In this document: positions 1 through 64,000 of the stretch, one piece after another
How positions within the stretch are numbered: position 1 is the first letter of the stretch
How the letters are laid out: every line of letters begins with the position of its first letter
Source: an uncultured bacterium
GTDB lineage: Bacteria > Patescibacteriota > JACMRA01
Assembly: GCA_963784355.1 (NCBI GenBank)
Contig: CAWAQU010000003.1
Coordinates: 96,001-160,000, forward strand
Direction of reading: 5' to 3'
Length of the DNA stretch: 64,000 bases
Made by a program: the position numbers and the translations under genes
Notes under the pieces: generated by a model
The model's input: only the letters and a program-made list of their open reading frames with translations
What the model was told of the DNA's origin: nothing
Database searches by the model: none

Positions 1-1276
1 TTTTTATCTCAATCCCACCATTTTCCAGACTCTTTTTAGAAATAATAATTTGGACTGCACATCCTATTAAATCTGCATCTTTCAATTTCTCGCCCATACT
101 AATCCCCTGTCTGTCATCCCACAAAATTTCTTCAGCTGAGACCTTAGTATTTTCAACCAAATTGAAGGTTTTATCATCGTTTTCAACTAAACTAAATTTG
201 CCTAAATACAGATTTTGTGCTATACTTAGGATTTGATTATTTACATTTTCATCATCTTTTTCATTGATATTGGTAACAATGTGAAATTCAAAAGGCGCTA
301 CTGTTTTAGGCCATTTTAACCCTTTTTCGTCATTATATAATTCAGCAACTATGCCCATGCAGCGTGTAATACCAATACCATGAGCGCCCATTAATGGGTA
401 TTTATCTTCATTATTTTCATCTTTATAAGTTAGTTCAAAAGCTTTTGTGTATTTATCACCATATTTAAAGATATTTCCAACTTCAGCTGATACCGCCTTA
501 GTTAAATTGCTAGGTAAATCACCTTTTTGCTTTAAATCTTCATAAACTTCCATATTACAAGCAAAATTGCCCTCCTCGGAATACAGTATCTCATCTTCAC
601 CTGCCTCACATATAACTTGGAATTCATGGCTCATATTTTCAGTAAAAATTCCGCCACTTGCTTCTACTACATAAGCTTTCATGCCCATTTCAGTATAGCT
701 AGCCAGATAAGCCTGTTTAATCATTTCATAATATTTATCAAAAGATTCTTGGGTTCTATGAAAATCATACATATCTTTCATTTTAAACTCTCTGCCACGC
801 AGTATTCCGGATTTAGCTCTTAATTCATCTCTAAACTTAGTTTGTATTTGATATACAGATAAAGGTAATACATGATTTTCTGGATCTGTAATAGGTAAGT
901 CTTTCCATGATTTTATGAAATTTTTCGCAATAGGTACAACCTGCTCCTCATGACTGCAAGCAAGAGCGTATTCTGTTTTAGTTTGGCTTTCCAACTTGAA
1001 AAGAATATCAACACTATCCCATCTGCCTGTTGTTTCCCAAAAAGCTTTTGGATGTAAACTGTTCATCAGTATCTCCTGGCCGCCAATAGCATTCATATGC
1101 TTACGGACAATATTCTCAATTTTATTTAGCACCCTAAGCCCCAATGGTAGATATGAATATACCCCGGCCATGGTTTTATGCACAAATCCTGCTTTAATAA
1201 GAAGCTGAGCATTTTTACTGGTTTCATCTGCAGGTACATCTCTGCTTGTTTTAGTGAAAAGATTAGAAAGACGCAT
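1..1276 (-). CDS. proS: Prolyl-tRNA synthetase (3' end runs off the window)
   Basis: Manual translation from ATG at 1276: MRLSNLFTKTSRDVPADETSKNAQLLIKAGFVHKTMAGVYSYLPLG..., with EVGNIFKYG, MGAHGIGITR and WPKTVAPF motifs. Absent from the ORF track because there is no stop in the window. Confidence 0.95.
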   Translation of the reverse strand, partial: MRLSNLFTKTSRDVPADETSKNAQLLIKAGFVHKTMAGVYSYLPLGLRVLNKIENIVRKHMNAIGGQEILMNSLHPKAFWETTGRWDSVDILFKLESQTKTEYALACSHEEQVVPIAKNFIKSWKDLPITDPENHVLPLSVYQIQTKFRDELRAKSGILRGREFKMKDMYDFHRTQESFDKYYEMIKQAYLASYTEMGMKAYVVEASGGIFTENMSHEFQVICEAGEDEILYSEEGNFACNMEVYEDLKQKGDLPSNLTKAVSAEVGNIFKYGDKYTKAFELTYKDENNEDKYPLMGAHGIGITRCMGIVAELYNDEKGLKWPKTVAPFEFHIVTNINEKDDENVNNQILSIAQNLYLGKFSLVENDDKTFNLVENTKVSAEEILWDDRQGISMGEKLKDADLIGCAVQIIISKKSLENGGIEIK

Positions 1277-1410
1277 AATATGTTGTAATTATTTTGATTG
1301 ATAAGGTTTTAATTTTAAAAATATAATTTATCTTCAGTTTATCTAAAACAAATTTATCTTGGTCAACTCCTTAATTTATTTTAAATCTAATATAGACTTA
1401 AATTAAAAAC

Positions 1411-1430
1411 AAAAAATTCCCTATAAGGGA
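1411..1430 (-). terminator. Intrinsic terminator in the proS leader
   Basis: TCCCT-TAT-AGGGA followed by ATTTTTT on the minus strand. Confidence 0.7.
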
Positions 1431-1473
1431 TTGGAGTAAGCTTGAGCCAAAATAAAATAAATCCAGCCCAAGC

Positions 1474-1518
1474 CTATCTAGGCGGGAAATTAACTGAATT
1501 TAAGTTTGAATATTTCAT
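1474..1518 (-). CDS. Putative proS leader peptide MKYSNLNSVNFPPR (14 aa)
   Basis: ATG..TAG between a sigma70 promoter and a terminator; tandem Pro codons CCG CCT. Confidence 0.65.
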   Translation of the reverse strand: MKYSNLNSVNFPPR

Positions 1519-1527
1519 TACTCTTTA

Positions 1528-1557
1528 ATTATACCATAAATTGAAATCTGTTGTCAA
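1528..1557 (-). promoter_or_regulatory. Sigma70 promoter for the proS leader
   Basis: TTGACA-N18-TATAAT with extended -10 TG. Confidence 0.8.
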
Positions 1558-1632
1558 ATTCAACTAGTTTTTGTTAAAAATAATAATTACTCAAATTGAC
1601 ACCTTTTATAACATATTATAACCTTCGCTCAT

Positions 1633-2277
1633 ATGACAAATACAGACTACACAATTTATGTTGCAAACACGCCAAACGGTCAAAAACCTGTAATCCTGCT
1701 TGAAGAACTAGGTATAAATTATGATATTAAATTCGTAAATTTCGCTAAACAGCAACAACACGATGCAGAGTACGTAAAACTAAACCCAAATGGTAAAATT
1801 CCTACTTTAGTTGATCATACAAACGGTAATATAATTTTTGAATCTGCGGCAATTTTAATGTATCTTGCTGAAAAACATGAGCAGTTTTTACCTAAAGAAA
1901 TCAAAAGAAAATATGAGGTAATTGAATGGCTTTTCTTCCAAATGTCTGCCGTAGGACCGATGATGGGGCAACTAGGCCACTTCAAAAATTTTGCTCAAGA
2001 ACAAATTCCATATGCTATAAATCGCTATGAAACTGAAGTAAATAGATTGCTCAAGGTTTTGGATATTCAACTTGAAGGAAAAGAATTTATTGCCGGAGAA
2101 TATTCAATTGCGGATATAAATTTGTGGACCTGGATTAATAGCTACGGATTTCTAAAAATAAGCTTAGATGCTTATCCTTCTCTTAAACAATGGCACGCAA
2201 ACATGGCAGCCAACTCCAAAGTACAATCAGCTTTAGCTAAAATCAAAGAAAGGGAAATGGAAGCCAAAGGAAATTAA
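1633..2277 (+). CDS. Glutathione S-transferase family protein (YfcG/Ure2-like)
   Basis: TPNG, NPNGKIP, FESAAIL, GPMMGQ and SIADI motifs. Confidence 0.92.
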   Translation: MTNTDYTIYVANTPNGQKPVILLEELGINYDIKFVNFAKQQQHDAEYVKLNPNGKIPTLVDHTNGNIIFESAAILMYLAEKHEQFLPKEIKRKYEVIEWLFFQMSAVGPMMGQLGHFKNFAQEQIPYAINRYETEVNRLLKVLDIQLEGKEFIAGEYSIADINLWTWINSYGFLKISLDAYPSLKQWHANMAANSKVQSALAKIKEREMEAKGN

Positions 2278-2939
2278 TTATACCTACTCAAGTCCTCTTC
2301 TCTTCCGTCAGCTCCAACCTCAGCTTTATAATTTAATCCGTCTGCAAAAACCTTCCAGGAAGCCGGAATCTCTCTCAAAACTCCATACATCGTGGTTGAT
2401 AAATAGGCATCTCCAGCTATCTTATATTTTACCTCAAGCCCTACAGAATTGCATAAAAAAGTACTTCTAGGAATATGAAATAACTGAGTAACTACTACAA
2501 TGTTATCAAGCTTGAACACATTTTTGGCTCTCCAGCAGCTATCCACAGTACGCCTACCTGCATAATCAGCTATTACATCATCAGGTGGCACTTCTTTTGA
2601 AATCAAATAATCATACATCACCTGAGGCTCATTGTAATTCATTCTACGATTATCACCGGAGACTAAAATTTTAACCACTTCTTTTTTATTGTACATTTCA
2701 AGGGCAGAATCCAATCTTTCTTGTAAAATGTAGGAAGGGTTACAAACACTTAGTGATTCAGTGCGATCGCAGTAAACTCCCGCCCCTAAAACTAAAGCTA
2801 CTTTAAAATCTTTATTTTGATTTTGGCTAAAAGTAAATATGTTAAAAATCAGAAAAGGACCAACTAAAATTAGATAAATTGCCAAGCTGGTTTTAAGAAT
2901 TTTTATAAACATTATTGAATTATAGTTAATCAACTCCAC
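2274..2939 (-). CDS. SanA/YdcF (DUF218) family protein; start may be 2912
   Basis: VLGAG, VSGDN, DYAGRRT and TQxFHxPR motifs. Confidence 0.88.
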   Translation of the reverse strand: MELINYNSIMFIKILKTSLAIYLILVGPFLIFNIFTFSQNQNKDFKVALVLGAGVYCDRTESLSVCNPSYILQERLDSALEMYNKKEVVKILVSGDNRRMNYNEPQVMYDYLISKEVPPDDVIADYAGRRTVDSCWRAKNVFKLDNIVVVTQLFHIPRSTFLCNSVGLEVKYKIAGDAYLSTTMYGVLREIPASWKVFADGLNYKAEVGADGREEDLSRYN

Positions 2940-4477
2940 CTACCCCTATATTGTAAACTTTCTGCTAAATCTTTTAGTTCTATATTTTCGTGGCCAGCTA
3001 AATCAGCTATTGTTCGAGCCACTTTTAAAATGCGCATGTAGCTTCTGGCAGATAGTTTATATTTATCTACAGCTTGAGCTAGAATCTTTTCTCCTTGCAA
3101 GTCAAGCCGGCAGTATTTTTCTATCTGGGGTAAACTCATCTCAGAATTTGTATGAACATTTTGGTTATAAAATCTTTTAGTCTGAGTATCTCTAGCTTTT
3201 TGGACTCTTTGTCTAACTGTTTCAGAGTTCTCACCTAAAACTTTATTTTGTAGCTCATCTTTACTAGGCCTGTTTACTTCTACTTGCAAATCAATTCTAT
3301 CTAAAATCGGACCACTAAATTTAGCTTGATATCTAGCAATAGCTGCTCTATTTTGAGGTTTATTAAATCCGTCTGCATCGTTTGGATCGTATCCGCTTGG
3401 AGTTGGATTGGCAGCAGCTAAAAGGTAAAATCTACTTGGGTATATTACTGACCCCGAAGCTCTGGAAATAGTCACAAAACCGTCTTCCAAGGGCTGCCTT
3501 AGAGCTTCAATAGACTCACGGTTAAATTCCGGAAATTCATCTAAAAATAGCACTCCACGATGAGCCAAAGAGATTTCTCCCGGCCTCAATTTGGTTCCAC
3601 CGCCAACTAAAGAAATATGAGAAGAGGAATGGTGAGGAGATCTAAAAGGCCGCTTAGTAAACAAATTACCTCCATGCAAAAGCCCTGCTACAGAATATAT
3701 CTGAGTAACTTCCAATATCTCCTTTTCAGTAAGTCTTGGTAAGATAGTTGGGTAGCTTCTAGCAAGTAAAGTTTTTCCCGATCCCGGTTGTCCAATAAAC
3801 AGTACATTATGACCACCACTTGCAGCTATTTCTAGGGCTCTTTTAGCCATTTCTTGCCCCCTTACATAAGCTATGTCATTTATCAAAAGACCGTCTTCAG
3901 TCAAAAACTGCTTTTCATCACTTTCCAGATTTTCAAGATCCAAGGGAACAACCGGATCCAACTTGATTTCTTTATTTAAAAACCTAACTAGTGTATCTAG
4001 ATTTTCTATTGCAAATATTTCAATATCTTTAACCAAAGCCGCCTCAGTGACATTTGCTGCCGGTACAAAAACTTGCTTATAGCCTTGTTTTCTGGCCCAA
4101 AGACAAACCGTCAATACCCCTGTAACGGGTCTAAGTCTACCATCCAGTGACAATTCACCCAAGAATAGGGCTTTTTCTGGTAATTCCACACTAACATGAC
4201 CGGTCAATTTTAAAATACCTACAGCAATAGGCAAATCAAATCCTGAGCCCGATTTTACAATATCTGCGGGAGCAAGATTGATGGTAACTTTTCCCAGTGG
4301 AAACTCAAAACCGCTTTGTTTAAACCCGGATTTTATTCTTTCCTTGCTTTCTTGTATAGCCTTATCCGGCAAACCCACTACTACCACAGCCGGTAAACCT
4401 GGTGATAAATCGACTTCCACTTCTATTTCTCTAGCTTCTAATCCTAATGTGGTAGCCGTGAAGATTTTGGTAATCAT
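2930..4477 (-). CDS. comM: YifB/ComM Mg-chelatase-like AAA+ ATPase
   Basis: VGLPDKAIQES, GQPGSGKT, RSPHH and GEISLAHRGVLFLDE motifs; start placed at MITKIF. Confidence 0.95.
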   Translation of the reverse strand: MITKIFTATTLGLEAREIEVEVDLSPGLPAVVVVGLPDKAIQESKERIKSGFKQSGFEFPLGKVTINLAPADIVKSGSGFDLPIAVGILKLTGHVSVELPEKALFLGELSLDGRLRPVTGVLTVCLWARKQGYKQVFVPAANVTEAALVKDIEIFAIENLDTLVRFLNKEIKLDPVVPLDLENLESDEKQFLTEDGLLINDIAYVRGQEMAKRALEIAASGGHNVLFIGQPGSGKTLLARSYPTILPRLTEKEILEVTQIYSVAGLLHGGNLFTKRPFRSPHHSSSHISLVGGGTKLRPGEISLAHRGVLFLDEFPEFNRESIEALRQPLEDGFVTISRASGSVIYPSRFYLLAAANPTPSGYDPNDADGFNKPQNRAAIARYQAKFSGPILDRIDLQVEVNRPSKDELQNKVLGENSETVRQRVQKARDTQTKRFYNQNVHTNSEMSLPQIEKYCRLDLQGEKILAQAVDKYKLSARSYMRILKVARTIADLAGHENIELKDLAESLQYRGRWS

Positions 4478-4564
4478 GTGCTGAGCTAAGCCATTAAGTA
4501 GCAATTAGTCAAGAACTATATAAGTAGCAAAATCTATTTTAGAGGCAAGTAATACCAATATTAA

Positions 4565-5188
4565 TTAATTCCAAAATCTATCCACTTTACCGGGAAATAC
4601 CCTTAGAATAATTGTAGTGGCATAGATAAAAAGACTTGCCGGTGGACTAACTAAACCAACTAAAATTCCGGCTATATAAAAAGTTACAGCTGTCATCATA
4701 CGGTAATTCACACTCTTTATAAACTCTTTTGTGACCGAGCTATCCACCATTTTGTTTCTTGTAGCATATTGCCAAACGCCAAACAAACTACTAGAGCATA
4801 GTACTAAATTAAAACCGTAAATAATTACACTCACTTTCTCTAAAGGATAATCACCTAATAGAGCAGTTGAAAAAGGTACTAAACCAATAAACATTAAAAA
4901 TACTATGTTTAACCACAAAAATACCCGATTCCCTCTTGTTACAAAATTAATTTGATAATGATGTCCAATCCAATAGACCCCTAAAATTATAAAGCTAACT
5001 ACATAAGTAAATAGTTTTGGCCACAGATGAGACAATTCTTCAATTAAACCAGTAGTCAAGTTAGTATCATGAGCTACATCAGATATTTTTAGCTCTAGTA
5101 TGAGCAAAGTCATTACAATAGCAAAAACTCCATCACTCAAGCCTTCTATTCGATTTACTTTTAGTTCATTTTGTAACTGCTTAGGCAT
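4565..5188 (-). CDS. TMEM175 (DUF1211) potassium channel family protein
   Basis: RIEGLSDGVFAIVMTLL and WxxHH motifs. Confidence 0.9.
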   Translation of the reverse strand: MPKQLQNELKVNRIEGLSDGVFAIVMTLLILELKISDVAHDTNLTTGLIEELSHLWPKLFTYVVSFIILGVYWIGHHYQINFVTRGNRVFLWLNIVFLMFIGLVPFSTALLGDYPLEKVSVIIYGFNLVLCSSSLFGVWQYATRNKMVDSSVTKEFIKSVNYRMMTAVTFYIAGILVGLVSPPASLFIYATTIILRVFPGKVDRFWN

Positions 5189-5277
5189 GATAGAATTGAA
5201 TTGTATAGATTAAAATAATATTTCAACACTAGAGCAGATATAGATTCTAGTCAATTGCTTTTTAAGCAAGCGATTTA

Positions 5278-7113
5278 TTATATATTATTACAGTGAAATT
5301 CTATACTATATCTCTCCTCCGGAACTGCCTCAGCACCAATTAAAGTTTTTTGTTCTATCGAATGAATTTTAAAACTGGAAAGTTTTTTATTAGAATTTTC
5401 TAGAGTATCATTCCACTCTCTACACAAAAAATCAGAAAATAATTTGGTGTATAGGGACTTATCTGAATTTGCAGGATACTCAAGTAAGTAATTGCGCCAA
5501 CTCTGACTCCAAAATCTCCAAGGAGTTTCAGTCTGCCTGCTAAAACTAGGCTCACCGACCGTCTTACTCATCACATCAACTTTAGTACCGTCTACAAGCA
5601 CTCCGGGAATTACAAGCCAGCTGCTTACACTTGTCGGTCTAGAGGCAAACATTCCCCAATACTGATCTAAACGTAACGTGTAAACTGTTTGAGAGAAAAA
5701 TTTATCTGCAAAAAAATCTTTTTTAATAACATTACCAATATTCCAAAATAAGACTAATACAAGACAGGTAATTGCAAATCCTTGAGCTAGTAATTCTCCA
5801 AAGCGGGAATACACCTCCCTAGGTTTTATATAGTTTATAAAGTTTGAAATTTTATGTCTTTCACGTGCAATTATTGCATAAATTTTTGTGCCCAAACTAT
5901 ACAAAGGTTTTATTTTTAAAAGCCAAGCTAACCATCTAGTGAGCAGTTTATTTTCGAATATTTTTATAAAGGCATCTATTTTAAAGTATTTTTGTCCGGT
6001 TTCATCTTCCACTACAATCGAATTCATTGCCGGATCCAGATCATAAATTTCCTTATTATCTTGTATTGCAGACAGTTTTAAATTATTAGTTTTACCCAAA
6101 ATACAAACTCCTGTTTTGCAAAATTCACAAGAATTATCATAGTATATTTTTAGAGTTTGCTTGCTTTTAACAGCTCTCTTTTCTAAAAAGTCCCAAAAAG
6201 AACTAGGTAAAAACAATAACAGGCCTGCATAGCAAAAAAGTTGGAAAAGCCCAGCATACAGCATCAAGGATAGCATCCCATGAACATATGTGAAAAATAC
6301 AAATAGGCTTAAATAGCGCAGTTTTTTAGTGAAAATTGGAGAAAAGAGTAAAAGTGGCCCCAAGAATTGAAAATAAATATAAACGATAGTTCCCAATTTC
6401 ATAAGTACCGGGTAATCAAGCAAATAATATCCAAAAGGTGTTACTATATAGTTAACTTGCATGGAATATTCTACTGCAGTAAAACCCCGATTATAATTAA
6501 ACAAATCCAAAACATTATGTGTTTGTGCAAAAATACCCTTCCATTCAAATGAATCTTTTAAAAACCAATTTATTATATAGAATAAGAACATTTGTAGCAA
6601 AACAGCCACAGTAGCCACGGAAAGCCAGGTATTTTTCTTAATCTGCTCATTTACTTGCCAAATTGAATCTAGAGACCACTTTTTTCCAAGCGGAAGTAAC
6701 ATACCCCAAAATAGCAACATTCGAAATAGCTGATCACCGTAATTTAATACTAAGGGATTTCTATTTTGCAGAGAAACAAGTAAAAACCATGAAACCACTG
6801 TTGACAGCCTACTTCTATATCCAACTATTAATGAGAGAGCAAAAAATAACTGAATTGCAAATAAAAATACTTGAAACCAATAATTGCCACTTGCTAGATG
6901 TATTGAAATAAAACTGGGATTAATCAGCTCGAAAAAGCTATTCCTTGGAAGAATACCGCTGTCAGTGTAAAAAGCATACAGATTCAAAAATTTAGGACCT
7001 AAATATATTAAAATTGTGGTACCAAGTACAATTCTAAAAGCAGCTAATGCCCTTAAATCAATTGAAAATAAGTCTCTGAATTTTGACTTAAGTAAGTTAA
7101 ATGTTGGACGCAT
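5278..7113 (-). CDS. HTTM-domain membrane protein with DCC1-like (DUF393) thiol-disulfide domain
   Basis: DLRALAAFRI, SLQNRNP, WSLD, YYDNSCEFCK and LDQYWGMF motifs. Confidence 0.8.
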   Translation of the reverse strand: MRPTFNLLKSKFRDLFSIDLRALAAFRIVLGTTILIYLGPKFLNLYAFYTDSGILPRNSFFELINPSFISIHLASGNYWFQVFLFAIQLFFALSLIVGYRSRLSTVVSWFLLVSLQNRNPLVLNYGDQLFRMLLFWGMLLPLGKKWSLDSIWQVNEQIKKNTWLSVATVAVLLQMFLFYIINWFLKDSFEWKGIFAQTHNVLDLFNYNRGFTAVEYSMQVNYIVTPFGYYLLDYPVLMKLGTIVYIYFQFLGPLLLFSPIFTKKLRYLSLFVFFTYVHGMLSLMLYAGLFQLFCYAGLLLFLPSSFWDFLEKRAVKSKQTLKIYYDNSCEFCKTGVCILGKTNNLKLSAIQDNKEIYDLDPAMNSIVVEDETGQKYFKIDAFIKIFENKLLTRWLAWLLKIKPLYSLGTKIYAIIARERHKISNFINYIKPREVYSRFGELLAQGFAITCLVLVLFWNIGNVIKKDFFADKFFSQTVYTLRLDQYWGMFASRPTSVSSWLVIPGVLVDGTKVDVMSKTVGEPSFSRQTETPWRFWSQSWRNYLLEYPANSDKSLYTKLFSDFLCREWNDTLENSNKKLSSFKIHSIEQKTLIGAEAVPEERYSIEFHCNNI

Positions 7114-7167
7114 ACATTGTATTATACGTATTAGAATAACTCAACTAAATAAAAAGGTCAAATTAAA

Positions 7168-7869
7168 CTATGCCAAACACTGAAAAATCCTCAAATTAGG
7201 GTGTGCAAGCAAGAATTTAGCTGGAAACTCGACAGCTGATTTTTCTCCTTCCAACATTTCAGATAGGATATCACTTTTATTGTCTCCAGTAATGATCAAA
7301 AAAATTTCTTTACTGTTGAGTATACTCTCTACGGTCAAACTGATACGTTTGGTTACGCTAAAGTCCTTGGGTGCAGAGGTTTCAATTACTGTTTTTTCTT
7401 GGTGCTTTAAGTATTTTCCATTTGGAAACAAAGACGCAATATGTCCATCAGGCCCGACACCTAGAATAGTAAGATCAAAGTAAGGTCCATCCAAAGTTTC
7501 AAGCTTTTCAATGCACTCTTTTATTGTCATCTCAATTGGTAGCTTGGTATTAAAAAAATTCCATTCTTTTGCCTCTTTTACTGCAAGATCCAAACTATGA
7601 GCAATATTAAATTGATTTGATTCAGGATCAGTAGGAGCCACATAGCGCTCGTCTGTTTGATATATTTCAATTTTGTCCCATTCTAAAATAGGATTTAAAG
7701 AAATTCTTGAATAGAGAGGAAGTGGCGTTTTTCCACCTGATAAAGCAATTCTTGCTGAACCGTTTTGAGCAATAGCATCAAAAACTCGATCAACTAAAAA
7801 ATCTTCTACATCTTTGAAAAGTACATCTGGAGTTTCAAACTCAGTAACTGCAGGTCTATATATTTTCAT
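7168..7869 (-). CDS. pgl: 6-phosphogluconolactonase
   Basis: ALSGGKTP, DERYV and LGVGPDGHIASLFP motifs. Confidence 0.93.
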   Translation of the reverse strand: MKIYRPAVTEFETPDVLFKDVEDFLVDRVFDAIAQNGSARIALSGGKTPLPLYSRISLNPILEWDKIEIYQTDERYVAPTDPESNQFNIAHSLDLAVKEAKEWNFFNTKLPIEMTIKECIEKLETLDGPYFDLTILGVGPDGHIASLFPNGKYLKHQEKTVIETSAPKDFSVTKRISLTVESILNSKEIFLIITGDNKSDILSEMLEGEKSAVEFPAKFLLAHPNLRIFQCLA

Positions 7870-7870
7870 G

Positions 7871-8083
7871 CTATCTAAGGCTACTTAAGAAACTTATTAA
7901 AAAGGGATTAACTAAATATAAAATAATTGACAGTACAATACACCCTATACCTGGAGACAATAAATTAAAGCCCCCTTCCTTTTTGCCTCCACCAAAAATT
8001 AATCCAATCAAGCTAACTAAAACCAATATGATGCCTGCTGCTCCAAAAAAATATGGAAGCCGTGTTAAAATATTTTCAATCAT
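7871..8083 (-). CDS. Small two-TM hypothetical protein
   Basis: 70-aa ATG ORF with two hydrophobic segments, ending 1 nt before pgl. Confidence 0.7.
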   Translation of the reverse strand: MIENILTRLPYFFGAAGIILVLVSLIGLIFGGGKKEGGFNLLSPGIGCIVLSIILYLVNPFLISFLSSLR

Positions 8084-8092
8084 AAAATTAAA

Positions 8093-8193
8093 TTGTTTAT
8101 TAGTAATCAGAATACTTAGTTACTTGCAACGGAGTTAAAATCTGTAAGTTTTTGTTTCCAAAGCTTGCTTTGGTTTCTGATACTAGCTCATTT
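8093..8193 (+). repeat. Dispersed intergenic repeat, copy A
   Basis: 8147-8193 matches the reverse complement of 59627-59674 at 45/48; the full length aligns by eye with 40594-40692. Confidence 0.8.
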
Positions 8194-8217
8194 ACATGTT
8201 TGTTTATATAAATTCAA

Positions 8218-8293
8218 TGGTGGACCCGGTGGGATTCGAACCCACGACCAAAAGATTAAGAGTCTTCTGCTCTACCAACTGAGCTACAGATCC
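8218..8293 (-). tRNA. tRNA-Lys (anticodon CTT), CCA encoded
   Basis: GGATCTGTAGCTCAGTTGGTAGAGCAGAAGA-CTCTTAA-TCTTTTGGTCGTGGGTTCGAATCCCACCGGGTCCACCA cloverleaf. Confidence 0.97.
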
Positions 8294-8412
8294 AACATGT
8301 AAAAAATAGCTTCAGTTATCATGTTTTGTCAAGATTTGATTTGATGAGCTAGAATGAGTTTACTGGCCGAGATTTTGCCATCATTTCAGAGGAGACTAAA
8401 CAATGACATTAT

Positions 8413-9195
8413 ATGTTGACACAAGCTAAAAACTTAAATGTGCTAGATTCAACCAGATTAAGTGGAATAAAAATGATAAAATTAAATCGTAAATACAGCT
8501 ACTGGACTCAAGAACAATTAAATCAACTTGTCGAATTGTTTCAAACTAATATTAAATGGTATAATAAGTTACCAAAAATTGAAAGTGCAGAAGCAAAAGA
8601 AGAGTTGGTTTTTTTGATGCAGGAGCTTCTCGAGCAAAACGCAATGGCAATAGCCAATAATGGGCCCAACACTGACCAAGACCGCAAAGAAATTGATACA
8701 ATTATAATTCACCACACAAGTGGTACAGAAGAAATTATCAGTCTTCCAGTTGAGCAATACTTAGACTATGTGAATGCACTGCAATTGTTAAGACTTTATG
8801 CTTCAGTTCATGCCAATCCAAATTACCCTGATGAGTACAACAAACCAATCTGGTCTAACCATTTCTATGAAGGCAAACAAACTTTTATTGCTTATCATTG
8901 GTTAATATGGCGAAGTGGTGAAAGCCGCCAGGTACTTCAAGATCACCAAATAGGCTGGCAAGCAGGAAATTGGACTTCCAACTGCAGAAGTATAGCAATT
9001 GCTTTTGTTGATAATCTAGAAGAGGCTGGCCCAACAGAGGAAGCTTTGACCACTGCTTCAAAAATCATTAAACAGTATAAAGAGAAGTATCCAATAACCC
9101 AGATTCTTGCCCATAAGGAAGTAAATACAAAAACTTCATGTCCAGGAGGTAAATTTGATGGTGAAAATGGATGGAAGAACCAATTAATTGCTTAA
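8413..9195 (+). CDS. N-acetylmuramoyl-L-alanine amidase (Amidase_2/PGRP-like); start may be 8473
   Basis: IIIHHT, AYHWLI, WQAGNW, SIAIAF and HKEV..TSCPG zinc-ligand pattern. Confidence 0.85.
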   Translation: MLTQAKNLNVLDSTRLSGIKMIKLNRKYSYWTQEQLNQLVELFQTNIKWYNKLPKIESAEAKEELVFLMQELLEQNAMAIANNGPNTDQDRKEIDTIIIHHTSGTEEIISLPVEQYLDYVNALQLLRLYASVHANPNYPDEYNKPIWSNHFYEGKQTFIAYHWLIWRSGESRQVLQDHQIGWQAGNWTSNCRSIAIAFVDNLEEAGPTEEALTTASKIIKQYKEKYPITQILAHKEVNTKTSCPGGKFDGENGWKNQLIA

Positions 9196-9207
9196 GAAAA
9201 GTTGATT

Positions 9208-9699
9208 CTAAACTACCTTTTTCACAAACTCAAACCCGGATTTTTGAAAACCAATATTTCCGTAAAACCTATTTGCAGCCAAATTTGGGCTTGCCATCTC
9301 CACTTGAATCATAGCGCATCTATTTTCTTTAAAATAGCTTTCTACATATTCAATCAACTTCCTACCTACCCCAAGATTTTGAAACTCCGTCTCCACAAAT
9401 ATCTCTAATATTTTTCCATATTTAGTAGAGTTTTTTACATTCTCACTTTGAGTGCTAAATTCTATTACACCCACAATCAAACCAACTTTTTGTCCACCAA
9501 CCTCAGCAAAAAATATTTTCCCCAACTTATTATTAAACTTATCCAATATTTTAGGAATGCTCAGTTTTTTTGAATTGTTTCCACGATATGAAAGTTTCCA
9601 TGGGTCTAGTAAGCCAGCATAATCTTCCAATTCTGCAATTGTTTCTACAAGCATCTTCTTATCCTCACTTTTATACTCTATAATTTTAATATCATTCAT
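9208..9699 (-). CDS. GNAT family N-acetyltransferase
   Basis: FVxxxFQNLGVGRKL and NxxAxxFYxxxGF motifs. Confidence 0.88.
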   Translation of the reverse strand: MNDIKIIEYKSEDKKMLVETIAELEDYAGLLDPWKLSYRGNNSKKLSIPKILDKFNNKLGKIFFAEVGGQKVGLIVGVIEFSTQSENVKNSTKYGKILEIFVETEFQNLGVGRKLIEYVESYFKENRCAMIQVEMASPNLAANRFYGNIGFQKSGFEFVKKVV

Positions 9700-9782
9700 A
9701 GACCAATTTTGAGCTTATTGTGTGATAACAAGTTAGAAGCAAATCTTATATTTTAGCAAGTTTTGTCAGACCCTCTTTAAAT

Positions 9783-11033
9783 TTAAACCAGCATTATTTT
9801 CTCAAAAGCCTTGGCATTTATGCTGTAAACTTCATGATAACAGCCTATAAACATGCCCATATTCCAAGTTTGTTTCTCAATACCCATCGGAGTACCATGC
9901 TGACCATGCAAAAACTCATTAAACTCCCAGTCATTTATGCCGTTTGCTTCCGCAAGCTTAAACATTTCCTCCTCAGTTTTAGGATGTTCAACCTGACTCA
10001 ATAGCGTCACCCAAAAGGCCCCAATATAAGGCCAAATTCCTCCATTATGGTACTGCCAAGGATAGTTTTGCCTATTTTTTGACATATACTCTTTCCAGTC
10101 TTGCTCTCCCGGATAAATTGGAGGATATAGAGCTTTTATAGGATACGGTAAATTTGCTCCTGAACGAAAAACATGGTCCACAATTTTATTAATTTTTTGC
10201 TCATCAGCTAGACCTACCAAACAAGCTAAAATATTTCCATAAGCTTCAAACCTCATTTCAAATGTTTTGTGACTCACATACCCCAAATAATACGGCAAAT
10301 AATTTGCTTTAGAATTTATATTTTCAAGGGTGCTTACCATTCCCAGATTTTTTTGCAAATATGATTTATCTTGGAGACAGTTCAAATTTCCGCTACTTTC
10401 TTTATGTACCCAAAAAACAGTATTAAAGGCCTCATAAGTTATTTCTTTTTGGCTCACTAGCTCCTCCCTCCCCTCTACTTCAATCCTAAGTTTAATCAAC
10501 CAGTACCATAAAGCATTAGTATAAAGTACAGCCCCTTGCCTCGGCATTTCGTCGGCCCAATCCGACGCTTCACCCTGCTCCAATAGCCCGTCATGATTTT
10601 GGTCTTGGTAGGTAATCCAGGTAAAAGCACGTTCTAGATTTACTTTATATTTTTCATAAAAGTCCGTATCTTTGGACGATTTATAATATTCCAGAAAAGC
10701 AATGCACCACCATAAAGTGCCGTCAATTGATCCCGGATTCCACCATTTTACCTTATTTGTCTCTGGCTGATAATAAAATGGGAATTGTCCTAGTTCAGAC
10801 TGAGCTTTAGTTAAAGTTTCCAACGATTTTTTAGCGGTTTCTATTAATTCTTGATTTTTAGATTTTAAAACCCCGATTGTTGTCACTCCAACATCTCTAC
10901 AAAAAAGAGCTGTATACACTTTTGCTTTACTCTCTTCCGAGCCCGGATTAGCTGCCAAATAACCATATTCAGTAGCATTATTTAGCAAATTCTCTACTGC
11001 TTTTTCGTAACAAGTTCTGATGAGATCTTTCAT
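9783..11033 (-). CDS. (alpha/alpha)6 glycoside hydrolase (GH100 invertase / amylo-alpha-1,6-glucosidase-like)
   Basis: IDGTLWW, DWADEM, YHNGGIWP, FNEFLHG and QTWN motifs. Confidence 0.82.
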   Translation of the reverse strand: MKDLIRTCYEKAVENLLNNATEYGYLAANPGSEESKAKVYTALFCRDVGVTTIGVLKSKNQELIETAKKSLETLTKAQSELGQFPFYYQPETNKVKWWNPGSIDGTLWWCIAFLEYYKSSKDTDFYEKYKVNLERAFTWITYQDQNHDGLLEQGEASDWADEMPRQGAVLYTNALWYWLIKLRIEVEGREELVSQKEITYEAFNTVFWVHKESSGNLNCLQDKSYLQKNLGMVSTLENINSKANYLPYYLGYVSHKTFEMRFEAYGNILACLVGLADEQKINKIVDHVFRSGANLPYPIKALYPPIYPGEQDWKEYMSKNRQNYPWQYHNGGIWPYIGAFWVTLLSQVEHPKTEEEMFKLAEANGINDWEFNEFLHGQHGTPMGIEKQTWNMGMFIGCYHEVYSINAKAFEKIMLV

Positions 11034-11101
11034 ATTGCATGAATTTAAGTCAACACCTTAATTAGAGCAAAATAATTTTTTTTGTAAATAGGGATTTAAT
11101 T

Positions 11102-11509
11102 TTATTTAACAATTACATCAGGTTTAGCCTCTTCCAGTAAATATCTATCTACAAGCTTACTTTTTTCATACATACTAACCTTTTTAGCTTTGCCTTGGCT
11201 AATTAATTTTTTTAAAACCCCCAAAACCTCACGTTGACTTAAAAATTCAGCCCGTTTTACTACTCCTTTGTTATATTGCTTGATTATTTCATCATTACAT
11301 CGTCTCACTAATTCATTACATAATAAGGCTTCATCTGAATTTAATACCCCAAGCACTTTTGGTTCGCTTTTCTCAAATTGTTCTTCTGTTATTTCTCGAT
11401 TAAATGGATTATACATGTCAATTTTATAGCTATGACCCGGAGCCAAGTAATCACGACTATTCCTAGCCATTTCCATTTTTTTATTATGTTCCGAAAAATT
11501 TAAACCCAT
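11102..11509 (-). CDS. Hypothetical protein
   Basis: 135-aa ATG ORF filling an intergenic gap. Confidence 0.65.
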   Translation of the reverse strand: MGLNFSEHNKKMEMARNSRDYLAPGHSYKIDMYNPFNREITEEQFEKSEPKVLGVLNSDEALLCNELVRRCNDEIIKQYNKGVVKRAEFLSQREVLGVLKKLISQGKAKKVSMYEKSKLVDRYLLEEAKPDVIVK

Positions 11510-11624
11510 AAAATTGTATTAAAAATTTGTATTATATATAACATAGCACATTTTTTTAGCTTTTGCAATTATACAGCACCCTCGCACATCTTTATTTTAA
11601 AACACTTGCTAAATATCAATAATC

Positions 11625-12239
11625 ATGCTTCTCTTAAGATTGATACATATGACTGCACAGTTAATAAAAACAAAATTTACAGAATACAATGCATTTATTT
11701 TTGTTGGTTTATTTGCCATTTTACAATTTAGCCTAGTTTTTTTAAGACCGGATTTGGGATTATCTAGAGATTTGATAAGTGATTATGGAGTAGGAAAACA
11801 TAGCTGGGTTTTTTCACTAAGTTTAATTTTTCTGACTCTTGCAAAAGTTTTTTTAATTTTTAAATTGGAAGTTAGAAATACAATTGCTAATAAAATCTCA
11901 AGGTTTGGTATTGCAGCGTCTGCTATCTCTGCCTTTCTTATAGCTTTTTTCCCGACCGATGTCACTGCAAACAAAACTGATATAGGGCTAATTCATAATT
12001 TTAGCGCCGTCACTACTTTCACTGCTACAGCGATATTCTTTATGGCTTTAGCTTACAATTTTAAGAGCTATGCTTTTTCTAAAATCAGATTTTTTGTTGC
12101 TATAGTAAATGCCACTATACTCATTGCCCTTGGCCTTGCACCAGTAGAAATTAAAGGTCTAATAGAAAGGCTTATGATGTGCTCAATAATTATAGGGCTT
12201 TCATATTATTCTCTATATCTGAAAAAATCCGGTAGATAA
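11625..12239 (+). CDS. DUF998 family membrane protein; start may be 11649
   Basis: ISDYGVG, FPTD, IHN and GLIER motifs. Confidence 0.78.
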   Translation: MLLLRLIHMTAQLIKTKFTEYNAFIFVGLFAILQFSLVFLRPDLGLSRDLISDYGVGKHSWVFSLSLIFLTLAKVFLIFKLEVRNTIANKISRFGIAASAISAFLIAFFPTDVTANKTDIGLIHNFSAVTTFTATAIFFMALAYNFKSYAFSKIRFFVAIVNATILIALGLAPVEIKGLIERLMMCSIIIGLSYYSLYLKKSGR

Positions 12240-12252
12240 AAGAGTTTTTGTA

Positions 12253-13620
12253 TTAGTTGCTACTTTTTACTGTAGAGGATGAATTAGTTGTAGAGGTAGA
12301 AGAGCTAGAAGTGGTACCTGAGTTTGTTGCAGAGCTATTTGTAGAATTTGTAGGGATATTTTCACTTGTATCTATACTTGGAGTTGGAACAGTACCTTTA
12401 CTCGTAGCGTTTGTCGTACCGGCAGATGTACTTGTTGTAGTGTTTGTATCATTACATTTTGCTTCAACATATCCTTTTTCTATATCGGACACTGTTGCTC
12501 CGGTAGATTTTAGAGTAGAGATTGTAGGTTCAACCAACTTTCTTAAACTGATACTATTTGTAATTTGTTGCAGTCTATCTTTTTCAAATTTTGCAGATGA
12601 GTTTAAAATAGGATCTATACAATTTGAAATTTCACTCCCGTCTTTTGCGCTATTGTTATTACTATCTGATTTTACTGCATCAGTATAGTATACATACAAT
12701 TCATCTCCATCAGCGATACCATCTTTATCAGTATCATTTAATAAAGGATCAGTCTGGAAATTATACTCTTCAATATTGGTAATATTATCATTATCAGTAT
12801 CAGCTTGCTCTCCACAGGCTTTCTCATTTGTACAACTGCCTGTATTGTCTCTGACATCACTTCCGAATTTACTTAAAACCCAATCTTTAGGTAGAGTGCT
12901 CAAATTATATTTTCTGGATAGACTGGCAGGTGAGTTTGGACCACCGGTTAGAGAAGTATTAAAATTAGTTTTCTTTTCCGTAGATTTTGGACTTTCCTCT
13001 ACAACTTGAGTTGGAGCTGGTGTTTTATTATTCTGTGCTTCTTGGTAATTTCTATACATTAAAAACCCTAAGGCTCCTAGTAGTACCAAAATTATTAGGG
13101 TAGCTGTAACAAAGAAAAGACCCCTATTTCCTGCTTTTGGTTCTTTAAAGCTATTTTGGCTACCTGCCAGTTGACTTTGCTCATCAGGATATGCTCCATA
13201 GGGATTTTGAGGAATATTAGCACCATATGTAGCCGTAGGTGGTTGATTATACCCGGGCATTGGAGAAGATTGTTGTGGTTGTGTTGGAATCCCTATTGGT
13301 GAGGCGACAGGTTGCTGTATTCCTACTCCATAACCTTGCATTCCTTGATTATAGTTATTGTTATAGCCTACTTGATTTGGAAACCCACCCTGACCTACAT
13401 TGTTTGCCTGAGGGGGATATTGCTGTTGTGGATTCTGATTTCCGTAATCTTGGTTATAATATGCTGCATATGGATCCGGTGGGACGTTTTGATAAGCCTC
13501 ATTATTATTGTTACCATATACTGGTTGACCTTGCATAGGACCTTGAACAGGAGGGACATATGGAGGAATATATTGAGGGTTAGGGTTATATGATTGGTTT
13601 TGGTTGGGATCTTGCACCAT
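12253..13620 (-). CDS. Membrane-anchored protein with Q/N/P/Y-rich N-terminus, one TM, TSP3-like DxDxDG repeats and S/T-rich tail
   Basis: Composition; DTDNDNITNIEE and DTDKDGIADGDE repeats. Confidence 0.8.
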   Translation of the reverse strand: MVQDPNQNQSYNPNPQYIPPYVPPVQGPMQGQPVYGNNNNEAYQNVPPDPYAAYYNQDYGNQNPQQQYPPQANNVGQGGFPNQVGYNNNYNQGMQGYGVGIQQPVASPIGIPTQPQQSSPMPGYNQPPTATYGANIPQNPYGAYPDEQSQLAGSQNSFKEPKAGNRGLFFVTATLIILVLLGALGFLMYRNYQEAQNNKTPAPTQVVEESPKSTEKKTNFNTSLTGGPNSPASLSRKYNLSTLPKDWVLSKFGSDVRDNTGSCTNEKACGEQADTDNDNITNIEEYNFQTDPLLNDTDKDGIADGDELYVYYTDAVKSDSNNNSAKDGSEISNCIDPILNSSAKFEKDRLQQITNSISLRKLVEPTISTLKSTGATVSDIEKGYVEAKCNDTNTTTSTSAGTTNATSKGTVPTPSIDTSENIPTNSTNSSATNSGTTSSSSTSTTNSSSTVKSSN

Positions 13621-13697
13621 ATTTATGTCTTATGCAATAATTTTACACTAATTAAGTCAGCTTGTCAAAAGATAATTATTATTGTAAAATATTATAA

Positions 13698-14384
13698 ATG
13701 GCAGATAATAATTCCATAGATGCAAATGCAGCAAAAAGTAAAAGCTCTACTCTTGCTTTTGTAGAAATCAGCGAAATCAGAGATAGTGTGATTGTACTTC
13801 GGGAAAGTCAAATGAGGGCTATTCTTGCTGTTTCTTCTGCAAATTTTGCTTTAAAAAGTTCCCAGGAACAAGAAATTATTATCGGTACTTTTCAAGGTGT
13901 GCTAAACTCTCTTGAATTTCCTATCCAAATCTTAGTACAAAGTAGGAAATTGGATTTAAATCCTTACATTGCCAAATTAAAACAATTGGAAGACCAACAG
14001 ACCAACGATTTGCTGAGAGTTAAAATGCAGGAGTATATAGAATACATCAAAGAGATGCTTCATGAAGTCAATATCATGAATAAAGATTTTTTTGTGATTA
14101 TTGGATATGAACCTATAACTTTAAGTGAGGGGCTTTTCGGCAGATTCTTTAGAGCTCTAAACCCAACTAGAATTATCAAGCAGAAACAAGAAGATTTTGT
14201 GAGAAATAGACGTACTTTAATGGGTAAAGTGGACCAAATGGCTTCTAGGTTGAGCAATTTAGACTTAAAAGTAAATCTACTAAATACAGAGGAGTTAATT
14301 GCATTAATGTACAATTCCTACAATCCTGATACTTTAGAATCAATTAGATTAAGAGATGTCGGTAGTATTGATGTTTTATTGTAA
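13698..14384 (+). CDS. TraC-like / VirB4-associated small protein of the type common in CPR
   Basis: EIRD, NFALKSxxEQE, LNSLEFPIQI, SRKLD and YNSYNP motifs. Confidence 0.7.
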   Translation: MADNNSIDANAAKSKSSTLAFVEISEIRDSVIVLRESQMRAILAVSSANFALKSSQEQEIIIGTFQGVLNSLEFPIQILVQSRKLDLNPYIAKLKQLEDQQTNDLLRVKMQEYIEYIKEMLHEVNIMNKDFFVIIGYEPITLSEGLFGRFFRALNPTRIIKQKQEDFVRNRRTLMGKVDQMASRLSNLDLKVNLLNTEELIALMYNSYNPDTLESIRLRDVGSIDVLL

Positions 14385-14733
14385 GAGAAAAGAATTTTTA
14401 ATCATTTACTAAATAGCATTCACATTTACATCAAGCACATTTTTTTGTCGAATTTTACGATATCCCGCAATCATTTATAGGTAACTATTTTCACTACTTT
14501 GCCAGCTATGTCTGGATAAAGTTTACAGGAAATTTGAAAGTAAGATAAATAGTATTTACGGCGAGTTTATTGCCAATTATACAGTAAGAATGAACTAACT
14601 ATATATATAGAATTATAAAAATAATTCCTCTGAATTTATCAAGTCTTTTTGTTTTAAACTGTATACAACGTGAATACACAAAATAATATTTTAAGTATAC
14701 CACTCCAACTATTACAAAATATTTTAGGCAAAG

Positions 14734-14756
14734 AAAAATTGCCCCTTTCGGAGCAA
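14734..14756 (-). terminator. 5S rRNA terminator
   Basis: TTGCTCC-GAAA-GGGGCAA followed by TTTTT. Confidence 0.8.
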
Positions 14757-14766
14757 CTAATCAGAT

Positions 14767-14882
14767 ATCGGCTTTGGCCTACTTTCCCCGGAATCTGCAT
14801 TCCAGTATCATCAGCGTAGCTGCGTTTCAAGACTCTGTTCGGAATGGGAAGAGTTGGTTCCACAGCACTTGGAAAACCGACA
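14767..14882 (-). rRNA. rrf: 5S rRNA, stand-alone; ends approximate
   Basis: CCCATTCCGAAC loop C, GATGATACT and GGGAAAGTAGG motifs; terminal helix TCGGTTTT/AAAGCCGA. Confidence 0.93.
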
Positions 14883-14887
14883 TTTAT

Positions 14888-14917
14888 ATATTAAACACAT
14901 GATTTAGATTTTGTCAA
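14888..14917 (-). promoter_or_regulatory. Sigma70 promoter for the 5S rRNA
   Basis: TTGACA-N18-TAATAT ending about 6 nt before the 5S 5' end. Confidence 0.7.
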
Positions 14918-14918
14918 C

Positions 14919-16304
14919 CTATTTTTTATTTGATTTTGGTCTTCTTTTAGTTTTCTCTTCAACTATTGAACTTGCTATATCGCTTTGCTCTTCTTGAGGT
15001 AACTCTGTTTTAGTGGTAACCTCTTCTATTTTTTCTGCTTTTACTTCATTTATCAAAGTCTCTTTTGGTAAAGCTTTATCAGAACTCTTTTCAGCTGTTC
15101 TCTTTTTTGTTAGTAAAAGATAAGCTACAATTCCCAACAAAAGTAAAACTACAAATCCTAATGTATATGTAAGGAACTTTTCACTTTTGGAATCTGCAGG
15201 CTCAGTCTTAGCCTCGTGCTTTTCCTCTTTTGGTGTCTCTTCTTTAATAGTTTGAGTTTGTTTTGTACCCTTATTTTCAATTTTGGGTTGAGTTTTACCG
15301 GACTTATATTTCTCAAAATCCGATTTTATTTGATCCAAATTAGCTTGATTCATTTCAAATTCTGTTTCTACCATTTTTGTAGGACTGATTTCCTTGACTT
15401 CAGATTTATAACTTGAAACAACCAGTGGGTCATCAAATGTAAATCTAGCCTTGTACTTACCTACCTGCCACTTACTTCCGGGAATAGACAAATAGTCCAC
15501 TTTAACAAGAGAATCTGTATAACCATAGTCACGATTAAACTTGGTCTCAATAGTTTTTCCATCAGGGCCAGTCATTTCTACTTTACCTACCATTTTTGTA
15601 AACACGTTTCCGATATTCTTAAAATTCATGTTTAGGTAAACTTCTTCATTATTTAAATGTGCGTTATCTTTAATGAAATTACTATATAGCTCTTCGGATG
15701 TGTATTTTTTATCTGGAGTAATGAATTTAAAGTTTGTAAACTCAAATCCTTTTTTCAGATCACCTGGAATTGTAATATAAAATCTTACTCCTACTCTACT
15801 TACTACATTAAGACCTGAACCTTGAGGGCCTTTTGGTGCCTCTTTAACTGCAACTACACCTGCATATTCGCCTGATTTTACATCAGTTGGTACAGTTAGT
15901 TTAAAACCGACATTTACCATTTTTTTACCAGGCACAGTGACCTCATTACTGTCTAATTTAATCCAATTACCTACCCCACTAAGATCTTCTTGATCTGTAA
16001 AAGAAAAAGATCCGTTTGCAGAAGAGTAATCCTCTGGATCAACTAACAAGCGTTTCTCTTCAGGGTCAAAATTAGAAATGGAAATACTGCTCTGGAAACT
16101 GTCCCCAGGCTTTAAAACTTTTATAAAAGAGCTTTTAGTATAGATTTCTTTTGGATCATAATTTTCACTATTTGGTCCTACAGCAATACCGCTGTTGCCA
16201 GCTGCTTCCTGTGTATTTACAGCAGCAGTAAAAGTAAAGACTGGCATCAAAGCAAAAATTAGAGTTCCTGTAGCAATGTTTTGTAAGGTTTTTGATGAGA
16301 ACAT
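14919..16304 (-). CDS. DUF916-like (WxL-interacting) cell-surface protein with C-terminal TM
   Basis: Signal peptide, LKPGD, VGNWI, PxDxxSGEYAG, RVGVRFYITIPG and KNIGNV motifs, TM anchor. Confidence 0.75.
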   Translation of the reverse strand: MFSSKTLQNIATGTLIFALMPVFTFTAAVNTQEAAGNSGIAVGPNSENYDPKEIYTKSSFIKVLKPGDSFQSSISISNFDPEEKRLLVDPEDYSSANGSFSFTDQEDLSGVGNWIKLDSNEVTVPGKKMVNVGFKLTVPTDVKSGEYAGVVAVKEAPKGPQGSGLNVVSRVGVRFYITIPGDLKKGFEFTNFKFITPDKKYTSEELYSNFIKDNAHLNNEEVYLNMNFKNIGNVFTKMVGKVEMTGPDGKTIETKFNRDYGYTDSLVKVDYLSIPGSKWQVGKYKARFTFDDPLVVSSYKSEVKEISPTKMVETEFEMNQANLDQIKSDFEKYKSGKTQPKIENKGTKQTQTIKEETPKEEKHEAKTEPADSKSEKFLTYTLGFVVLLLLGIVAYLLLTKKRTAEKSSDKALPKETLINEVKAEKIEEVTTKTELPQEEQSDIASSIVEEKTKRRPKSNKK

Positions 16305-16404
16305 AATTATTTGAGAGGTATGATTTAAGCAATTTACAGCTTTCTAACTATTTAAAAAGCTCTAAGCTGCCGACACATTTGTGTCAAGCTGGCTTTCATA
16401 TGAT

Positions 16405-17067
16405 TTATAGACCTGAAATGTCTACTGTAAGAGTACCACTATATGATTGAGCAGTAACAATTTCTTTAGTTGGAGCAGGATATTCTCCTTTAGCAGGAAT
16501 TGTAAGACTAGTTTCAATAGTACCTCCATAACTACCTCCACCTACGCTCTGATTTGAAGGGGCATCAAGTAAATTAAAATTATTACTATAGCCAACATTC
16601 GTTAAAGCTGAAAGAGAAGAGATTGTTTGAGAGGAGTTGTACGTTGTAAGGCTTGATACAAGATCAGGACCTCCTGTTACAGCTACATTTTTAACCTTAC
16701 CGGCTAAATATTTAGAAGCTGTTCCAAAATTAGCACTAACATCAGAAGCCAATAAAATTTTCTTACTGGCTAAGGTCTGTCCAGCCAAATTGGTATATTT
16801 GAACGTAGAAGTCCAACCACCTAAAGTACCACGATAATCACTAATTGTAAAAGGAATATCTGTTACACTGGTCTGGGCTGTATTGTTTAAAGTGATTCCA
16901 CTCAAAGTATAACTCGGATTTGGAATACTTATCTCAATCTGACCTGGAGCAACCGCTAAAGATACTTGAGTATTGTCTGTTGTAGCAGCTGAAACTGGGA
17001 GAGCGGTAGCAACACCTGCAGCTGCAAGTAGCATAAAACTTGCTTGTAATTGTTTTGACGTAATCAT
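16405..17067 (-). CDS. WxL-domain-like secreted protein
   Basis: Signal peptide; ISDYRGTLGGW and terminal YSGTLT motifs. Confidence 0.7.
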   Translation of the reverse strand: MITSKQLQASFMLLAAAGVATALPVSAATTDNTQVSLAVAPGQIEISIPNPSYTLSGITLNNTAQTSVTDIPFTISDYRGTLGGWTSTFKYTNLAGQTLASKKILLASDVSANFGTASKYLAGKVKNVAVTGGPDLVSSLTTYNSSQTISSLSALTNVGYSNNFNLLDAPSNQSVGGGSYGGTIETSLTIPAKGEYPAPTKEIVTAQSYSGTLTVDISGL

Positions 17068-17170
17068 AGATATTTGTTTTTTGTGTTTGTTTTGTTTTTA
17101 CAAACTGATAAGTGGTACTTAAAAAGTTGCAACTTCTTTTGTGTACTTAACATCAATTATATACCTATTT

Positions 17171-18331
17171 TTAGACCTGGTCAAATTTTTGTAATTTAAG
17201 CACCAAATGCCCCACAAAAGAGTCTTTTCTGCTGTATGTTAAATACTTATCAGTATCAAAATTTATATAGTTATAGCTTGTATTTGCCACCAAATCATCT
17301 AAAAAGTTCGGTAAATGTGACTTGCCGTGTATTCGATAAAATGGTAAACAAAAAACAATTTCAGAAATATCAAGATTATCAGCATGTTTTATTAACTTCT
17401 GCCAAATTCCTTTTAAATTATCCCATTCTTGTTCAATCTGCTCTACTGTTGGAGTCCGCTTAAAGTTGAAACCCAAGTAACCTTCTGTCACAATAGCTAA
17501 TCCATTTATTTTCTCTTTACTTAAGTACTTAGTTGCCTGATCTAAATCACGAGCATCTAGTGTAAATATTGCAGCAAGCTTTTCCGAACCCAAGTCCACT
17601 TTTCTAAATCTACTCCAATAATTCAAAGCAAAGTCAAAATTATCCTTGATTTCTTGTTTTAGCACTTCCCCATCTAAATCCGAAGCATACTGCCGATTTT
17701 TTAGATCAATCCCAGCAACTAATAATCTCCCTGAACCACAGAAAGGGTCCCAAATGATTTGCTTTTTAGTATAATTCTGCAATGTTCTAGCCAATTTTAA
17801 ATTGATAAGCCCCCTACTCATATCTCCTGCTGGCAAGCCAGTGTCCAAGTTTTGCCAAAATTGCTGATCAAAAAAATTTCTTATTCTTCCTAAAATAATT
17901 TTATCTTCGTATATGAAAGTAATTAACCAATTTTTTGTTTGTTTCCAATGACCGTATGCCAAATTGTTAGTGTAATCTTGTATATTTATTTTTTTGGATC
18001 CCACTTCTTTAGAAACTATATAAGCTTTTTTGTGCAGCTCAACAGGCAAAACCAAGCCAAGTTTCTTTATTGGCTCGTCTTGACTCAATAGATAGTCTCT
18101 AAGTGTTTGTAAAATTTCAGACTCCAATTCACTAGTCTTACCTGTATTTTCCCAAGATTTTATAATTTCACCTTGATAAACTAAAGAACCTGTGGTGTTT
18201 ACGTCCAGAAATGTATTTCCTAGAAGGTATGCTTTGTCGGTAATAAAACCAGTTTCCTGAGTTAGTTTAGTAAATTCGGAGATTCCAAATTGAGGTTGAT
18301 GTCCTAATCTGTAAAAGTATTTAAAGTCCAT
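17171..18331 (-). CDS. Trm11/UPF0020-like SAM-dependent RNA methyltransferase
   Basis: KLAR, WDPFCGSG, SDLD, LDAR and VTEGYLG motifs. Confidence 0.75.
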   Translation of the reverse strand: MDFKYFYRLGHQPQFGISEFTKLTQETGFITDKAYLLGNTFLDVNTTGSLVYQGEIIKSWENTGKTSELESEILQTLRDYLLSQDEPIKKLGLVLPVELHKKAYIVSKEVGSKKINIQDYTNNLAYGHWKQTKNWLITFIYEDKIILGRIRNFFDQQFWQNLDTGLPAGDMSRGLINLKLARTLQNYTKKQIIWDPFCGSGRLLVAGIDLKNRQYASDLDGEVLKQEIKDNFDFALNYWSRFRKVDLGSEKLAAIFTLDARDLDQATKYLSKEKINGLAIVTEGYLGFNFKRTPTVEQIEQEWDNLKGIWQKLIKHADNLDISEIVFCLPFYRIHGKSHLPNFLDDLVANTSYNYINFDTDKYLTYSRKDSFVGHLVLKLQKFDQV

Positions 18332-18333
18332 AA

Positions 18334-19632
18334 TTAATTGCCTGAAGAATCGATATTTTTTATTGTTGTTTTAGTTGAAACGAGTTTTCTAAATTCTAAT
18401 AACGCCGTATAGGTACTCAATACTATAAATTCACTTTTTGCCTCCATTATTTTATTCAAAAGTTGATCAAGGTTTTCAATATAATTTTCTGAATTCACAA
18501 CACTATTTGCATATTCAAATCTCAAAAGTATGTCCAGACCCCTAGTTCCACCGGTATAAATTTGATTTATAGGTTGAGTGGTTACAAAATCTTCCAAATC
18601 AATATCCCAAAGCCAAGAAACATCTTTGCCATCTGCTATTTTGTCATTGATCAGAACAGCTAAGTTAATTGCTTGTTTTTGGTTATTATCGGAAATATAG
18701 TTTAAAACTTGATTGAATCCGGCCGGATTTTTAACTAACATTAATTTAATCCTACTTTCCCCTACTTGAATTTCTTCACCCCTGCCAAAAACAGGTTCAA
18801 AGTTCATAATAGGATCTAGGGCTCTTGTACCAAACTCTTCATAAGCAGGTAAAAAAGCTGCCAGAGCATTATAAATATTATATGTCCCGGGTAATTTGAG
18901 GTTGATTTTGTGGATTTTGTTATCTCCCGTTGCTACTTGAAAATTATTTCCATGAATGTTGTAAGCAATAAATTTTTCGCTGAAATTAATTTCTATATCT
19001 TCCGTACTTTCGAATTGTGGTTTTTTAGCTAAAGGTAGATTTAAACCAAAGCCATAAATTTTACCTTTGAAGTCATTTACACACTTAAGCAGTTTTTTGT
19101 CATCAGAATTCAAGTACAGTTTAAAATCAGGTTTTTTGGAACTTAATTTGATTGATTCCTCAAAATAATGCAGAGTTTTATCAATTTCACCATAAGCATC
19201 CAATTGGTCTCTAAAAATATTAGTTAATATCAATTTATCCGGTAAAATATATTTGCACAGCTTTGGTAAAGAAGCTTCTTCAACTTCTAAAATGGCTATT
19301 TTATTGATGTTTCTGCCTTGACCATCCAAATTCAATAGTAAGCTGCTAGCCACTCCTCTTAAAATATTAGCACCACCCCTATTTGTACAAACTTGTACTC
19401 CGTTTTGTTCATAAATATCAACCAGGATTGCTCTAGTTGTAGTTTTACCGTTGGTTCCGCTAATGAAAATAATCTGCTCAAAATCTTTGCCTATATAACC
19501 TAAAATGTCTATGAAGTATTTCTCTATCACGAGCCCGGGCAAACTTGTACCACTACCTTTTTTTAAAGCTCTACTTAAATAAGCCAGGGTTTTAGCAAAA
19601 TATGAAAGTAGTATGGTTTTTAATCTCAGCAT
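18334..19632 (-). CDS. murT: MurT-like Mur ligase (DUF1727), lipid II amidation subunit
   Basis: GTSLPG, GTNGKTTT, NIFRDQLD, LVKNPAG, ADGKDVSWLWD and TYTALL motifs. Confidence 0.9.
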   Translation of the reverse strand: MLRLKTILLSYFAKTLAYLSRALKKGSGTSLPGLVIEKYFIDILGYIGKDFEQIIFISGTNGKTTTRAILVDIYEQNGVQVCTNRGGANILRGVASSLLLNLDGQGRNINKIAILEVEEASLPKLCKYILPDKLILTNIFRDQLDAYGEIDKTLHYFEESIKLSSKKPDFKLYLNSDDKKLLKCVNDFKGKIYGFGLNLPLAKKPQFESTEDIEINFSEKFIAYNIHGNNFQVATGDNKIHKINLKLPGTYNIYNALAAFLPAYEEFGTRALDPIMNFEPVFGRGEEIQVGESRIKLMLVKNPAGFNQVLNYISDNNQKQAINLAVLINDKIADGKDVSWLWDIDLEDFVTTQPINQIYTGGTRGLDILLRFEYANSVVNSENYIENLDQLLNKIMEAKSEFIVLSTYTALLEFRKLVSTKTTIKNIDSSGN

Positions 19633-19635
19633 ATT

Positions 19636-20277
19636 TTAATTTTGTGGAACAATTTGCTTGGGGCTAGGTATTTTTTCTACGATTGTTTCAAGTAATTTAT
19701 CAACTCCCAATCCTGTCTTAGCGCTTACATGCAATATTTCATCTCTTGGATAACCTAAAATTCTTTCAATTTCCTCACTTCTAGTTGCAATATCCGCATT
19801 TGGTAAGTCAATTTTATTTAAAACGGGGATAATAGCCAAATCCTGTTCCATTGCTGAGTATAAATTTGCTAGAGTTTGAGCTTGAATACCTTGGGTAGCG
19901 TCTACTACAAGCACCGCGCCTTCACAAGCGGCCAAACTACGGGAAACTTCATAAGAAAAATCCACATGTCCGGGTGTATCTATTAAGTTTAAAACGAAGT
20001 TTTTGCTTTTCCAAGACTCGTATTTTTGGATATCTTCAGTACTCAGATCAATCATTTCATCATTTTCAGCAGTAAACTGATAATTATAATTCATTCTAAC
20101 AGGCTGTAACTTTATTGTGATGCCTCTTTCTCTTTCCAAATCCATTTTATCTAGGGCCTGCTCTTTCATATCACGCATAGTAACAGTGCCAGTAAGCTCC
20201 ATTAATCTGTCGGCTAAAGTACTCTTCCCGTGATCAATATGGGCAATAATACAAAAATTTCTAATAAACTCAAGCAT
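19636..20277 (-). CDS. lepA: Elongation factor 4 (LepA), G domain only
   Basis: [50 protein letters not shown] and SAKTG motifs; 213 aa, ends after IPSP. Confidence 0.9.
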
Positions 20278-20330
20278 GTTTGATAAATGGCTTGTAATTT
20301 AGCCCTTGTCAACTTGTCCAACTAAAGAAA

Positions 20331-21263
20331 TTAGCTACTCATTTTTATAACCTCTTTAATTGCCAAAAAGCCCGCATCATGATCTCCCAATTTAGGGTTT
20401 TTGTCAGGCATAATAATATAGCAATCTATTGGGGCAACATGCTTCTGGATATCATCTGTTGCAAAAATCTGACCTGACTTTACTTTGGTACCGGTTTTTA
20501 CGTCATCTACAATAAATTTAAAATTAATTCCCGGCTTTATAGGGGCGATAAATTTGTAAACTTCAATTACATCTTGGTTATCTGTTTCCACAACTTCTAT
20601 AATAGGCAATTTTTCCTGATCCATTAAATTAAAGTGGTTGATCGCCATAACAACATGCTCCAAAGCTACATTTACAGTTGAACTAGCAGTATTATTACCA
20701 CACTCTATTGCCAGGCTTGGTATATTTAGCTGATTTGCCACACTTACTATTAATCCTGGAGTATGAGTTTCTTCAGTAGAGAAATGCAGTTTTATATTGG
20801 TAATTTTAGTGCTTAAATCTTTACTTTTTTCATCGGAAGCATAAATTACAGCCTGAAAATTACCCACGCTTACGGAGTGCATATCCAGTAAAAAACTAAT
20901 ATCCTTGTTTTCTTTTAAGAATTTCATCACCTCTATAGCCCTTCTTTCTTCAACTGAATTGGGCAAAATATTATCAGTAAATACTCTATTCATATTGATA
21001 TCAATAAATCTTAGATTCTGGGCATATGCTTCAGGATTACCTATAATAAAAGTAATTTTACCATGTTTAAGTGCATGGTTATTTTTAGTAAAATATTTGT
21101 GAAAATCAATCATAGCCTCTACACTAGCTGGTTCACTACCGTGTAAAGCACCCACAAAAACTAGATGTGGCCCCGGCAGTCCTGAATCAATTTGAAAACT
21201 ATGAGACAAGCTTGTGTTGGCATGCTGTTGGAAATATTTAATATTACTTTCTGTGTTTGACAT
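20331..21263 (-). CDS. AstE/AspA (M14-like zinc) deacylase/peptidase family protein
   Basis: HGSE, GNP, NMNRVF, LDMHS and IECG motifs; start placed at MSNTES. Confidence 0.87.
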   Translation of the reverse strand: MSNTESNIKYFQQHANTSLSHSFQIDSGLPGPHLVFVGALHGSEPASVEAMIDFHKYFTKNNHALKHGKITFIIGNPEAYAQNLRFIDINMNRVFTDNILPNSVEERRAIEVMKFLKENKDISFLLDMHSVSVGNFQAVIYASDEKSKDLSTKITNIKLHFSTEETHTPGLIVSVANQLNIPSLAIECGNNTASSTVNVALEHVVMAINHFNLMDQEKLPIIEVVETDNQDVIEVYKFIAPIKPGINFKFIVDDVKTGTKVKSGQIFATDDIQKHVAPIDCYIIMPDKNPKLGDHDAGFLAIKEVIKMSS

Positions 21264-21276
21264 AGGCTTATATAAC

Positions 21277-21299
21277 AAAAAATCCCCTTTAGGTGGGGA
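21277..21299 (-). terminator. Leader terminator upstream of the AstE-family gene
   Basis: TCCCC-ACCTAAA-GGGGA followed by TTTTTT. Confidence 0.75.
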
Positions 21300-21334
21300 A
21301 TTAAATTTAATTTTAATAATGATAATAAACTAAA

Positions 21335-21391
21335 CTATTTCCCCTTGTGTGGAGTGACCATAATAATACAAAGGAGACCAGAGTTTAACAT
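21335..21391 (-). CDS. Putative leader peptide MLNSGLLCIIMVTPHKGK (18 aa)
   Basis: ATG..TAG between promoter and terminator; the 3' codons contain the anti-terminator AAGGGGAA. Confidence 0.68.
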   Translation of the reverse strand: MLNSGLLCIIMVTPHKGK

Positions 21392-21404
21392 ACTATATAC
21401 TTTA

Positions 21405-21433
21405 ATTATATTGAAAAATGCAAATTGTGTCAA
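21405..21433 (-). promoter_or_regulatory. Consensus sigma70 promoter
   Basis: TTGACA-N17-TATAAT. Confidence 0.85.
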
Positions 21434-22185
21434 GAAACCCAACTCAACCAAGTTTGGATAATTTTTATTTGGTCTTCATCTTTTAGGTCCAATTCAGGGT
21501 GCCATTGCATCCCCAAAATTTTTTTGTTTTTTATAGAGACTGCTTCAATTAAACCATCCGGAGCCACTGCTTCTACTTGTAAACCCTCGCCCAATTTGTC
21601 TACTCCTTGATGATGTATACTTGTCACCATGATTGTATTTTTATTTAAAACATCATATAGGATTCCATCTTTTTTTAAATCTACTGGGTGCACTTTTCCG
21701 GTTTCTACACTTTCATTATCAAAATCTCCATCTTCCTGCTTTTCTGCAGTATATTTAATGTGCTGCACTGGAGCATTTTCATCAAGGTGCTGAATTAAAG
21801 TACCGTTTTGGACTACGTTCAACATCTGGAAGCCACGACAAACAGCTAGTACAGGCAAATTCCTTTCCATTGCAGCTCTAATTAAATAGTAGTCATACCA
21901 ATCTTGAAAATTTTCGCTAGTTTTATTTTCCGGTCCAGTAGTGTACATACCTGGATCAATGTCTTTACCTCCAAGTACTATTAATCCGTCAGCCTCGCTG
22001 ATATATCTGGAAATTTCATCTTTTATGGTTTCCATATCATTAATTTTTGTGTGGAAAAAAGGTACTTGTGGTAAAAAACTCTGTTCAAGTAAAAAATCGG
22101 ACCATTTACTATGAATATAAATTATGGGCAAACCTTCTTTATAGGTCATAAACCTTGGTGAAATTAGTATTTTTTTCATTTTCAT
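21430..22185 (-). CDS. Peptidase C26 / gamma-glutamyl-gamma-aminobutyrate hydrolase family (class I GATase)
   Basis: GGKDIDP, AVCRGFQ, SIHHQG and QWHPE (Cys-His-Glu triad). Confidence 0.9.
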   Translation of the reverse strand: MKMKKILISPRFMTYKEGLPIIYIHSKWSDFLLEQSFLPQVPFFHTKINDMETIKDEISRYISEADGLIVLGGKDIDPGMYTTGPENKTSENFQDWYDYYLIRAAMERNLPVLAVCRGFQMLNVVQNGTLIQHLDENAPVQHIKYTAEKQEDGDFDNESVETGKVHPVDLKKDGILYDVLNKNTIMVTSIHHQGVDKLGEGLQVEAVAPDGLIEAVSIKNKKILGMQWHPELDLKDEDQIKIIQTWLSWVS

Positions 22186-22198
22186 AAAATTTAATATT

Positions 22199-22220
22199 AA
22201 AAAATCTCCCTAAATGGGAG
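22199..22220 (-). terminator. Leader terminator upstream of the peptidase C26 gene
   Basis: CTCCC-ATTTA-GGGAG followed by ATTTTTT. Confidence 0.75.
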
Positions 22221-22253
22221 TGATAAAAAATTGGTATAGATAATTTTGCTCCC

Positions 22254-22310
22254 TTAATTTGGATTGTCTATGTCACAAGTACAAGCTAAAAGTAACGCAA
22301 AATTTAACAT
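22254..22310 (-). CDS. Putative leader peptide MLNFALLLACTCDIDNPN (18 aa)
   Basis: ATG..TAA starting 6 nt after the -10 box; GGGAG anti-terminator directly after the stop. Confidence 0.68.
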   Translation of the reverse strand: MLNFALLLACTCDIDNPN

Positions 22311-22316
22311 GCTTTA

Positions 22317-22345
22317 ATTATGGCAAATAATCTATTTCGTGTCAA
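22317..22345 (-). promoter_or_regulatory. Sigma70 promoter
   Basis: TTGACA-N17-CATAAT. Confidence 0.8.
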
Positions 22346-22473
22346 AATGGTATTCATTTTCTTGTGAAAAAGTTAGGAATTAGATTGAACTCACTTTATA
22401 ATTGCATAAAGTAGTCCCATCCTTTGATTTAAAGCACAATTTCTAATTTAGGTCAATAGATGCGTAGGAACAA

Positions 22474-23019
22474 TCAACTAAACTGATAGCCTTTCAATTG
22501 ATTTTTATGGTTTTTAAAATCAAGATCAAACTTGCCGACCAGATCCCAAAAAGATTTAGAGTGGTTTTTTTCTTTTACATGAGCAAGTTCATGGATTGCC
22601 ACATAGTCTAGTAGCTCAAGTGGCACCAAGGCCAGTCTCCAGTTTAGACTAATCACATTTTTACCGCTACAAGAACCCCAGCGCGTATTAGCACTTGAAA
22701 GACGAAATTTAGTATAATTTAAGTCCATAACTTCTGACCAATGATCCAGTCTAGACTTAAGTAAAACTCTGGCTTTCTTTTTAACTTCAACCTCTTCGCT
22801 TTTAGCAACCCCAAGATTGGGGGCAGTATTTCGCTTTCTTTCTAAAACTCTTTTGATAGTATTTTGTATCCAAATCTGTTTTTTTTGAATAAAATCGTGT
22901 ATGAGATTTAAATTTGCTCTATTGGGTGCCCTTACTATCAATTCCGCATCTTTGGTGATTTGCAGACTGAGAGTTTTGCGTTTTGAGTAAATGATGTTTT
23001 TGGGAGTAATAAGGCTCAT
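22474..23019 (-). CDS. YgjP/DUF45 zinc metalloprotease-like protein
   Basis: RKTLSL, RWGSCS, HELAH and NHSxxFW motifs. Confidence 0.9.
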   Translation of the reverse strand: MSLITPKNIIYSKRKTLSLQITKDAELIVRAPNRANLNLIHDFIQKKQIWIQNTIKRVLERKRNTAPNLGVAKSEEVEVKKKARVLLKSRLDHWSEVMDLNYTKFRLSSANTRWGSCSGKNVISLNWRLALVPLELLDYVAIHELAHVKEKNHSKSFWDLVGKFDLDFKNHKNQLKGYQFS

Positions 23020-26000
23020 TATGATTCTTTTGATTCAAAAAACCTAGCTACATTCCAGATTTTATTTCCAAAATTGCGATATTTTTCACACATTTTGTCC
23101 GCAAGTTTTCCACCGAGTCTAAAATTACGATTTGGAATCATGTTGCTCATCATCGCCAATCTAAGACTATCTGAAGAAAATTTTTCAATCTGATCTTCCA
23201 CATTTAACCCGTTACCTAGGGATTTGCTCATTTTTCGTCCATGCTCGTCTAGAACAGTTGGGTGAATAACTACATTTTGGTAAGGAGTGCTGCCTGTAAA
23301 GTATTTTGAGACCAACATCATGCGCACAATCCATTGGTAAAATATCTCTCTGGCACTAACTAAATCTTTGGTAGAGTAATATGTTTCAAAATCAGTATTT
23401 TTCTGCCCTTGCAGATGGTCTAAATATCCAAGTGTACTAAGCGGCCACAAACAAGAACTAAACCATGTATCTAGTATTTTTGTTTCCTGCATCCAATTTC
23501 CTGGAATTTCAGGTTTTTCCGTACCGATTTGGATTTTTTCTTGGACTGCAGGATCATTTTGCCACTCATTAAAATTATAAAAAATGCGATTTGGATTTTT
23601 TTCTAAATTGTACCACACAGGGAATCGATGACCCCAAACCAGGTCTCTTGAAATACACCAGTCTTTTACACTTTCCAGATAGCTTATTGCTCTGTCTTTA
23701 AACTCTACCGGGTAAAAATTAGTTTCCTCAGCAGCTTGTAAACCGATTTGCTGTAAATTATTGGGTTTCTCAAGCCAAATTACTACAAGACCGTTGCTTT
23801 GAATTTTGTTGTAGTATTGCTCACCAAAAAGATTTTTATAGGTTTCTTTTATATCATTTATGGTATAATTTTCTTGAATTTCGGGTACAATTTGTGTGAA
23901 ATCAAGTTTTACACTTGCAGCTGAATCTAGATTCTGATATGTCTCAACTTTTTTAATGTTAAATTTGTAAATTTTGTTGTTTACTTTATCATTTAATTCT
24001 ATAATATCTCCTGATTTCATATCACCAAAGTATTTGTCTGGTTCTTCAGGATTTAAAGCCCTAGTTTCAACAGATTTTTCTCCTGATAGGATTTTATTTA
24101 AAATATCTAACTGTAGATCATTTCTAAAATTTAAAGACCAGGTTTTAGTATTGCTATCTTCACCAGTACTTTTTACTACAGGATTAGTGTAGCTCAAGAA
24201 GAACTCTTCTGAAATTAGGGGTTCAATAACCGTTTTTGATCTCTCGCAAATTACCACATTATGCTCATAATCCCAATTTATATCCAGTTCTTCACCAATT
24301 AAATCACGTAGAAATTTTATTCCTTCTTTGTATGAGTAGTTTGCTGGATCAAAAGCTTCACTTTTTAGACTTTTGGCTACTTTTTCCCTAATTTTTGCTT
24401 CCTGTTCAATAAATTCGGTTTTTACTGGTACAAATTCTGTTTCTATAAGTTTTTTAATAACTGCTAACCTACCCTGCTCTACCGTCAACCCTTCAAACTC
24501 ACCACAAGCTTCAGTAAGTTTTCCATCTCGATTTATAGGATGCTTAAATCCAAAGCTATACCAACTTTTATTTAAAAATTCTTGATATAATTCATAATCA
24601 AATTGATCACTGGCCGGAGTGATTTTTAATATACCTGTACCAAAATCCGGATCGACTTTTTCAGAAATCAGAAGCCTAATCTTTTTTATATCCAAACTGG
24701 GTAGCTCAAAAGATATACCTAAAAGACCCGTTTTAATTGCTTCAATGGTTTCCAATGCAATTTTTTCATCAAATCCCCCATGGTCTCTTTCAAAAAGATC
24801 TAAGTTAAAGTATTCATAAAATTTACTTGGGTGCATGGCGATTCCAATATCCCCAAAAATTGTCTCCGGCCTAACAGTTGATACTTTTACTCTGGGTAAT
24901 TCAAGAGCGGATTTAATATATTTAGAAGCAAACTCATACAAAAAGGCTTTGTCCGGATTTTTATTTTGATCAAACTCCACCCCACTAAATTTATACTCAA
25001 AAGTAATAAACGGATCCACTCTATTTTCGTACTCAATTTCCCCGGCCACATCACTCACCGCAGTTTGCAGGCCAACGGACCAATTCACCAAATAGCTCCC
25101 TTTGTAAATCAACCCATCTTCCCAGTACTTTTGAAAAGCATAATTTATCATTTTATTAGCTCGCTCGTCTAAAGTAAACAAACTTCTTTGATAGTCCGGA
25201 GTGTCTCCCAAAATAGAACTTTGCATTTTTTGATGATCTCGCCACTCATCCACCTTGGACCAAGCTAAATCAACCCAAAGTTCTCGGTTATTTTGTTTTA
25301 ACCACTTTGGCCAAGTATTTTTTTCAATATCTTTCAATTCAGGTGCTGTTTCTAAGATTTTTTCATCAAAATCACCTTTTTTAATCAATTTATCAATCAC
25401 CCCTTCCAACTGTATTCCGGCATGATCTACTCCCGGATACCATAAGGTTTTTTGAGCTTTTTGTCTGTGAATTCTGGTTAAAGTGTCCATTAAATAGTGT
25501 TGAAAAGCATGTCCTGTATGTAAGGCTCCAGTAAGATTTGGCGGGGGCATTAAAATGCTATAATTCTCGTTAGCACCTACCTCCTTATGTAAAAATTCAA
25601 TTATTTTAGGACTGATTGGGTACATTTTAGTCGCATAAAAGTCATATTTTTCCTGCTCAGATGTAAATTCATTAGTGGTGTGTCCAATTTCATCTGGTAT
25701 AAAGAAAGTAGAATAAGAATTTTCAATTCCAAATATAGGCTTTTCTGTAGCAGTACCCTGTGTGATATGTTCTTCAGTTAATATTTCTCCATTTGGCAAG
25801 GCAATAGCCAGAGCCTGCACCACATACATTTTTCTGTCTTTTCCTTCAAGTTTTTCTAAGGCCTCATGAATTTTTTGCTCGGCAAATCTATCCCTATCTT
25901 CTTTAGACAATGAGTTGAAATATTCATCACTATCTCCAAACATTACTTTTTTACTATCCGTTCCAGGCCAATCTAAAGCTGAAAAGACAAAGCCCCTGTC

Positions 26001-26345
26001 TTGTGAAATTGTGGGTAAATTACTAATTTTAGCATATTCTTTAGCTTTAGTCAGGGCATCCTGTGTAAAACTCTCTCCGGTTTCTTCAACTTCAGGAAAA
26101 TCAATATGTGGTAAATCATTCAAAGTCAGCAGTTCAAAATGCTTATCTAGAGCAAGTTTTTGCCAAGCTAATTTAAAAATTTTAATTTTGTGTTTGTTGG
26201 TAGTTGCAAACAGGACTTTTTTTAATGAAGTCTCTAAATTTTGATTTTTTATTTGAATTTCAGGTGAACCCACTCCATTATTTTGCCAGGTATTATAGAT
26301 ACTTTCTTCAAATTCTTTCGGATTATAGCTGCTAGGCAAAGACAT
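23019..26345 (-). CDS. valS: Valyl-tRNA synthetase catalytic part, with inserted Ham1 and ASCH domains, lacking the C-terminal anticodon-binding region
   Basis: PPPNLTGALHTGHA, GVDHAGI, STVRPET, DWCISR, LDTWFSS, KMSKSLGN and NKIWNVARF motifs. Confidence 0.9.
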   Translation of the reverse strand: MSLPSSYNPKEFEESIYNTWQNNGVGSPEIQIKNQNLETSLKKVLFATTNKHKIKIFKLAWQKLALDKHFELLTLNDLPHIDFPEVEETGESFTQDALTKAKEYAKISNLPTISQDRGFVFSALDWPGTDSKKVMFGDSDEYFNSLSKEDRDRFAEQKIHEALEKLEGKDRKMYVVQALAIALPNGEILTEEHITQGTATEKPIFGIENSYSTFFIPDEIGHTTNEFTSEQEKYDFYATKMYPISPKIIEFLHKEVGANENYSILMPPPNLTGALHTGHAFQHYLMDTLTRIHRQKAQKTLWYPGVDHAGIQLEGVIDKLIKKGDFDEKILETAPELKDIEKNTWPKWLKQNNRELWVDLAWSKVDEWRDHQKMQSSILGDTPDYQRSLFTLDERANKMINYAFQKYWEDGLIYKGSYLVNWSVGLQTAVSDVAGEIEYENRVDPFITFEYKFSGVEFDQNKNPDKAFLYEFASKYIKSALELPRVKVSTVRPETIFGDIGIAMHPSKFYEYFNLDLFERDHGGFDEKIALETIEAIKTGLLGISFELPSLDIKKIRLLISEKVDPDFGTGILKITPASDQFDYELYQEFLNKSWYSFGFKHPINRDGKLTEACGEFEGLTVEQGRLAVIKKLIETEFVPVKTEFIEQEAKIREKVAKSLKSEAFDPANYSYKEGIKFLRDLIGEELDINWDYEHNVVICERSKTVIEPLISEEFFLSYTNPVVKSTGEDSNTKTWSLNFRNDLQLDILNKILSGEKSVETRALNPEEPDKYFGDMKSGDIIELNDKVNNKIYKFNIKKVETYQNLDSAASVKLDFTQIVPEIQENYTINDIKETYKNLFGEQYYNKIQSNGLVVIWLEKPNNLQQIGLQAAEETNFYPVEFKDRAISYLESVKDWCISRDLVWGHRFPVWYNLEKNPNRIFYNFNEWQNDPAVQEKIQIGTEKPEIPGNWMQETKILDTWFSSCLWPLSTLGYLDHLQGQKNTDFETYYSTKDLVSAREIFYQWIVRMMLVSKYFTGSTPYQNVVIHPTVLDEHGRKMSKSLGNGLNVEDQIEKFSSDSLRLAMMSNMIPNRNFRLGGKLADKMCEKYRNFGNKIWNVARFFESKES

Positions 26346-26395
26346 GGATTTATCTTTTCTAAAAAAGAAATTTTAGGCAAGTCGAGACATCATTT

Positions 26396-26824
26396 CTAAC
26401 TTTGATACTCGCCATCAAGCAAACTCTGGAAATTTGAAAATAGAAAATTTTGTGGTAATTCCTTATAATCTAGCCACCTGGCAATACAACTATCCGCTTC
26501 AAAAGCGGCAAAATCCGAATCAATTTCCATATAGTAGTTATAGCTTGTTTGTTTAAGATTATAATTATCCGGTTTAAAGACCCAGCCGTAGATACTTTTT
26601 CCCAAATAAACTTTTTTAGTGATTCTTTCTCTAGAAATCCCAGTTTCTTCCTCAAACTCGCGTATTAAAGCTTGGTCCGGACTTTCGCCCTCATCAATCC
26701 CACCGCCTATAGCTGAATACTTAAAATTTACATAAGGATTATGCAGCTCCTCAAACACCAGATATTTTTTGGTTTCAGGATTGAAAATTATCGCTTTTGA
26801 ACTTTCCCTGTACTTTGTTTCCAA
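26396..26824 (-). CDS. NUDIX hydrolase (second of a tandem pair; start uncertain)
   Basis: GGGIDEGESPDQALIREFEEETG Nudix box. Confidence 0.85.
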   Translation of the reverse strand: METKYRESSKAIIFNPETKKYLVFEELHNPYVNFKYSAIGGGIDEGESPDQALIREFEEETGISRERITKKVYLGKSIYGWVFKPDNYNLKQTSYNYYMEIDSDFAAFEADSCIARWLDYKELPQNFLFSNFQSLLDGEYQS

Positions 26825-27259
26825 ACCATCTTGAAAATGATATTCTTCTTTTAAGTAATTACTTTACATCAAAGATTTATAGTTCTTCAGTAACCAATTT
26901 CCCCATGAGCCCATTTCTGCCAAAATTTCTTGAATGCTCAACCACCGGCTAACACATTGGTCTGCTTCAAAACCTTCGATTGTACTTGAAGTTTCCAAAT
27001 AGTATATTTCATGAAAATACTTGTAGTTAATCATTTTTGGTTTCATCACAAAACCTTGTATAACTGAGCCAAGATAGTTGATTTTAGTAATTTCAGATTT
27101 TTTAATGCCGGACTCCTCTTCAAATTCCCTAAGTAGAGTTGTTTCCGCATTTTCTCCCAGGTCGGATTTGCCTCCAATAAAACTATATTTGTCCCAGGCG
27201 TAAGGATTGCCAACTTCCTCAAACACCAGATATTTTTTGGTTTCAGGATTGAAAATTAT
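26748..27259. repeat. 44-bp perfect direct repeat (26748-26791 and 27216-27259) shared by the two NUDIX genes
   Basis: tcctcaaacaccagatattttttggtttcaggattgaaaattat occurs twice. Confidence 0.9.
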
Positions 27260-27334
27260 AGCATGAGCTCCGATAACTTCCTTATACTCAGTTAAACTTG
27301 GATCAAAACTATATTCTTCATAAAGTATAGGCAT
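26864..27334 (-). CDS. NUDIX hydrolase (first of a tandem pair)
   Basis: GGKSDLGENAETTLLREFEEESG Nudix box. Confidence 0.88.
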   Translation of the reverse strand: MPILYEEYSFDPSLTEYKEVIGAHAIIFNPETKKYLVFEEVGNPYAWDKYSFIGGKSDLGENAETTLLREFEEESGIKKSEITKINYLGSVIQGFVMKPKMINYKYFHEIYYLETSSTIEGFEADQCVSRWLSIQEILAEMGSWGNWLLKNYKSLM

Positions 27335-27350
27335 AAAAAATAATCATATT

Positions 27351-27959
27351 CTACTTTTCATTTCTAAAATCATATACATACATGTGTTTTTGCAGGAAAC
27401 CTTTAATGGCAATTTTTTCGGTCGGTTCAACCCCTTCAATACTAAAAGTCAGTGTGATTATAAGGCTTCCCTTAAATTTGCCCATGTTATACATTTTAGT
27501 GATCATGTTATTTAATAAGTAGCAATATATAACACTATTTTTAGGATAATCATATTTGTATATATCCCGGCACACAAAATTTATTTTGGTTTTTCTAAAC
27601 AGTTGCTTAACTCTACTGAGCAAATGTACTGATAATTCACCTTCAATCGCAATAGCTTCTTTCCATTCAAATTTACTAGCTAAAAAGTTAGTTACATTAG
27701 CCATACCAGCGCCCGGTTCAACTAAAGAATAACTCTTGGTTTCTCCACCTACATACCTATTTACAATGTCAATAAGAGCATCCGCCACAGGACCAATAAA
27801 AGTCGGTACATATCCCACATTGTCTTTCAAATTTGAATAAATCATGTACTTGAGTAAAAAAGCTGTGAAAATAAGCAAAAGTACGGATATGAGTAAAATG
27901 AAAAGGCTATAAAGCAAATTTAAATTTAATACAGGTAGATGCAGTATTGATGTAAACAT
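27351..27959 (-). CDS. Membrane-anchored class I SAM methyltransferase-like protein
   Basis: N-terminal TM, YVPT, EPGAG, IYCYL and TFSI motifs. Confidence 0.7.
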   Translation of the reverse strand: MFTSILHLPVLNLNLLYSLFILLISVLLLIFTAFLLKYMIYSNLKDNVGYVPTFIGPVADALIDIVNRYVGGETKSYSLVEPGAGMANVTNFLASKFEWKEAIAIEGELSVHLLSRVKQLFRKTKINFVCRDIYKYDYPKNSVIYCYLLNNMITKMYNMGKFKGSLIITLTFSIEGVEPTEKIAIKGFLQKHMYVYDFRNEK

Positions 27960-28023
27960 AAGCGGTCTATTGACAAAAGTATATAAGTGCTAATTCTATT
28001 GATATTAGTTTTTTGTCAAAATT

Positions 28024-30522
28024 ATGCTTTATTTACGTTCCTGGCTGCAAGATTATATCAATCTAAATGATTACTCAAATACTGAGTTAAAAGATATTAT
28101 CACCATGAAATCCGGTGAGGTGGATGAAGTCAAAGAAATTCATGATTATTTTGATGGAAAAGTCTTGATCGGTAAAATTGAAAACACTAGGAAACACCCA
28201 GATGCTGATAGGTTGAAGATTTTTGATGTAAATTTAGGTGATTCTCTTGAAAAAATTCAAATCGTGTCTGCTGCCCCAAACGTAGCTGACGGTTTAATAG
28301 TACCTGTAGCCACCATTAATACAAAATTGTCTATGGGCACTATTCTAGAGAGAAAAATGCGCGGTGAAATATCTCAAGGAATGTGTCTAGGGATGAGTGA
28401 ATTAATGTTGGAAACTCAATTTAGCAGTGGTTTATGGGAATTAAATAGCAAATTGGCAGAAAAAAATATCAACCCTGAAGAAGTACTAGGACAATCAATC
28501 TGTAAAATTTTACCTGAGTATTTTCCACAAGATACCATATATGATATAAAATATTTGGCTGACAAACAGGCTGCTTGTGGCAATCACTTAGGTCTAGCTT
28601 TAGAAATTGCAAAGTGTCTGGAACAACCAAATTTATTAACTCAAAAAGCACTGCAATTAATCGATCCGGCCTATATTGCCGAAAACTTGCTAACTCAAGT
28701 ACAAACCGCTGAAAATAGCGACTTAAAAATTACTGTGGAAGATAAAGCTGAGTTTAGCCGTAGTTTTTTTCTATTCGATCTAAAAGTTACTGAAGAATAC
28801 TCATTACCTCATGAGCTTCAAAAAAGAATGTTTTTAATAGAGAAGAATTTAATCGGTGGCCTAGCTGATCTCTCAAATTATCTCTTATATGATATAGGTC
28901 AACCGAGCCATTTTTATAGTAAAAATAAGGTATTAAGCCGAAATAGCGATTCTACTGAGATTCACTGGACCATAGAAAAATTGGATGCAGGTACCCCCTT
29001 TAAAGGACTTGGGCAACTTAAAAATACTACCATACCAGAAAACATAGCGGTTTTAACTCAAAATACACAAACACTAACTATACTTGGAGTTTCCGGTGGT
29101 GAAAGTACAAAAGTTGATAGTGAAGAAAAAGAAGTTTTGATTGAAGTGGCAAATTTTCCTGCTAGCGAAGTTGCTAAATCAAGTTTTGCATTAAATTACC
29201 GATCCGATGGAGCAAGAATTTGGGCTAGCGAAGTAAACCCGAGTTTACAATTTTTATTTGTGGCCAGGCTTATTGAGGTATTAAATTTTGAAAATTCTGA
29301 GTACAAAATTACCAATTTACTGAGCTATATAAATCCTAAATACATCAATCAATTCAAAATCACTCAAACTGAAAATTTACTCCAAAAGTCCAGTAAAATC
29401 ATGGATTACTATTTAAACAGATCATTAGCTGTAGATTTTACATACCTAGCTCAGAGAATTGATGATCAAGGACTACATAACTGGAAAGATAATTTAGAAA
29501 ATAAGCTAAATTTAATAGGTAATTACAGGGATAGACAATTTTTTAGTAACATTTTCTATGGCCGGATTGAGACTCAAGAAGATTTATTGGATCAGCTCGC
29601 TCCTTTAGTTGGCTTTGATAAACTAGAACCTGATTTTCTACATTTTTCCGCAGATATTAAACTAGATAAAAAATATGATAGGATCGGCAGACTGAAGGCT
29701 ATTTTACTGGATTACGGCTTTTATGAAACAATTACGAGACCTTTCGTAAAACAAAGTGATATTTTAGACAGCGGTGGTTCAGCTTTAAAACTATTAAATC
29801 CTTCAAATTCTAATGAGCCTTTTATTAGAGATAGTTTGTTTTCTAGTTTGATTGGTGCCGCCAAAGAAAATATTTTACTTGGAGAAAAAGAAATTAAACT
29901 TTTTGAACATACTAAGACCTATAAAGAAAACTCTCCAGAATTGGAAGAAAACATACTACTTGAAGGTATTTTTGTAGGAAAAGATCCTTACGCACTTACC
30001 TCAATGTTTAATGAAATCAGCAAAAAAACTAACACAGCCTACTTAGTTTCGGATTTAATAGAACCATATTTAAATTTGGGACAAGGGTTTACATACACCT
30101 TAAAAAATCTCATAAAAATCAGTTTAGTTCAGATCAATAATAAAGTTAAAAGAAATTACGAATTACCTTTGAGTAAAAATATATGGTACTTTTCTATAGA
30201 TTTAACCCAATGGCAGTCAGAAATTTCTCAGTATAAAATTTATAAAAACGAAAGTGAGTTTCCATTCATTCAGAGGAGTTATTCAGCAGTGGCAAGTAAA
30301 GATCTTAAATGGCAGGAGGTTCTTAGCTCTTCGGAGCAACTGATTATACCAGATGTGGAAATTGAATTTAAACCGATTGAGAGAATTACTCAAGACAATA
30401 ATGATGTGTTAAATTTTGATGTAAAATTCGTGAGCTACACTAGAAACTTGGAGATTGCTGAAATTGAAGCCTGGCAAGATAGTTTCTTCAAAATATTTGG
30501 AGATAAATTACAGTTGAAATAA
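28024..30522 (+). CDS. pheT: Phenylalanyl-tRNA synthetase beta subunit
   Basis: SWLQDY, HPDADRL, RGEISQGM, GQPSH, GGESTKV and FPFIQR motifs. Confidence 0.9.
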   Translation: MLYLRSWLQDYINLNDYSNTELKDIITMKSGEVDEVKEIHDYFDGKVLIGKIENTRKHPDADRLKIFDVNLGDSLEKIQIVSAAPNVADGLIVPVATINTKLSMGTILERKMRGEISQGMCLGMSELMLETQFSSGLWELNSKLAEKNINPEEVLGQSICKILPEYFPQDTIYDIKYLADKQAACGNHLGLALEIAKCLEQPNLLTQKALQLIDPAYIAENLLTQVQTAENSDLKITVEDKAEFSRSFFLFDLKVTEEYSLPHELQKRMFLIEKNLIGGLADLSNYLLYDIGQPSHFYSKNKVLSRNSDSTEIHWTIEKLDAGTPFKGLGQLKNTTIPENIAVLTQNTQTLTILGVSGGESTKVDSEEKEVLIEVANFPASEVAKSSFALNYRSDGARIWASEVNPSLQFLFVARLIEVLNFENSEYKITNLLSYINPKYINQFKITQTENLLQKSSKIMDYYLNRSLAVDFTYLAQRIDDQGLHNWKDNLENKLNLIGNYRDRQFFSNIFYGRIETQEDLLDQLAPLVGFDKLEPDFLHFSADIKLDKKYDRIGRLKAILLDYGFYETITRPFVKQSDILDSGGSALKLLNPSNSNEPFIRDSLFSSLIGAAKENILLGEKEIKLFEHTKTYKENSPELEENILLEGIFVGKDPYALTSMFNEISKKTNTAYLVSDLIEPYLNLGQGFTYTLKNLIKISLVQINNKVKRNYELPLSKNIWYFSIDLTQWQSEISQYKIYKNESEFPFIQRSYSAVASKDLKWQEVLSSSEQLIIPDVEIEFKPIERITQDNNDVLNFDVKFVSYTRNLEIAEIEAWQDSFFKIFGDKLQLK

Positions 30523-30645
30523 CTACTCATTTTATATAGCATTCAAAACAAGCCCTCAATAAAACCCTGTAGTTTTAGGCTCTATTCGAATATTACTACT
30601 AAACAATTTTGACATTAGCTGCTTTCTGTGGCATAGAAATTGTAT

Positions 30646-31296
30646 ATGACCAAATTCAGACTCGAAGCAGTATCAGATGCTATTTTTGCTATAGTAATGA
30701 CCTTACTGGTTATTGAAATCAAAGTACCGGAACTCCATTCGGCTTTTACTGAAGACAAACTTTTAGAGGAGTTACAACATCTTACGCCACTCTTTCTCTC
30801 TTTTTTCCTTAGCTTTGCCGTACTTACCACTTATTGGATTTTCCACGGATTCTTGATTAGCTTACTAGCTAAAAATACGGATAGAAACTTGGCCTATCTA
30901 AATTTGCTATTTTTCTCTTTTATCAGTCTGATTCCGTTTTCTTCACACTTACTTGGTACCTACCCTGCCAGTAAAATATCTGTAGCTTTTTACAGTATAA
31001 ACATACTTATAATTTCTATTTTGATGTTTGTAATGCGGGAATATATTAAAACGTCTCGCACAATTGAAAATCCTGAGCTTTCATCACTTAACCTTACTAA
31101 AAAAGACAATTTGTATGGCAACGCCAGATTGCTGATTTCGATATTTTCTTCAATTTTCGCAGTCATTTTTAGTTTATTTAATATCAATATAGCTTACTTT
31201 TTCATTATAGCACCAATCGTTATCGGTTTAATACCTAATCTCTTGGCACTTATTATGAGAGTTACTAGACTTGATAAGTTGGCCGAAGAAGTCTAA
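30646..31296 (+). CDS. TMEM175 family protein (second paralog)
   Basis: RLEAVSDAIFAIVMTLL and WxxH motifs. Confidence 0.88.
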   Translation: MTKFRLEAVSDAIFAIVMTLLVIEIKVPELHSAFTEDKLLEELQHLTPLFLSFFLSFAVLTTYWIFHGFLISLLAKNTDRNLAYLNLLFFSFISLIPFSSHLLGTYPASKISVAFYSINILIISILMFVMREYIKTSRTIENPELSSLNLTKKDNLYGNARLLISIFSSIFAVIFSLFNINIAYFFIIAPIVIGLIPNLLALIMRVTRLDKLAEEV

Positions 31297-31358
31297 CTTG
31301 ACATAAATTGCTCTACTATATACAGTTACTTTACTTTTAAAAGTAATAAGTATTTACT

Positions 31359-31970
31359 ATGTCTTTTGATCAACTCGCATCTCAGGAAAGTCTTTAAAAA
31401 ACAATTGAAGCATTAAAATCACACAACATTCAGGCTCAATTTGTAGAAACCAGAGAAGAAGCAAAACAGCTACTTTTAAATCTAATTCCTAAAGGTAGCG
31501 AAGTTATGGATATGACATCAGTTACGCTTGATGAAATTGGAGCTACTAATGAAATTCAAAATTCTGGAGAATATACTGCCCTAAAACCAAAATTGATGCA
31601 AATGAATAGGGAGATTGATTCTAAAAGAATGCAAGAAATGGGTGCAGCCCCTGATTATGTAATTGGTAGTGTCCATGCTGTTACTGAACAAGGTGAAGTT
31701 ATAATAGCTTCTATGACCGGAAGCCAATTACCGGCATATGCTTTTGGAGCTAACAAAGTAATTTGGGTCATAGGTACTCAAAAGATTGTTTCCAATATGG
31801 AGCAAGGGATGAAAAGATTGTACGAATACACCTTACCGCTCGAGTCTGAAAGAGCAAAAATTGCATACGGCGTGCCAGGTAGTAGCGTAAATAAGATCTT
31901 AATCATAAATCAGGAAATTAATCCCGAAAGAATCAAGGTTATTTTTGTAAATGAGGCTCTAGGTTACTAA
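31359..31970 (+). pseudogene. LUD-domain (LutC-like) gene with an in-frame TAA at codon 13
   Basis: MSFDQLASQESL*KTIEALKSHNIQAQFVETREEAK... is in frame with ORF 31506-31970 (AVTEQG, TGSQL and GTQKIV motifs). Confidence 0.75.
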
Positions 31971-31980
31971 GCTCCAGGTA

Positions 31981-32214
31981 TTAAATACTTTCTTCGAGCT
32001 CAATCAACAAATCACTCATTTTTACTTTTAATGCTTGAGAGATTTGATATATCTTCAATAGAGTTAGGTTTCTTTCACCCCTTTCCACAGCACCAATATA
32101 TGTCCTATGAAGGCCGGTTAATCCGGCTAGTTCTTCTTGAGAGAAATTATTCATTAGTCTGTGTTTTTTAATTGCAAGGCCAAATTGGACGAGTATGTCA
32201 GATTTATTATTCAT
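31981..32214 (-). CDS. XRE helix-turn-helix regulator (R-M controller-protein-like)
   Basis: SQEELA..GLHRTYIGAVERGERNLTL motif. Confidence 0.88.
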   Translation of the reverse strand: MNNKSDILVQFGLAIKKHRLMNNFSQEELAGLTGLHRTYIGAVERGERNLTLLKIYQISQALKVKMSDLLIELEESI

Positions 32215-32352
32215 ATTATATATTAATTTCATAGAAGAAAATTTTCTAAAGGTCTACAGTTAATATATCGCCAGACTAAGTGTAGCATGTAACTCTGCTC
32301 TTGACTAAAACCGTAGCTTTGTGTCAAATTCATAAACAACCCTTACCAAATT

Positions 32353-34113
32353 ATGTTTAGACGTTTATTGTTGGTATTTACCGACCCGGAACTAAGATCT
32401 AAGTTGATCAAAATTGTATTATTATTGATTGCCGTCAGATTTTTAGCACATATCCCTATTCCTGTATTACAAACTCAAGACATCAGTCCTTTAATTGATT
32501 CTGATGCAGCTTTAGGCTTGTTGAATACAATTTCAGGTGGATCATACGGCCAGCTATCTTTTGTCATGCTTGGAGTTGGACCATATATTACCGCTTCTAT
32601 TGTTATCCAACTTTTGGGTGTAATTGTACCTAAAATCAAAGAAATCCAAAAAGAAGAAGGAGAGCTTGGACAACAAAAAATCAACAGATGGACTAGAATT
32701 TTAACCGTACCATTAGCAGCTCTTCAAGCTTGGGGTATCTTGCAGTTTTTATCTAGCTCAAATGTAAATGGTGGAGCACAAATCCAATTACCTGCCGTAC
32801 TAACCAAATCAGAAATAACTTGGGAAACTTTTGGATATTGGTTTGCTATAATTATGGCTATGGCAGCCGGTAGTATGATTATGATGTGGATTGGTGAAAT
32901 CATCACTGAATACAAAATGGGTAATGGTATCTCACTCATGATTTTATCAGGTATCGTCGTAAGATTACCAAATCAATTAGTGAAATATTGGAATGCGGTT
33001 TATCCTAATTTCCAAGAACTTTTTAGCAAATTCAGTTTTCAAAAAGCTGCTAATCTAGAAGTTTGGAAAGCACTTTTATGGGGAAATCCTGCTTGGAACG
33101 CTGTAAGAAGTTTCTTACTTTTATTTTTGGTATTTTTTGCAGTACTGTTATTAGTTGTATTTGTTAATGACGCTGTTAGAAAATTAGTAGTAATTTATTC
33201 TCGACGTGGACATACAGAAGGAAAATCCAGGACATTATCAAGCGTAAAAGCCGATTTACCGATTAAAGTAAATATTGCTGGTGTATTACCAATTATCTTT
33301 GCGGTATCTTTTATCATGTTCCCTCAGATCATCGGCCGTTTCCTATTCACCTCCAATGTATCGCAAGTTCGTACGGTAGCTCAACAAGTAGATAATTACC
33401 TTAGTGTAAATAATAAAGAAAACACAGTTGCTCCGGAAAATTTACCAAAAGAAAACCTCGGATTTTATAACTCTAAAGATCCTGTCGCCCTTAAAGCTGC
33501 AGAAAACTACGACACAACAGTAGGACAAGAATTGTTCGGTTTCACATTAAGTACTCTTAAAGTAGATTATAATTATAAATTACCGGAAAATCCTACTGAG
33601 GATGACAAGAAAAGAGAAGAGGCTAAAAAGCTTAAGAATGTGTTTTTTGATGGTACTTTCTTAAGATTTGAGCTACCAAGTAATAATCTAGGATTTTTAC
33701 CTGAATTTGGAGTAAGATGGAATGGAGTTCTAGCATATTCACTCTTTTACTTCTTGTTGATTATCTTCTTTACTTATTTCTACACTTCTACTATTGCCTT
33801 TAAAACCGATGACGTGGCTGAAAATCTCCAAAGAAGTGGAGCTTATGTTCCAGGATTCAAACCCGGTGAGGAAACTCAAAATTACTTGAGCTATGTAGCA
33901 AACAGATTAAATGTTGCAGGAAGTATTTTCTTGGCGCTGATTGCTATAATTCCTTTCTTCTTCAATAAGAGTTTGAATTTCGGTGACGGTACATTAAATG
34001 GAATTGTAGGTGGTACTACTCTATTAATCTTAGTATCTGTAACTATAGAAGTATTAAGAGCTATTGAGGCTCAAGCTACCTCTATTGATTATAATAGATT
34101 TACTAAGTACTAG
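32353..34113 (+). CDS. secY: Preprotein translocase subunit SecY with large loop insertions
   Basis: LGVGPYITASI, WIGE..GNGISL, AGVLPIIFA, PGFKPG and GGTTLLI motifs. Confidence 0.96.
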   Translation: MFRRLLLVFTDPELRSKLIKIVLLLIAVRFLAHIPIPVLQTQDISPLIDSDAALGLLNTISGGSYGQLSFVMLGVGPYITASIVIQLLGVIVPKIKEIQKEEGELGQQKINRWTRILTVPLAALQAWGILQFLSSSNVNGGAQIQLPAVLTKSEITWETFGYWFAIIMAMAAGSMIMMWIGEIITEYKMGNGISLMILSGIVVRLPNQLVKYWNAVYPNFQELFSKFSFQKAANLEVWKALLWGNPAWNAVRSFLLLFLVFFAVLLLVVFVNDAVRKLVVIYSRRGHTEGKSRTLSSVKADLPIKVNIAGVLPIIFAVSFIMFPQIIGRFLFTSNVSQVRTVAQQVDNYLSVNNKENTVAPENLPKENLGFYNSKDPVALKAAENYDTTVGQELFGFTLSTLKVDYNYKLPENPTEDDKKREEAKKLKNVFFDGTFLRFELPSNNLGFLPEFGVRWNGVLAYSLFYFLLIIFFTYFYTSTIAFKTDDVAENLQRSGAYVPGFKPGEETQNYLSYVANRLNVAGSIFLALIAIIPFFFNKSLNFGDGTLNGIVGGTTLLILVSVTIEVLRAIEAQATSIDYNRFTKY

Positions 34114-34147
34114 ACTTTTATTAGTAATTACAATCAAAGCTAAATTT

Positions 34148-34172
34148 CCCCTGTTTTCAGGGGTTGTTTTTT
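34148..34172 (+). terminator. secY terminator
   Basis: CCCCTG-TTTT-CAGGGG followed by TTGTTTTTT. Confidence 0.8.
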
Positions 34173-34254
34173 CGCTATTTAAGTGAAATTATAAGAGATA
34201 TTAAACGTGAGATGCTCAAACTCTACAAAATAAAAATCATATCTGTTTTGACAA

Positions 34255-35598
34255 TTATTTTATTTTCAATATCCTACTTAAATTAAGATTATTCATTACT
34301 AAATAGCTACTAATTAGTAGTATATAATAAATCATAATCTCAATAACACTAAATTTTGTTAGAGCTATATTTGGTAAGATTTTCCCGAGGTCATTGATCA
34401 TGCTTAAAATAAATCCCTGCAAAATTCCACTAACCAGTAAAAATATTTCTCCTAAAAATGGTATCAAGCCAATCAAATTAAATAAAGTAATCAGTGGAAT
34501 AACAGGCAAAATTAATATATTTATAAAAATTGAAAAGGGATTGAAGAAACCATTCAAATTTACAATTATCGGAAGAGTGAATAGAAAAGTAGATATAGTC
34601 GCCAGCAATGTGCTAAACAATTCTTTAAACCATTTAAATTCCACATCAAAGCTATCTTTACTACTCATAATCAAACCCAAAGTTGCCAAAAATGACAGTT
34701 GAAATGAAAGTGAACTCAAATATAACGGATTTACTAAGAGTAATATCATAGCACTGTATGCTAGCAACCTAAAACCGGAAATTTTCCTTCCTAAAAATGT
34801 TGTGACCAAAATTGAAAGCCCAATTCCGATTCCAGAGCGTAGTACCGGTGGCTCGGGACCCACCAACAACACAAGCAAAACTATACTAAATATAGCGCCT
34901 AACACCCTAGCAGATCTACTTAGCCTTAATTTAAGAAAAATATTTTCTACAAAACTCGCCAACAAAACTACTTGAAAACCTGAAACAGCCACCAAGTGAG
35001 TCAGGCCTAAATTTCTAAAATTTTGTTTAGTTTGATTAGTAAAATCTCCACTACCACCTAAAACTAACCCCTTAGATAAAGCATAAATATCTCTACAATT
35101 GTCTGAATAAATAAAACTCAGCACCTCTATAAAATCCGTACAAAAACTTTTCAGGTATAGGCTCGAAACAAATCTATTTATATTTTCCAGCGACTTCAAA
35201 CTGATACAAATCAAATCACAATTTAAATTAATTTCTTTAAACTCTTTTAGCTTTAATTTTCCAATAATACCTAAACTCAGATCATAATTTACTTTATCAT
35301 CCAAAAATACATATTCTTGGGCTTCAGTTCTTATTTTATACTCCCTACCTATTTCCATAACTTTTGGGGTCTCAACTATCCAAACACTGCCATCTTTCCA
35401 AACAGTATAGTTTAATTGTCCAAAGTTGTTCTTTTTCTGGCTTAGTACCCTAACTGTATTCGTTTCGTTACTTTTCAAATTGTTTTTATTCCTAAATTCT
35501 TGATAACTCAAGTGACAATTCCATAAAATCAGGGCTATCAACAAACATAAAAAATAATTAGCCGGATTTAAAAATTTTCTAAAAACCCTGCCACCCAT
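34255..35598 (-). CDS. comEC: ComEC/Rec2 competence protein (no beta-lactamase domain)
   Basis: GLTHLVAVSG, PPVLRS and SFQLSF motifs. Confidence 0.88.
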   Translation of the reverse strand: MGGRVFRKFLNPANYFLCLLIALILWNCHLSYQEFRNKNNLKSNETNTVRVLSQKKNNFGQLNYTVWKDGSVWIVETPKVMEIGREYKIRTEAQEYVFLDDKVNYDLSLGIIGKLKLKEFKEINLNCDLICISLKSLENINRFVSSLYLKSFCTDFIEVLSFIYSDNCRDIYALSKGLVLGGSGDFTNQTKQNFRNLGLTHLVAVSGFQVVLLASFVENIFLKLRLSRSARVLGAIFSIVLLVLLVGPEPPVLRSGIGIGLSILVTTFLGRKISGFRLLAYSAMILLLVNPLYLSSLSFQLSFLATLGLIMSSKDSFDVEFKWFKELFSTLLATISTFLFTLPIIVNLNGFFNPFSIFINILILPVIPLITLFNLIGLIPFLGEIFLLVSGILQGFILSMINDLGKILPNIALTKFSVIEIMIYYILLISSYLVMNNLNLSRILKIK

Positions 35599-35599
35599 A

Positions 35600-36709
35600 T
35601 CAATTAAATTTATAGCCTTTGAAATCTACTTGCTTACCATTTACCAAAGTTATTTTACAGATCTCTAGATATGTATTCATAGAGCATTTTAAATAAGTTT
35701 TTAGTCCTTTGCCTGCTTTTATTTGCATCCAGCTATCTTTTTCAAAATAAACCTCAGCGCTGTCAGGCAATTTTTCAAAAACCGACCCACAATCCACAAT
35801 TTTTATCTCTTGATCAAAATATTTGTCGTGAAATGTAGTGCCAGGGAAAGCTATGTAAGCTTTAAAATGATTATAAATTTCACTAGCTGATTGTCTATCT
35901 GGATCGACGATTTTATCTTCTTTTGTAAGTATTTTTGAGAAAGTAGCTTTATTAATATCTTGTTTTAACGACAATACTTTGAGTTCTAGATTATCGCCAT
36001 CTCTTTCCAAAATTTGCAAAGCAGTCACAATTGCCCAAGTTTGGCTTCCCAATTCGCCCATTTTTTCCGCAATACCTATAAAATCATCGGTATTCTCCAA
36101 ATCCACACCAGCTTGAAGCAATACATTTCCCGCATCCATTGTTCTGGTCATTTGTATCCAACTTAGGGCAATTTTGGCTTCACCTAACGCAATTGCAGTT
36201 TGTATAGGAGTAGGTCCACGATATAGAGGTAATTTAGAAGGGTGCCAGTTTATAAAGCCGTACTTAGCTTGATTAAGAATTTTTTCAGAGATGATTTGTC
36301 CAAAAGAAGCTACAATTGCTAAACCTAAATCATCTTCAACTAAATCTACAAATTCATCAAAAGCCTTATTTATTTTTTCGGGCAAAAACACCTGCAGACT
36401 ATTTTTTCTGCTAAACTCCACAACAGGATTGGATACAACTTTATTCCTATTTTGGCGATCAGGCTGGCTAACTACACATTTTAAATTAATCTCTTTTTCT
36501 AATATATTTTGATTACTCAACAAAATTTCCTCCAATTCATCAATATTTTTAGGCCATGATAAATCATCAATATCTAATTGGGTTTTTAGTTTTTCTAGCT
36601 GCCCAAGTGTGATTTCCAACAGAGTTTTAGATTGATTTTGATGAACATTCTCAAGTATAGGTATAACAAAACTGGAAGATCCAAAAAAAGCAATATTTAA
36701 CTTAGTCAT
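35600..36709 (-). CDS. fmt: Methionyl-tRNA formyltransferase with a ~45-aa N-terminal insertion
   Basis: FFGS, VVSQPDR, INWHPSKLPLYRGPTPI and MDAG motifs; ATGA overlap with the upstream stop. Confidence 0.9.
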   Translation of the reverse strand: MTKLNIAFFGSSSFVIPILENVHQNQSKTLLEITLGQLEKLKTQLDIDDLSWPKNIDELEEILLSNQNILEKEINLKCVVSQPDRQNRNKVVSNPVVEFSRKNSLQVFLPEKINKAFDEFVDLVEDDLGLAIVASFGQIISEKILNQAKYGFINWHPSKLPLYRGPTPIQTAIALGEAKIALSWIQMTRTMDAGNVLLQAGVDLENTDDFIGIAEKMGELGSQTWAIVTALQILERDGDNLELKVLSLKQDINKATFSKILTKEDKIVDPDRQSASEIYNHFKAYIAFPGTTFHDKYFDQEIKIVDCGSVFEKLPDSAEVYFEKDSWMQIKAGKGLKTYLKCSMNTYLEICKITLVNGKQVDFKGYKFN

Positions 36710-37155
36710 TTTTTTAATTTTACATTTTTTACACGTTTTGTCCAAAATTTATAAGCTAAATAAACAATACCTATACCAACGACTAAATATATTAATCTAA
36801 GTAACCACCACTGATTTTCCGGAAAATTTTCTCTGAAGACTACTCCATAAGGATACCAATATGGTCTATTCAGGTAATGTCTGGCAATCCAATTTTGAGG
36901 AATTTGAATGAAACAACCACCTAAAATGCCTTGAGATATAGCAATTGATGTGAAAAAAATAATTAAACTAAGCTTGAAATGCGTATAATATCTATCAAAT
37001 CTGGATTCAAAATGGTCCCTTCTAGGTAAGAAGCTTTCAAGAAGAAAAAAACTTGCCACAATAGCACCAAAAGTCCAGTAATAGGGATCATGGTATTTAT
37101 CAATAGTTCGATTTATTGATTCCGCCTGCTCGTAAGTTAGATTTAACCATGACAT
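36706..37155 (-). CDS. Hypothetical membrane protein (3 TM)
   Basis: Hydrophobic segments; translationally coupled to fmt. Confidence 0.75.
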   Translation of the reverse strand: MSWLNLTYEQAESINRTIDKYHDPYYWTFGAIVASFFLLESFLPRRDHFESRFDRYYTHFKLSLIIFFTSIAISQGILGGCFIQIPQNWIARHYLNRPYWYPYGVVFRENFPENQWWLLRLIYLVVGIGIVYLAYKFWTKRVKNVKLKK

Positions 37156-37457
37156 ACAATAAAATCCGGTTTGATTATAGTAATATATTTCAAATTAAAA
37201 CAAATATTGGCTTTTCATTTTATATAATCTCACCAACTTCAACAAAATTAAACTTCGCAATTTAGCTAACCTTATTCGATCAAAAATAGATAATAATGGT
37301 TTTGCTTTAGTTACCTATTAGTATTTTTATGGGAATAACTAAATGCTCTAAGAAGGATTTTTATACATCCAAAAAAGTTCTTTATTTTCATCAGCTTGTC
37401 AATCTTTAGCTAAAAACACTTGACAATATCCTAAATTTACTGCTATTTTATACAAAT

Positions 37458-37895
37458 ATGGCAGACGCAAAAGGCGGCAAAAAAATAAAAGCCCAGATCA
37501 AACTAGTGATTAAAGCCGGAGCAGCAAATCCTGCACCTCCAGTAGGTTCTACCTTGGGACCACAAGGTATCAATTTAATGCAATTTTGTAAGGAATTCAA
37601 TGAGAAAACCTCTACAATGACAGGTAGTGTACCTTGTATTGTAACTATTTATGATGATAGAAGTTTTGAATTTATTTTAAAGACTCCTGCAGTATCTGAA
37701 TTGATTAAACAAGCACTTGGTATTACTTCAGGTTCAAACGACCCTCTCAAAAAGAAGGTAGGGTCTATCACAAAGACTCAAATTAGATCTATTGCCGAAA
37801 AGAAAATGGAGGATTTAAACTGTCATACTGTTGAATCAGCTGAAAAGCAAGTAGAAGGAACATGTAGAAGTATGGGCGTTAAAATTGCAGCATAA
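37458..37895 (+). CDS. rplK: 50S ribosomal protein L11
   Basis: AGAANPAPPVG, FCKEFN and GTCRSMG motifs. Confidence 0.98.
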   Translation: MADAKGGKKIKAQIKLVIKAGAANPAPPVGSTLGPQGINLMQFCKEFNEKTSTMTGSVPCIVTIYDDRSFEFILKTPAVSELIKQALGITSGSNDPLKKKVGSITKTQIRSIAEKKMEDLNCHTVESAEKQVEGTCRSMGVKIAA

Positions 37896-37911
37896 TTGCT
37901 TAATTATATTT

Positions 37912-38586
37912 ATGTCAGACAAATCTTTTTCAATCTCTGAAGCTATTAATCAGGGATGGCAAACATTTAGCAAAAATCTTAGTACTTATGCAATTGCTTT
38001 AGCAGTTTCTATAGTATTATACACTATTTCCGCAGTTTTCAGTGATGGCAAAAATGATACTCAAACAGCTTTAGAATCAATAGGTGCACTTATTTCATTT
38101 GCATTATCAACTATTGTGACTTTGGGATACATCAAAGTACTTTTAAAATTGCTTGAGGATAAAAAACCTGAAATTAGTGATTTCTTTTACTTTAAGTCTG
38201 GAATATTTAGTTACATTGTAGCTTCAATTTTACTAACTCCTTTAATTTTTATCGGATATATACTATTGATTATCCCGGGAATAATTTTAAGTATAAGATT
38301 TAGTCTTGTTTCATACTTTATTGCAGACAAAAACATGGGCCCTATTGATGCTATCGGAGCCAGTTGGAATGCTACAAAAGGTCAAACATTACAATTATTT
38401 CTATTTGGTCTAGCTAATTTAGGGTTAAATATATTAGGTCTATTAGCTTTGGGAATCGGGTTATTTATTACGGTTCCAGTATCTCAAACTGCAATGGCTT
38501 ATGTTTACAAAAAATTGCTAGCTGAAGTTGAAAGTAACTCTGAAATCAAGGATGCTTCTGAAGTTGAAGTCATTCCAGCTGCTTAA
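37912..38586 (+). CDS. DUF975-like integral membrane protein
   Basis: LLIIPGI, AIxASW and GIGLFITVP motifs; start placed at MSDKSF. Confidence 0.75.
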   Translation: MSDKSFSISEAINQGWQTFSKNLSTYAIALAVSIVLYTISAVFSDGKNDTQTALESIGALISFALSTIVTLGYIKVLLKLLEDKKPEISDFFYFKSGIFSYIVASILLTPLIFIGYILLIIPGIILSIRFSLVSYFIADKNMGPIDAIGASWNATKGQTLQLFLFGLANLGLNILGLLALGIGLFITVPVSQTAMAYVYKKLLAEVESNSEIKDASEVEVIPAA

Positions 38587-38609
38587 AATCAACATTTAAT
38601 TAAAACTTA

Positions 38610-38638
38610 TTGGAAGAAATTTATTTCGCTAACACCAA
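38610..38638 (+). promoter_or_regulatory. Putative L1-binding autogenous leader
   Basis: TTGGAAG-AAAT-TT-ATTT-CGCTAACA-CCAA resembles the asymmetric-loop hairpin of known L1 mRNA sites; 9 nt before the rplA ATG. Confidence 0.6.
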
Positions 38639-38647
38639 ATTATATAT

Positions 38648-39391
38648 ATGTCTAACAAGAATCAACCAAACCAAACAATCGTAAAAGGGCCAAAAAGATC
38701 AAAAAAATATAGATCTAACGCAGAAAAAATTAATCAAGCCTTAGCAGGACAAACTTCTCTGAGTTTAGAAAAAGCTGTAGAGCTCTTATTTAGCCTTGAT
38801 CAACCAACTTTCAAGGAAGGTCCAATGGTAGAACTACATGTAAAATTGAATATTAACCCTACCAAAAGTGATCAATTAGTAAGAGGTAATATAGTATTAC
38901 CAAACGGACTTGGAAAGAAAATCAGAATTGCAGCTTTTGTAAATCCTGAAAATGTAGATAAAGCTAAAAGCCTTGGTGCAGATGTGGCAGGTTCTGATGA
39001 ATTAATTGAACAAATCAAAAATACAAGTGTTACTGATTTTGACATTGCTATTGCTGAACCGGAGATGATGAAAAAATTACCTTCAATTGCTAGAATTCTG
39101 GGTACAAGAGGTTTAATGCCTAACCCTAAATCCGGTACTGTTGGAGATAATTTAGAAGAGATTATTAACTTAATTAAAGCAGGTAAGGTTGATTACAAAA
39201 ATGATAAAGGAGGAAATGTACATATTCCTTGTGGTAAAATCAACAGTAGTTTCAGTGTAGAAAAAATTACTGAAAATGTAAAAGCTGCTTTGGAATCCGT
39301 AGAGAAAGTTAAACCTGATGTAATCAAGAAAAAATATATTGTATCAGCTCACCTTACAAGTACCTTGAGTCCTAGTATTAAGATTGTATAA
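38648..39391 (+). CDS. rplA: 50S ribosomal protein L1
   Basis: DQLVRG, LPNGLGK, LGTRGLMPNPKSGTV and DKGG motifs. Confidence 0.97.
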   Translation: MSNKNQPNQTIVKGPKRSKKYRSNAEKINQALAGQTSLSLEKAVELLFSLDQPTFKEGPMVELHVKLNINPTKSDQLVRGNIVLPNGLGKKIRIAAFVNPENVDKAKSLGADVAGSDELIEQIKNTSVTDFDIAIAEPEMMKKLPSIARILGTRGLMPNPKSGTVGDNLEEIINLIKAGKVDYKNDKGGNVHIPCGKINSSFSVEKITENVKAALESVEKVKPDVIKKKYIVSAHLTSTLSPSIKIV

Positions 39392-39503
39392 TCTTACTTA
39401 ACTTTAAAAATTTAATTATAAAACAGAGGGGCTTATGCCCCTTATAATTTTGACCTGTTGACTATAAAGATGAGTTATATAATTTTTTACTAAACGCTGT
39501 GCT

Positions 39504-40550
39504 ATGCAAATTATTATTAATGCCGGGGGTACCGGAACTAGACTGTGGCCCTACTCTACTAATGAGACACCAAAACAATTTGTACCTTTAATTGATGAAT
39601 ACAGTTTTCTTAGAAAAACCTACAATCGCCTAATATCAGCTTTTAAGCCTGAACAGATTTGGGTTAATACTAATATTAAATTTAAAAATTTAGTTGAAGA
39701 GTCTTTGCCTACTCATTTTGAAGCAAGTCATATTTTAACAGAACCGGTGAAAAGAGATAACTTTGCAGCAATCATCTCACATGCTGCCGTTGTAGCTCAC
39801 CACGTCGGTGTAGACGAGCCTTTGGTGTTTGTCCATGCAGATCATCTTATTTTAGAAAAAGATTGGCCAAAATTTAACCAGGCACTTAAAATAGCTGCCA
39901 ACACTTTATTGAATAAGGAATTCGAGATTGTTACTGCGGCCGTCAAACCAAAGTTTCCAAATACTCAACTAGGCTATATTGAAATTGATCCTAAAAACAC
40001 TAAAGAGTGTTACGAGCAGGCTGTGAAAGTAATGAGATTTAAAGAAAAACCTGATGTGGAAATGGCTGAAGAGTTTATCGCTTCAGGAAATTTTTTATGG
40101 AATCTCGGTTATTTTTCATTTACCTACAATACATTACTTGAAAATTTAAGAAAGTTTGATCCAAAAACTGTTGAAATTGTAGAAAAAATCAAACAGACCG
40201 GGCAGATAGATACAAATGACTACCTTCAATTACCAAAAATCGCTTTTGACTATGCAGTGGCTGAAAAAACTCCAAGCTTGGGCGTAATTGGTATTGATAT
40301 TGACTGGGAAGATATTGGTAACTGGGAAATTGCTGCAAAATTTTTACCTAAATTAGTTGAAAACAAAAATCAGATTGAAATTTCAGGTACAAATAATAAA
40401 GTTAAATTGACTAATCAAAAAAGGAAAGTAGCTTTCATAGGAGTTTCAAATTTAGTTTTAGTTGAATCTGCAGAAGGAATTTTGGTTATTGACCCTAAAT
40501 GTGCCGGTGATGTAAAAAAAGCTGCTGAATATTTCGAAAATTTAGAGTAG
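39504..40550 (+). CDS. manC: Mannose-1-phosphate guanylyltransferase
   Basis: AGGTGTRLWPYS, PKQF, ADH, FKEKP, FDYAVAEK and WEDIG motifs. Confidence 0.9.
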   Translation: MQIIINAGGTGTRLWPYSTNETPKQFVPLIDEYSFLRKTYNRLISAFKPEQIWVNTNIKFKNLVEESLPTHFEASHILTEPVKRDNFAAIISHAAVVAHHVGVDEPLVFVHADHLILEKDWPKFNQALKIAANTLLNKEFEIVTAAVKPKFPNTQLGYIEIDPKNTKECYEQAVKVMRFKEKPDVEMAEEFIASGNFLWNLGYFSFTYNTLLENLRKFDPKTVEIVEKIKQTGQIDTNDYLQLPKIAFDYAVAEKTPSLGVIGIDIDWEDIGNWEIAAKFLPKLVENKNQIEISGTNNKVKLTNQKRKVAFIGVSNLVLVESAEGILVIDPKCAGDVKKAAEYFENLE

Positions 40551-40593
40551 AGTCAATTTACTTAGGGAGCATTAACAAAATAACATATACGGC

Positions 40594-40692
40594 TTGTTTT
40601 ATCAGTAGTTAAAGCAACTATTGTTTGTAACGAGGTAAAAAAGTAAGTTTTTGTGAAAAGAAACCGCTCTGGTACCCTGGTTAAGCTCATTT
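40594..40692 (+). repeat. Dispersed intergenic repeat, copy C (diverged)
   Basis: Colinear with 8093-8193: TTGTTT.AT.AGTA..., TTG.AAC.GAG.TAAAA, GTAAGTTTTTGT and AGCTCATTT blocks. Confidence 0.65.
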
Positions 40693-40935
40693 TTGAACTA
40701 GATATTCTAAAAACGGAATCATATTTTCTTTGGATACATAAAAATTAATTCTATTAATTTACACCATCTCACACAGTGAGAAGAAATTTGTTGTGTACGT
40801 ATTCTTTTGTGTATTTTTATTGAATAGCTCCGAAATTAAATTTACAAAGCTAAAGCTCGAAAAACTACTTTTGACATAGTGCAAAAAATTGCTGATAATT
40901 GTTAGAATTTGCAATTTTAATGCAATTTACAGCGC

Positions 40936-42696
40936 ATGTTAAAAAAGAGTCCTCTGCTTTATTTCGGTATTTTAATAGTTTGGACCGTGTTTTTAATCAC
41001 CTTTTACCCTGATCTAAGCCAAGTAGTAAGAGATTCCTGGGATTTTAAAACTGATAAATTATCGCTAACTTTACTGAGAGCTAGCAGTATTTTAGCAGTA
41101 AGTCTAATAAGTTATTTTTGGCTGAATGGCTTAAAAGATATATTTTATACATTTGTTTACTGGTTTAGTGATAAAACAAAACTTAATTATAAGCCGTCTG
41201 CTTTAGGTTCAGTTTATCAAGATTTACCTCGAGTAGACCTAATTTATACTGTTTGTGACGATTTTGATGAATTTAGTTTATGGCAATCCATGCAACAAGA
41301 GTATCCAAGTCAGTTACTTACCTACTATATTTTGGATGACTCTAAAACTAAAAAATCAAGGGAAATAATTGATGAATTTGCACTCAAGCATAGTTTAAGA
41401 GTTATCAGAAGATTTTCAAGCAAAGGCTTTAAGGCCGGAAATATAAACTTTTGGCTAAAAAATAATCATAATCTAGCTCCTTTTTTTGTAATTCTAGATA
41501 GCGACGAGATTATTCCGCCTTCATTTATAAAAGGAATTTTACCTTATTTTGAGGATTCCCACATAGCAATTGCCCAAGCTAATCATATTGCTACTAGATC
41601 TGATACAATTTTTGCTAAACTATTTGCCGCCGGAGTTGATAGTCACTGGCCTACCTACCAATCAATTAAAAATCGTTACGGTTTTATGTCTTTGCTGGGG
41701 CATGGAGCGATGCTTAGGACTGCTGCAGTACAAAATGTAGGTGGTTTTCCGGAGATTGTAGCTGAAGATCTTGGTTTGGCTATTAATTTAGCAAAAATAG
41801 GGCAGAGAGTGGTTTTTGTGCCTGAAGTAGTTTGTCAGGAAACTTATCCGATTGATTACTTTGCTTTTAAAAAACGCCATACAAAGTGGACTATGGGTAA
41901 TATGGAATTTATTAAAAAATTTAGCTCTTTATTTTTATTGAAAAAGTTAACTTGGTTTGAAAAACTGGATATACTGCTATTTACCTACAATTTACCACTA
42001 ACAGTACTATTTATTACTTTCCTGCTGATTCATTTAATTATTTTCCCGATTTTAGGTTTTATCCCAAGATACGTAGATATTCTATTATTACCAACTGTAT
42101 TGACTTTACTTGCCCCGCTACTTAATGATTTAATTTATTTTTTTAGAAAAATTGATCCTCTTGGCTACTTACGGTATTTTTTAGGAAGTATAGCTCTTTA
42201 TGGAAGTTTGTATTTTATTTCTTTTTGGGCAGCTCTAAAAGCTTTATTTGGGCAGGCAGTATTTTTAGTAACTCCAAAAGTGGCGAGTGAAATTGGAATA
42301 GCTCAATCTTTTTGGAAAAATCGGTCAGAAATTATTTTTGCTACAGTTTTATTTAGTATTTCTTACATGATAGATCAGCCTTGGTCGGTAATTTTAATTG
42401 TCATACCTTCGTATTTATCTTTATTCTTAGGGCTTCTTAGTAATTTATACATCAAACCCAATAGATATAAGTATTTTACGGGAGCACTTGGCTTAACAAT
42501 GATTATAGTAGGAATTTTACTAAGTTTCTCTATACCAAGTATCAGCAAAACTACAGGTCAGGTAGCGGGAGTGAGTGAAAAGAGGGATACAAATACAGAC
42601 TTTAAACAATTACAAACTACTATCTCTAAGCCCGAAAATATCGATAAGGGAGTTAAGTGTTTACAAAATGCGGAGTTAGTAAAATGCTTTAGGTAA
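40936..42696 (+). CDS. Processive GT2 glycosyltransferase (cellulose/glucan synthase-like)
   Basis: DDS, GFKAGN, DSD, AED and RHTKW motifs; multiple TMs. Confidence 0.87.
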   Translation: MLKKSPLLYFGILIVWTVFLITFYPDLSQVVRDSWDFKTDKLSLTLLRASSILAVSLISYFWLNGLKDIFYTFVYWFSDKTKLNYKPSALGSVYQDLPRVDLIYTVCDDFDEFSLWQSMQQEYPSQLLTYYILDDSKTKKSREIIDEFALKHSLRVIRRFSSKGFKAGNINFWLKNNHNLAPFFVILDSDEIIPPSFIKGILPYFEDSHIAIAQANHIATRSDTIFAKLFAAGVDSHWPTYQSIKNRYGFMSLLGHGAMLRTAAVQNVGGFPEIVAEDLGLAINLAKIGQRVVFVPEVVCQETYPIDYFAFKKRHTKWTMGNMEFIKKFSSLFLLKKLTWFEKLDILLFTYNLPLTVLFITFLLIHLIIFPILGFIPRYVDILLLPTVLTLLAPLLNDLIYFFRKIDPLGYLRYFLGSIALYGSLYFISFWAALKALFGQAVFLVTPKVASEIGIAQSFWKNRSEIIFATVLFSISYMIDQPWSVILIVIPSYLSLFLGLLSNLYIKPNRYKYFTGALGLTMIIVGILLSFSIPSISKTTGQVAGVSEKRDTNTDFKQLQTTISKPENIDKGVKCLQNAELVKCFR

Positions 42697-42786
42697 AGCA
42701 GCTAAACATTTAGCGCATTAAATACTAATCATTTTACAAAATGAAATATTGACAACAATACTAATATATTGGCTTCCTTATCTTAT

Positions 42787-43707
42787 ATGCATGCTCTAAA
42801 GATTGAAAATTTATCCAAAAAATATTCCAATGGAGTACAAGCTTTAAAAAATGTCAATTTAGAAATCAACCAAGGAGATTTTTTTGCTCTTTTGGGTGCA
42901 AATGGAGCGGGCAAAACCACTATTATAGGTATCACAACTGGCTTAGTAAACAAAACACAAGGTAAAGTGGAAGTTTTTAATACAGACATTGATACATATG
43001 CTACTGAAGCAAAAAAGTTGGTTGGTGTGGTTCCCCAAGAATTTAATTTTAGCATCTTTGAGAAAGTTATTGATATTGTTGTTTGGCAAGCAGGCTACTA
43101 TGGTATCCCCAGAGCAGAAGCCATTCCTAGAGCAGAAGCACTTTTAGACCAATTAGGATTGGGCAACAAAAAATATGTTACGGCAAATACTTTATCTGGG
43201 GGGATGAAAAGAAGACTCATGATTGCTAGAGGCTTAATTCACAAGCCAAAATTATTAATTTTAGATGAACCTACAGCAGGTGTAGATGTAGAACTTAGAA
43301 TTGGAATGTGGGAATTTTTGAAAAAGCTAAATCAAGAAGAGGGTGTCACTATACTTTTAACGACACATTACTTGGAAGAAGTGGAACAACTCTGTAGTAA
43401 TGCAGCAATCATTAAAGACGGCGAAATTGTAAGAAAAGATACAGTAAAAAATCTACTAAACTCTTTAAATGAAGAACGCTATTTGATAGATGTGGAGGGA
43501 GATTTGAGTAAAATAAAGTCTGAGAAGTTTAAATTTGAGATTACAGACAATAATGCAGTTGAATTAATTGTAGTTAAGGGTCAGGATATAAATGATTTTA
43601 CCACTGAATTGAGCCTAGCTAAAGTAAAAATGGTCGGAATTAGACCTAAAGGTAACAGACTAGAGGAATTATTTTTAAATATTTTGAAAGACACAGAAAA
43701 CAAATAA
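42787..43707 (+). CDS. ABC-2 transporter ATP-binding protein (YadG-like)
   Basis: GANGAGKTT, LSGGMKRR and LDEPTAGVD motifs. Confidence 0.95.
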   Translation: MHALKIENLSKKYSNGVQALKNVNLEINQGDFFALLGANGAGKTTIIGITTGLVNKTQGKVEVFNTDIDTYATEAKKLVGVVPQEFNFSIFEKVIDIVVWQAGYYGIPRAEAIPRAEALLDQLGLGNKKYVTANTLSGGMKRRLMIARGLIHKPKLLILDEPTAGVDVELRIGMWEFLKKLNQEEGVTILLTTHYLEEVEQLCSNAAIIKDGEIVRKDTVKNLLNSLNEERYLIDVEGDLSKIKSEKFKFEITDNNAVELIVVKGQDINDFTTELSLAKVKMVGIRPKGNRLEELFLNILKDTENK

Positions 43708-43708
43708 T

Positions 43709-44482
43709 ATGTTTGCGAATTTATATTTAATGGCCCTAATAACAATTTTTAGAAAAGAAGTAGTCAGAATTTTGCGTATTTGGACACAAACGTTACTCCC
43801 TTCAGTAATTACTACAGTTTTGTATTTTCTAATTTTCGGTAAATTTATAGGGTCCCGTGTGGGTGAAATGAATGGCGTAAGCTATGTAGCTTTCATAGTC
43901 CCTGGACTTGTAATGATGGCAATTATCACAAATTCGTTTACTAACGTAGCTGGATCATTTTTTGGCGCAAAATTTCAAAAGAGTATTGAAGAAATACTTG
44001 TAGCGCCTGTTCCCAATTGGGTTATTGTAGCTGGGTATGTGCTTAGTGGTATGTTTAGAGGGTTTATTGTTGGTTTGATTGTATTAGTAATATCTCTGTT
44101 TTTTACAAATCTGAAAGTACACAATTTAGGCCTAGTAATTATATTTACTATTCTTACTTCTGCAGTATTTTCACTTGCCGGACTTACAAATGGAATGTTT
44201 GCGAAAAAATTTGATCACGTAATGATTGTACCAACCTTTGTGATTACTCCACTTACCTACCTAGGAGGAGTTTTTTATTCTATTTCAAGCTTACCTCCAT
44301 TTTGGCAGAATGTCTCCAAATTGAACCCTGTACTGTATATGGTAGACGGCTTTAGATATGGTTTTTTTGGTGTAGAAGATATAAATATTTGGATAAGTCT
44401 AACTATACTTATTGTTTTAACTGTTGGCTTAACAATCATTAATCTAAATTTCCTAAACAAAGGAACTGGCCTGAAAGCATAA
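43709..44482 (+). CDS. ABC-2 transporter permease (YadH-like)
   Basis: RIWTQTL, PGLVMM, TPLTYLGGVFYS and GTGLK motifs. Confidence 0.93.
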   Translation: MFANLYLMALITIFRKEVVRILRIWTQTLLPSVITTVLYFLIFGKFIGSRVGEMNGVSYVAFIVPGLVMMAIITNSFTNVAGSFFGAKFQKSIEEILVAPVPNWVIVAGYVLSGMFRGFIVGLIVLVISLFFTNLKVHNLGLVIIFTILTSAVFSLAGLTNGMFAKKFDHVMIVPTFVITPLTYLGGVFYSISSLPPFWQNVSKLNPVLYMVDGFRYGFFGVEDINIWISLTILIVLTVGLTIINLNFLNKGTGLKA

Positions 44483-44522
44483 TCTACACAATTTGTAACT
44501 ACAAAAATATTTTTTCTAAATC

Positions 44523-44545
44523 AAAAACCGCCCTTAGAGGCGGCC
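44523..44545 (-). terminator. Terminator of the KGG-repeat gene
   Basis: GGCCGCC-TCTAAG-GGCGGTT followed by TTT. Confidence 0.72.
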
Positions 44546-44577
44546 TGATATTGTTGCAACTATATAATTTTCTCTAA

Positions 44578-44763
44578 TTACTTCGATTTCCCCCCTTTAT
44601 GTCCAATTGCTGAATATGACGGTGCTTCACCCCTTTCTGCAGCTCTTTTTCTGGCCTCACCACCTTTTTTGGCAATTTCATATCTTTTTTGGGGACTCAT
44701 GGAAGCAAATCCCTTACGTTTATTACCATTTGTTTCTTCATCATCTTCCTCTTCACCATTCAT
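44578..44763 (-). CDS. KGG-repeat stress-induced protein; start may extend to 44871
   Basis: KGFASM..EIAKKGG..IGHKGG motif. Confidence 0.82.
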   Translation of the reverse strand: MNGEEEDDEETNGNKRKGFASMSPQKRYEIAKKGGEARKRAAERGEAPSYSAIGHKGGKSK

Positions 44764-44992
44764 ATTTGCACTTTTTTGGCCCTGTTTTGCTTTGCCATTA
44801 ACCGCTTTAGAAGAGAATAATATATGTCGCTTTGTGTATGTTGAAAATTCTATTGCGTTAAAAATACTCATACGCAAGTCTGTTAAATTTGAAATACTTC
44901 TTGCGAGAAGTGTACTAATTGTAAAGGTACACCATAGAGTTTGTCAACGTTTTTTTAGTTAAGGCCTACTTAAGGTAGAATTTTATAGCTGC

Positions 44993-45613
44993 CTAATTAC
45001 TTAGGTTATCCAGCACCTCTCTAACCTGATTAACCCCTGAAACACAGTATGTAGTACCGCCTAGATTTGAGAAAGCATTGCATGTTCTAGAAGAATCATC
45101 TATTAATATACAGTCTTTGATGTCTACACCCAATTCTGAACATTTTTCTAAAAAATACTTACCATTTTCGGTTGTTTTAAGCATTTTTATGTCATAAGAA
45201 TTGTTTATCTCATCAAATACCTCTGTTAAAAGTGGATTATTTGGTAAGGTAAATCGGTTAAATGAATCCATATTTCCTGTAGCCAATATGCAATAAAACT
45301 TACTTTTCAGCTCCTTAATTATCTTAAGTAGTTCTACAGAAATATCCAAATCCTCACATTCTTGTTGAAAAGTTTCAAAAGCTTCAGTAAAAGGAATACC
45401 GGTTTCTTTGCTTATTAATTCATGTATTTCTTCAGAAGTATATTTACCAATCATCCAATCATCAAATATTTCCCTGTTCTCAACAAACAAAAAATTGGTT
45501 ATTTTACTATGAAAAGGGTTTAATTTGTGTTCGGGATCGCTAAAGGTAGACCAAAACTTATTATAGGACAACACACCATTAAAGTCACAAAATAGAATTG
45601 GTTTGGAATACAT
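44993..45613 (-). CDS. HAD superfamily hydrolase
   Basis: DFNGVL, ATGN, conserved K and IDDS motifs; start placed at MYSKP. Confidence 0.8.
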   Translation of the reverse strand: MYSKPILFCDFNGVLSYNKFWSTFSDPEHKLNPFHSKITNFLFVENREIFDDWMIGKYTSEEIHELISKETGIPFTEAFETFQQECEDLDISVELLKIIKELKSKFYCILATGNMDSFNRFTLPNNPLLTEVFDEINNSYDIKMLKTTENGKYFLEKCSELGVDIKDCILIDDSSRTCNAFSNLGGTTYCVSGVNQVREVLDNLSN

Positions 45614-45760
45614 AATGTTTTTATTATAAAGCAATAAACTGGATTTTGACAAATCAACTGATTTCGCTTGCCCATTACCAATTAGCAGCTTCCTACAGGG
45701 AATCTCTTGTCAATGTGCAGAATCATTGGTATAATTAAATATAATACAAACAAAAAAAAT

Positions 45761-46106
45761 ATGTCAGCATCAGAAACAAACACAGCAACAGCCAAAACAA
45801 CCACTAGTGCTAAATCTCTACTTAAAAAACTAGTATTACCGCTATTTATTTTATCACTTCTTGGTAATAATTGTTTTAGGCAGTATCATAAGCTTAGTAT
45901 TATTTACAAATATTCTTGACTATACAGCTCTAAATTTAACATTACCTAGATTCTGCGAGCAATTGGAAAATAATAAAGATATTAAAGCTGGATTTCCGAA
46001 GCTTAATATTTGTACTATCAATACTTATTGTGAAACTGTACAAAAGGATACATCCGAGGCAGCTAAAGAATTATATAATGAAAACTGTGTAGCTAACGAG
46101 AAATAA
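45761..46106 (+). pseudogene. Frameshifted small membrane protein gene
   Basis: MSASET...LPLFILSL continues as LVIIVLGSIISLVLF... in the +1 frame near 45860. Confidence 0.55.
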
Positions 46107-46172
46107 CAATAATGCAAAAAAGAGGACAACATCAACAATTCCTTAATAACTTATATATCAATTTCCCCAAAC

Positions 46173-46195
46173 AAAAAACCGGCTTTATGCCGGCT
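46173..46195 (-). terminator. Terminator of the ribosomal protein operon
   Basis: AGCCGGC-ATAAA-GCCGGTT followed by TTTT. Confidence 0.78.
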
Positions 46196-46219
46196 AAATT
46201 ATAGGTTGTGTAACTAAAA

Positions 46220-46624
46220 TTAATTGATTACAAAATCAGACAAATCTTCGTCTATAGTTGGAATTTCAGCTTTACTAGTTGATTCGGTAGAGCTAGGAGC
46301 TGATGGCATTGTATCTGTATCATCGTTATCATCCCTTAGCTTTTTATCTGCACTATAGCGTATAGTACCGTCAGGCTCCAAGAAATTTAATCTTAAATTC
46401 ATTTTATTAGCCTTACCAACAGCACGCATAAGAGTCCTAATAGCTGTTGACATGCTACCACTTCTACCAATTATAATTCCCATATCTTTGCTATTTACCA
46501 TTACGGACAAAAGCACTCCTTGTTCATCTAGCTCTCTCTCTATTTTAATATCATCGGGTTCGGTAACTAAGTTAACCAAAATATTATGCAAAATTTGTAC
46601 GTCAATACTATCAGACATGGTCAT
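46220..46624 (-). CDS. khpA: KH-domain RNA-binding protein KhpA with acidic tail
   Basis: DMGxIIGRSG..AIRTL motif; follows rpsP. Confidence 0.88.
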   Translation of the reverse strand: MTMSDSIDVQILHNILVNLVTEPDDIKIERELDEQGVLLSVMVNSKDMGIIIGRSGSMSTAIRTLMRAVGKANKMNLRLNFLEPDGTIRYSADKKLRDDNDDTDTMPSAPSSTESTSKAEIPTIDEDLSDFVIN

Positions 46625-46646
46625 AATAACTAAAAAATATTATAAA

Positions 46647-46880
46647 TTATATTAAATTTTGCTTTTTAAATAAGCTTTTTACTGAATCAGATATTTCTAT
46701 ATTTAAAGTAACATAATACTTTACTCTCTCTGCATTTAATATAGCTTCCTTAGTATATGGATTGTACCAACCTAAGCTTTCATGAAATTTCTTTGTTGGG
46801 TGGGATTTTTTATCTGCAACCACAACACGGTATGATTTACGGTGTTTTCTACCTAAAGGTTTAAATCTAATTACTAACAT
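46647..46880 (-). CDS. rpsP: 30S ribosomal protein S16
   Basis: MLVIR..GRK..YRVVVAD..ESLGWYNP motif. Confidence 0.95.
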   Translation of the reverse strand: MLVIRFKPLGRKHRKSYRVVVADKKSHPTKKFHESLGWYNPYTKEAILNAERVKYYVTLNIEISDSVKSLFKKQNLI

Positions 46881-46903
46881 AATATAACAAACTATTCTAT
46901 TTT

Positions 46904-47536
46904 TTAAGCTACTCTTCTTGAATAATACTCAACAACTGCACCGATCTTGAAATCTGTAGGTAAATCTGTCTCTAGAGGTAGATTCAATACTTTAATCTCA
47001 AGTTTTTTAGAGTTATCAAGCCAAGACGGAACATCATTAGGAATTAACAATTGGAAGTTAGTCCAGAAAGGACTTTTCATTTTATTGGCTTTAATAGTGA
47101 TAACTTCACCTACAGAAACAGTATATGAAGGAATGTCTACTCTTTTACCATTGATTGCAAAATGGCCGTGAGCAACTAATTGTCTAGCTTGAGAGCGTGA
47201 ATTAGCAAGTCCTCCTCTATAAATTACATTATCCAACCTACGTTCTAGTAAAGCTAAGGCGATTTTACCTGTATCACCTGTTTGCTTGAAAGATTTTTTA
47301 AACAAATTAATCAATGGTTTTTCCATCAATCCATAAGTAAATCTGACTGCTTGTTTTTCTAAAAGTTGCTTACCGTACTCAGAAACTTTACCTGGTCTAT
47401 TTCTTCCATGTTCCCCTGCTTTATAAGGTTTTTTTGTAAAATCATCTTTTGCAGAATAACTGCGAGGACCTTTTAGATACAAATTTTTACCTACTCTCTT
47501 GGATAATTTAGTTTTACTGCCTGTATATCTTGCCAT
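46904..47536 (-). CDS. rpsD: 30S ribosomal protein S4
   Basis: [22 protein letters not shown] and VEYYSR motifs. Confidence 0.98.
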
Positions 47537-47562
47537 ATTCTAATAAAATATTATTTCAATTA

Positions 47563-47964
47563 TTACACTCTTCTTCTCTTTTTAGCTCTGGTACCTCCAA
47601 ATGGAAATCCTGTTACATCTTTGATAGATTCAATTTGTAAGTCAGTTGATTGAATAGTTCTCAAAAATGAATCTCTACCCATACCTGCACCACGTATAAC
47701 TAAGTGAACTGTACTTGCTTCTACTTGTCTTACTCTATCCAATACTTCTTCAGTAGCTCTTTGTGCTGCAAAAGGAGTCGATTTCTTTGAACCTTTAAAT
47801 CCTACTTTACCACTACTTGTCCAAGCCAGTACTTTACCTTGTAAATCTGTTAAGGTAATAATACTGTTGTTAAATTCAGCTCGGAGAAAAATTCTTACAA
47901 TAGGATACTTTTGCTTGATTTTTACTTTCTTATTGGTCTTTAATTTAGTTGTATTCTTTGCCAT
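47563..47964 (-). CDS. rpsK: 30S ribosomal protein S11
   Basis: FNNSIIT, GFKGSKKSTPFAAQ and KKRRRV motifs. Confidence 0.97.
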   Translation of the reverse strand: MAKNTTKLKTNKKVKIKQKYPIVRIFLRAEFNNSIITLTDLQGKVLAWTSSGKVGFKGSKKSTPFAAQRATEEVLDRVRQVEASTVHLVIRGAGMGRDSFLRTIQSTDLQIESIKDVTGFPFGGTRAKKRRRV

Positions 47965-47985
47965 AATATTTTAATAGATAATATA

Positions 47986-48381
47986 CTAGGTTTTAGCAGC
48001 AGATTTAGCTCTTCCGCTACCTCCTGTCTTTCTTGCATTTCCTCTTCTAGTTCTTGAGTTAGTTCTAGTAGTCTGACCTCTTACAGGTAAGTTTAACTTA
48101 TGTTTTAAGCCTCTCCAAGTGCTTAGATCGACCAATCTCTTGATATCAGACATTGTCTTTCTTCTTAGATCAGCTTCAATAAGGTAGCCAGTTTCAATGT
48201 GATTTCTCAAGTCAATAATTTGCTGTTCATCAAGATCACCTAAAGAACTTGTAGGATCAATGTTAAAATGCTTTAAAACAACTTTCACATTTGTCTTACC
48301 AATACCTTTAATAGGAGTAAGAGCAAATTTGATCTGCTTTTTAGGATTTAAAGTTACACCTGCAATACGTATCATAAACAA
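47986..48381 (-). CDS. rpsM: 30S ribosomal protein S13; start may be 48375
   Basis: RIAGV, GIG and LPVRGQTTRTNSRTR motifs. Confidence 0.97.
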   Translation of the reverse strand: MFMIRIAGVTLNPKKQIKFALTPIKGIGKTNVKVVLKHFNIDPTSSLGDLDEQQIIDLRNHIETGYLIEADLRRKTMSDIKRLVDLSTWRGLKHKLNLPVRGQTTRTNSRTRRGNARKTGGSGRAKSAAKT

Positions 48382-48384
48382 TTA

Positions 48385-48573
48385 TTAATATTTCATTTTC
48401 TTTTTTTTCTTGAGAGGGATTGGTTGTCTTGCATTTATTTTGTTACCTAGAGTAGCATCATCAAAAGCGTAAAATCTCAATATACCTTTTCTTCTAGTAA
48501 AATAACCTTGAGCCATTCTACCTCTTCTGGACAACTTATTACCTCTACCTTTTAAAGATACTAGTACTTTCAT
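48385..48573 (-). CDS. rpmJ: Divergent, extended 50S ribosomal protein L36
   Basis: Position between infA and rpsM; MKVxxSLK...RRKG..ARQ pattern. Confidence 0.72.
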   Translation of the reverse strand: MKVLVSLKGRGNKLSRRGRMAQGYFTRRKGILRFYAFDDATLGNKINARQPIPLKKKKKMKY

Positions 48574-48582
48574 AATATTATA

Positions 48583-48966
48583 TTAAATCTTTTTCTCTAC
48601 AGCTAAATTAGCATTAACTGGGGGCTGATTACTATCTTTAGGATTCAAGAGATTATTTTGATTATTGTCAACAGCAGTTTTTTCTATATTTAGTCTCTGA
48701 ATTATAACCCCTCTTGTAATTCCTTTTTCAGCGTCAATGTCGGTTTCGGGATCAACTTCAATAGTAACAAAATCTCCTTTGATAATCTTGATGTTTCTTA
48801 CTTTAAACATTGTTTTAATTTGTGAGTCAATAACTAAGGGCTCTAGGCCTTTATTTCTATCAACCCTTACTTTAAACCTAGTACCGGGTAAAGTTTCAAT
48901 TACCTTGCCATCAAAATATATTTTATCTTCTTTGCGCTTGCTGATATTATTTCGTCTTTTTTTCAT
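48583..48966 (-). CDS. infA: Translation initiation factor IF-1, extended
   Basis: GKVIETLPGTRFKV, IKIIKGDFVTIE and RGVIIQR motifs; synteny. Confidence 0.88.
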   Translation of the reverse strand: MKKRRNNISKRKEDKIYFDGKVIETLPGTRFKVRVDRNKGLEPLVIDSQIKTMFKVRNIKIIKGDFVTIEVDPETDIDAEKGITRGVIIQRLNIEKTAVDNNQNNLLNPKDSNQPPVNANLAVEKKI

Positions 48967-49198
48967 TGGAGTTAGGGTTGAATAAGAATGTATAGCTCAC
49001 ATGGATATATTGAGCTAGAATAGCATAAATTTAAAACTAACTATTCGCTTTTGTCAAGATAAACAATATAGACATTTTTTGGATTTTTTTTGAAAAACAA
49101 GGGTAAGACTTAATTTAGTTCTTCAATAAATTTGCTCAGTAATAATGGTATTTCTTCAATATTATTATATCTGTGAAATCTAAAGTTGGGATAGTTAA

Positions 49199-50896
49199 CT
49201 AACCTCGGTCAATAAACTCAGCTCTACTAGACGGATCAGGTTTTTCGCTTTCATTTAAAGTTAGATTTTTCAAAAATGGATCACTTTGTCCTGCTTCATA
49301 AGCCATTTGATAGGCTAACATTCTGTAATTTATGTGGCCACCGGGACGTACTCTAAGCTTGGTGAGATAACTAATTTCTTTGGGTGAACCATGAAACCAC
49401 ATTTTCATTACATGAGCAAAGGGCAATAATTGCAAAAATAGATATTTAGGAAACCACTCAGTTTTTTCGATTGATTCCATGAATTCCTTTAATCTTTGAT
49501 AGTAGTTTATCAAATCAGCTTCAAAACTTTCCCTTACATCGCTTAATAAAGGATTTTCAGTTAGGTAGGCTGGAAGTGTATACCCCAAATTATAGTTGTC
49601 CAAGTAATCCGTTTCCGCAGCAATTATAGGTATAAATCTACCCCAAGCTCGATGTCTATTTAGATCCCTACCCTCTCCGACTGAACAATACAAAACAAAA
49701 CTATGAGTATTTATCCTAAATTGTCCGCCCATTTGTTGATGATGATTGTAATTTTTCAAAACTACACTGCTTAGTTCTTCTTTTCTACTATCTGACAATG
49801 CGTTTAGCCAGGTAATTAGCCATTCTTCGTCAAGTGTAGGGTAAATTGTCAAAATATTTTGAGCTATTACCTTAAGCCCGGCCGAAATATCCTGATTTAT
49901 TAATTTAGTCTTTAGCTCTTTATATCCGAAATCGCGATCAAATCTAGCTATGCTCAAAAAATCATTATCAAGCAAGTAAGTTTGCAAACCAACTATATTT
50001 GAGCTGGTTGTCTCATCAGCGCTTGTGTAGCGAATTAAGTCGGGAGCCTCAGGTGTATAGCCAATACTTGTAGCAAATTCAGAGTCCGGGGCAAATAACA
50101 ATTCTAACTGCTCAGCTAAATGATTTAATTCCTTAGCTTTTGAAGCCTTAAACTGAGAAATAATTCTGGCCCATTCTCTGGCAGCCGTTATCCAACAAAT
50201 TGAGGTGCGATTACTAGTTCCACTTAGTAGAAAATATCTTGCTGAATCAAATACTCTTGCAGTAAGTGCCCCAGTCTGTTTTTTATCGTTTGAATCAATT
50301 TCGTAAACCTCGGTATATTTTTCGCTTAGAATATCAACATATTTTCTGTAATTTGAGAAAGATAGCTCCTGCAATTCAGTAAATTTTTGACTTATTTTTG
50401 TATATTCAGGTGAATTTTTTAAGCTTGCTAGCTCTTCAGTAGTAAAATAGTTGTCTAAATTGTCAAGGGTATTTTCACTAAAATCTTGATACCTGGTGGA
50501 TCTTTCTTGGCCACCCCCTACAGAAGTTTCATTGTAAAATTTGCAAGCATGAATTTGAGGTATGTTTTCGATATAAGCAAAGAGCTGGGCCATATCAGCT
50601 ACAGAGGCATGGCCATAATTTCTAAAAATCGCAGCCAATTTTTCATTTGCAGTTTTTTTCGCTTCTTTTATTTCTTTAAATAAATCTTGAGCAGATAAAT
50701 CTGATCTGGAATATCTCGCCCCGGCAAATGCCATGATTGAGGCAGTTTGCTTGCCTGAATTTGGTAAAGCTGTTCTAACAGTATAGTTAGTTCTAGAATC
50801 GTGCAGAGAAACCAAAACTAAATCAGTCTTGTCTGGGTCAGAAACTGTGAAGGTGAAATAATCGTTGTATTTATACATAAAATAGCTGTTAGCCAA
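49199..50896 (-). CDS. thyX: Flavin-dependent thymidylate synthase, tandem-domain type
   Basis: ARYSRS, YGHASVAD, ERSTRY, FDSARYFL, RDLNRHR and LRxxPxGHxxYR motifs. Confidence 0.88.
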   Translation of the reverse strand: MANSYFMYKYNDYFTFTVSDPDKTDLVLVSLHDSRTNYTVRTALPNSGKQTASIMAFAGARYSRSDLSAQDLFKEIKEAKKTANEKLAAIFRNYGHASVADMAQLFAYIENIPQIHACKFYNETSVGGGQERSTRYQDFSENTLDNLDNYFTTEELASLKNSPEYTKISQKFTELQELSFSNYRKYVDILSEKYTEVYEIDSNDKKQTGALTARVFDSARYFLLSGTSNRTSICWITAAREWARIISQFKASKAKELNHLAEQLELLFAPDSEFATSIGYTPEAPDLIRYTSADETTSSNIVGLQTYLLDNDFLSIARFDRDFGYKELKTKLINQDISAGLKVIAQNILTIYPTLDEEWLITWLNALSDSRKEELSSVVLKNYNHHQQMGGQFRINTHSFVLYCSVGEGRDLNRHRAWGRFIPIIAAETDYLDNYNLGYTLPAYLTENPLLSDVRESFEADLINYYQRLKEFMESIEKTEWFPKYLFLQLLPFAHVMKMWFHGSPKEISYLTKLRVRPGGHINYRMLAYQMAYEAGQSDPFLKNLTLNESEKPDPSSRAEFIDRG

Positions 50897-50975
50897 AAAT
50901 TACAAATAATTTCCAGGTTGTCCAATTGTCTTATGAATTATAATCCTCTACCACTCCAAATGCTTTTATTGGAGG

Positions 50976-51350
50976 CTAACTTTCTCCTCCCCTACCCTTG
51001 ATTTTTCCTCCAAAAATTTTAACTTGTTTATTTAAATTTAATCTTGCAACTAGTTCAGGTAATGTTTTAAAAAACTGTTTTTCTGTATCCAAACTCGAAT
51101 CAAAATTATAGCCTGTATAAAAATGCAGTTCGTTATTTAAAAAGTAACCACGGCAATTCTCAACAATTATCTTATCAGCATCCAATTCACTAAAACCCAT
51201 ATTTAGAAGCCACTCCAGATGTGACCACTCCACATTTAACGGAGCAATTAACAACATATCAGAAATGCACAAAAAAGCTCTTCTAGTTTGATGAAAATTT
51301 TTAACTTCCTCTGTATCTTGTAACTGCTGCTTTTTAAAATCCTCATCCAT
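50976..51350 (-). CDS. Hypothetical protein; TAG stop may be premature (frame open to 50931)
   Basis: ORF from MDEDF starting 1 nt after dcd; SHxEW and RGY motifs. Confidence 0.7.
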   Translation of the reverse strand: MDEDFKKQQLQDTEEVKNFHQTRRAFLCISDMLLIAPLNVEWSHLEWLLNMGFSELDADKIIVENCRGYFLNNELHFYTGYNFDSSLDTEKQFFKTLPELVARLNLNKQVKIFGGKIKGRGGES

Positions 51351-51351
51351 A

Positions 51352-51921
51352 TTACTTGGAAAAATTTTGCCACATTTCACTTGCCTGCACAGTTCCAGCT
51401 CCATAATATTTACTGTTCAAATCTTTATGGCCGTAGGGTTTTTGTGCAGGAGTTTTTAATTCGTAAAAGGCAATTTGGCCAATTTTCATTCCAGGATACA
51501 ATTTAATCGCCACGTTATTTACATTGGCAAGTTCCAGAGTGGCATTTAAAACGTTGCCTGGATCAATAAAACCTGCTGTAGTATGTACAATTAAACCGAG
51601 CCGAGCAAGACTACTTTTACCCATCAACTGGCAAGCGTACTTTGGACCTGCACCAAATCTATCAAGAGTAGCTGCAAGAACAAATTCATTCGGATGAATG
51701 GTGAAAAAGTCTTCATCAGATTTTAATTTGATTTTGTACATATGTTCACTCATTGGTTCACGTGGATCAATACAACCAAGTTTGTGACTTTTAAATACTA
51801 AAAAATCGTAACCTAAAAGCACGTCATAACTAGCGGGTTGCAATCTTTTTTCATCAAAATCATCAATCAAAATATCTCCGGCATTTAGGGCATTTTTTAT
51901 ATCAATATCGGATAGCTGCAT
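51352..51921 (-). CDS. dcd: dCTP deaminase
   Basis: LSDxDI, QPASYD, GKSSLARLGL, AGFIDPG, TLEL and SKY motifs. Confidence 0.96.
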   Translation of the reverse strand: MQLSDIDIKNALNAGDILIDDFDEKRLQPASYDVLLGYDFLVFKSHKLGCIDPREPMSEHMYKIKLKSDEDFFTIHPNEFVLAATLDRFGAGPKYACQLMGKSSLARLGLIVHTTAGFIDPGNVLNATLELANVNNVAIKLYPGMKIGQIAFYELKTPAQKPYGHKDLNSKYYGAGTVQASEMWQNFSK

Positions 51922-51992
51922 AAAATATTATTTTTTTATACTAGTGATTATTTTAGGACTTTGTCAATTTAGATATAACTCAAGATTTTTGA

Positions 51993-52532
51993 TTATTTAT
52001 TTAAGAAATTTTTAACTTTTTGGACTCTTTCTTCAACTGTGCCTGTAGCTATCAAATAATTTTCCGGTACGAGCCATTTATCAATATAACTTTTCATGAT
52101 TTTATCTACTTGTGCTCTTGTACTGACATTTGCTCTTAAGTGTTCATTTTCCGCTTCAAATTCAATGGGTGTATAAACAAAATGAGTATAGGATTTTAAC
52201 CGTTCTTTTACTAATTGTTCAAAAATCTTTAATTGGGACTCACTCATACTCGCACTTAAAACAGTATAACCTAGTATATCAATCACGGTCCTATCAGCTA
52301 CAAAGCCATCTTTTCCTTCAATGTCCTCCCTTTCAATCTGCTTCAGTAGCATATAATTTTGAAACACACTTCTAGCGTCTGAAGGCATTTTTTCAAAATC
52401 AGTTACTCCAAAATTCTGCCAGGTACTTCTTATAGTCCCGCTAATAGAAAGTAAATTTAATTCAGGAGCTAAAATTTCAACCAGGGTAGTTTTCCCGGTG
52501 CCATGAGCTCCACAAAATCCGATTTTGTACAT
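51993..52532 (-). CDS. P-loop kinase, NadR/Ttd14 AAA_28-like
   Basis: GAHGTGKTT, DRTVID and GTVEER motifs. Confidence 0.8.
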   Translation of the reverse strand: MYKIGFCGAHGTGKTTLVEILAPELNLLSISGTIRSTWQNFGVTDFEKMPSDARSVFQNYMLLKQIEREDIEGKDGFVADRTVIDILGYTVLSASMSESQLKIFEQLVKERLKSYTHFVYTPIEFEAENEHLRANVSTRAQVDKIMKSYIDKWLVPENYLIATGTVEERVQKVKNFLNK

Positions 52533-52687
52533 ACTTTGTAAATATTTTAGAAACACTGTCATGTCAATTGGACGATTATCAATTAAAAAGTATTTGAGTA
52601 ATGCAATATTTGTAACAAAAAATTTCTTGACTTAGACCTCAATACTTCTTATACTCATTTTACGTTTTTTAAAATACAAACACAAAT

Positions 52688-53866
52688 ATGAATTCAGAAT
52701 CAAAGCGACTTTTTTCGTCTTTTTTTATGGCCGGGTTTGAATGTACCTATGCTTTAAATGAAGAGCGAAAACGCATGGACTTACTAGCAGATACACTACA
52801 CGATCAAAACATTATAGAAGATTATAAATTAATAAAAGACCTGGGGATTACCACAGCTAGAGAAGGGCTTAGCTGGAGTCAAATAGATAAAAACAACGGA
52901 AATTACGATTTTTCCCGATTTGAACCCATGATGCAGGCCGCCAAAGAAGCCGGTATTCAACAAATTTGGGACCTCAATCATTTTGACTATCCTGAATATT
53001 TAGATCCTTTTAGTCAGGATTTTATTGAGCAATTTGCCGTTTATGGCAAGGAATGTGTAAAAATAATTCGTAAATACCAAACGGACACTATTTTTATTGT
53101 TCCTTTTAATGAAATTTCTTTTTTTGCTTGGATAGCCGGCAGGATGGGTTATTGGGCTCCTTATAAAGCTGATAAAGAAAGTGAATTGAAGTTAAAAATC
53201 CAGCTGGTAAAAGCTAATATTGCAGTGCAAGAAGCTATTTGGTCTGTAGATAAAAATGTTAGATTTATTCAAGTGGACCCTTTTATAGAAAGACAGTTCA
53301 GGCGTAATAGCAGTAAATCGCAAAGAGCTGCAGTGCAAGAGTATAATAGCCAGATAAAGTTTAGAGCTTGGGATATGTTGGCTGGTAAATCGGATCCTGA
53401 AATAGGCGGAGACCCTAAGTATCTTGATATTATTGGAATAAATTATTACTACGATAATCAGGAACGGGTAACTCCAGAAATAACAAAGCAGGGTTCTTAT
53501 TTATACAAAACCATCGCTTGGAATAGTAAGCATAGAAAAAGGATTTGTGACATGTTAGAGCCTGTATATAAAAAATATAATAGGCCTTTGGTAATTACTG
53601 AAACGGGAGCTTACGGAAATAAACGAAAGGAGTGGTGGGCCAGAATTCTTAAAGAAATTGATGAGGCTAAAAATAGAAATGTTCCGATTTTGGGTGTATG
53701 TGCCTACCCTGTACTTGACCGTCCTGAGAAGTCTGGTTTTTTGGCAGCAAACTCGGGATTATGGGATTTTAAAGAAAATGACCCTACTTGTAAACGTATT
53801 CCTCATGAAGAAACTTTGGGAGTTATTAAAAATTATATTGACAAAGCTGGATCTAAAGATTTATAA
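52688..53866 (+). CDS. GH1-like (clan A) beta-glycosidase
   Basis: FMAGFECT, DLNHF, NEISF, GINYY and ITETG motifs. Confidence 0.85.
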   Translation: MNSESKRLFSSFFMAGFECTYALNEERKRMDLLADTLHDQNIIEDYKLIKDLGITTAREGLSWSQIDKNNGNYDFSRFEPMMQAAKEAGIQQIWDLNHFDYPEYLDPFSQDFIEQFAVYGKECVKIIRKYQTDTIFIVPFNEISFFAWIAGRMGYWAPYKADKESELKLKIQLVKANIAVQEAIWSVDKNVRFIQVDPFIERQFRRNSSKSQRAAVQEYNSQIKFRAWDMLAGKSDPEIGGDPKYLDIIGINYYYDNQERVTPEITKQGSYLYKTIAWNSKHRKRICDMLEPVYKKYNRPLVITETGAYGNKRKEWWARILKEIDEAKNRNVPILGVCAYPVLDRPEKSGFLAANSGLWDFKENDPTCKRIPHEETLGVIKNYIDKAGSKDL

Positions 53867-53911
53867 AAGGTTAAAACTAAATATTATTTAATCACGTTAA
53901 TAATAATCTAT

Positions 53912-54865
53912 ATGAAAGTAAAATTTTCAGAAGCCCCATTATTTGAAACACAACAATTCCATGACGTCAAAGATCCTTGCCCCGTTTGGGACGGCAACAC
54001 CTGGCATATTTACGGCTCTGGAGGCTCAAGCCAAAATGAAGTCTGGAAAATTTTGCACATTACTGCACCAACCCTAGACGGCCCCTGGACTGAGCAACAG
54101 CCTGCTATCCTGGAAGGTGTAAAAGGTGACCACGTAGCAGCCCCAGGTATAATTTACAATCCTGACACAAAGCTATTCAATATGTTTATCCAAACGGATT
54201 TCATGTCGCTTGGTGGCACCATAGAACGTCTTGTTTCAGCTGATGGGCAGTTTTTTGAACATACAGACACAGTGCTTAAACCGCTAGAGAACGAAAAGGA
54301 GGCCGGAATTTATGATCCACACCCTGCAGTAATCAAAGGAGAAAAGTATTTAACCTACTCGGGTACTGCACAAATAGGCCGCCCTGACATATACATTGCA
54401 AAAAGTACAAACAATACTTGGAAAGGGCCTTGGGAAAGAATGGGAACCATTTTAAAGCATGAAGAAGTTGAACATCACAATCAATTAAATCACGAAGATT
54501 ATGAGTGGGGCTTGGAAGGCTCACAGCTTATTGAATTGCCTAATGGAAAAGTTTTATTAAATGCAGTCTGTTTCTTGCCGGAGGGAGCCAGAGGTACAAG
54601 ACAAAGAATCTTTTTTGCAGTTGCAGATAATGTTTACGGACCGTATAAAACTTTAGGCCCTATTTTGACTCCAACTACAGAAGGTTGGGCCTCAGGAGAA
54701 AATGGGCATGCATCAGCTATAATACTGGATGACACTTTACATTTATTTTATCAAGCCAGACCGGCACATATGAACAAAATAAATAATTGGCGTTATGGAC
54801 ATGCAAAATTTGATGTAAAGGATATTATGGATTTGGTAGACCAAAGTATCGCTGCTGCTCACTAG
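53912..54865 (+). CDS. Five-bladed beta-propeller glycoside hydrolase (GH43/32/68-like)
   Basis: KDP, AAPG, YDP, LEG, GPY and GH motifs. Confidence 0.72.
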   Translation: MKVKFSEAPLFETQQFHDVKDPCPVWDGNTWHIYGSGGSSQNEVWKILHITAPTLDGPWTEQQPAILEGVKGDHVAAPGIIYNPDTKLFNMFIQTDFMSLGGTIERLVSADGQFFEHTDTVLKPLENEKEAGIYDPHPAVIKGEKYLTYSGTAQIGRPDIYIAKSTNNTWKGPWERMGTILKHEEVEHHNQLNHEDYEWGLEGSQLIELPNGKVLLNAVCFLPEGARGTRQRIFFAVADNVYGPYKTLGPILTPTTEGWASGENGHASAIILDDTLHLFYQARPAHMNKINNWRYGHAKFDVKDIMDLVDQSIAAAH

Positions 54866-54899
54866 TTCAAAACTTTAGTTCACTCAACCCTGAGCTCTT

Positions 54900-55523
54900 T
54901 TAATCTTTTTTCTCTAATCTTTTAGCTATATTATTTAGCCCTTCACCATAAACAGACAACATCGTCTTATAAAATTTTACATCTAGTGCTGAATAGATTT
55001 TACTATATTCCTGCACTTCCATGTTATATCTTTCCCAAAATTGTGCTTCACTCATTCTTGGCAGGAAAAAGAACATTCTATTAAAAACATTACCTTTGTA
55101 GCTCTTTTGCAGGATTGAAATTTTTTCTTCAAACTCCTTTTTCAGTTCTTCTTTTCTAGTTTCAAAATTATCTAGTACCTTTTTGACTTCCGATTTTATA
55201 CCATTTAACTCACTAGCCTGATTATTTAAATTTATCTCAAAATCATCTAACTTTACCTGTAATTCTCTGGTATCATGATAGTATTTATCCAAAATTTCTT
55301 CTTTACTTAACTCTTTTAAATCGGTTCCAGTACTTAATATTTTAGCTAGCTCATTTTCCAGAAAATTGTGAGCCTCTTTTAAAGAAACAAAATCTTTATC
55401 ATTACCACCTTGGTCAGGGTGTTTTTCTTTAGCCAGCTTCTTAAAAAGATCCTTAAGGCCCTTAATACTAAGATTATCTAAACTTTCCAGTTCAAATACC
55501 TCTAAAGCTCTTTTCAAATTCAT
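54900..55523 (-). CDS. J-domain protein with coiled coil
   Basis: LAKEKHPDQGG..F..LKEA motif. Confidence 0.85.
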   Translation of the reverse strand: MNLKRALEVFELESLDNLSIKGLKDLFKKLAKEKHPDQGGNDKDFVSLKEAHNFLENELAKILSTGTDLKELSKEEILDKYYHDTRELQVKLDDFEINLNNQASELNGIKSEVKKVLDNFETRKEELKKEFEEKISILQKSYKGNVFNRMFFFLPRMSEAQFWERYNMEVQEYSKIYSALDVKFYKTMLSVYGEGLNNIAKRLEKKD

Positions 55524-55575
55524 ATTTTGTTTACTTTTGACCTCAAAACAGCCTTTTGTCAAGACTTTTAAAGTA

Positions 55576-55956
55576 TTAAAACTTTTTTATAAAGCCGGCC
55601 TTATCTCTAGCAAATTCTTCAGAGGCAAAACAAATATCAGGTTTTATTCTATCAAAACGCGGGTTATCTTTAGTATAATAACTACCCGAATTGTCGGAAA
55701 AAGTACCTTTAATGCTGTAATTCTCAGGGCAAACAGGTTGTTGACCGGCTTTTATCCAATAGGCCCCTTCAACATCTAGTGCCTTTACTTCTATACTTGA
55801 TTGTTTAATTGCAGGATTATTGCTGATAGTAACTTCCTCTTTCTCTTTAATACTTGCTTTAGCATTTTTGTAGCCAAACCAAAAACCGGTTACGAATATA
55901 ACCAGTACTAAAAACCCTATCCCTAAAATATTTAGCAATTTGGCACTTTTTTGCAT
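55576..55956 (-). CDS. Membrane-anchored protein with sunset-like domain
   Basis: TM followed by CP..IKG..YY..CFASEE.A..AGF. Confidence 0.65.
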   Translation of the reverse strand: MQKSAKLLNILGIGFLVLVIFVTGFWFGYKNAKASIKEKEEVTISNNPAIKQSSIEVKALDVEGAYWIKAGQQPVCPENYSIKGTFSDNSGSYYTKDNPRFDRIKPDICFASEEFARDKAGFIKKF

Positions 55957-55977
55957 CGGTATTAATATTAAACAATA

Positions 55978-56169
55978 CTAAGCTACCCCTTGTAGATTCA
56001 TTTTCTTTTTCAAGGTTCTCAAAGCTCGTGTTGAAATTTTAATTCGTTTGTTCCCGATTTTAATTCTCTGAAGATTAGCCCTAACTCTGGTAATAGTAGA
56101 TTGCATTGACTTTGTTCTCTTATGTACCTTTTTATAACTAACTCCGGTAATAGCGCAACTTGCAGGCAT
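55978..56169 (-). CDS. rpmB: 50S ribosomal protein L28
   Basis: CAITG, ANLQ and ISTRALRT motifs. Confidence 0.9.
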   Translation of the reverse strand: MPASCAITGVSYKKVHKRTKSMQSTITRVRANLQRIKIGNKRIKISTRALRTLKKKMNLQGVA

Positions 56170-56221
56170 ATATATCTCTAAACTTCTCTAGTAATTTAAT
56201 TTTGTCAAGGAGCTCTCTAAA

Positions 56222-56710
56222 TTAAGATCTAGGATTAGCCCTATTAGATTGGGTTTCGTTGGATTTTAGATAAATATTATCTATCTCATCTTTAATGTCG
56301 GATTTTTTATCACTATTGGTCTTGGTAGCCTCTTCAAGCTTTTGTTGCTGAGTTACCAGCTCTTCTTCTGACTTTTTAAGTTTTTCTTCACTTATTTCGG
56401 GTAAAAGCTGCGGTACTGTATTTACAAACCTAATACTCTTTTTTATTTCAGCTACATAGTCAGCAATCCTATCATTCAATTCAAGCTGAGTAGTTACCAA
56501 TTTATCATTTTCTGCTGCCTGTGTCTCCCAAAGATCTCTGATTTTGTTTTTATCTTCTCTCTGAGCTTTAACCTGAGCTTGAAGTTGTTCTGTGTCCGTT
56601 TTGTATTTTATCTGTAATTCAGTGAGCTGAAACTGACTATATATATTTAATCCCAGTGAGCCCACTAGAAGCAAAAATAGTAAAATCGAAAAAAACACGT
56701 AGGGTTTCAT
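56222..56710 (-). CDS. Membrane-anchored coiled-coil protein
   Basis: N-terminal TM and heptad-rich body. Confidence 0.75.
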   Translation of the reverse strand: MKPYVFFSILLFLLLVGSLGLNIYSQFQLTELQIKYKTDTEQLQAQVKAQREDKNKIRDLWETQAAENDKLVTTQLELNDRIADYVAEIKKSIRFVNTVPQLLPEISEEKLKKSEEELVTQQQKLEEATKTNSDKKSDIKDEIDNIYLKSNETQSNRANPRS

Positions 56711-56717
56711 AGAAAAA

Positions 56718-57176
56718 TTAATCAGGTATCACACTAATTTCTAGGCTCTGGTCTTTTTGAATATCACCGCCAAGATCAGTAAATGTTTTCTTGTCTAAGA
56801 TTAAAAGTACATCGTTGGGCAAGACTCGAACATCTCCTACAACTAAAGATAATTTCTCATTTTTACTACTAATTGCAAGACCTTTACCTAAACCAAATTT
56901 GTCTGTAGATACAGGTGTTTGAGCCTTACTATCCCAAATAGCTCTACCTTGATAAATTTTACCTTTAGGATTTGTGTTTTCTACAGTTTTAAAGTCTATT
57001 GCACCACTTCCAATTTCGCCTATCTGCTTAACTGAGCTTGTATTTGTTAAGGTATCTTGAATTGACCTTTTTTCTTGTGCTCCGAGCACATTACCAGCTG
57101 TCCTAGGACCGATAAAAACCGGTACCATTAAGAGGCAAAGTAGAAAAAGTGTAATCAATTTGGTTTTTAATGACAT
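56718..57176 (-). CDS. Hypothetical secreted/membrane protein
   Basis: Signal-like N-terminus with VLGA motif. Confidence 0.72.
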   Translation of the reverse strand: MSLKTKLITLFLLCLLMVPVFIGPRTAGNVLGAQEKRSIQDTLTNTSSVKQIGEIGSGAIDFKTVENTNPKGKIYQGRAIWDSKAQTPVSTDKFGLGKGLAISSKNEKLSLVVGDVRVLPNDVLLILDKKTFTDLGGDIQKDQSLEISVIPD

Positions 57177-57313
57177 AAGTTAATGTGTTTTTATTTTTGT
57201 CTTTTCACCAATTTATATCTTAAGTATAACCTCTTTTTAAGTCTCTGTCAAAACTGATCTGCTGATTGAAAATAAATCCCGGAAATTTTACGCTATCGGA
57301 ATTAATTTATAAC

Positions 57314-58693
57314 TTATACTCCAAGCCAAGATTTGATAAAATATCTAAATTCTTTATAAGCCAAAGCTTTCTGCATATTCCTAATTGCGTAGCTCTCCAA
57401 TTTGCTATAAAAATCTCCGGCTAAAGACATCCCAATAATTTGATCGGAGTTTTGTCTGATTACTAATTTGGCAAATCCTTCAAAAATAGAGGAATCAATA
57501 ATTTCAATTTTAATATCCGAACCGTATTGCGAAACTGCTTCAGTTTCCGTTAACCCAACAGTCATTACAGGATTTTCGGTTTCAATTTTTACGTATTGAG
57601 TTTGAAGTGGGTAAATTTCAGCATTGTATATTCCAGGAAAAAAACCATTTGTAACCTTACCTATATGATTATTAGAGTTGGAAAGATTGTGAGCGTATTT
57701 CATTTTTTCTAGAAATGTGTAGGTTACGGCAAATTTATTTAGGTGATTGATATTACCATTACATTCTCCAAGAGCATAAACATATTTTTGTTGGGTATTG
57801 TATTTATGACCTACAAGCACACCTCTTGGTAAATAGTTAATTCCTATCTTTTGTAAATGCAGAGCGTCGTCTTGGAATATTTCTTTAATTGATACAAATA
57901 GGTGAGATGATTTAAACTTTTTTTTATTTTGATTTTCAAGTATGACTTGTCCTGTTTCTTGACTTACTTTAGATATTTTTTGCTTAAAATTAAACTCCAC
58001 TTGTTTGGCTAGTAGTTTTTTGATTAAGTAATTATAAGTACTTTTATCTAAGTATTTGATGCCTGAAATTGATTCTTTTTGTTCGAAAAAACTTACTTTT
58101 ACACCTAAATTTGCATAAATGTCAGCTACTTCCAAATTTTCAGCAGTAATACCGATGATAGATAAGGTACTTGGAATATCCTGTAAAGTAAAGGCGTTGT
58201 GCTTATGTAAAAAGTTTATATCTATCAGACCATTAATATTGGGCGGTACAATAGTATTTTTTCCAACAGCCAAAACTACTTCTTTAAAACTTATTAAATG
58301 TCTTTCCGTATCTGAATTTACCTCTACTAAAGTCTTTGAAGTAAACTCCGCTACACCTCTAACTAGATGTAAGTTTTTACTTAGGCTTAGGGATTTATTG
58401 ATTTTTTCCCTGTAGTTACTAATTTGAGCAGAAATTTTTTGATTGATTTTTTGACGGTACTTTCTTAGCACCATAAAAGTATCAGGATGATCTTTAAAAA
58501 TCTTCAAGCTGTCGGAAAACTCCCTAGCATAGTTAGTTAAAAGCTTTTTAGGTATCTCATATGAATATAGGTACGCTCCTCCCGGTTCTCCCTGTTCCAC
58601 TAAAATCACCTCTTTGCCTGTTTCAGCAAGAGTAAGGGCGGTAATTAGACCAGTTTGGCCGGCCCCAATGATTAAGTAGTCACAGTTGAGCAT
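57314..58693 (-). CDS. Degenerate pyridine nucleotide-disulfide oxidoreductase (LpdA/MerA fold)
   Basis: IIGAGQTG, EQGEPGG, YALGEC and VGLTE motifs; catalytic Cys pair absent. Confidence 0.78.
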   Translation of the reverse strand: MLNCDYLIIGAGQTGLITALTLAETGKEVILVEQGEPGGAYLYSYEIPKKLLTNYAREFSDSLKIFKDHPDTFMVLRKYRQKINQKISAQISNYREKINKSLSLSKNLHLVRGVAEFTSKTLVEVNSDTERHLISFKEVVLAVGKNTIVPPNINGLIDINFLHKHNAFTLQDIPSTLSIIGITAENLEVADIYANLGVKVSFFEQKESISGIKYLDKSTYNYLIKKLLAKQVEFNFKQKISKVSQETGQVILENQNKKKFKSSHLFVSIKEIFQDDALHLQKIGINYLPRGVLVGHKYNTQQKYVYALGECNGNINHLNKFAVTYTFLEKMKYAHNLSNSNNHIGKVTNGFFPGIYNAEIYPLQTQYVKIETENPVMTVGLTETEAVSQYGSDIKIEIIDSSIFEGFAKLVIRQNSDQIIGMSLAGDFYSKLESYAIRNMQKALAYKEFRYFIKSWLGV

Positions 58694-58776
58694 ATATAAA
58701 TAGGTGCCTCTGAATATGAAGATTGTCAAGAATATCTAATTTGACTTTTAATTAGTACTTAGCTAGTTTTGATTTT

Positions 58777-59613
58777 ATGCAAAAAATATCTTATTTGGGT
58801 ATTCCAGGGTCTTTTTTTTATGAAGCGGCCAATAAATATTTTGGACAAGAAGAGCAATATGTGGAAGCGACTAATTTTAGAGAAATTTTTGAACAATTAA
58901 ATACATATAAAACAAATTCCGCTATTTTAGCAATAGAAAATAGTTTGGCCGGCTCAATAGCTCAAAATTACGATTTCTTATATCAATATTCGGTAGAAAT
59001 AATTGGAGAAATATATTTACCAATAAATCAGTGTTTACTTGGGCTGACAGATGATGTTAAGCAGTTGAAAAAGGTACTTTCACACCCTATGGCCTTAGCT
59101 CAATGTGAAAAGTTTTTTAAAATGCATCCTGAACTTGAAAGAGCTGAGTTTTTAAGTACTGCCGATGCTGCTAGATTTGTACAACAAAATCAGGATACTT
59201 CTATAGCTGCTATTGCCGGTTCTCAATGCGCAGAATTATATAACTTGGAGATTATTCAAACCAATATTCAAGACGATCCTAATAATTGGACGAGATTTGT
59301 AGCAATCAAATTAAATGAAAGTGATACAATTTTAAGTCTGGACAGTAACAAAGCATCTCTAGCTTTTACACTAGACCATGTTCCGGGCAGTTTACATAGC
59401 TTTCTTGATCTTTTTGCCGGGCAAGGTATAAACCTCACCAAAATTGAATCTAGACCTATTCAGCACAAACCTTTTGAGTATATTTTTTACGTTGACTTTG
59501 AATTTGAACAGGCTGACTTAAGCAAAACTTTAGAATTAGTTCATAAAGCTTTTAAATTTACAAAAAACCATAAGATCTTAGGGATTTATAAAAGCAGTAG
59601 ACCTGTAAATTAA
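58777..59613 (+). CDS. pheA: Prephenate dehydratase with ACT domain
   Basis: YLGxxGSF, IENSLAG, SHPMALAQC, STA, NWTRF and NLTKIESRP motifs. Confidence 0.94.
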   Translation: MQKISYLGIPGSFFYEAANKYFGQEEQYVEATNFREIFEQLNTYKTNSAILAIENSLAGSIAQNYDFLYQYSVEIIGEIYLPINQCLLGLTDDVKQLKKVLSHPMALAQCEKFFKMHPELERAEFLSTADAARFVQQNQDTSIAAIAGSQCAELYNLEIIQTNIQDDPNNWTRFVAIKLNESDTILSLDSNKASLAFTLDHVPGSLHSFLDLFAGQGINLTKIESRPIQHKPFEYIFYVDFEFEQADLSKTLELVHKAFKFTKNHKILGIYKSSRPVN

Positions 59614-59626
59614 TAATTAGCAAACA

Positions 59627-59674
59627 AAATGAGCTTGTATCAGAACACCAAAGCAAGCTTTAGAAACAAAAACT
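59627..59674 (-). repeat. Dispersed intergenic repeat, copy B (3' half)
   Basis: 45/48 identical to 8147-8193 in the opposite orientation. Confidence 0.8.
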
Positions 59675-59677
59675 AAT

Positions 59678-59695
59678 AACCCCCAAAAGGGGGCT
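59678..59695 (-). terminator. rpoC terminator
   Basis: AGCCCCC-TTTT-GGGGGTT followed by ATTAGTTTTT. Confidence 0.72.
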
Positions 59696-59739
59696 AAATT
59701 ATGAACTAATTTCTTGCTTATGTTGATAGAAAGCTTATT

Positions 59740-62700
59740 TTATTCCTCTCCAACCATTTCAAGCTCGTCAAATTCTTCTTGAACTTCAGCTTCCATGGCT
59801 TTTTTAGGATCAAATCCTGTACCGGCAGGAATCAACTGACCTAAAATTACATTTTCTTTTAATCCAAGTAAATTATCTTTTCTACCGCTAATTACAGCTT
59901 CTACTAGTACTCTGGCAGTTTCCTGGAAAGATGCCGCAGATAAGAATGATTCTGTAGATAAAGAAGCTCTAGAGATACCTGTAATAACACGTTTAAAGGT
60001 AATAATCTTTTTATGGTTACCAGCTAAGCTCTTATTTTGAGCTAAAATTACAGAGAAACTCACAAGATCACCTGTAATAAAATCGCTTTCTCCAGGATCA
60101 ATTACTTGCACCCTACTACACATTTGTTTTACAATTACCTCAATGTGCTTTTCATTAACTGTGATACCATTAGCTACATAAATGTCGGTTAATTCAGTTA
60201 CAATATACTCTTGTAAAGCGTCTAGACCTACCAAATCCAAAATCCCTTGCAAGTCCAAAGCTCCTTCCGCTAAAGCCTGCCCTCTTTTTACTTTGTTACC
60301 TTCTTTTACTGTTACTGATATACCAGGTAATGTTTTGTAACTGATTACTTCAGGAGATGTCTGTCTGATTATCAATTGACCTCCATGGCTCTCTAGTCTA
60401 CCTTTGGCACCTGCTGGAATAGCTTCACCAGTTGATTGAATAATTAATGTATCTTTATCGCTTACTTCCACACCCTCAGCTAGTAATAAAGTGTCTTTAC
60501 TTGCATTGTAGTCTAAATTGTATATTGAGTCTTTGCTTGAAATTGTAACTTCATAGCCTTCATCAATATTTCCCTCAACTTTTTCCACCATACCATCTAT
60601 AGTAACCATTGGAGCGATGTATTTTGGAGTTCTAGCCTCAAAGATTTCTTCTACTCTAGGTAAACCTGTAGTGATATCTGATTTAGTTACAACACCGTAA
60701 CTATGTTTAGAACTAATAGTAAGCTGTGTACTTGGTTCTCCAAGACTCTGAGCAGCAATAATACCCACTGTTACACCCAATTTTACAGGTTGGTGAGTAC
60801 TAAAGTCTACACCATAACATCTCTGACAGATACCCCTAGATAGCTGACATTTTGAAGAAGTTCTAGTCCAAATACTATGAATAGACTCATTTTTTTCCAA
60901 CTGAGCAATGAAATCTCTAGATAATAAATCTCCCTTAGCTGCTACTACTTTACCTTCAACTACAATGTCTTTTGATAAATATCTACCATATACTCTTTCC
61001 CACAATGTCTTATTAACAGCCTTACTATCTTCCACAGTATACATAACTCCTTCATCGGTTCCACAGTCCTCGGCCATGATAATCATGTTCTGAGCAATGT
61101 CTACAAGTCTCCTAGTTAGATAACCCGCATCAGCAGTTTTCAATACCAAATCGGCCTGTCCTTTTCTTTGCCCTTTCATACTGATGAAAAACTCCAAACC
61201 TGTAAGTCCTTCAAGGTATCCATGTTGAGCAGGCAACTCAATAATTCTACCGGCAGCATCTACAGACAAACCTCGAATACCTACCATCAAATTCAACTGA
61301 GATACATTTCCTCTAGCCCCAGATCTAATCATCATCGCGATATTACCTGAATAATCAAGCTTTTTCTCAGTCATTTTAGCAATATCATCAGATACACCTC
61401 TCCACACATTAACAATCTGCTTATGTCTATCCTTTTCTGTTAACATTCCCATGTTTTCGAATTTGTTCTGGATTTGGAGTACTTTTTCTCTAGCTTCACT
61501 AACTAATTCATGCTTGCCAACAGGCTGTTCAAGGTCAAAACATGACATAGAAATACCTGAAATTGTAGCATATTTGAATCCAACATTTTTCAAAGTATCC
61601 AAAATTTTCGACATTCTGTCTTGTCCTAATTGGAAGAAGAAAGAGTTGATAAGCTTACCGTAAGTTTTCTTACTTAAAGTCTCATTTACAAAAGCTACTT
61701 CTTCAGGGAAACAACGATTAAATACGATTCTGCCAGCTGTAGTAACCAAGATCTTAGATCTTTCAAAACCTTTACTGATTTTTACTTTAATTGGCTGATT
61801 GATAGCAATTCTTTCATTATCAAAAGCTGAGACTGCATCATTTTCACTTGCAAAAACTTTTAATTTTCTATCATCTTCAAATTCTTCGCTTCGAGTTAAG
61901 TAATAAATTCCCAACATGATATCTCTATCATCTCCAATCATAATAATCTCACCACTAGCAGGCTTCAGTAGATTTTTGGTTGAAACCATTAAGTTTTTAG
62001 CTTCTTCCTGTCCTTTTACCGTAATTGGTAAGTGAACAGCCATCTGGTCACCGTCAAAGTCAGCATTGAACGCTCTACAAACAAGCGGGTGGATTCTGAT
62101 TGCTTTACCTTCAACCAATACAGGCTTAAAGGCCATAAATGATAGTCTGTGCAAAGTAGGAGCACGATTTAAAAGCACATATTTATCCTGAATTACTTCA
62201 TCCAAAATATCATATACCGTGGAATTTTTTGATTCAATCAATCTTCTTGCGGAGTGTACGTTGAAAGCTTGGAATTCTTCAGGTAATAGGCCCTGTTCTG
62301 ATTTAGTGATAATTCTACCCATCAAAAACGGTTTGAAAAGCTCAAGTGCCATTTCTTTTGGAAGTCCACACTGATCAAGCTGTAGATTTGGTCCGATAAT
62401 AACTACAGAACGACCTGAATAATCTACACGTTTTCCTAATAGATTCTGTCTAAACCTACCCTGTTTTCCTTTCAATACGTCAGTCAAAGATTTCAAAGGT
62501 CTTTTAGCTCCGGTTGAAGCCATAACTTGTTTTCCACCTCTAGCTGAGTTGTCGATAAGAGCCTCTACCGCCTCTTGAAGCATTCTCTTTTCATTTCTCA
62601 AAATTACTTCAGGAGCTCCAATTTGGATCAATTTTCTCAAACGGTTATTACGATTAATCAGACGTCTGTAAAGCTCATTAAGGTCAGACGCAGCAAATCT

Positions 62701-63708
62701 ACCACCATCCAACTGCAACATAGGTCTCAAGTCAGGAGGTAAAATCATTACCCTTCTCAAGATCATCCACTCAGGTCTGGTATCGTTATTAATAAAGTTT
62801 TTAATAAGTTTAAATCTCTTTGAATATTTCTTTTTAGCCTGCCCCTTACTACTATTCATTTTATCCTTTAGATCACTAAACTCTTGCTCCAAATTGATAT
62901 TCCTAAGTAAAGATTCTACAGCCTCAGCACCAATTTCAGCCTTGAATACAGGGCCGAATTTTTGAGCTAACTCCTGATACATTACCTCAGTAATAACATC
63001 TTTGTAAGTTAAAGCACTCAATTCTTTTTTAGCTACTTCAGCGATTGTTTCGATTCTGGCAACTGTTTCAGATTGTTGTGATTTTAAAATTTCTTTATCA
63101 GCTTCGTACTTGTTTTTCAAAGCCTCAGGCTCATAATTGCCACTTGATTTATCTATTTGATATTGTCTTGAAAGTTCGTCAAATTTCTTATCGTAATCAG
63201 CTCTAGTAGTTTTAATTCTTGTTTGCCCTTCTTTTTCAATTTTAGCTAAATATTCTTCGCGAATTGTCTCGTTGACTTCAGTGATTATATAAGCTGAGAA
63301 ATAAGTTACCCTACTAATATCAGTAGTTTTCATGTCCAAAAGTAAAGCTACTCTGGAAGGGATAACCCTCAAAAACCAAGGGTGTACACAAGGTGCTGCA
63401 AGAGTAATATGCCCCATTCTTTCTCTACGTACAGATGAGTGAGTTACTTCCACACCGCATTTATCGCAGATAACACCGGAATATCTGAATCTCTTGTATT
63501 TTCCACAAGCACATTCCCAATCTTTAATAGGACCAAAAATAGCCTGACAGAAAAGCCCGTTCATTTGGGGAGTACCTGTACGATAATTAATTGTTTCGGC
63601 AGTTAATACTTCTCCATAGCTCATGTTTAACATCTCCTCAGGAGACATCAATTCTAAGCTTACAGAATCTACATTTTTTAAGTTACTTGGAATGGCTACG
63701 TAGGGCAT
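59740..63708 (-). CDS. rpoC: DNA-directed RNA polymerase beta' subunit
   Basis: Zinc finger, GRFRQNLLGKRVDYSGR, NRAPTLH, NADFDGD and SAASFQET motifs. Confidence 0.99.
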   Translation of the reverse strand: MPYVAIPSNLKNVDSVSLELMSPEEMLNMSYGEVLTAETINYRTGTPQMNGLFCQAIFGPIKDWECACGKYKRFRYSGVICDKCGVEVTHSSVRRERMGHITLAAPCVHPWFLRVIPSRVALLLDMKTTDISRVTYFSAYIITEVNETIREEYLAKIEKEGQTRIKTTRADYDKKFDELSRQYQIDKSSGNYEPEALKNKYEADKEILKSQQSETVARIETIAEVAKKELSALTYKDVITEVMYQELAQKFGPVFKAEIGAEAVESLLRNINLEQEFSDLKDKMNSSKGQAKKKYSKRFKLIKNFINNDTRPEWMILRRVMILPPDLRPMLQLDGGRFAASDLNELYRRLINRNNRLRKLIQIGAPEVILRNEKRMLQEAVEALIDNSARGGKQVMASTGAKRPLKSLTDVLKGKQGRFRQNLLGKRVDYSGRSVVIIGPNLQLDQCGLPKEMALELFKPFLMGRIITKSEQGLLPEEFQAFNVHSARRLIESKNSTVYDILDEVIQDKYVLLNRAPTLHRLSFMAFKPVLVEGKAIRIHPLVCRAFNADFDGDQMAVHLPITVKGQEEAKNLMVSTKNLLKPASGEIIMIGDDRDIMLGIYYLTRSEEFEDDRKLKVFASENDAVSAFDNERIAINQPIKVKISKGFERSKILVTTAGRIVFNRCFPEEVAFVNETLSKKTYGKLINSFFFQLGQDRMSKILDTLKNVGFKYATISGISMSCFDLEQPVGKHELVSEAREKVLQIQNKFENMGMLTEKDRHKQIVNVWRGVSDDIAKMTEKKLDYSGNIAMMIRSGARGNVSQLNLMVGIRGLSVDAAGRIIELPAQHGYLEGLTGLEFFISMKGQRKGQADLVLKTADAGYLTRRLVDIAQNMIIMAEDCGTDEGVMYTVEDSKAVNKTLWERVYGRYLSKDIVVEGKVVAAKGDLLSRDFIAQLEKNESIHSIWTRTSSKCQLSRGICQRCYGVDFSTHQPVKLGVTVGIIAAQSLGEPSTQLTISSKHSYGVVTKSDITTGLPRVEEIFEARTPKYIAPMVTIDGMVEKVEGNIDEGYEVTISSKDSIYNLDYNASKDTLLLAEGVEVSDKDTLIIQSTGEAIPAGAKGRLESHGGQLIIRQTSPEVISYKTLPGISVTVKEGNKVKRGQALAEGALDLQGILDLVGLDALQEYIVTELTDIYVANGITVNEKHIEVIVKQMCSRVQVIDPGESDFITGDLVSFSVILAQNKSLAGNHKKIITFKRVITGISRASLSTESFLSAASFQETARVLVEAVISGRKDNLLGLKENVILGQLIPAGTGFDPKKAMEAEVQEEFDELEMVGEE

Positions 63709-63787
63709 AAACAGAAATTGATAAAGAGTTAGTTTTTTTGTTTGGTTTTGTTAGCGTGTTAAAATACCTTGCAACTTACTTTGATAT

Positions 63788-63885
63788 CTGATACAATCTC
63801 ATTCTGTAGAGTTTGTTTGTAAACGCAAAAATTTCCTTGAAACAAGGATAGTCATTATTTACAGAACTTCTGTGTAAAATATCAG
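63788..63885 (-). promoter_or_regulatory. Candidate structured 5' leader of rpoC
   Basis: CTGATA/TATCAG closing helix enclosing several hairpins, downstream of TTGACA-N16-TATACT (63897-63924). Confidence 0.4.
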
Positions 63886-64000
63886 CACTATAAATAAGTA
63901 TAAGAAATTATTCGATTTTGTCAAGGACTCAAAAACTTATTTAGTTTGAAAAAGTTTGGATTGGTTTTAGATCAAATGTAGTTATGTACAGCTGAGAATG

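Follow-up and report, generated by a model that had tools for sequence, protein, structure and literature searches.

Classical leader-peptide attenuators control the trp, his, thr, leu, ilv and pheA operons, and T-boxes, which are about 200 nt long and conserved in sequence, act by binding uncharged tRNA directly. Patescibacteria (CPR) are unable to synthesise most amino acids and depend on hosts, and to our knowledge almost nothing is known about how they regulate their genes. Among aminoacyl-tRNA synthetase (aaRS) genes, leader-peptide attenuators are known for pheST and have been predicted for trpS and leuS of Streptomyces (PMC1262725), and His leader peptides are reported to precede hisS paralogs in Bacilli (PMC2965389). 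The leaderless polycysteine short ORFs (sORFs) of mycobacteria, termed the 'Cys ribulon', are reported to control translation by unmasking a ribosome-binding site (10.1101/834739). Here we analysed a 64,000-nt stretch of a Patescibacteria genome (the window), together with the rest of that genome and its relatives, and describe a family of short cassettes with a common layout that probably act as ribosome-mediated attenuators of transcription.

Architecture of the cassettes

An earlier note on this DNA had placed three cassettes on the minus strand of the window, and all three (L1, L2 and L3) were recovered in place with every one of their parts. They share a plan in which a consensus promoter is followed by TAAAG, an ATG 6–13 nt past the -10 hexamer, an ORF of 14–18 codons, a hairpin with a U-run and then the gene. 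The composite pattern of promoter plus TAAAG matched three times in the window, compared with no match in 100 dinucleotide shuffles; genome-wide, the strict promoter pattern occurred at 26 sites, and TAAAG came next only at L1, L2 and L3. An independent scanner recovered the same three promoters, with 12, 12 and 11 of 12 hexamer positions, respectively, and the terminators as well. The hairpins that the note described are present, with their U-runs and a YCCC/GGGR pattern, but they are short, with five pairs of which three or four are G-C.

All coordinates below refer to the minus strand. In L1, the promoter (1528–1557) consists of a -35 hexamer at 1557–1552 and a -10 hexamer at 1533–1528, both consensus and separated by an 18-nt spacer, and TAAAG (1523–1527) lies directly past the -10 hexamer in the probable start-site region. 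The sORF (1474–1518) starts with the ATG at 1518, 9 nt past the -10 hexamer, and comprises 14 codons and a stop, including two adjacent Pro codons at positions 12 and 13. A long hairpin (1434–1478) begins at the sORF stop codon and is followed by the terminator (1405–1430), which has a 5-bp stem and a 3-nt loop (hairpin 1430–1418, U-run 1416–1411). The gene downstream, proS (2–1276), is truncated by the start of the window and encodes proline--tRNA ligase (TIGR00409, 378 bits; cut-off 306.7); its ATG lies 141 nt past the terminator.

The scanner placed the L2 promoter at 21405–21433, with a -35 hexamer (21433–21428) that overlaps the stop codon of the preceding peptidase C26 gene and a -10 hexamer at 21410–21405, and TAAAG was found by pattern match at 21400–21404. 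The sORF (21335–21391; ATG at 21391, 13 nt past the -10 hexamer) has 18 codons and a stop, and its final codons contain a G-rich segment (21339–21344) that duplicates the 3' arm of the terminator, pairs with the 5' arm and is a candidate antiterminator strand. The terminator (21277–21299) has a 5-bp stem and a 7-nt loop (hairpin 21299–21283, U-run 21282–21277). It precedes a gene for an AstE/AspA-family hydrolase (succinylglutamate desuccinylase/aspartoacylase-like; 20331–21263), for which every NCBIfam match fell below its cut-off. The start of this gene is more likely the ATG at 21263, 19 nt past the terminator, than the TTG at 21278 given by the ORF tool.

The L3 promoter (22317–22345; -35 hexamer 22345–22340, -10 hexamer 22322–22317) and a pattern-matched TAAAG (22312–22316) are followed by an sORF of 18 codons and a stop (22254–22310), whose ATG at 22310 is only 6 nt past the -10 hexamer and which would have no leader at all with a transcription start at the usual spacing. 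A candidate antiterminator strand (22249–22253) adjoins the sORF stop as a copy of the terminator 3' arm, of 5 bp only, and the terminator itself (22199–22220) has a 5-bp stem and a 5-nt loop (hairpin 22220–22206, U-run 22204–22199). The gene, whose ATG is 20 nt past the terminator, encodes the peptidase C26 (gamma-glutamyl hydrolase/class-I amidotransferase-like; 21430–22185; PF07722, 168.6 bits).

The set proved larger than the three cassettes first counted, because three more of the same build lie outside the window, before thrS, lysS and serS. Each of the six immediately precedes a gene read in the same direction (proS, AstE-like, C26, thrS, lysS and serS) and has a hairpin of 5–6 bp with a U-run between sORF and gene; in the five cassettes scored, the terminator lies 86–105 nt past the -10 hexamer. 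From promoter to terminator, no sequence or structure is shared by the six leaders. Six consecutive Thr codons stand among the 16 codons of the thrS sORF and five Lys codons among the 16 of the lysS sORF, the serS sORF has a single Ser in 12 codons, and no amino acid stands out by codon counts in L2 or L3, each of which has two or three Leu codons in a row at positions 6–8.

In this assembly, a +1 frameshift interrupts the lysS gene that follows the Lys-rich leader; programmed frameshifting as a conserved feature of lysS was ruled out, since the frames coincide in all 15 relatives in which both pieces were found. Four other promoter-plus-terminator candidates were discarded. The terminators at C2:2455, C6:16405 and C12:171323 belong to the gene before them, and the promoter-like matches at these sites fall within coding sequence; C3:110917 is the 5S rRNA unit. 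One further site, C12:30503, combines a typical hairpin with a weak promoter.

The earlier note had also remarked that the sORFs lack a Shine–Dalgarno (SD) sequence. This was confirmed, but it is a genome-wide trait and not peculiar to these ORFs: an SD-like 4-mer precedes 45 of 742 gene starts (6.1%), against 52 of 742 (7.0%) at a control position. The start codon lies 6–7 nt past the -10 hexamer in L3, lysS and serS, as it does in the foreign leaders G008, G014, G018, G022 and L115 (see below), and 9–13 nt past it in the remaining three of the six cassettes. With the transcription start placed by its distance from the -10 hexamer, the sORFs are probably leaderless or near-leaderless.

Predicted response of the terminators to the ribosome

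On the reading that we prefer, a near-consensus sigma-70-type promoter would place the 5' end of the RNA on the start codon of a 12–18-codon ORF or slightly ahead of it, so that the ORF would be translated with no leader or almost none. A G-rich segment at or just past the sORF stop copies the terminator 3' arm and could pair with the C-rich 5' arm, thus serving as an antiterminator. A ribosome that reaches the stop codon would cover this segment, so that the terminator would form and transcription would end about 100 nt past the promoter. When charged tRNA is scarce, an early stall would break the upstream pairing and leave the G-rich segment free, and the antiterminator would then allow read-through into the gene.

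The leaders were modelled by stepping a ribosome along each sORF, with an assumed footprint of -15 to +13 around the A-site codon and with equilibrium, not kinetic, folding. The probability of the thrS terminator was 0.00–0.21 when Thr codons occupied the A-site and 0.96 near the stop; in the thrS and lysS models, a ribosome on the Thr or Lys codons melts the terminator, which forms once the stop is reached. The switch score was 0.88 for thrS (reached by 1 of 60 shuffles), 0.81 for lysS (0 of 60) and 0.86 for serS (0 of 60), where the window of response is codons 6–10. All eight foreign Thr leaders switched as well (0.66–0.97; none of 40 shuffles each reached the score), with the terminator minimum on a Thr codon in six of the eight. 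Altogether, 12 of 14 leaders displayed a switch that depends on ribosome position and that shuffles rarely or never matched. For thrS and lysS, we infer that the leader senses the cognate amino acid.

Within the window the outcome was uneven. The L2 terminator had a modelled probability of at most 0.05 at codons 1–11, 0.21 at codon 12 and 0.68–0.70 from codon 13 to the stop, which gave a switch score of 0.68 (reached by 1 of 60 shuffles). The L3 score of 0.28 was marginal, being reached by 6 of 60 shuffles. The L1 score was 0.09, with 32 of 60 shuffles equal or higher, and the L1 terminator was predicted to form at every ribosome position; both Pro codons of L1 lie inside the segment that a stalled ribosome would cover. 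The interpretation of the cassettes as ribosome-mediated attenuators, which the earlier note had put forward, is therefore well supported for the family, by the thrS and lysS codons, the Thr leaders and the switches in 12 of 14 leaders, but applies unequally to the three cassettes for which it was proposed: the agreement is good for L2, marginal for L3 and absent for L1. We consider attenuation moderately supported for L2 and L3 and, as judged from the folding model, weakly supported for L1.

The distance between terminator and gene bears on a second explanation, according to which some cassettes, above all L1, are free-standing small units (a small RNA, or a gene for a peptide of 14–18 residues, with a constitutive terminator) and the downstream gene has a promoter of its own. 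For L1, the 141 nt between terminator and proS leave room for such a promoter, and this spacer contains weak promoter-like matches; the indifference of the L1 terminator to ribosome position fits the same explanation, as does the absence of the leader upstream of proS in the 19 relatives examined. In L2, L3 and serS, however, the gap from terminator to start codon is only 19–27 nt, which leaves no space for a second promoter, so that the gene would be expressed by read-through alone. Given also that each of the six units faces the gene beside it and that the peptides are not conserved save for codon runs, we regard free-standing units as unlikely.

What the ribosome would sense may differ among attenuators of this family. 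In serS and in the leaders of the AstE-like and C26 genes, the sensed codons are perhaps Leu or Ile, or perhaps any slowing of translation would suffice. The latter alternative would make L2, L3, serS and perhaps L1 ribosome-read attenuators of translation slowing in general, whether caused by a shortage of any amino acid or by ribosome-targeting compounds. A ribosome anywhere in codons 1–11 of L2, or within codons 6–10 of serS, abolishes the modelled terminator, the windows mix Leu, Ile, Cys, Thr and Ser codons, and the free, untranslated RNA favours the terminator, with a probability of 0.58–0.96 in five of the six leaders of this genome. The adjacent Leu codons at positions 6–8 of L2 and L3 could equally mark Leu sensing, and we hold a general sensor to be possible but somewhat doubtful.

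Leaders in related genomes

A Thr-run sORF followed by a terminator was found in eight other genomes, upstream of thrS in seven and directly before a DUF2000 gene in one (G008), so that Thr-run leaders are present in nine distinct genomes, including this one. Upstream of thrS, the arrangement occurred at 5 of 30 loci from relatives and at 5 of 80 loci from a species collection. The leader peptides are unrelated apart from the codon run. Where sORF-plus-terminator units upstream of thrS contained a run of at least four identical residues, the residue was Thr in 10 of 11 cases, and no run of this length was found upstream of proS (20 loci) or lysS (16 loci). A strict DNA pattern of Thr run plus terminator had matches in 5 of the 27 genomes from the class and in 5 of 401 sampled from the phylum, compared with none for the reversed-pattern control. 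In one same-genus pair (G018 and G022), five Thr codons have been kept despite two synonymous changes and a shift of the run by one codon.

Conservation of the sORFs and their control codons, proposed in the earlier note as a check, thus holds for the Thr leaders but does not extend to the proS, lysS and serS leaders, which were not found in the relatives examined. No comparable Pro-run leader was present upstream of proS in 19 relatives, no comparable Lys-rich leader upstream of lysS in 15 and no comparable leader upstream of serS in 29, and a DNA-level search of 40 relatives returned the proS coding region and none of the leaders. The C26 protein is encoded in 5 of 26 genomes of the family, including this one, with identities of at most 40%; no comparable leader preceded the gene at the four homologous loci inspected, and no close relative of the locus carrying L2 and L3 was confirmed in metagenome contigs or genome contigs. 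A genome of the same genus (G001) has none of the four aaRS leaders.

The earlier note had seen no T-box before proS, valS or pheT, and this absence was confirmed: the covariance model RF00230 had no match in this 81%-complete genome, and the leader regions contained none at E values up to 5–10. The same search matched 5 of 14 control genomes, two of them above the family cut-off. At gathering and at permissive thresholds, no Rfam family was assigned to any of the six leaders; the sole match to a leader family was Phe_leader on L2 (19.2 bits against a threshold of 55, E 2.6), and the Rfam leader families gave nothing on the thrS, lysS or serS leaders. Among the public sequencing runs listed, no RNA run contained this sequence and one DNA run shared a small fraction of its sequence words; the organism is known from its assembled genome alone.

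These searches also bear on the idea that the terminators are conditional but are not read by a ribosome, the leader RNA being bound instead by a metabolite, a protein or uncharged tRNA, as in a riboswitch, a protein-mediated or a T-box-like system, with the sORFs incidental. The order of promoter, terminator and gene does demand regulated termination of some form, L1 has a long stable hairpin between sORF and terminator, and clear cognate-codon enrichment is missing from the sORFs of L1, L2, L3 and serS. Such binding would nevertheless have to act on leaders of only about 100 nt that have no common sequence, structure or Rfam family, in a genome with no T-box match, and it leaves unexplained both the Thr runs in nine genomes and the switch window located on those codons. 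We therefore consider it quite improbable, and return to attenuation by the ribosome.

As a more speculative proposal, the leaderless leader peptides of this family may form a ribosome-read regulon that replaces T-boxes, reads charged tRNA and targets several aaRS genes, the DUF2000 gene of G008 and hydrolases through which amino acids may be recovered from peptides or fragments of the cell wall; as a modular cassette, the unit would be rapidly gained, re-targeted and lost. The suggestion of gain and loss comes from the presence of six cassettes here and of none of the four aaRS copies in the same-genus genome. If turnover is indeed this rapid, regulation in these reduced symbionts would be much more dynamic than expected from the few regulators that they have.

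Comparison with known systems

If the cassettes work as read, transcription and translation would be coupled in this organism, leaderless initiation would be routine and consensus sigma-70-type promoters would be recognised. The ribosome itself would gauge the supply of charged tRNA and would thereby raise the amount of synthetase and possibly of salvage hydrolase. At each cassette, the balance between terminated and read-through RNA would then indicate which amino acid limits an uncultured symbiont in its natural sample.

Like the T-box leaders of Firmicutes and their relatives, the cassettes have aaRS targets, would yield more enzyme when charged tRNA is low and would act through a terminator–antiterminator choice. 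They differ in that the leaders carry an ORF instead, in a genome with no T-box. The parallel with mycobacteria drawn in the earlier note is partial: sORFs, here probably leaderless, would serve as ribosome-read sensors in both, whereas the mycobacterial sORFs act on translation and those described here precede intrinsic terminators. As in the 'Cys ribulon' (10.1101/834739), runs of a single codon in such sORFs stand before several loci, which would thereby respond jointly. The present leaders differ in having an intrinsic terminator past the sORF, in belonging to a genome without SD usage and in their residues, which are Thr, Lys and possibly others, with no Cys run among them.

The classical attenuators are the closest known systems; what the cassettes have in common with them is an sORF, which in thrS and lysS is rich in the regulatory codon, an intrinsic terminator, a mutually exclusive antiterminator that in most leaders is predicted to be set by ribosome position and the possibility of an aaRS target. 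In contrast to those systems, the sORF begins 6–13 nt past the -10 hexamer and lacks an SD sequence, the putative antiterminator strand duplicates the 3' arm of the terminator and lies at the sORF stop codon, and the whole unit measures about 100 nt and matches no Rfam leader family. Two of the targets are hydrolases and not biosynthetic genes, and the host, one of the Patescibacteria, has a genome that encodes little or no amino-acid biosynthesis. No paper linking such attenuation or leader peptides with Patescibacteria or CPR was found among the papers listed, as judged by titles and the openings of abstracts. The cassettes thus apparently represent a new, leaderless-type variant, in Patescibacteria, of a known attenuation mechanism.

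Cassettes in the window and across the genome

The three minus-strand cassettes that the earlier note had described at window positions 1411-1557 (L1), 21277-21433 (L2) and 22199-22345 (L3) were borne out, at exactly those coordinates, by reading the strand. Each begins with a consensus or near-consensus -35/-10 pair, directly followed 3' of the -10 by the 5-mer TAAAG; an ATG lies 9 nt (L1), 13 nt (L2) or 6 nt (L3) from the -10 and opens a short ORF (sORF) of 14, 18 and 18 codons, respectively, and a hairpin with a 5-bp C-rich/G-rich stem and a run of six U then precedes a co-oriented gene. These genes are proS (L1), an AstE/AspA-family hydrolase gene (L2) and a gene for a peptidase C26/class-I amidotransferase-like hydrolase (L3). 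The composite of promoter and TAAAG matched three times in the window versus zero times in 100 dinucleotide shuffles, and an independent scanner called the same promoters and terminators. The sORFs of L2 and L3 share identical first three residues, and at positions 6-8 each has two or three Leu codons in a row, which, as read from the codons, would fit either Leu sensing or a general sensing of slow translation. In the vicinity of L1, a glutathione S-transferase-family gene (1633-2277, plus strand) diverges from its promoter region. Behind the AstE-like gene, possibly as part of its read-through unit, a 213-aa protein consisting only of an EF-Tu-type GTP-binding domain (19636-20277, minus strand) adjoins a MurT-like ligase (18334-19632, minus strand).

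The source genome (1.14 Mb, 33% G+C, 13 contigs, 81% complete), in which the window lies on contig 3, has as its closest public relatives metagenome-assembled genomes labelled Patescibacteria group and similar names; the sequencing runs searched yielded no transcripts of this organism. A whole-genome scan requiring a promoter with a hairpin and U-run behind it recovered two further units of the same size, both with the same YCCC/GGGR stem and with the terminator 86-105 nt past the -10. A sixth was found by inspecting the region upstream of every locatable aminoacyl-tRNA synthetase (aaRS) gene, so that the three cassettes of the window became six in the genome. The additional three stand before thrS, lysS and serS, identified by profile searches at 560 bits (above cut-off), 413 bits (just under cut-off, with a query that lacked the N-terminus) and 341 bits (above cut-off), respectively. 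The thrS sORF has 16 codons, with Thr at every one of codons 6-11; five of the 16 codons of the lysS sORF are Lys, and the 12-codon serS sORF contains one Ser. Altogether, a cassette is present at 4 of the 15 aaRS gene starts examined, and TAAAG follows the -10 in four of the six cassettes as well as in the Thr leader of G008, a genome of another genus. A relaxed scan rule returned 26 candidates, among which the six were distinguished by promoter quality and by a gene immediately behind.

Several other features were recorded. On contig 12 (30503-30670, plus strand), a typical C-rich/G-rich hairpin with U-run lies 31 nt 5' of a 159-aa ORF, behind a weak promoter-like site and a GTG ORF of 16 codons; this unit may be a seventh cassette. 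At about 63800-63924 of the window (minus strand; contig 3, 159924), a near-consensus promoter is followed about 50 nt on by a hairpin and U-run, and an ORF of at least 1000 aa begins about 125 nt beyond; this could be another leader of different build. The window also has a 5S rRNA gene at 14766-14881 and a tRNA gene at 8221-8293 (both minus strand), and the relaxed-scan unit at contig 3, 110917 combines a near-consensus promoter about 35 nt 5' of the 5S gene with a terminator behind it. A 1108-aa class-I aaRS of the Ile/Leu/Val/Met type (23019-26345, minus strand) bears an N-terminal Ham1-like (non-canonical NTP pyrophosphatase) domain, and inspection of its upstream region revealed no leader cassette. 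No match to ArgRS (PF00750) was obtained in this 81% complete genome, and AlaRS is represented by a 313-aa piece on contig 9 and stop-containing fragments on contig 13.

The lysS gene is broken about 120 nt from its start by a +1 frameshift within an A-run (locus L035, about 2018-2069, contig 6), with the first 45 codons in one frame and the remaining 611 or more in another. The frameshift falls on Lys codons and is confined to this assembly; the two frames coincide in all 15 relatives in which both pieces were found. An error of assembly or a recent lesion is the probable cause.

Initiation and proposed conditional termination

Transcription usually starts 6-7 nt past the -10, and the start codons of L3, lysS, serS and the foreign leaders from G008, G014, G018, G022 and L115 sit at this same distance; in two of these leaders the start codon is GTG. 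In L1, thrS and L2 it is 9-13 nt. SD-like 4-mers occur at 45 of 742 gene starts versus 52 of 742 control positions; they are not enriched, and the missing SD is therefore a rule of this genome. The G-rich segments of the leaders are not ribosome-binding sites, and sORF initiation would, from these spacings, be leaderless or nearly so.

The order within the cassettes is promoter, short ORF, terminator and gene. In L2, L3 and serS the distance from the U-run to the start codon is just 19-27 nt, a gap too small for a second promoter, and the -35 of L2 overlaps the C26 stop codon. Because RNA arriving from further upstream would run into the same terminator, these three genes would be expressed by read-through only.

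In each cassette, the G-rich segment at or just past the sORF stop is a copy of the terminator 3' arm, predicted to be able to pair with the 5' arm. We folded each leader from its start to the hairpin end in an equilibrium model, masking codon by codon a ribosome footprint assumed to extend from -15 to +13 around the A-site codon, and took as the switch score the difference between the terminator probability at the stop and its lowest value inside the ORF; dinucleotide shuffles of all sequence 5' of the terminator served as controls. For thrS, the terminator probability was 0.95 in free RNA, 0.09-0.21 with the A-site on Thr codons and 0.96 from codon 13 to the stop; for lysS it was 0.00 through codon 10 and 0.8 from codon 12, and it was low over codons 6-10 in serS and 1-11 in L2. 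The resulting scores were 0.88 for thrS (reached by 1 of 60 shuffles), 0.81 for lysS (0 of 60), 0.86 for serS (0 of 60), 0.68 for L2 (1 of 60) and 0.28 for L3 (6 of 60). Eight foreign Thr leaders scored 0.66-0.97, reached by none of 40 shuffles each, six of them with their minimum on a Thr codon and two on an adjacent Ile. Kinetically, even an antiterminator of 5 bp, as in L3, could prevail, since it is the earlier of the two structures to be transcribed.

Ribosome-mediated attenuation, which the earlier note had read into all three window leaders, is well supported for the cassette family (thrS, lysS) and has good support for serS and L2; for L3 it is marginal, and for L1, whose score of 0.09 was reached by 32 of 60 shuffles, it is unsupported. 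The L1 terminator is predicted to form whatever codon the ribosome occupies, and a long hairpin starts at the sORF stop codon. The terminator lies 141 nt from proS, with weak promoter-like matches in between. L1 may stand alone as a small unit, or its control may lie outside what the folding model captures.

Conservation of the leaders

At the DNA level the cassette leaders are not conserved, so the upstream regions of orthologous genes were compared. Among the thrS loci of relatives, 5 of 30 carry a short ORF containing 4-7 Thr codons in a row, with a terminator behind it; in a species collection a Thr-run sORF with terminator was found at 5 of 80 loci, three of them in genomes already counted among the relatives. 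Of the 27 genomes of the class, 5 matched a strict DNA pattern built of four Thr codons, a gap of 40-70 nt, a C-rich/G-rich hairpin and a U-run, as did 5 of the 401 genomes sampled from the phylum; every match fell within one family, and the reversed control pattern gave none. In total, nine genomes have the Thr leader. Its peptides are dissimilar outside the Thr run, a hydrophobic stretch before the run being common to some. Runs of at least four identical residues in sORF and terminator units upstream of thrS were of Thr in 10 of 11 cases, and the upstream regions of 20 proS and 16 lysS loci had none. In the same-genus pair G018 and G022, five Thr codons are kept although two synonymous changes occurred and the run moved by one codon.

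In G008 (locus L209, contig 60), one of the matches to the strict pattern, the Thr-run leader and terminator lie directly 5' of a DUF2000 gene (103 bits), with thrS about 4 kb downstream; a weak, below-cut-off DUF1653 match and then a GNAT acetyltransferase gene follow DUF2000. The 978-aa ThrRS of the source genome (locus L034, 531-3467, contig 3) has GNAT/RimI-like acetyltransferase matches at residues about 129-298 and weaker ones to about residue 490, ahead of the synthetase core; in G008 the GNAT gene stands apart, within the operon headed by the Thr leader. In G018, a 144-aa ORF (locus L097, 221-655) between the Thr leader and thrS resembles, by eye, a PemK/MazF-type toxin.

None of the other leaders turned up in the upstream regions examined, in 19 relatives for proS, 15 for lysS and 29 for serS, and G001, of the same genus, is without any of the four aaRS leaders. 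Homologues of the C26 gene are all distant and are without such a leader, and two large collections yielded no close relative; L2 and L3 are therefore without a comparison locus.

Comparison with known attenuators

Among the papers listed, a literature search found none joining such attenuation or leader peptides with Patescibacteria or the candidate phyla radiation (CPR), and nothing specific on thrS leader peptides. The cassettes open regulation in CPR bacteria to testing. According to PMC1262725, a classical attenuator precedes the aaRS genes pheST of gamma-proteobacteria, and attenuators are predicted upstream of trpS and leuS of Streptomyces. PMC2965389 describes His leader peptides in front of hisS paralogs of Bacilli and gives leader-peptide systems as known at that time from Proteobacteria and Actinobacteria only. 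Mycobacterial leaderless sORFs with codon runs (10.1101/834739) are likewise codon-run sensors, but they are reported to act on translation, whereas the sORFs described here precede intrinsic terminators. The proposed mechanism is of an already known kind, ribosome-mediated transcription attenuation; what is new is the combination of apparent leaderless initiation, a terminator 3' arm duplicated at the sORF stop, the presence before several aaRS and hydrolase genes of a single small genome, and the host group.

Follow-up and report, generated by a model that had tools for sequence, protein, structure and literature searches.

A candidate leader-peptide attenuator with two proline codons upstream of proS in a patescibacterial genome

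The proS upstream region

The window (the whole 64,000-nt stretch of DNA that was analyzed) begins inside an aminoacyl-tRNA synthetase (aaRS) gene on the minus strand. Its open frame of 443 aa starts at 1276, and NCBIfam profile search assigned the product to TIGR00409 with 378 bits (cut-off, 306.7), a prolyl-tRNA synthetase (ProRS). The intergenic region upstream is AT-rich and divergent. It carries the following elements, which were observed, with their spacing, directly in the sequence.

1528..1557, minus strand: promoter P1, with -35 TTGACA at 1557-1552, an 18-nt spacer with TG, and -10 TATAAT at 1533-1528
1474..1518, minus strand: mini-ORF MKYSNLNSVNFPPR, 14 sense codons plus TAG at 1476-1474
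1480..1485, minus strand: Pro codons CCG (1485-1483) and CCT (1482-1480), the proposed sensing codons
1463..1487, minus strand: hairpin H1, a local alternative in which 1487-1478 pairs with 1472-1463; includes the Pro codons
1434..1478, minus strand: hairpin H2, the proposed anti-antiterminator, 1478-1462 with 1451-1434, U-rich 10-nt loop
1428..1464, minus strand: candidate antiterminator GGAUU:AAUCC, 1464-1460 with 1432-1428
1405..1430, minus strand: terminator-like site, UCCCU-UAU-AGGGA plus U-run; stem at 1430-1418, then AUUUUUUGUUUUU at 1417-1405
1277..1404, minus strand: spacer of 128 nt from the terminator to proS, containing TTGACC
1366-1361, minus strand: TTGACC, a possible second promoter (P2) below the terminator, within the spacer
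2..1276, minus strand: proS, short-form ProRS without the editing insertion, running off the window end

P1 is absent from the earlier note on this DNA. It scored 12/12 against the sigma-70 consensus, with the TG extension in addition. The window contains three 12/12 promoter matches, two of which head cassettes of the kind described below. P1 lies 280 nt from the proS ATG, and the 90th percentile of TTGACA-to-start distances in this genome is 141 nt. From the promoter spacing, we infer a transcript start at about 1522-1519.

In 97 kb of upstream sequence, the sense strand contained 247 copies of TTGACA; the accompanying -10 logo was weak. TTGACA-type -35 boxes with a poor -10 are the usual promoters of this genome. 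The distances from TTGACA to gene starts peaked at 35-39 nt (51 of 234), and only 33 of 955 genes had a Shine-Dalgarno-like 4-mer, indicating that the mini-ORFs look like leaderless mRNAs. Counted from the first nucleotide of TTGACA in P1, the ATG of the proS mini-ORF is at 39 nt; the corresponding distance is 35-42 nt in the other six cassettes. The proS mini-ORF is placed at the distance of leaderless genes, and its ATG appears to be a credible translation start.

The mini-ORF and its proline codons

The earlier note had described an ORF at 1518-1474 that ends in Pro-Pro just before the stop and has no other GC-rich codons. This description was borne out. The codons are ATG AAA TAT TCA AAC TTA AAT TCA GTT AAT TTC CCG CCT AGA, then TAG, and CCG and CCT are the only ones with at least two G or C. 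The claimed match between the leader amino acid and the downstream synthetase also held, as the CCG-CCT leader precedes the TIGR00409 gene. CCG and CCT make up 13% and 44% of the Pro codons in the genome, tRNA-Pro genes with GGG and UGG anticodons were detected, and an efp gene is present.

Adjacent Pro-Pro would occur in 13 random intergenic sense codons with P = 0.010, and at least two Pro among 13 codons with P = 0.055. The genome has 1016 intergenic mini-ORFs of 8-25 codons that start with ATG, and 17 of them contain Pro-Pro. The C-rich stretch of the leader reads Pro-Pro in one of its three frames. In the leader peptide, the dipeptide is followed by Arg (F-P-P-R), a context that we take not to be among the strongest polyproline stall contexts.

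A family of cassettes in the genome

We scanned the genome for strong promoters that are followed after 25-200 nt by a hairpin and T-run and that have a gene on the same strand within 250 nt. This gave six cassettes built alike. A seventh cassette has a TTGACA-only promoter. The common layout is a promoter, an ATG 35-42 nt after TTGACA, an ORF of 12-18 codons, and a C-rich/G-rich terminator of 5-7 bp. The cassettes share a TATAAT-TAAAG promoter end. A genome-wide probe for this end, ATAATTAAA[GA]-like, gave 171 matches, 127 of them inside genes, and no further cassette. Terminator-like sites before gltX, one tRNA gene and several others were 3' terminators of upstream genes or tRNAs and were left uncounted.

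Four of the seven cassettes precede aaRS genes (thrS, lysS, proS and serS), out of 18 aaRS gene entries inspected. The NCBIfam scores of the other three were 560 bits for thrS, 402 for lysS and 341 for serS. The thrS leader has six consecutive Thr codons (6 Thr in 15 codons, P = 6.6e-5), and the lysS leader has 5 Lys in 15 codons (P = 0.0068). These cognate codon runs are unmistakable; the proS leader has only two cognate codons. The serS leader has a single Ser codon (P = 0.61), indicating that cognate enrichment is not universal among the cassettes.

Two further cassettes lie in the window before genes that do not encode aaRS.

22198..22345, minus strand: sister cassette A, with promoter at 22345-22317, ORF at 22310-22254 (MLNFALLLACTCDIDNPN) and terminator CTCCC-ATTTA-GGGAG at 22220-22206
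21276..21433, minus strand: sister cassette B, with 12/12 promoter at 21433-21405, ORF at 21391-21335 (MLNSGLLCIIMVTPHKGK) and terminator TCCCC-ACCTAAA-GGGGA at 21299-21283

Cassette A has GGGAG at 22253-22249, directly after the ORF stop, and the gene behind it (22185-21430) is class I glutamine-amidotransferase-like. The gene behind cassette B is AstE/aspartoacylase-like. Neither leader contains an obvious cognate codon run. Single Pro codons were observed near the C-terminus of three sister peptides.

The terminator and alternative pairings

The terminator that the earlier note had placed at 1411-1430 was recovered as a 5-bp hairpin plus T-run at 1430-1405. The stem TCCCT/AGGGA has five pairs, three of them G-C, and a loop of 3, and it is followed by ATTTTTTGTTTTT to 1405. 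Positions 1-3000 of the window contain five terminator-like sites, compared with 1.7 ± 1.3 in shuffles. Short C-rich/G-rich hairpins of this kind recur at other cassettes and at gene 3' ends in this genome. Judged by its sequence, the proS terminator is a weak one of the type that is usual in this genome.

Both alternative pairings that had been named earlier exist. In H1, TCCCGCCTAG (1487-1478) faces TTGGGCTGGA (1472-1463) with 9 of 10 positions paired, two G-U pairs counted. H1 is in the minimum free energy (MFE) structure of a 254-nt RNA and is absent from that of the 108-117-nt leader. The second pairing is H2, the dominant predicted hairpin, with a 17-pair stem in the MFE structure of the leader. 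The GGA of GGAUU lies in the upper part of this hairpin, and its base shares nucleotides with the last codon and the stop. The GGATT:AATCC antiterminator, which the earlier note had flagged as less clear, is indeed complementary, but over just 5 bp. It has a 27-nt loop and covers 3 nt of the terminator 5' arm. Its MFE was -2.5 kcal/mol, and it was the MFE structure in only one footprint setting. The terminator contributes about -5.5 kcal/mol, as the difference between the full leader (-24.0 kcal/mol) and the RNA without the terminator 3' arm (-18.5 kcal/mol). The fold of the whole leader was unremarkable (z = -1.08; 30 of 200 shuffles folded at least as well).

Two other structures were considered and rejected. 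A pseudoknot containing both H2 and GGAUU:AAUCC seems sterically unlikely, with a stem of 11-17 bp and a crossing loop of 5 nt. The Asn-Phe-Pro codons could also pair over a distance with the terminator 3' arm, but a ribosome on the Pro codons would cover this helix. In the models, this helix probably explains the terminator probability of 0.76-0.82 in naked RNA.

Folding with ribosome footprints

The leader RNA lacking the terminator 3' arm was folded under ribosome-footprint constraints, and sequestration of the terminator 5' arm was scored for each P-site codon. For proS, sequestration was 0.28 with the P site at Pro12 and 0.09 at Pro13; it did not exceed 0.03 at any of the remaining 12 codons or in naked RNA. 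With footprints from P+12 to P+16, the peak always fell at Pro12 to Arg14 and reached at most 0.28-0.39 across settings. With the P+14 footprint, it occurred when the ribosome waited at the stop codon, not on Pro-Pro. The only antiterminator-permissive ribosome positions in the proS leader were P-site Pro12 to Arg14.

Nine comparison cassettes gave 5'-arm sequestration of 0.8-1.0 until the ribosome passed the cognate codons. The equilibrium terminator probability at cognate codons was 0.0-0.18 for thrS, two relatives' thrS leaders, lysS and serS. For proS, it was 0.76-1.0 at every modeled ribosome position. For the stalling idea of the earlier note, this analysis gave a mixed result: the permissive positions coincide with the Pro codons, but the terminator was never outcompeted. 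By these models, proS is the weak member of the cassette set.

These results bear on whether the Pro codons are a sensor. The leader may be a genuine attenuator of the family that senses mini-ORF translation as such (through ribosome supply or coupling) or is largely constitutive, with CCG-CCU serving as the C-rich stretch for H1. There are two Pro codons only, three sister peptides have a single Pro, and the C-rich stretch pairs with the G-run in H1; therefore, the Pro codons may be a structural by-product. Hairpins of a C-rich and then a G-rich arm also occur at the ORF ends of thrS leaders in MFE structures. The Pro-Pro frame of the C-rich stretch, the lack of an obvious cognate run in the serS and the two non-aaRS cassettes, and the formation of the proS terminator in all modeled states fit this explanation as well. 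However, in the leader MFE structure H2 dominates and the Pro codons are unpaired, so the main structure does not depend on them. In addition, the downstream gene is proS itself, Pro-Pro is rare among the intergenic mini-ORFs, and the only permissive ribosome positions fall on the Pro codons. We consider it unlikely that the codons have no sensing role in a working attenuator.

The spacer and a possible second promoter

The TTGACC named in the earlier note is present on the minus strand at 1366-1361, 3' of the terminator. A bypass promoter there is possible because TTGACA-type -35 boxes are the genome's main promoter signal. The 128-nt spacer is longer than those of the thrS, lysS, serS and both in-window sister cassettes (about 20-60 nt). 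P1 might then start a separate short transcript, either a small RNA or a gene for a 14-residue peptide, or the leader might be a decayed attenuator that always terminates, with proS transcribed mainly from TTGACC. The long spacer is consistent with this, and so are the usual promoters of the genome, since the other aaRS genes have a TTGACA-type box about 45-60 nt before the start. The weak antiterminator and the lack of leader conservation point the same way.

The candidate box itself argues against it. TTGACC was barely enriched in the genome's upstream regions (31 on the sense strand and 26 on the antisense strand), and no clear -10 box was recognizable 3' of it in the spacer sequence. It is 90 nt from the proS ATG, within the 75th-90th percentile of TTGACA-to-start distances (79.5-141 nt). 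The same layout is also found in cassettes without room for a second promoter. Rfam detected only tRNA and 5S rRNA in the whole window at the gathering score, and three chance-level matches (E 1.6-9.5) in region 1200-1700 at E ≤ 10, none of them at E ≤ 1. T-box (RF00230) gave no match in 1200-1700 at the gathering score or at E ≤ 10. Together, a separate transcript with an independently transcribed proS seems an improbable account.

Conservation in relatives

Conserved Pro codons upstream of proS in relatives had been proposed as a check, and they did not turn up: the leader cassette was present in 0 of 29 relatives' proS upstream regions. A leader DNA search of 25 family genomes returned short matches only (E ≥ 7e-4). 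The ProRS of the relatives found was at most 69% identical in a metagenome scan and at most 73% identical in a genome-contig scan, and none of the upstream regions inspected carried the proS leader. As the nearest ProRS is 73% identical, this comparison is low in power.

The thrS cassette behaved differently from the proS leader. A Thr-run ORF with a terminator of like type was found before thrS at 4 of 22 loci, which belong to four genera, so that the thrS cassette of this genome recurs in three other genera of its family. Separately, terminator-like sites lacking the cassette layout were observed before lysS or serS in seven relatives.

A chance arrangement, in which a strong promoter, a short ORF of random origin and a weak hairpin with a T-run happen to lie together without regulatory role, was weighed against these data. 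The ordinary z-score of the leader fold, the 1.7 terminator-like sites per 3 kb in shuffles and the unconserved leader are what such an arrangement would give. It does not readily account for one detailed layout in seven cassettes, four of them before aaRS genes, nor for a 12/12 promoter, an ATG at leaderless distance and a Pro-Pro probability near 0.01. We regard chance as highly improbable.

A model for the proS leader

The best explanation is that 1557-1405 on the minus strand is a leaderless, Pro-sensing leader-peptide transcription attenuator of proS. On the sequence evidence, we put this reading at about an even chance of being right. The Pro-responsive attenuator of the earlier note is supported by the cassette family before aaRS genes, the codon runs of thrS and lysS, the conservation of the thrS version and the leaderless ATG distance. 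The family context and the sister codon runs are direct observations. The points against it are the 5-bp antiterminator, the low 5'-arm sequestration (at most 0.28-0.39) and the occurrence of the leader in no relative. A look-up of sequencing runs for this stretch gave no RNA run and one DNA run, which contained 0.07 of the sampled words.

The transcript start, ORF translation, stall and structural switch of the proS leader are the putative steps of the model. P1 would start the transcript 0-3 nt ahead of the AUG. A ribosome would load on the 5' end, with no need for a Shine-Dalgarno sequence, and translate the 14 codons. H2 would form by default and keep GGAUU (1464-1460) occupied, whether the ribosome is absent, still at the beginning of the ORF or already released. 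The terminator at 1430-1418 and its U-run would then halt most transcripts about 130 nt before proS. If a ribosome lingered on CCG-CCU, owing to scarce charged tRNA-Pro or slow Pro-Pro bond formation, its leading edge would melt the base of H2 and leave GGAUU uncovered. Free GGAUU could pair with AAUCC (1432-1428) and take three of the five bases of the terminator 5' arm. More polymerases would then read through into proS.

As a tentative extension, a modular attenuator kit, in which the TATAAT-TAAAG end is combined with a leaderless mini-ORF and a terminator of 5 bp, may have been recruited to different aaRS genes, repeatedly and in recent times. The thrS version would be old (four genera), the proS, lysS and serS versions would be private to this genome, and proS would have a young, minimal attenuator reading two Pro codons. 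The output of proS would then depend on Pro-tRNA charging and on EF-P-assisted Pro-Pro bond formation.

Comparison with known systems

To our knowledge, hardly anything has been learned about how genes are regulated in Patescibacteria (CPR), whose members are uncultured and have reduced genomes. A full-text literature search found no paper joining leader peptides and attenuators or attenuation with Patescibacteria or the candidate phyla radiation. The proS cassette probably adds a new phylum to the known leader-peptide attenuators. If the Pro-sensing reading is true, Patescibacteria would tune aaRS genes by ribosome-sensed leaderless leader peptides rather than T-boxes. One genome would then contain attenuators that range from textbook-clear (thrS and lysS) to marginal (proS and serS), a gradation that could help in studying the origin of attenuators and the simplest design that still works. 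With a Pro-Pro sensor ahead of proS, aaRS supply would moreover be coupled to the peculiar kinetics with which proline is translated.

In E. coli, the ORFs of the pheM-pheST and trp/his/thr attenuators are led by a Shine-Dalgarno sequence and contain several cognate codons, and the antiterminators are robust. The proS leader resembles these attenuators in its short ORF with cognate codons, its intrinsic terminator and pairings that would be set by ribosome position, and it shares the aaRS target with pheST. It differs in its number of cognate codons (two), in the length of its antiterminator (5 bp) and in the strong hairpin that would serve separately as anti-antiterminator. The trp attenuator is described in passages of PMC4007540 and PMC1183508.

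The closest parallel in start type is Deinococcus deserti. In the relevant passages of de Groot et al. (2014, PMC4007540), leaderless leader peptides are reported before aaRS and amino-acid biosynthesis genes, with cysS, thrS and tyrS named; 14 leader peptides are given, and transcription attenuation is predicted. As there, the mini-ORFs here are predicted to lie at or near the transcript 5' end, lack a Shine-Dalgarno sequence, are enriched in the cognate residue and precede aaRS genes (PMC4007540, same passages). In that work, D. deserti proS is classed as leaderless; the parts of the text and supplement searched contain no proS leader peptide (PMC4007540). Unlike D. deserti, this genome belongs to the Patescibacteria, and its cassettes have the TATAAT-TAAAG promoter end and 5-7 bp terminators.

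Proline-codon leader ORFs, mgtL and mgtP, are described for the Salmonella mgtA and mgtCBR leaders in part of PMC3641672, and EF-P and transcription-translation coupling are treated in part of PMC5021804. As in mgtL and mgtP, consecutive Pro codons here would report charged tRNA-Pro or slow Pro-Pro translation through leader RNA structure. The genes under the control of mgtL and mgtP serve Mg2+ transport and virulence, these ORFs are not leaderless, and in some of these systems the action is through Rho. Here, the target is proS and the ORF appears leaderless.

T-boxes (RF00230) also act before aaRS genes, where they give antitermination that depends on the cognate tRNA. The proS leader differs in that it would sense through the translating ribosome, not through tRNA-RNA binding. 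Sections of Naville and Gautheret (2010, PMC2965389) describe a His leader peptide that replaces a T-box before hisS paralogues in bacilli, and argue that attenuators 'hop' and arise repeatedly. The proS cassette is similar in having a putative leader peptide in a T-box's stead before an aaRS-family gene; it is in another phylum, and the bacilli ORF is not described as leaderless in those sections (PMC2965389).

A minor observation was made in another family of the same phylum. A T-box-like match precedes proS at locus L030 (1234-1400), with 48.9 bits, below the gathering score of 93, and E = 7.4e-10.

The leader region of proS

The earlier note had proposed a Pro-Pro leader peptide ahead of the prolyl-tRNA synthetase gene. 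Its listed elements were all found at the positions below, and the cassette is confirmed as an observation.

1557-1528, minus: sigma-70-type promoter, TTGACA, 18-nt spacer with TG, TATAAT (12/12 consensus)
1518 (ATG) to 1476-1474 (TAG), minus: mini-ORF of 14 codons, MKYSNLNSVNFPPR
1485-1483 and 1482-1480, minus: Pro codons CCG and CCT, the sole G+C-rich codons of the mini-ORF
1478-1462 with 1451-1434, minus: long hairpin H2 (predicted fold), 3' of the mini-ORF
1430-1418, minus: terminator-like hairpin UCCCU-UAU-AGGGA with a T-run to 1405, 3' of H2
Terminator to proS, minus: A+T-rich spacer of 128 nt, with TTGACC at 1366-1361
1276 (ATG), minus: proS, NCBIfam TIGR00409, 378 bits (cut-off 306.7)

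The proS gene codes for the short enzyme form, which lacks the editing insertion. Only three 12/12 promoter matches occur in the 64-kb window (33.7% G+C), the promoter of this cassette among them, and the mini-ORF ATG lies nine bases past the -10 box.

Promoters and translation starts in the host genome

The source genome (1.14 Mb, 13 contigs, 81% complete; the window is C3:96001-160000) was analyzed for start signals. In 97 kb of upstream sequence, TTGACA occurred 247 times on the sense strand and 147 times on the antisense strand, with about 33 expected from base composition. A weak -10 logo followed it. Promoters of this genome appear to lean on TTGACA, combined with a poorly defined -10 box. 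The distance from TTGACA to the start codon peaked sharply at 35-39 nt (51/234), and only 33 of 955 genes carried a Shine-Dalgarno-like 4-mer at -18 to -5. Together, the spacing peak and the rarity of these motifs suggest frequent leaderless translation, and the start regions as a whole suggest widespread leaderless or Shine-Dalgarno-independent initiation. The ATG of the proS mini-ORF is 39 nt from its TTGACA and therefore falls within the leaderless-spacing class.

A 5S rRNA gene stands alone at 14766-14917 (minus) with its own TTGACA promoter (14917-14890); 16S and 23S genes are absent from the window. On another contig, near-identical copies of a promoter-like segment with about 30 nt downstream lie 630 nt apart (C12:153892 and C12:154519, plus), each followed by a different gene.

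A family of cassettes

The genome was scanned for promoters of at least 10/12 that had a hairpin and T-run 25-200 nt further downstream and, within 250 nt, a gene on the same strand. Ten distinct places were found, six of which shared one detailed layout. In these, the -10 box is usually followed by TAAAG or TAAAA, the ATG lies 6-13 nt past the -10 box, and the ORF has 12-18 codons. The terminator 3' arm (CTCCC-loop-GGGAG type) is repeated in a G-rich 5-7-mer located at the stop codon or immediately past it. A seventh cassette has TTGACA only as its promoter. Downstream genes were named by NCBIfam.

Table. Cassettes of the source genome (cassette; position, strand and locus; peptide; downstream gene). 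Positions without a contig prefix are window positions.
thrS; C3:64670-64520, minus, L048; MNSLQTTTTTTNPLKG; thrS, 560 bits, GNAT fusion
lysS; C6:38120-37985, minus, L050; MKLVVFSKKNSKKTSQ; lysS, 402 bits
serS; C4:7529-7665, plus, L049; MFQVHFITSIIL; serS, 341 bits
proS; 1557-1405, minus; MKYSNLNSVNFPPR; proS, 378 bits
Window 22345; 22345-22198, minus; MLNFALLLACTCDIDNPN; glutamine-amidotransferase-like gene
Window 21433; 21433-21276, minus; MLNSGLLCIIMVTPHKGK; AstE/aspartoacylase-like gene
C12:110130; C12:110130-109990, minus, L052; MFFATFIFSLILPDNTGA, Phe-rich (4 Phe/18); unannotated 145-aa gene

The thrS leader contains six consecutive Thr codons, the lysS leader five Lys codons and the serS leader one Ser codon. 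Calculated against intergenic triplet frequencies, the chance probabilities of the cognate codons were 6.6e-5 for thrS (Thr 6/15), 0.0068 for lysS (Lys 5/15) and 0.61 for serS (Ser 1/11), and that of adjacent Pro-Pro in the proS leader was 0.010. PP was present in 17 of 1016 real intergenic mini-ORFs. Judged from sequence, the thrS and lysS cassettes are clear candidates for leaderless leader-peptide attenuators. They are the strong members of the family; proS is the least convincing one.

Synthetase genes were located by ten Pfam searches of the genome, with pheT added. A cassette was found upstream of 4 of the 18 gene entries inspected, and the remaining entries mostly had a plain TTGACA about 45-60 nt ahead of the start.

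The window 22345 and 21433 cassettes, presumably the "other two cassettes" of the earlier note, lie either side of the glutamine-amidotransferase-like gene. Both peptides begin Met-Leu-Asn, and no obvious single cognate residue was seen in either.

ThrRS carries an N-terminal GNAT acetyltransferase fusion. In the 1108-aa valS product (23019-26345, minus), an N-terminal RdgB/HAM1-like XTP/dITP diphosphatase domain (~42-231) is joined to the synthetase. The match of SecY (32353-34113, plus; 586 aa) to its profile falls into two blocks, 15-341 and 465-583, implying that some 120 residues are inserted. In lysS, the reading frame is broken at C6 ~37848-37820 (minus): residues 1-49 of relatives' LysRS align to one frame, and the remaining residues to the +1 frame. 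The junction adjoins an AAA-AAG Lys-Lys site within an A-run, and could be a homopolymer assembly error or a frameshift site. This same gene carries the Lys-codon leader.

Conservation among relatives

A Thr-run ORF with the same terminator type was found before thrS in 4 of 22 family loci, representing four genera: the source genome and relatives G016 (MPNNHVTTTTAIPIQTGVALVV), G014 ((V)KNFVITTTTTTTCKSRG) and G022 (MQIFVTTTTTAQIRE). Its presence in four genera argues that this cassette class is real and subject to selection. Those before lysS and serS were each found in the source genome only (1/25 loci).

The proS leader had no comparable backing from relatives. Among 30 proS loci, only the window's own had the cassette (0/29 relatives); in one relative a terminator-like site occurred by itself, 321 nt upstream, with the ORF absent. 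A DNA search of 25 other family genomes with 1395-1560 gave short low-complexity matches only, the best of them spanning 42 nt (E = 7e-4). Among named ProRS relatives, the nearest, both from "uncultured Patescibacteria group bacterium" MAGs, share 73% and 62% identity. Because the best identity is 73%, the missing homologue says little on recent conservation.

Footprint-constrained folding

A ribosome usually covers 28-30 nt. We assumed a footprint of -12 to +15 relative to the first base of the P-site codon, forced it unpaired, and calculated the equilibrium probability of the terminator stem at each ribosome position.

Table. Terminator-stem probability (cassette; naked RNA; with ribosome).
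thrS, source genome; 0.97; minimum 0.14-0.18, P-site Thr8-Thr10
thrS, G014; 0.97; minimum 0.00-0.02, P-site Thr9-Thr12
thrS, G022; 1.0; minimum 0.04, P-site Val5/Thr6
thrS, G016; 0.98; minimum 0.75, weak dip
lysS; 0.39; ~0 through Lys9, 1.0 from Ser11 on
serS; 0.73; minimum 0.01, P-site Thr8/Ser9
Window 22345; 1.0; minimum 0.83, no clear dip
proS; 0.82; no dip, 0.76-1.0 throughout, 0.99 on the Pro codons

In a second test, more kinetic in spirit, the RNA ended before the terminator 3' arm, and sequestration of the 5' arm was scored. In nine comparison cassettes sequestration was 0.8-1.0 until the ribosome cleared the last cognate codons. Past them it was at most 0.2 in seven cassettes, ~0.25 in thrS of G016 and ~0.1 or below in window 21433. 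For proS it was 0.01 in naked RNA and 0.00-0.01 from Met1 to Phe11, then 0.28 at Pro12, 0.09 at Pro13 and 0.03 at Arg14. When the footprint was varied from +12 to +16, a single peak of 0.10-0.39 always fell inside Pro12 to Arg14; with +13 and +14 it was at Arg14, corresponding to a ribosome waiting at the stop codon. Footprint folding of this leader, suggested earlier as a check, placed the sequestration peak only at Pro12-Arg14; at equilibrium the terminator stayed formed at every position.

The structure under the peak was GGAUU (1464-1460) paired with AAUCC (1432-1428), with an MFE of -2.5 kcal/mol. The antiterminator suspected in the earlier note appeared as a predicted structure, but a weak one. 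H2 was -18.5 kcal/mol and the terminator about -5.5 kcal/mol, by difference from -24.0; the whole leader folded no better than shuffles (z = -1.08). In the proposed mechanism, a ribosome on Pro-Pro would melt H2, the putative anti-antiterminator, starting at its base. GGAUU:AAUCC would act as antiterminator and UCCCU/AGGGA as terminator. As modeled, the switch is qualitatively coherent, with the Pro codons at the sole position where it can work, and quantitatively marginal.

A possible second promoter and the nature of the proposed stall

The proS terminator-to-gene spacer is long, compared with about 20-60 nt in thrS, serS, lysS and the two window cassettes. The TTGACC in it, 90 nt ahead of the ATG, could be a second, unregulated proS promoter, since most of the promoter signal in this genome resides in the -35 box. 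However, upstream regions show hardly any enrichment of TTGACC (31 sense versus 26 antisense), and no -10-like box follows it.

The genome encodes EF-P and has tRNA-Pro genes for the anticodons GGG and UGG. Of the two leader codons, CCT is the major Pro codon of this genome (44%), and CCG is a minor one (13%). The predicted Pro-Pro stall might report tRNA charging or slow Pro-Pro chemistry; the sequence fits either.

Relation to known systems

Leader-peptide attenuation is classical, as in the trp, his and pheST attenuators. We consider it probable that the proS cassette is a member of a genuine family of leaderless leader-peptide attenuators; whether its two Pro codons form a working sensor for proS is an even call. 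The system type is known, and the phylum had no earlier description of one: a full-text literature search returned no paper joining leader-peptide attenuation with Patescibacteria or the candidate phyla radiation, and in a search on proS leader peptides and proline codons no proS leader was among the matches listed.

The closest precedent found for leaderless leader peptides is Deinococcus deserti, with 14 leader peptides translated from the mRNA 5' end and predicted to attenuate aaRS or biosynthesis genes (PMC4007540). Named targets include cysS (main text) and thrS and tyrS (supplement file 2), whereas the D. deserti proS appears in that list simply as a leaderless gene (PMC4007540). In bacilli, a His leader precedes hisS paralogues, and attenuators were proposed to switch sensing systems and "hop" (PMC2965389). 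Salmonella mgtA and mgtCBR also have leader ORFs with Pro codons (PMC3641672).

The proS leader itself gave no T-box match, which ruled out that identity. In another family of the phylum, a divergent T-box-like element precedes proS (locus L030 of genome G030, 1234-1400; 48.9 bits, E = 7.4e-10), and at locus L150 a match at 351-539 lies directly before proS (24.6 bits, E = 0.0013). Both are below the T-box gathering score of 93. These matches suggest that divergent T-boxes control proS in other lineages.

Follow-up and report, generated by a model that had tools for sequence, protein, structure and literature searches.

Between the gene for a C26 peptidase and that for a divergent AstE/AspA-family (M14-like) deacylase, the minus strand of a 64,000-nucleotide stretch of patescibacterial DNA (the whole stretch analysed, hereafter the window) holds a complete leader. 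This raises the question of whether the leader acts as a ribosome-mediated transcription attenuator of the M14-like gene. An initial annotation, made from the letters of the sequence, had described a classic attenuator with three alternative pairings (1:2, 2:3 and 3:4), in which a ribosome stalled on a short leader ORF would prevent termination. This interpretation is partly supported by our in silico analysis. The leader elements and their alternative pairings are present, the layout recurs at other genes, and on balance we favour a real and probably functional attenuator.

To our knowledge, there has been hardly any study of how genes are regulated in the candidate phyla radiation. Our literature searches found nothing that links leader-peptide attenuation or T-boxes with Patescibacteria or the candidate phyla radiation. 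As the mechanism itself is textbook, the value of the case lies in its setting, in a start without a ribosome-binding site and in its unusual targets.

Organization of the leader upstream of the M14-like gene

The features of the leader (hereafter the M14 leader) are listed in Table 1. Its promoter has a -35 box that overlaps the stop codon of the C26 gene (21432-21430). This promoter is among the 17 matches to a strict promoter pattern on both strands of the 1.14-Mb genome. The start codon of the short ORF lies 13 nt past the -10 box, and from this spacing we infer a 5' UTR of about 5-7 nt for the leader transcript. The ORF lies between promoter and terminator and appears to be placed for translation; its second codon specifies Leu, and codons 6-12 read Leu-Leu-Cys-Ile-Ile-Met-Val. 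An A-U-rich spacer separates the G-rich segment 2 from the hairpin, a predicted intrinsic terminator directly upstream of the regulated gene. This hairpin has five pairs, of which four are G-C, and a 7-nt loop, and is followed by a T6 tract (21282-21277) that stops 14 nt short of the deacylase start at 21263. The whole promoter-ORF-terminator unit takes up about 120 nt.

Table 1. Coordinates of the M14 leader, of the gene downstream and of similar leaders (positions are those of the window unless a contig or locus is named)
Feature	Location	Strand	Description
Sigma-70-type promoter	21405..21433	-	-35 box 21433-21428, 17-nt spacer, -10 box 21410-21405; 12 of 12 consensus positions
Leader short ORF	21335..21391	-	ATG at 21391, 18 codons and TAG stop (21337-21335)
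Segment 1	21368..21377	-	Within codons 5-8 of the short ORF; Leu-Leu-Cys codons 21376-21368; partner is segment 2
Segment 2 (antiterminator 5' strand)	21339..21348	-	G-rich, in the last four codons of the short ORF; pairs with segment 1 or segment 3
Inner A-U helix of the 2:3 antiterminator	21304..21336	-	Two 10-nt arms, 21336-21327 and 21313-21304
Segments 3 and 4, intrinsic-terminator-like hairpin	21277..21300	-	5' arm 21299-21295 (segment 3, 21300-21295), loop 21294-21288, 3' arm 21287-21283
Regulated gene	20331..21263	-	310 aa, distant AstE/AspA (M14-like) deacylase family member
Paralogous leader of the C26 peptidase gene (22185-21430)	22198..22345	-	Promoter 22345-22317, short ORF 22310-22254, hairpin 22220-22206 and T6
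proS leader	1412..1557	-	Strong promoter, 14-codon ORF ending Pro-Pro-Arg, long hairpin, weak T-tract hairpin; proS from 1276 to the window edge
thrS leader (outside the window)	Contig C3, ~64,470-64,680 (locus L020)		16 codons with six consecutive Thr, G-rich segment at the stop, terminator
lysS leader	Contig C6, ~37,840-38,120 (locus L021)		Five Lys in 16 codons
serS leader	Contig C4, ~7,530-7,680 (locus L022)		12-codon ORF with one Ser codon
Thr-run thrS leaders of named loci	L060, L061, L063, L064, L071, L078, L087, L102		

The leader peptide, the coordinates and the complementarities given in the initial annotation are all correct. Segment 1 pairs with segment 2 with one C-A mismatch and two G-U pairs, and the terminator 5' arm is a second pairing partner for segment 2. 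Segment 2 is thus common to 1:2 and 2:3, and segment 3 to 2:3 and 3:4, so that the pairings are mutually exclusive.

Translation start without a Shine-Dalgarno signal

Over the whole genome, no Shine-Dalgarno signal was detected: an SD-like tetramer was found at -20 to -4 in 40 out of 621 long ORFs, versus 50 out of 621 control windows. Since genes here typically start independently of an SD sequence, the lack of a ribosome-binding site does not speak against translation of the short ORF, and the G-rich segments of the leaders are not ribosome-binding sites. Six leader ORFs of this genome begin 6-13 nt beyond a -10 box, which suggests that the leader transcripts are leaderless or nearly so. 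Several ordinary genes of this genome start 5-8 nt past a -10 box, and leaderless mRNAs may be common. For the deacylase gene itself, use of the terminator 3' arm as a Shine-Dalgarno sequence for a TTG start at 21278 was considered and rejected, because the ATG at 21263 agrees better with the N-termini of homologues and because SD signals are lacking in this genome.

Alternative folds and ribosome position

In the M14 leader, the folding energy is -8.3 kcal/mol for 1:2 (-12.5 kcal/mol with its outer extension), -13.6 kcal/mol for 2:3 and -8.1 kcal/mol for 3:4. The inner A-U helix appears both in the fold of the 2:3 region and in the minimum-energy fold of the full length. At equilibrium, the full-length untranslated RNA has 2:3 as its strongest structure and no terminator; as 2:3 is more stable than 1:2 and 3:4, an untranslated transcript would read through. 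The description as "classic" is therefore right in that the three alternatives exist, but not in their balance, since 2:3 outweighs the other two and the untranslated RNA is antiterminated. Given this dominance of 2:3, the working core looks like a ribosome at the stop codon that masks segment 2.

In our ribosome model, a stretch reaching 15 nt to either side of the first base of the A-site codon was kept unpaired. The minimum-energy fold of the M14 leader then contains the antiterminator (2:3) with the A site at codons 2-11 and the terminator (3:4) from codon 12 to the stop. Within this model, the proposal that a stall would free segment 2 and antiterminate is upheld for codons 2-11.

The following course of events can be proposed. 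The strong promoter would fire at the end of the upstream C26 gene and give a transcript that begins almost at the start of the 18-codon ORF, which would be translated without a Shine-Dalgarno site. An unhindered ribosome, once at the stop codon, would cover segment 2; the terminator would form just ahead of the deacylase gene and transcription would end. An early stall, with codons 2-11 (Leu-Leu-Cys-Ile-Ile-Met) in the A site, would leave segment 2 free to pair with the 5' arm of the terminator. The polymerase would then enter the deacylase gene and probably continue into the lepA-like and murT genes. Such readthrough, already suggested in the initial annotation, is plausible, as no terminator-like site was found between the end of the deacylase gene (20331) and the start of the lepA-like gene (20277).

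Taken by itself, the M14 sequence is only modestly better than chance, and remains compatible with it. The fold of the whole leader has a z score of -1.42, and 11 of 200 shuffles fold equally well. The 2:3 duplex with the terminator arm was matched in 70 out of 2000 dinucleotide shuffles for the M14 leader and in 17 out of 2000 for the leader of the C26 gene. The complete switch behaviour (antitermination on an early stall, termination on a run to the stop) was displayed by 23 of 300 shuffled M14 leaders. The short terminator stem (5 bp) and the lack of a long single-codon run also count against an attenuator. As these single-sequence statistics are weak, the main case leans on the layout recurring at other genes.

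Such modest statistics would also be expected of an ordinary gene boundary. The hairpin would then chiefly serve to end transcription of the C26 gene, the deacylase gene would be expressed from the promoter by way of a leaky terminator, and the short ORF, like the 1:2 and 2:3 pairings, would be there by chance. In line with this, the hairpin lies 130 nt past the C26 stop codon on the same strand, and terminator-like sites show no overall enrichment across positions 16000-27000 (9 versus 5.9 +/- 2.7 in shuffles). We nevertheless consider this explanation unlikely. The promoter is upstream of the terminator and only 14 nt separate the T tract from the start codon, which leaves no other promoter for the deacylase gene. 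Moreover, a hairpin with a double role, as C26 terminator and as M14 attenuator, would be compatible with the attenuation that we favour.

A paralogous leader at the C26 peptidase gene

The C26 gene is itself preceded by a leader of the same build. The promoter of this C26 leader matches 11 of 12 consensus positions, and its short ORF, again of 18 codons, begins 6 nt past the -10 box. The stop codon of the ORF directly abuts a G-rich pentamer (22253-22249) that is complementary to the 5' arm of the hairpin. The hairpin and its T6 tract span 22220-22199, the end of the stem being 20 nt ahead of the C26 gene start. In the fold, the Leu codons form segment 1 and are paired against the G-rich segment 2; the 2:3 helix is of just 5 bp (-6.1 vs. 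-8.0 kcal/mol). In one soil DNA sequencing run, three fragments of 35-110 nt were found, over positions 22164-22459 only and without variants.

A motif past the -10 box and the first three codons are common to the M14 and C26 leaders, and this combination occurs at no other place in the genome. Both leader peptides have Leu-Leu at codons 6-7 with a Cys nearby. This likeness of neighbouring peptides, with their common first three residues and Leu-Leu pair, and the compactness of a unit complete with promoter, ORF and terminator could also point to a separate small gene, which would yield a short RNA or a hydrophobic peptide of 18 residues that has its own function, the deacylase being expressed by leakage only. 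There are precedents in Sinorhizobium, where leader peptides and attenuator RNAs, once released, are reported to be able to act in trans (PMC6614838, PMC7298713). We regard this explanation as very improbable: outside the shared start and the Leu-Leu pair the two peptides are dissimilar, among the loci of relatives the regions ahead of homologous M14 or C26 genes showed no homologous short ORF, and a trans role would supplement the cis role rather than replace it.

Leaders of aminoacyl-tRNA synthetase genes in the same genome

Our genome-wide look covered 141 terminator-like hairpins and the 17 strict promoter matches, and the list of leaders was curated by hand. A strict automatic scan for the layout was not retained as a leader list. 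It recovered the M14 and C26 leaders together with four seemingly unrelated rows (one repeated locus in three copies and one further locus), and missed those of thrS, lysS and serS because only the stem arm was compared.

Some other sites of this genome deserve mention. A 224-aa gene occurs in three identical copies with identical upstream regions (contigs C7 ~7,116, C8 ~10,665 and C9 ~132,660) and is probably a repeated mobile element. On contig C1 (31,738-31,830, plus strand), a perfect promoter sits directly after the end of a GAPDH-like gene, and a hairpin and T tract come no more than about 55 nt further on. No start codon is nearby, and this may be a small RNA.

The leader layout was found before four aminoacyl-tRNA synthetase (aaRS) genes: thrS, lysS, serS and, less clearly, proS, which has a second promoter-like site between its leader and the gene. 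Only these 4 of 17 aaRS places inspected here have the layout, which counts against our reading; the remainder have plain promoters. The NCBIfam identities of thrS, serS and proS are above cut-off, while that of lysS is the best match yet below cut-off.

The ribosome mask was applied to the six leaders of this genome and to the thrS leaders of four relatives, 10 leaders in all. For the thrS leader of this genome, antitermination is predicted exactly at Thr codons 6-10. Among the relatives, the antiterminated window overlaps the Thr run in G014 and G025, and comprises one or two codons that touch the first Thr codon only in G016 and G022. The C26 and proS leaders do not switch in this equilibrium model, their terminator being present in every state. 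Judged by eye, in 9 of these 10 leaders the stop codon of the short ORF lies inside or at most 7 nt from the pairing partner of the terminator arm, which is a G-rich segment except in G025; in the G016 leader, the stop is 15 nt downstream of it.

These leaders bear on the ordinary gene boundary considered above. The order of elements recurs at C26, thrS, lysS and serS, and each time the stop of the short ORF adjoins the antiterminator strand. In addition, the six Thr codons of the thrS leader, kept in other genomes, are hard to call chance.

They also bear on whether a ribosome is needed at all. A protein, an uncharged tRNA or a small molecule might bind the repeated G-rich segments and select 2:3 or 3:4, the short ORF being incidental. 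Two similar G-rich segments are indeed present in both the M14 and C26 leaders, and the failure of the C26 leader to switch under the mask would fit such a ribosome-free antitermination. We hold it to be quite unlikely. In the window, no Rfam leader family reached its gathering score (only tRNA and 5S rRNA did), and at 21150-21550 the best Rfam match had an E value of 0.16, all matches being far below the gathering score. Across 20 related loci, no T-box or other Rfam family was found. Moreover, the stop codons consistently fall on the antiterminator strand, and thrS and lysS have runs of cognate codons in their leaders; both features point to the ribosome as the sensor. T-boxes had also been suspected at thrS of relatives from a by-eye resemblance, and were dropped since none reached the Rfam gathering score in the window or in the 20 related loci.

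In the window, a 1108-aa ORF (23019-26345, minus strand) fuses a Ham1/RdgB-type NTP pyrophosphatase domain with a valyl-tRNA synthetase. The synthetase part ends at about position 590 of the 860-position valS profiles, and its anticodon-binding end may be missing or encoded elsewhere. The ThrRS (locus L020, 131-3067, minus strand, 978 aa) is interrupted, between its N-terminal and catalytic parts, by about 350 extra residues in which two GNAT/RimI-like acetyltransferase matches were found. Alanyl-tRNA synthetase matches come in pieces, on contig C9 (41,085-41,996, a 308-aa ORF) and on contig C13 (20,102-20,754, with in-frame TGA and TAA).

Conservation of the leaders in related genomes

From 40 relatives, we obtained 29 thrS loci, 4 of which (L026, L031, L036 and L038) have a short ORF of 4-7 consecutive Thr codons with a G-rich end and a T-tract hairpin. 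One of these four leaders comes from another family of the same order, and one starts with GTG and was spotted by eye. With the ThrRS protein, 80 named loci were also retrieved, mostly titled Patescibacteria group, Dojkabacteria, Saccharibacteria and the like, with some otherwise labelled. In eight of these 80 loci (Table 1), the region ahead of thrS has a run of four to six Thr codons and then a terminator, a count to be read with the fact that in 18 of the 80 the match begins past residue 500 and the flank may miss the start of the gene. A ninth flagged locus, without a Thr run, is not counted. A Thr-run leader-peptide attenuator of thrS therefore looks widespread in Patescibacteria-type genomes, as judged from the predicted elements.

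The two hydrolase genes gave a different picture. Homologues of the M14-like protein occur in 14 of the 40 relatives, with at most 39% identity, no synteny and unrelated upstream regions, so that no orthologous leader was found, as would also be expected if the M14 leader were an ordinary gene boundary. C26 homologues occur in 4 of the 40 relatives, without the leader upstream. A search with the M14-like protein in genome contigs (88 pattern matches) and metagenome contigs (159 pattern matches) yielded no confirmed relative. Support for the leader from elsewhere consists only of the paralogous leaders of this genome and the thrS leaders of other genomes.

A broader reading, which we put forward as tentative and somewhat doubtful, is that a ribosome-sensed regulon of near-leaderless leader-peptide terminator attenuators operates in this Patescibacteria-type organism and in many relatives. 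Such attenuators would stand in the place of T-boxes at thrS, lysS and serS, and here would have spread to two adjacent hydrolases, amino-acid scavengers induced by Leu or Cys shortage. If this were true, the codon content of leaders could reveal which nutrient is supplied by uncharacterised genes in uncultured, auxotrophic bacteria. If the leaders work as proposed, such regulators can be read straight from sequence, the thrS leader saying "threonine", and the response of two hydrolases to amino-acid shortage would be a clue to the scavenging of an auxotrophic epibiont.

Comparison with known attenuators

The enterobacterial trp, leu, thr, ilv and his operons and pheST are controlled by the classical leader-peptide transcription attenuators. 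The M14 leader resembles these in its promoter-proximal short ORF, its exclusive 1:2, 2:3 and 3:4 hairpins, its terminator before the structural gene and a fold that would be set by the position of the ribosome. Unlike them, it has no Shine-Dalgarno site, and its short ORF lies only about 5-7 nt from the presumed transcript start. It also differs in that the final codons of the short ORF contain the antiterminator strand, 2:3 outweighs 3:4, no single codon forms a long run, and the targets here are two hydrolases and not a biosynthetic operon. None of the Rfam leader families (Leu, Thr, Phe, His, Trp) was detected at the gathering threshold, the best match being Phe_leader with 19.2 bits versus 55.

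T-box leaders are the usual control of aaRS genes in Gram-positive bacteria. The leaders described here would share with them an antiterminator versus terminator output that responds to tRNA charging, but the proposed sensor is a translated short ORF.

In Streptomyces, classical attenuators are predicted upstream of trpS and leuS (PMC1262725). They combine a leader peptide with antiterminator and terminator hairpins over non-biosynthetic genes, which is the class of the thrS, lysS and serS leaders found here. They are the closest precedent for the aaRS leaders of this genome. They belong to another phylum and to other genes, and the M14 and C26 targets, unlike theirs, are not aaRS.

For sensing from the extreme 5' end, the closest precedent is found in mycobacteria, whose leaderless polycysteine short-ORF attenuators are reported to act on translation and not on termination (10.1101/834739). 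There too, the 5'-most short ORF senses amino acids by stalling, and several loci share the design (a "ribulon"). In contrast, the output here would be a terminator hairpin and T tract, in a genome without a Shine-Dalgarno signal. Consecutive Cys codons are absent as well, the M14 leader having a single Cys and the C26 leader two separated by one codon. The mycobacterial combination of consecutive Cys codons with a sequestered downstream ribosome-binding site was not found in the M14 leader.

Regulated genes and candidate sensed amino acid

The assignment of the regulated gene to the AstE/M14 type, also made in the initial annotation, is borne out by Pfam: the protein matches PF24827 with 51.1 bits (cut-off 25; E value 1.6e-13). 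The NCBIfam models for aspartoacylase and AstE match it far under their cut-offs, and solved AstE structures only at E = 0.001 or weaker. The C26 protein resembles the gamma-glutamyl hydrolases of the PuuD type, below cut-off. As the device is present a second time at this gamma-glutamyl-hydrolase-like gene, both hydrolases would be co-induced on a shortage of charged tRNA, most likely for Leu or Cys.

These two amino acids are also favoured as the most likely ones sensed by the M14 and C26 leaders. Taken together, the two peptides contain Cys at 3 of 36 residues, versus 0.8% genome-wide (P ~0.003, binomial), and Leu at 7 of 36, versus 9.8% genome-wide (P ~0.06, binomial). Leu is the sole residue to form consecutive runs in both leaders and is located in segment 1: the M14 leader has Leu-Leu, one Cys and Ile-Ile, and the C26 leader Leu-Leu-Leu and Cys-x-Cys. 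The Cys codons take part in local pairing, which could account for their presence without a sensing role. Moreover, with a permissive window as broad as that of the M14 leader (codons 2-11), the response could be multivalent or general.

Downstream of the deacylase gene, the gene initially named lepA (19636-20277, minus strand) encodes 213 aa and matches the GTPase domain of EF4 only, the profile being covered to about position 184 of 595. The murT gene directly follows this lepA-like gene.

Follow-up and report, generated by a model that had tools for sequence, protein, structure and literature searches.

In the window, by which we mean the whole stretch of 64,000 nucleotides of uncultured patescibacterial DNA analysed here, the gene for valyl-tRNA synthetase (valS; the enzyme, ValRS) ends after the catalytic part, and the anticodon-binding part is encoded by a separate gene on another contig of the same genome (G000). 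The two are ORFs with a stop and a start of their own, they cover the ValRS profile in a complementary fashion, the break between them is conserved among relatives, and both parts bear the mark of purifying selection. We think it very probable that this is a genuine and heritable fission of valS, and that the enzyme is built from two polypeptides, most likely by non-covalent assembly, with an insertion as the probable origin of the break. The features of the window that bear on this reading are the following:

23019..26345, minus strand: gene for the N-terminal subunit of ValRS, 1108 aa and a TAA stop
25650..26216, minus strand: Ham1/ITPase-like domain (Pfam Ham1p_like), an in-frame insert at residues 44-232, between the ValRS N-terminus and HIGH
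25509..25520, minus strand: HIGH-type signature HTGH, residues 276-279, found in the translation and lying within the tRNA-synt_1 match
23760..24182, minus strand: insert of ~140 aa, residues 722-862, weakly ASCH-like (Pfam ASCH, below the cut-off)
23220..23234, minus strand: KMSKS loop, residues 1038-1042, read in the translation
23040..23075, minus strand: terminal helix NFGNKIWNVARF, residues 1091-1102, for which docking to the helical bundle of the separate C subunit is predicted
23017..23021, minus strand: TAATG junction, where the stop codon of the ValRS N part and the start codon of the next gene share one base
22474..23019, minus strand: gene for a YgjP-like (DUF45/M48-type HExxH) metallohydrolase, 181 aa (Pfam YgjP-like, E 8.8e-44)

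The product of the window ORF comprises the Rossmann catalytic body, the CP1/editing region and KMSKS, then the first long helix past the stem-contact region, and its C-terminal end reads ...NKIWNVARFFESKES. Pfam matches tRNA-synt_1 at residues 258-1067 (E 4.1e-83), and neither Anticodon_1 nor Val_tRNA-synt_C has a Pfam match in this ORF. The best NCBIfam match is valine--tRNA ligase NF004349 (E 4.7e-138, 461.8 bits, vs 1e-48 for ileS), with valS ahead of ileS, leuS and metG; it covers the profile to position 580-582 of 860. The KMSKS columns are invariant across nine aligned N-part tails, and the motif of the terminal helix is kept in all N parts as well as in the fused relatives. The initial annotation had put the stop about 60 residues after KMSKS, at the start of the anticodon-binding domain. 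The ORF does end there, with an exact count of 66 residues, and the domain boundary was placed roughly rather than exactly: the long helix is kept and followed by six more residues, and the stop sits in the linker ahead of the helix where the Pfam Anticodon_1 model begins.

The two inserts of the N part differ in their distribution. The Ham1 domain (E 1.1e-19 with the whole ORF, 5.3e-21 with the segment alone) is common to the same-genus genome G001, whose BLAST match is continuous across residues 1-721, whereas the ~140-aa insert is missing from G001, the match skipping from residue 721 to 863. The ASCH match of this second insert stays just under the threshold (E 0.0011, 20.1 bits vs a cut-off of 21.2, profile positions 7-102 of 103), and its single-sequence AlphaFold model had a pLDDT of 52.3, too low for use. 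Homology with the inserts of G023 and G024 was ruled out on attempted alignment.

A stand-alone C-terminal half elsewhere in the genome, which had been proposed from the window alone, was found by a profile search of G000:

G000:C9:137779-138591, minus strand: ValRS C-part gene, 271 aa, Anticodon_1 and Val_tRNA-synt_C

Pfam places Anticodon_1 at residues 16-152 (E 1.9e-17) and Val_tRNA-synt_C at 208-257 (E 2.3e-07) of this protein. Its best NCBIfam match is again valine--tRNA ligase NF004349 (E 7.6e-35, 120.4 bits, vs 1.9e-06 for ileS), from position 583-585 to 859 of 860, thus the two parts make up the profile end to end without overlap. On the ValRS chain of Thermus thermophilus (1gax_A, 862 residues) the tail of the N part corresponds to residues 378-591, the C part to residues 620-849. 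The tails left between the two flanking helices are 6 and 10 residues in G000, and the same linker has 15-18 residues in the fused relatives G007 and G016. The genes lie on separate contigs of 32.8% and 33.8% G+C, and from the contig coordinates their distance is 75 kb or more; genes for tRNA-Val(UAC) and tRNA-Val(GAC) were found on a further contig (C12). The full-length valS that would speak against a split enzyme was not found: G000 has no second valS in its 13 contigs (1.14 Mb), an absence that is not absolute, the assembly being 81% complete by markers. It must be added that NF004349 has a curated cut-off of 704 bits, which the scores of the N and C parts do not reach even when summed, because the alignment is fragmented by the inserts and by the split. 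Fused members of the family likewise stay under 704 bits (e.g. 611.9 bits for G007) and genomes of other classes of the phylum exceed it, therefore we read the low score as lineage divergence and not as non-membership.

At the junction, the last A of the stop codon (TAA, 23019-23021) is the first base of the ATG of the next ORF, and an in-frame TGA follows the TAA. The overlap with an unrelated gene, described earlier from the letters alone, is thus seen in the sequence, and the neighbour is the YgjP-like metallopeptidase gene. Scans for promoters and terminators near both valS-part genes gave nothing over the shuffled expectation at the relevant places.

The same break recurs in relatives, as the initial annotation had suggested checking. 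The comparison took in 26 genomes of the family, which is a small class of MAGs within the Patescibacteria; their ORFs were called anew to score split and fused states. All 26 have a homologue of the C part; it is a stand-alone frame of 265-329 aa in 16 genomes, split at this linker, and is fused across the site in the other 10. The C parts of all 16 split genomes have an ATG at most 12 codons ahead of the start of similarity. The stop of the N part could be located in 12 of the 16, where it is TAA or TAG each time, 2-18 residues past the ARF of the helix; in the remaining four the 3' end of the N part was off the contig edge or was not found. G018, a single-contig genome of 1.27 Mb, is among those with split valS. 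Four genomes (G018, G022, G012 and G008) have an intermediate arrangement: both parts are on the same strand, and the C part is found 1.7-5.2 kb downstream, beyond some other genes. Selection was estimated from the closest pair, G018 and G022: the C part has a dN/dS of 0.11 and the N part one of 0.15 (a single pair, with dS near saturation), values indicating that both halves are under purifying selection.

How many times the state changed was counted on a gene tree of 507 columns, which requires at least three changes between split and fused. This tree took the place of one made from the C part only (265 columns), which is poorly resolved: it needs six changes, its starred branches permit one, and in the AU test a single split clade was not rejected (p 0.175).

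Some observations on other ValRS genes should be mentioned separately. In the sister family valS is in three pieces. About 10 of the 24 proteins retrieved from the representative search were 368-398 aa long and started near TG.DI.FFW; these ValRS-like proteins could represent a different natural split or truncated gene calls. Two short frames in other classes were considered as valS splits and rejected: that of G140 is cut by the contig end, and in G144 there are overlapping frames near residue 975.

Structural models allow a proposal for how the two chains would work together. In the AlphaFold model of the fused G007 enzyme (pLDDT 86.9) the break site corresponds to a 12-residue loop between helices 693-719 and 732-754, the first of which is the equivalent of the terminal helix of the window ORF. 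The break site is a variable linker at the surface, joining two long helices. When the N and C parts were given to complex prediction the score was 0.80, whereas the best of three controls had 0.00; contact agreement between runs was at least 97%, partner pLDDT was at least 87, and the predicted interface included residues 229-243 of chain 1, i.e. N-part residues 1092-1106. The pair passed the mark applied to such scores, as did 58 of 80 solved complexes but also 2 of 110 mismatched pairs, counts that are only rough here as the alignments were self-supplied, and the score may mirror the known intramolecular interface rather than this particular pair, because single-chain ValRS has been solved (1gax). 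With these qualifications, the N and C subunits are predicted to form a heterodimer. The N subunit (1108 aa) would contribute the Rossmann fold for catalysis, HIGH and KMSKS included, together with the editing region and a single long helix; the C subunit (271 aa) would contribute the helical bundle that binds the anticodon and, at the C-terminus, the coiled-coil arm. The final two N-subunit helices (~1057-1071 and 1092-1106) would lie against C-subunit helices 34-96, rebuilding the interface that ordinary ValRS holds intramolecularly, and the heterodimer is predicted to charge tRNA-Val.

It is unlikely in our view that there is no stable two-protein enzyme, and that the N subunit works unaided as a minimal ValRS, or is mainly a reader of the acceptor stem, with the 271-aa protein acting as an independent or transient tRNA-binding factor, perhaps in a new role. 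The unlinked position of the two genes in G000 is in line with such a division, and the extra domains of the N subunit, Ham1 and the weakly ASCH-like insert, could bring functions of their own. Many other Patescibacteria have short ValRS frames (712-790 aa), whose similarity to the C-part profile is confined to its first 100-140 positions, therefore parts of the C region are dispensable elsewhere. However, these short enzymes of other classes retain the helical-bundle part in-chain, and the N subunit of G000 keeps the helix predicted to dock in the bundle of the C subunit. Furthermore, the C part is kept in every one of the split genomes under strong purifying selection, and valS is still its best family match over the full length.

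An artefact or decay is far less probable. This would mean a misassembly or binning error, a stop introduced by sequencing, or a valS pseudogene in a cell that imports or has replaced its ValRS. The fragmented and incomplete state of the G000 assembly leaves some room for it, as does the sparse coverage of position 23019: the run search with the window gave one soil-metagenome run, in which 11% of the sampled words occurred, and among its six short contig pieces one of 36 bases spans 23006-23041, with fewer than 31 bases on either side of 23019. No RNA run with the window stretch came up in this search. However, 11 other independently assembled family genomes have a stop within the same linker, and in G001 the order of the genes, ValRS-N followed by YgjP-like, is as in G000, thus misassembly at the junction, which had been named as a possible objection, is excluded. 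Stand-alone C genes with their own ATG in 16 of 26 genomes, the split in the single-contig G018, the low dN/dS, the intact catalytic motifs and the similar G+C of the two contigs argue likewise against this explanation. As the stop is TAA, recoding of TGA is not at issue.

Least probable of all is covalent joining after expression, by split-intein protein trans-splicing or RNA trans-splicing, into a single-chain ValRS: split inteins do join split bacterial genes, e.g. cyanobacterial DnaE, and dnaE is split in G000 too, but the two tails together make an ordinary linker and leave no room for intein halves, the stop of the N part overlaps the start of another protein gene, a family profile search found no Hint or intein families in either ORF, and no group I or II introns were present in the window or around the C-part gene, the only RNA families being a tRNA and 5S rRNA. 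The earlier statement that no intein or intron is visible at the break therefore holds for both ORFs, the window and the surroundings of the C-part gene. A large intein-like insert had also been considered on account of apparent frames over both halves in G022 (1705 aa) and G012 (1986 aa); ORF calls give separate genes there, and the apparent single frame of LeuRS in G001 is the same artefact of multi-piece matches.

Returning to the fission of valS, its origin is probably to be sought in the insertion of one or more foreign genes, such as the YgjP-like gene, into the linker, with the C half relocated later in some lineages. YgjP-like homologues follow directly after the ValRS-N gene in G001, G018 and G022, and lie one gene further in G012; none was present in the flanks retrieved for fused valS genes. 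The YgjP-like gene of the window would thus probably descend from DNA that interrupted valS. The genes between the halves are heterogeneous, and no recognisable mobile-element gene was seen among them.

Our literature searches gave no earlier report of a naturally split ValRS; the comparison is therefore with other divided synthetases. In the LeuRS of Aquifex aeolicus the break lies ahead of KMSKS, inside the catalytic body, whereas in G000 ValRS the N subunit retains KMSKS and one further helix, so that nothing but the helical bundle and the coiled coil is separate. The ValRS fission is also unlike that of Aquifex LeuRS in varying inside one family (16 split, 10 fused), where it seems to have arisen or reverted at least three times. 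What the two have in common is that each is a class Ia synthetase encoded in nature as two polypeptides, one subunit bearing the active site and the other the tRNA-binding part; Aquifex LeuRS is an alpha-beta heterodimer encoded by two genes (PMC2377443, citing Xu et al. 2002, J Biol Chem 277:41590). Nanoarchaeum equitans has a split alanyl-tRNA synthetase among other split genes, which PMC3655853 reads as derived characters of a symbiotic lifestyle. The likeness to G000 lies in the two unlinked genes and the tiny, reduced genome with several split genes (valS, leuS, lepA and dnaE in G000); the AlaRS is a class II, archaeal enzyme with another break point, whereas the split ValRS is bacterial and has both fused and split forms among close relatives.

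All modules of the canonical T. thermophilus ValRS (PDB 1gax/1ivs/1iyw) are also present in G000 (HIGH, KMSKS, Anticodon_1, Val_tRNA-synt_C), but T. thermophilus ValRS is one chain and the G000 enzyme two, with the Ham1 and ~140-aa inserts that ordinary ValRS lacks. The isolated C-terminal domain of ValRS in PDB 4xkz (269 residues) is similar in extent to the C subunit, and positions 6-158 of the C-part profile align to residues 37-199 of its chain (E 1e-12). From its length and name, 4xkz seems to have been constructed in the laboratory from a single-chain enzyme; that it was solved alone suggests that the C module folds independently. In fragment complementation experiments of the Schimmel laboratory, E. 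coli MetRS and IleRS that had been divided at the border of their catalytic and anticodon-binding portions reportedly came together again, non-covalently, as active enzymes. Those were engineered cuts in other synthetases, whereas the fission of ValRS is natural and conserved.

Few synthetases are split in nature, and each such case serves as a natural experiment in the construction of a modular enzyme. The ValRS of G000 would be the first natural split ValRS that we could find, and its cut coincides almost exactly with the border of the catalytic body and the anticodon-reading module. This boundary has long been proposed as the divide between an older core that reads the acceptor stem and an anticodon-reading domain added later. 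As fused and split versions occur in close relatives, they provide matched pairs for testing how far tRNA recognition, editing and speed depend on covalent linkage. Split genes of this kind get miscounted by genome annotation and by marker-based estimates of completeness. Together, the split leuS, lepA and dnaE, the three-piece valS of the sister family and the nested domains suggest that fission of essential genes is recurrent in these bacteria with reduced genomes, as it is in Nanoarchaeota.

Small enzyme genes of several types (Ham1, NUDIX, HAD, GNAT, alpha/beta-hydrolase and YgjP-like) were seen in two forms, inserted in frame as domains or free-standing as ORFs that have a stop and a start of their own. 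It is a tentative idea, which we would not yet favour, that large genes for translation and replication, class Ia synthetases foremost but also lepA and dnaE, serve in this class-level patescibacterial lineage as landing sites for such small enzyme genes, and that inserted domain and split gene are interconvertible states of a single process. Free-standing cargo ORFs may then split the host gene into subunits that reassemble, and fission at the ValRS linker may have been repeated or reversed several times. If this is true, nested nucleotide house-cleaning enzymes might be functionally coupled to the synthetases, for instance in removing by-products that derive from adenylates.

The two-gene arrangement of valyl-tRNA synthetase (ValRS) proposed by the initial annotation is real and conserved. 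The ORF in the window (N part) and its surroundings contain the following features (G000 is the window's own assembly):

23019-26345, minus strand: ValRS N part, ORF of 1108 aa, ending ...NKIWNVARFFESKES
Residues 258-1067 of the N part: tRNA-synt_1 (Pfam E 4.1e-83)
25650-26216, minus strand: Ham1/ITPase-type NTP pyrophosphatase domain in the N part, residues 44-232 (Pfam)
23760-24182, minus strand: G000-specific ValRS insert of ~140 aa, weakly ASCH-like (E 0.0011; 20.1 bits, cut-off 21.2)
22474-23019, minus strand: YgjP-like metallohydrolase ORF, 181 aa (Pfam E 8.8e-44)

The HIGH and KMSKS motifs are intact, and KMSKS (residues 1038-1042) is followed by 66 residues; the early end reported initially stands, with this count in place of about 60. 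The best NCBIfam match is valine--tRNA ligase (NF004349, E 4.7e-138), the model is covered only to about position 580 of 860, and Pfam detects no anticodon-binding domain in the ORF, which together confirm the observation. The last base of the TAA stop is also the first base of the YgjP-like ORF's start codon (TAATG), the overlap with an unrelated gene that had been described, and an in-frame TGA comes after the TAA. The Ham1 insert lies in frame near the N-terminus, ahead of the HIGH motif, and is common to G000 and G001, a genome of the same genus. The ASCH-like insert is absent from G001, and its predicted fold has a pLDDT of 52 only.

The G000 assembly (1.14 Mb, 13 contigs, by marker genes 81% complete and 1.5% contaminated) was searched with the Anticodon_1 profile, which matched in three places:

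Contig C7: frame of 1224 aa, presumed IleRS, as it matches the valS profile more weakly
Contig C9: frame of 394 aa, the LeuRS C part
C9:138136-138546: frame of 274 aa, yielding a 271-aa ORF with its own ATG (C9:137779-138591, minus strand), the ValRS C part
Residues 16-152 of the C part: Anticodon_1 (E 1.9e-17)
Residues 208-257 of the C part: Val_tRNA-synt_C, the ValRS-specific coiled-coil arm (E 2.3e-07)

The stand-alone C-terminal half that the initial annotation expected elsewhere in the genome is thus this C9 ORF. Its best NCBIfam match is the same valS model (positions 585-859), and the valS profile, run over G000, is matched at 28-227 and 300-582 by the window and at 583-859 by C9. A tRNA-synt_1 search of the 81% complete assembly found no other valS-like catalytic body, hence no full-length valS, the finding that had been named as evidence against a split. 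G000 also carries both tRNA-Val genes. Contig coordinates put at least 75 kb between the N-part and C-part genes: the distance from the N-part gene to the nearer end of contig C3 is 57 kb, and that from the C-part gene to the nearer end of C9 is 18 kb.

The family comprises 26 species-level genomes, the whole class only 27, and a C-part homologue is present in 26/26 family genomes. According to our own ORF calls on fetched loci the C part is stand-alone (265-329 aa) in 16/26 (G000, G001, G004, G008, G010-G013, G015, G018, G019, G021-G024, G041) and fused to preceding ValRS sequence in 10/26 (G002, G003, G005-G007, G009, G014, G016, G017, G020). Explicit ORF calls were needed for these counts because the automatic frame figure merged separate ORFs (ValRS of G022 and G012, LeuRS of G001). 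The N-part stop is visible in 12 of the 16 split genomes; in G004, G015, G019 and G041 the gene runs past the contig end or its 3' end was not located. Every stop seen is TAA or TAG and lies 2-18 residues past the ARF of a conserved helix, NFGNK[ILMV]WN[VI]ARF, the relatives thus sharing the breakpoint. Each of the 16 C parts has an ATG no more than 12 codons ahead of the start of similarity, just before the S.AS.WIL helix. The shared stop site, the 16/26 stand-alone C parts, the order ValRS-N, YgjP-like gene repeated in G001, and the split genome G018, which is a single contig of 1.27 Mb, rule out an artefact. TGA recoding is no issue, since only TAA and TAG stops are involved and, read with table 11, 78% of G000 is already covered by 665 frames of 200 aa or more.

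Other irregularities of valS were seen in the family. In G005 and G011 (loci L035/L063 and L055/L059) an N piece runs only to about G000 residue 644, G011 has a separate 178-aa ValRS piece (about residues 978-1104), G014 has an in-frame TAG between frames of 452 and 533 aa (L039), and inserts of ~200-370 aa occur at about residue 982 in G005, G008, G010, G013, G021, G023 and G024. Contig ends explain some apparent valS breaks (G003, G010).

In fused members the linker between the two helices varies in length (15 residues in G007, 18 in G016, ~45-90 in G005, G006 and G020), and the two tails of G000 sum to 16 residues (6 + 10). An AlphaFold model of fused G007 (21-row alignment, mean pLDDT 86.9) predicts a helix at 693-719, a loop at 720-731 (block pLDDT 88) and a helix at 732-754; in the alignment with 1gax_A, T. 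thermophilus ValRS, residues 378-591 match the N tail and 620-849 the C part. Judged from this model and alignment, the cut falls after the first helix of the C-terminal helical region and immediately ahead of Pfam Anticodon_1, so that its initial placement at the start of the anticodon-binding domain holds for the Pfam domain and is one helix off for the helical region. The 269-residue ValRS C-terminal fragment solved alone (4xkz) fits an independently folding C-terminal module.

The YgjP-like gene directly follows the N part in G000, G001, G018 and G022, whereas in G012 one other gene stands between the two; no YgjP-like gene turned up in the flanks fetched for fused valS genes. The C part lies downstream on the same strand in G022 (1.7 kb), G012 (3.0 kb), G008 (3.3 kb) and G018 (5.2 kb), where the genes between the halves are heterogeneous (PIN toxin, amine oxidase, DUF218, several unknowns) and include no transposase or integrase. 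The pattern fits a scenario in which DNA would have been inserted into the valS linker and the C half later dispersed in some lineages, G000 among them. A maximum-likelihood tree was built from the concatenated N tail and C part (507 columns, 31 rows: 26 family genomes, G025 from a sister family of the same class, and, as outgroups, 4 loci whose C-part match was of sufficient length, out of 12 fetched from the phylum). On this gene tree, with split and fused groups defined after the data were seen, the split/fused label has to change 4 times; at least 3 changes are imposed by well-supported branches, and a single change is allowed by 0/200 bootstrap trees. Given these forced changes, fission at the linker appears to be recurrent or sometimes reversed.

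How the halves work together was approached by complex prediction; engineered split MetRS and IleRS reportedly reassemble. With N tail 864-1108 (9 of 12 available tails aligned) and the C part (all 16 aligned) as input, the complex scored 0.80 and the best of three controls 0.00; the score mark was reached by 58/80 solved complexes and 2/110 mismatched pairs, rates that hold only roughly because our own alignments were supplied. Contact agreement between runs was at least 97% and partner pLDDT at least 87, and the confident predicted interface connects N-part residues 1057-1071 and 1092-1106, the last two helices, with C-part residues 34-96. Since single-chain ValRS has been solved, the pass may reflect mere likeness to the known intramolecular interface; the prediction lends support to binding of the two parts, short of demonstration, and the heterodimer and its activity are predicted. 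Covalent rejoining of the halves is unlikely: in agreement with the initial reading of the break, Pfam finds no intein family in either ORF and Rfam no intron or other RNA family near either gene, and the linker of only 16 residues is too short to hold intein halves. Within the window Rfam matches just two genes, one for a tRNA (8221-8293, minus strand) and one for 5S rRNA (14766-14881, minus strand). In the closest pair, G018/G022, the C part has a dN/dS of 0.11, the N part one of 0.15 and the YgjP-like gene one of 0.07, values from one pair only with dS of 1.0-1.4, near saturation.

Outside the class, 134 genomes of the phylum were sampled; this split occurred in 0/92 genomes with a C-part profile match at E <= 1e-10, 42 more being unmatched at that threshold. 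Frames of at least 667 aa contained 90/92 matches, and the two short frames were rejected as instances of this split (contig end; frameshift elsewhere). In other Patescibacteria classes, many ValRS have short frames of 712-790 aa whose match to the C-part profile is confined to its first 90-140 positions, so that the C-terminal coiled-coil arm seems to be missing. The representative search also returned ValRS C-terminal proteins of 368-398 aa (P0046, P0059, P0062, P0068, P0075, P0086, P0108, P0110, P0127, P0130), with 24-32% identity to the C part. Most begin near a conserved TG.DI.FFW motif, upstream of KMSKS; they may represent a different natural split or truncated gene calls on short contigs.

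Other large genes of the lineage are also in pieces (L088 is G000:C9:118000-126500, L093 a fetched G000 locus, L064 is G025:C25:27000-38500):

L088 3751-6891, minus strand: LeuRS N part, 1046 aa, with four in-frame NUDIX stretches (PF00293, E 1.3e-62) and editing domain
L088 2451-3029, minus strand: Ser_hydrolase-like ORF between the LeuRS pieces, 192 aa
L088 1251-2420, minus strand: LeuRS C part, 389 aa, KMSKS and Anticodon_1, leuS_bact profile from 437
Window 19636-20277, minus strand: lepA (EF4) N piece, 213 aa, G domain only, lepA profile 2-189
G000:C6:76583-77803 (L093: 1507-2724), plus strand: lepA C piece, 405 aa, own ATG, profile 187-594
G000:C12:79999-82828: dnaE main frame, 955 aa, profile 6-889, ending at TAA
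G000:C6:77816-78516 (L093: 2728-3432), plus strand: dnaE C piece, own ATG, profile 880-970, running off the contig end
L064 8652-9860, minus strand: G025 valS ORF, tRNA-synt_1 profile 2-184
L064 6863-7486, minus strand: G025 valS ORF, profile 181-318
L064 1404-2714, minus strand: G025 valS ORF, profile 317-405, Anticodon_1 and coiled coil

LeuRS of G001 is split at the same place, with an FMN-reductase ORF between, unrelated to the Ser_hydrolase of G000. From profile coverage dnaE also appears to be split, near position 880-889; its C piece begins 4 bases past the lepA C piece, two orphan C-terminal halves thus adjoining. In G025, valS consists of three ORFs on one strand, with seven other ORFs between the pieces, NUDIX, HAD and Ham1 genes among them. 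The 47 best hits of the representative search include 18 ValRS relatives that reach 1000 aa, of which 15 (within P0002-P0036) were scanned for domains; 11/15 carry in-frame extra enzyme domains (HAD in 6, GNAT in 4, NUDIX in 2, alpha/beta hydrolase in 1; three in one protein). Taken with the intervening ORFs of G000 and G025, the same types of cargo are found nested in the genes and between gene pieces. An association of synthetases with nucleotide 'house-cleaning' enzymes seems to recur in this lineage (Ham1 in ValRS, NUDIX in LeuRS, the adjacent YgjP-like gene, whose E. coli homologue is annotated as a UTP pyrophosphatase). NCBIfam already has a model for IleRS with a GNAT domain (NF040702), so annotators are partly aware of domain nesting in class Ia synthetases.

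The closest described case to the split ValRS is the alpha-beta LeuRS of Aquifex aeolicus, whose active-site and tRNA-binding subunits are described as separate (PMC2377443); Nanoarchaeum equitans has a split AlaRS among multiple split genes, read there as derived symbiont traits (PMC3655853). A search of full-text literature (ValRS/valS, CPR, Patescibacteria), with most subscription journals outside its scope, returned no naturally split ValRS, and source databases label such short proteins plainly 'valyl-tRNA synthetase'. Naturally split synthetases are a known but rare class, to which the two-gene ValRS adds a new variant, and the split ValRS is part of a tendency, seen across the lineage, for large information-processing genes to be divided and to acquire extra domains.
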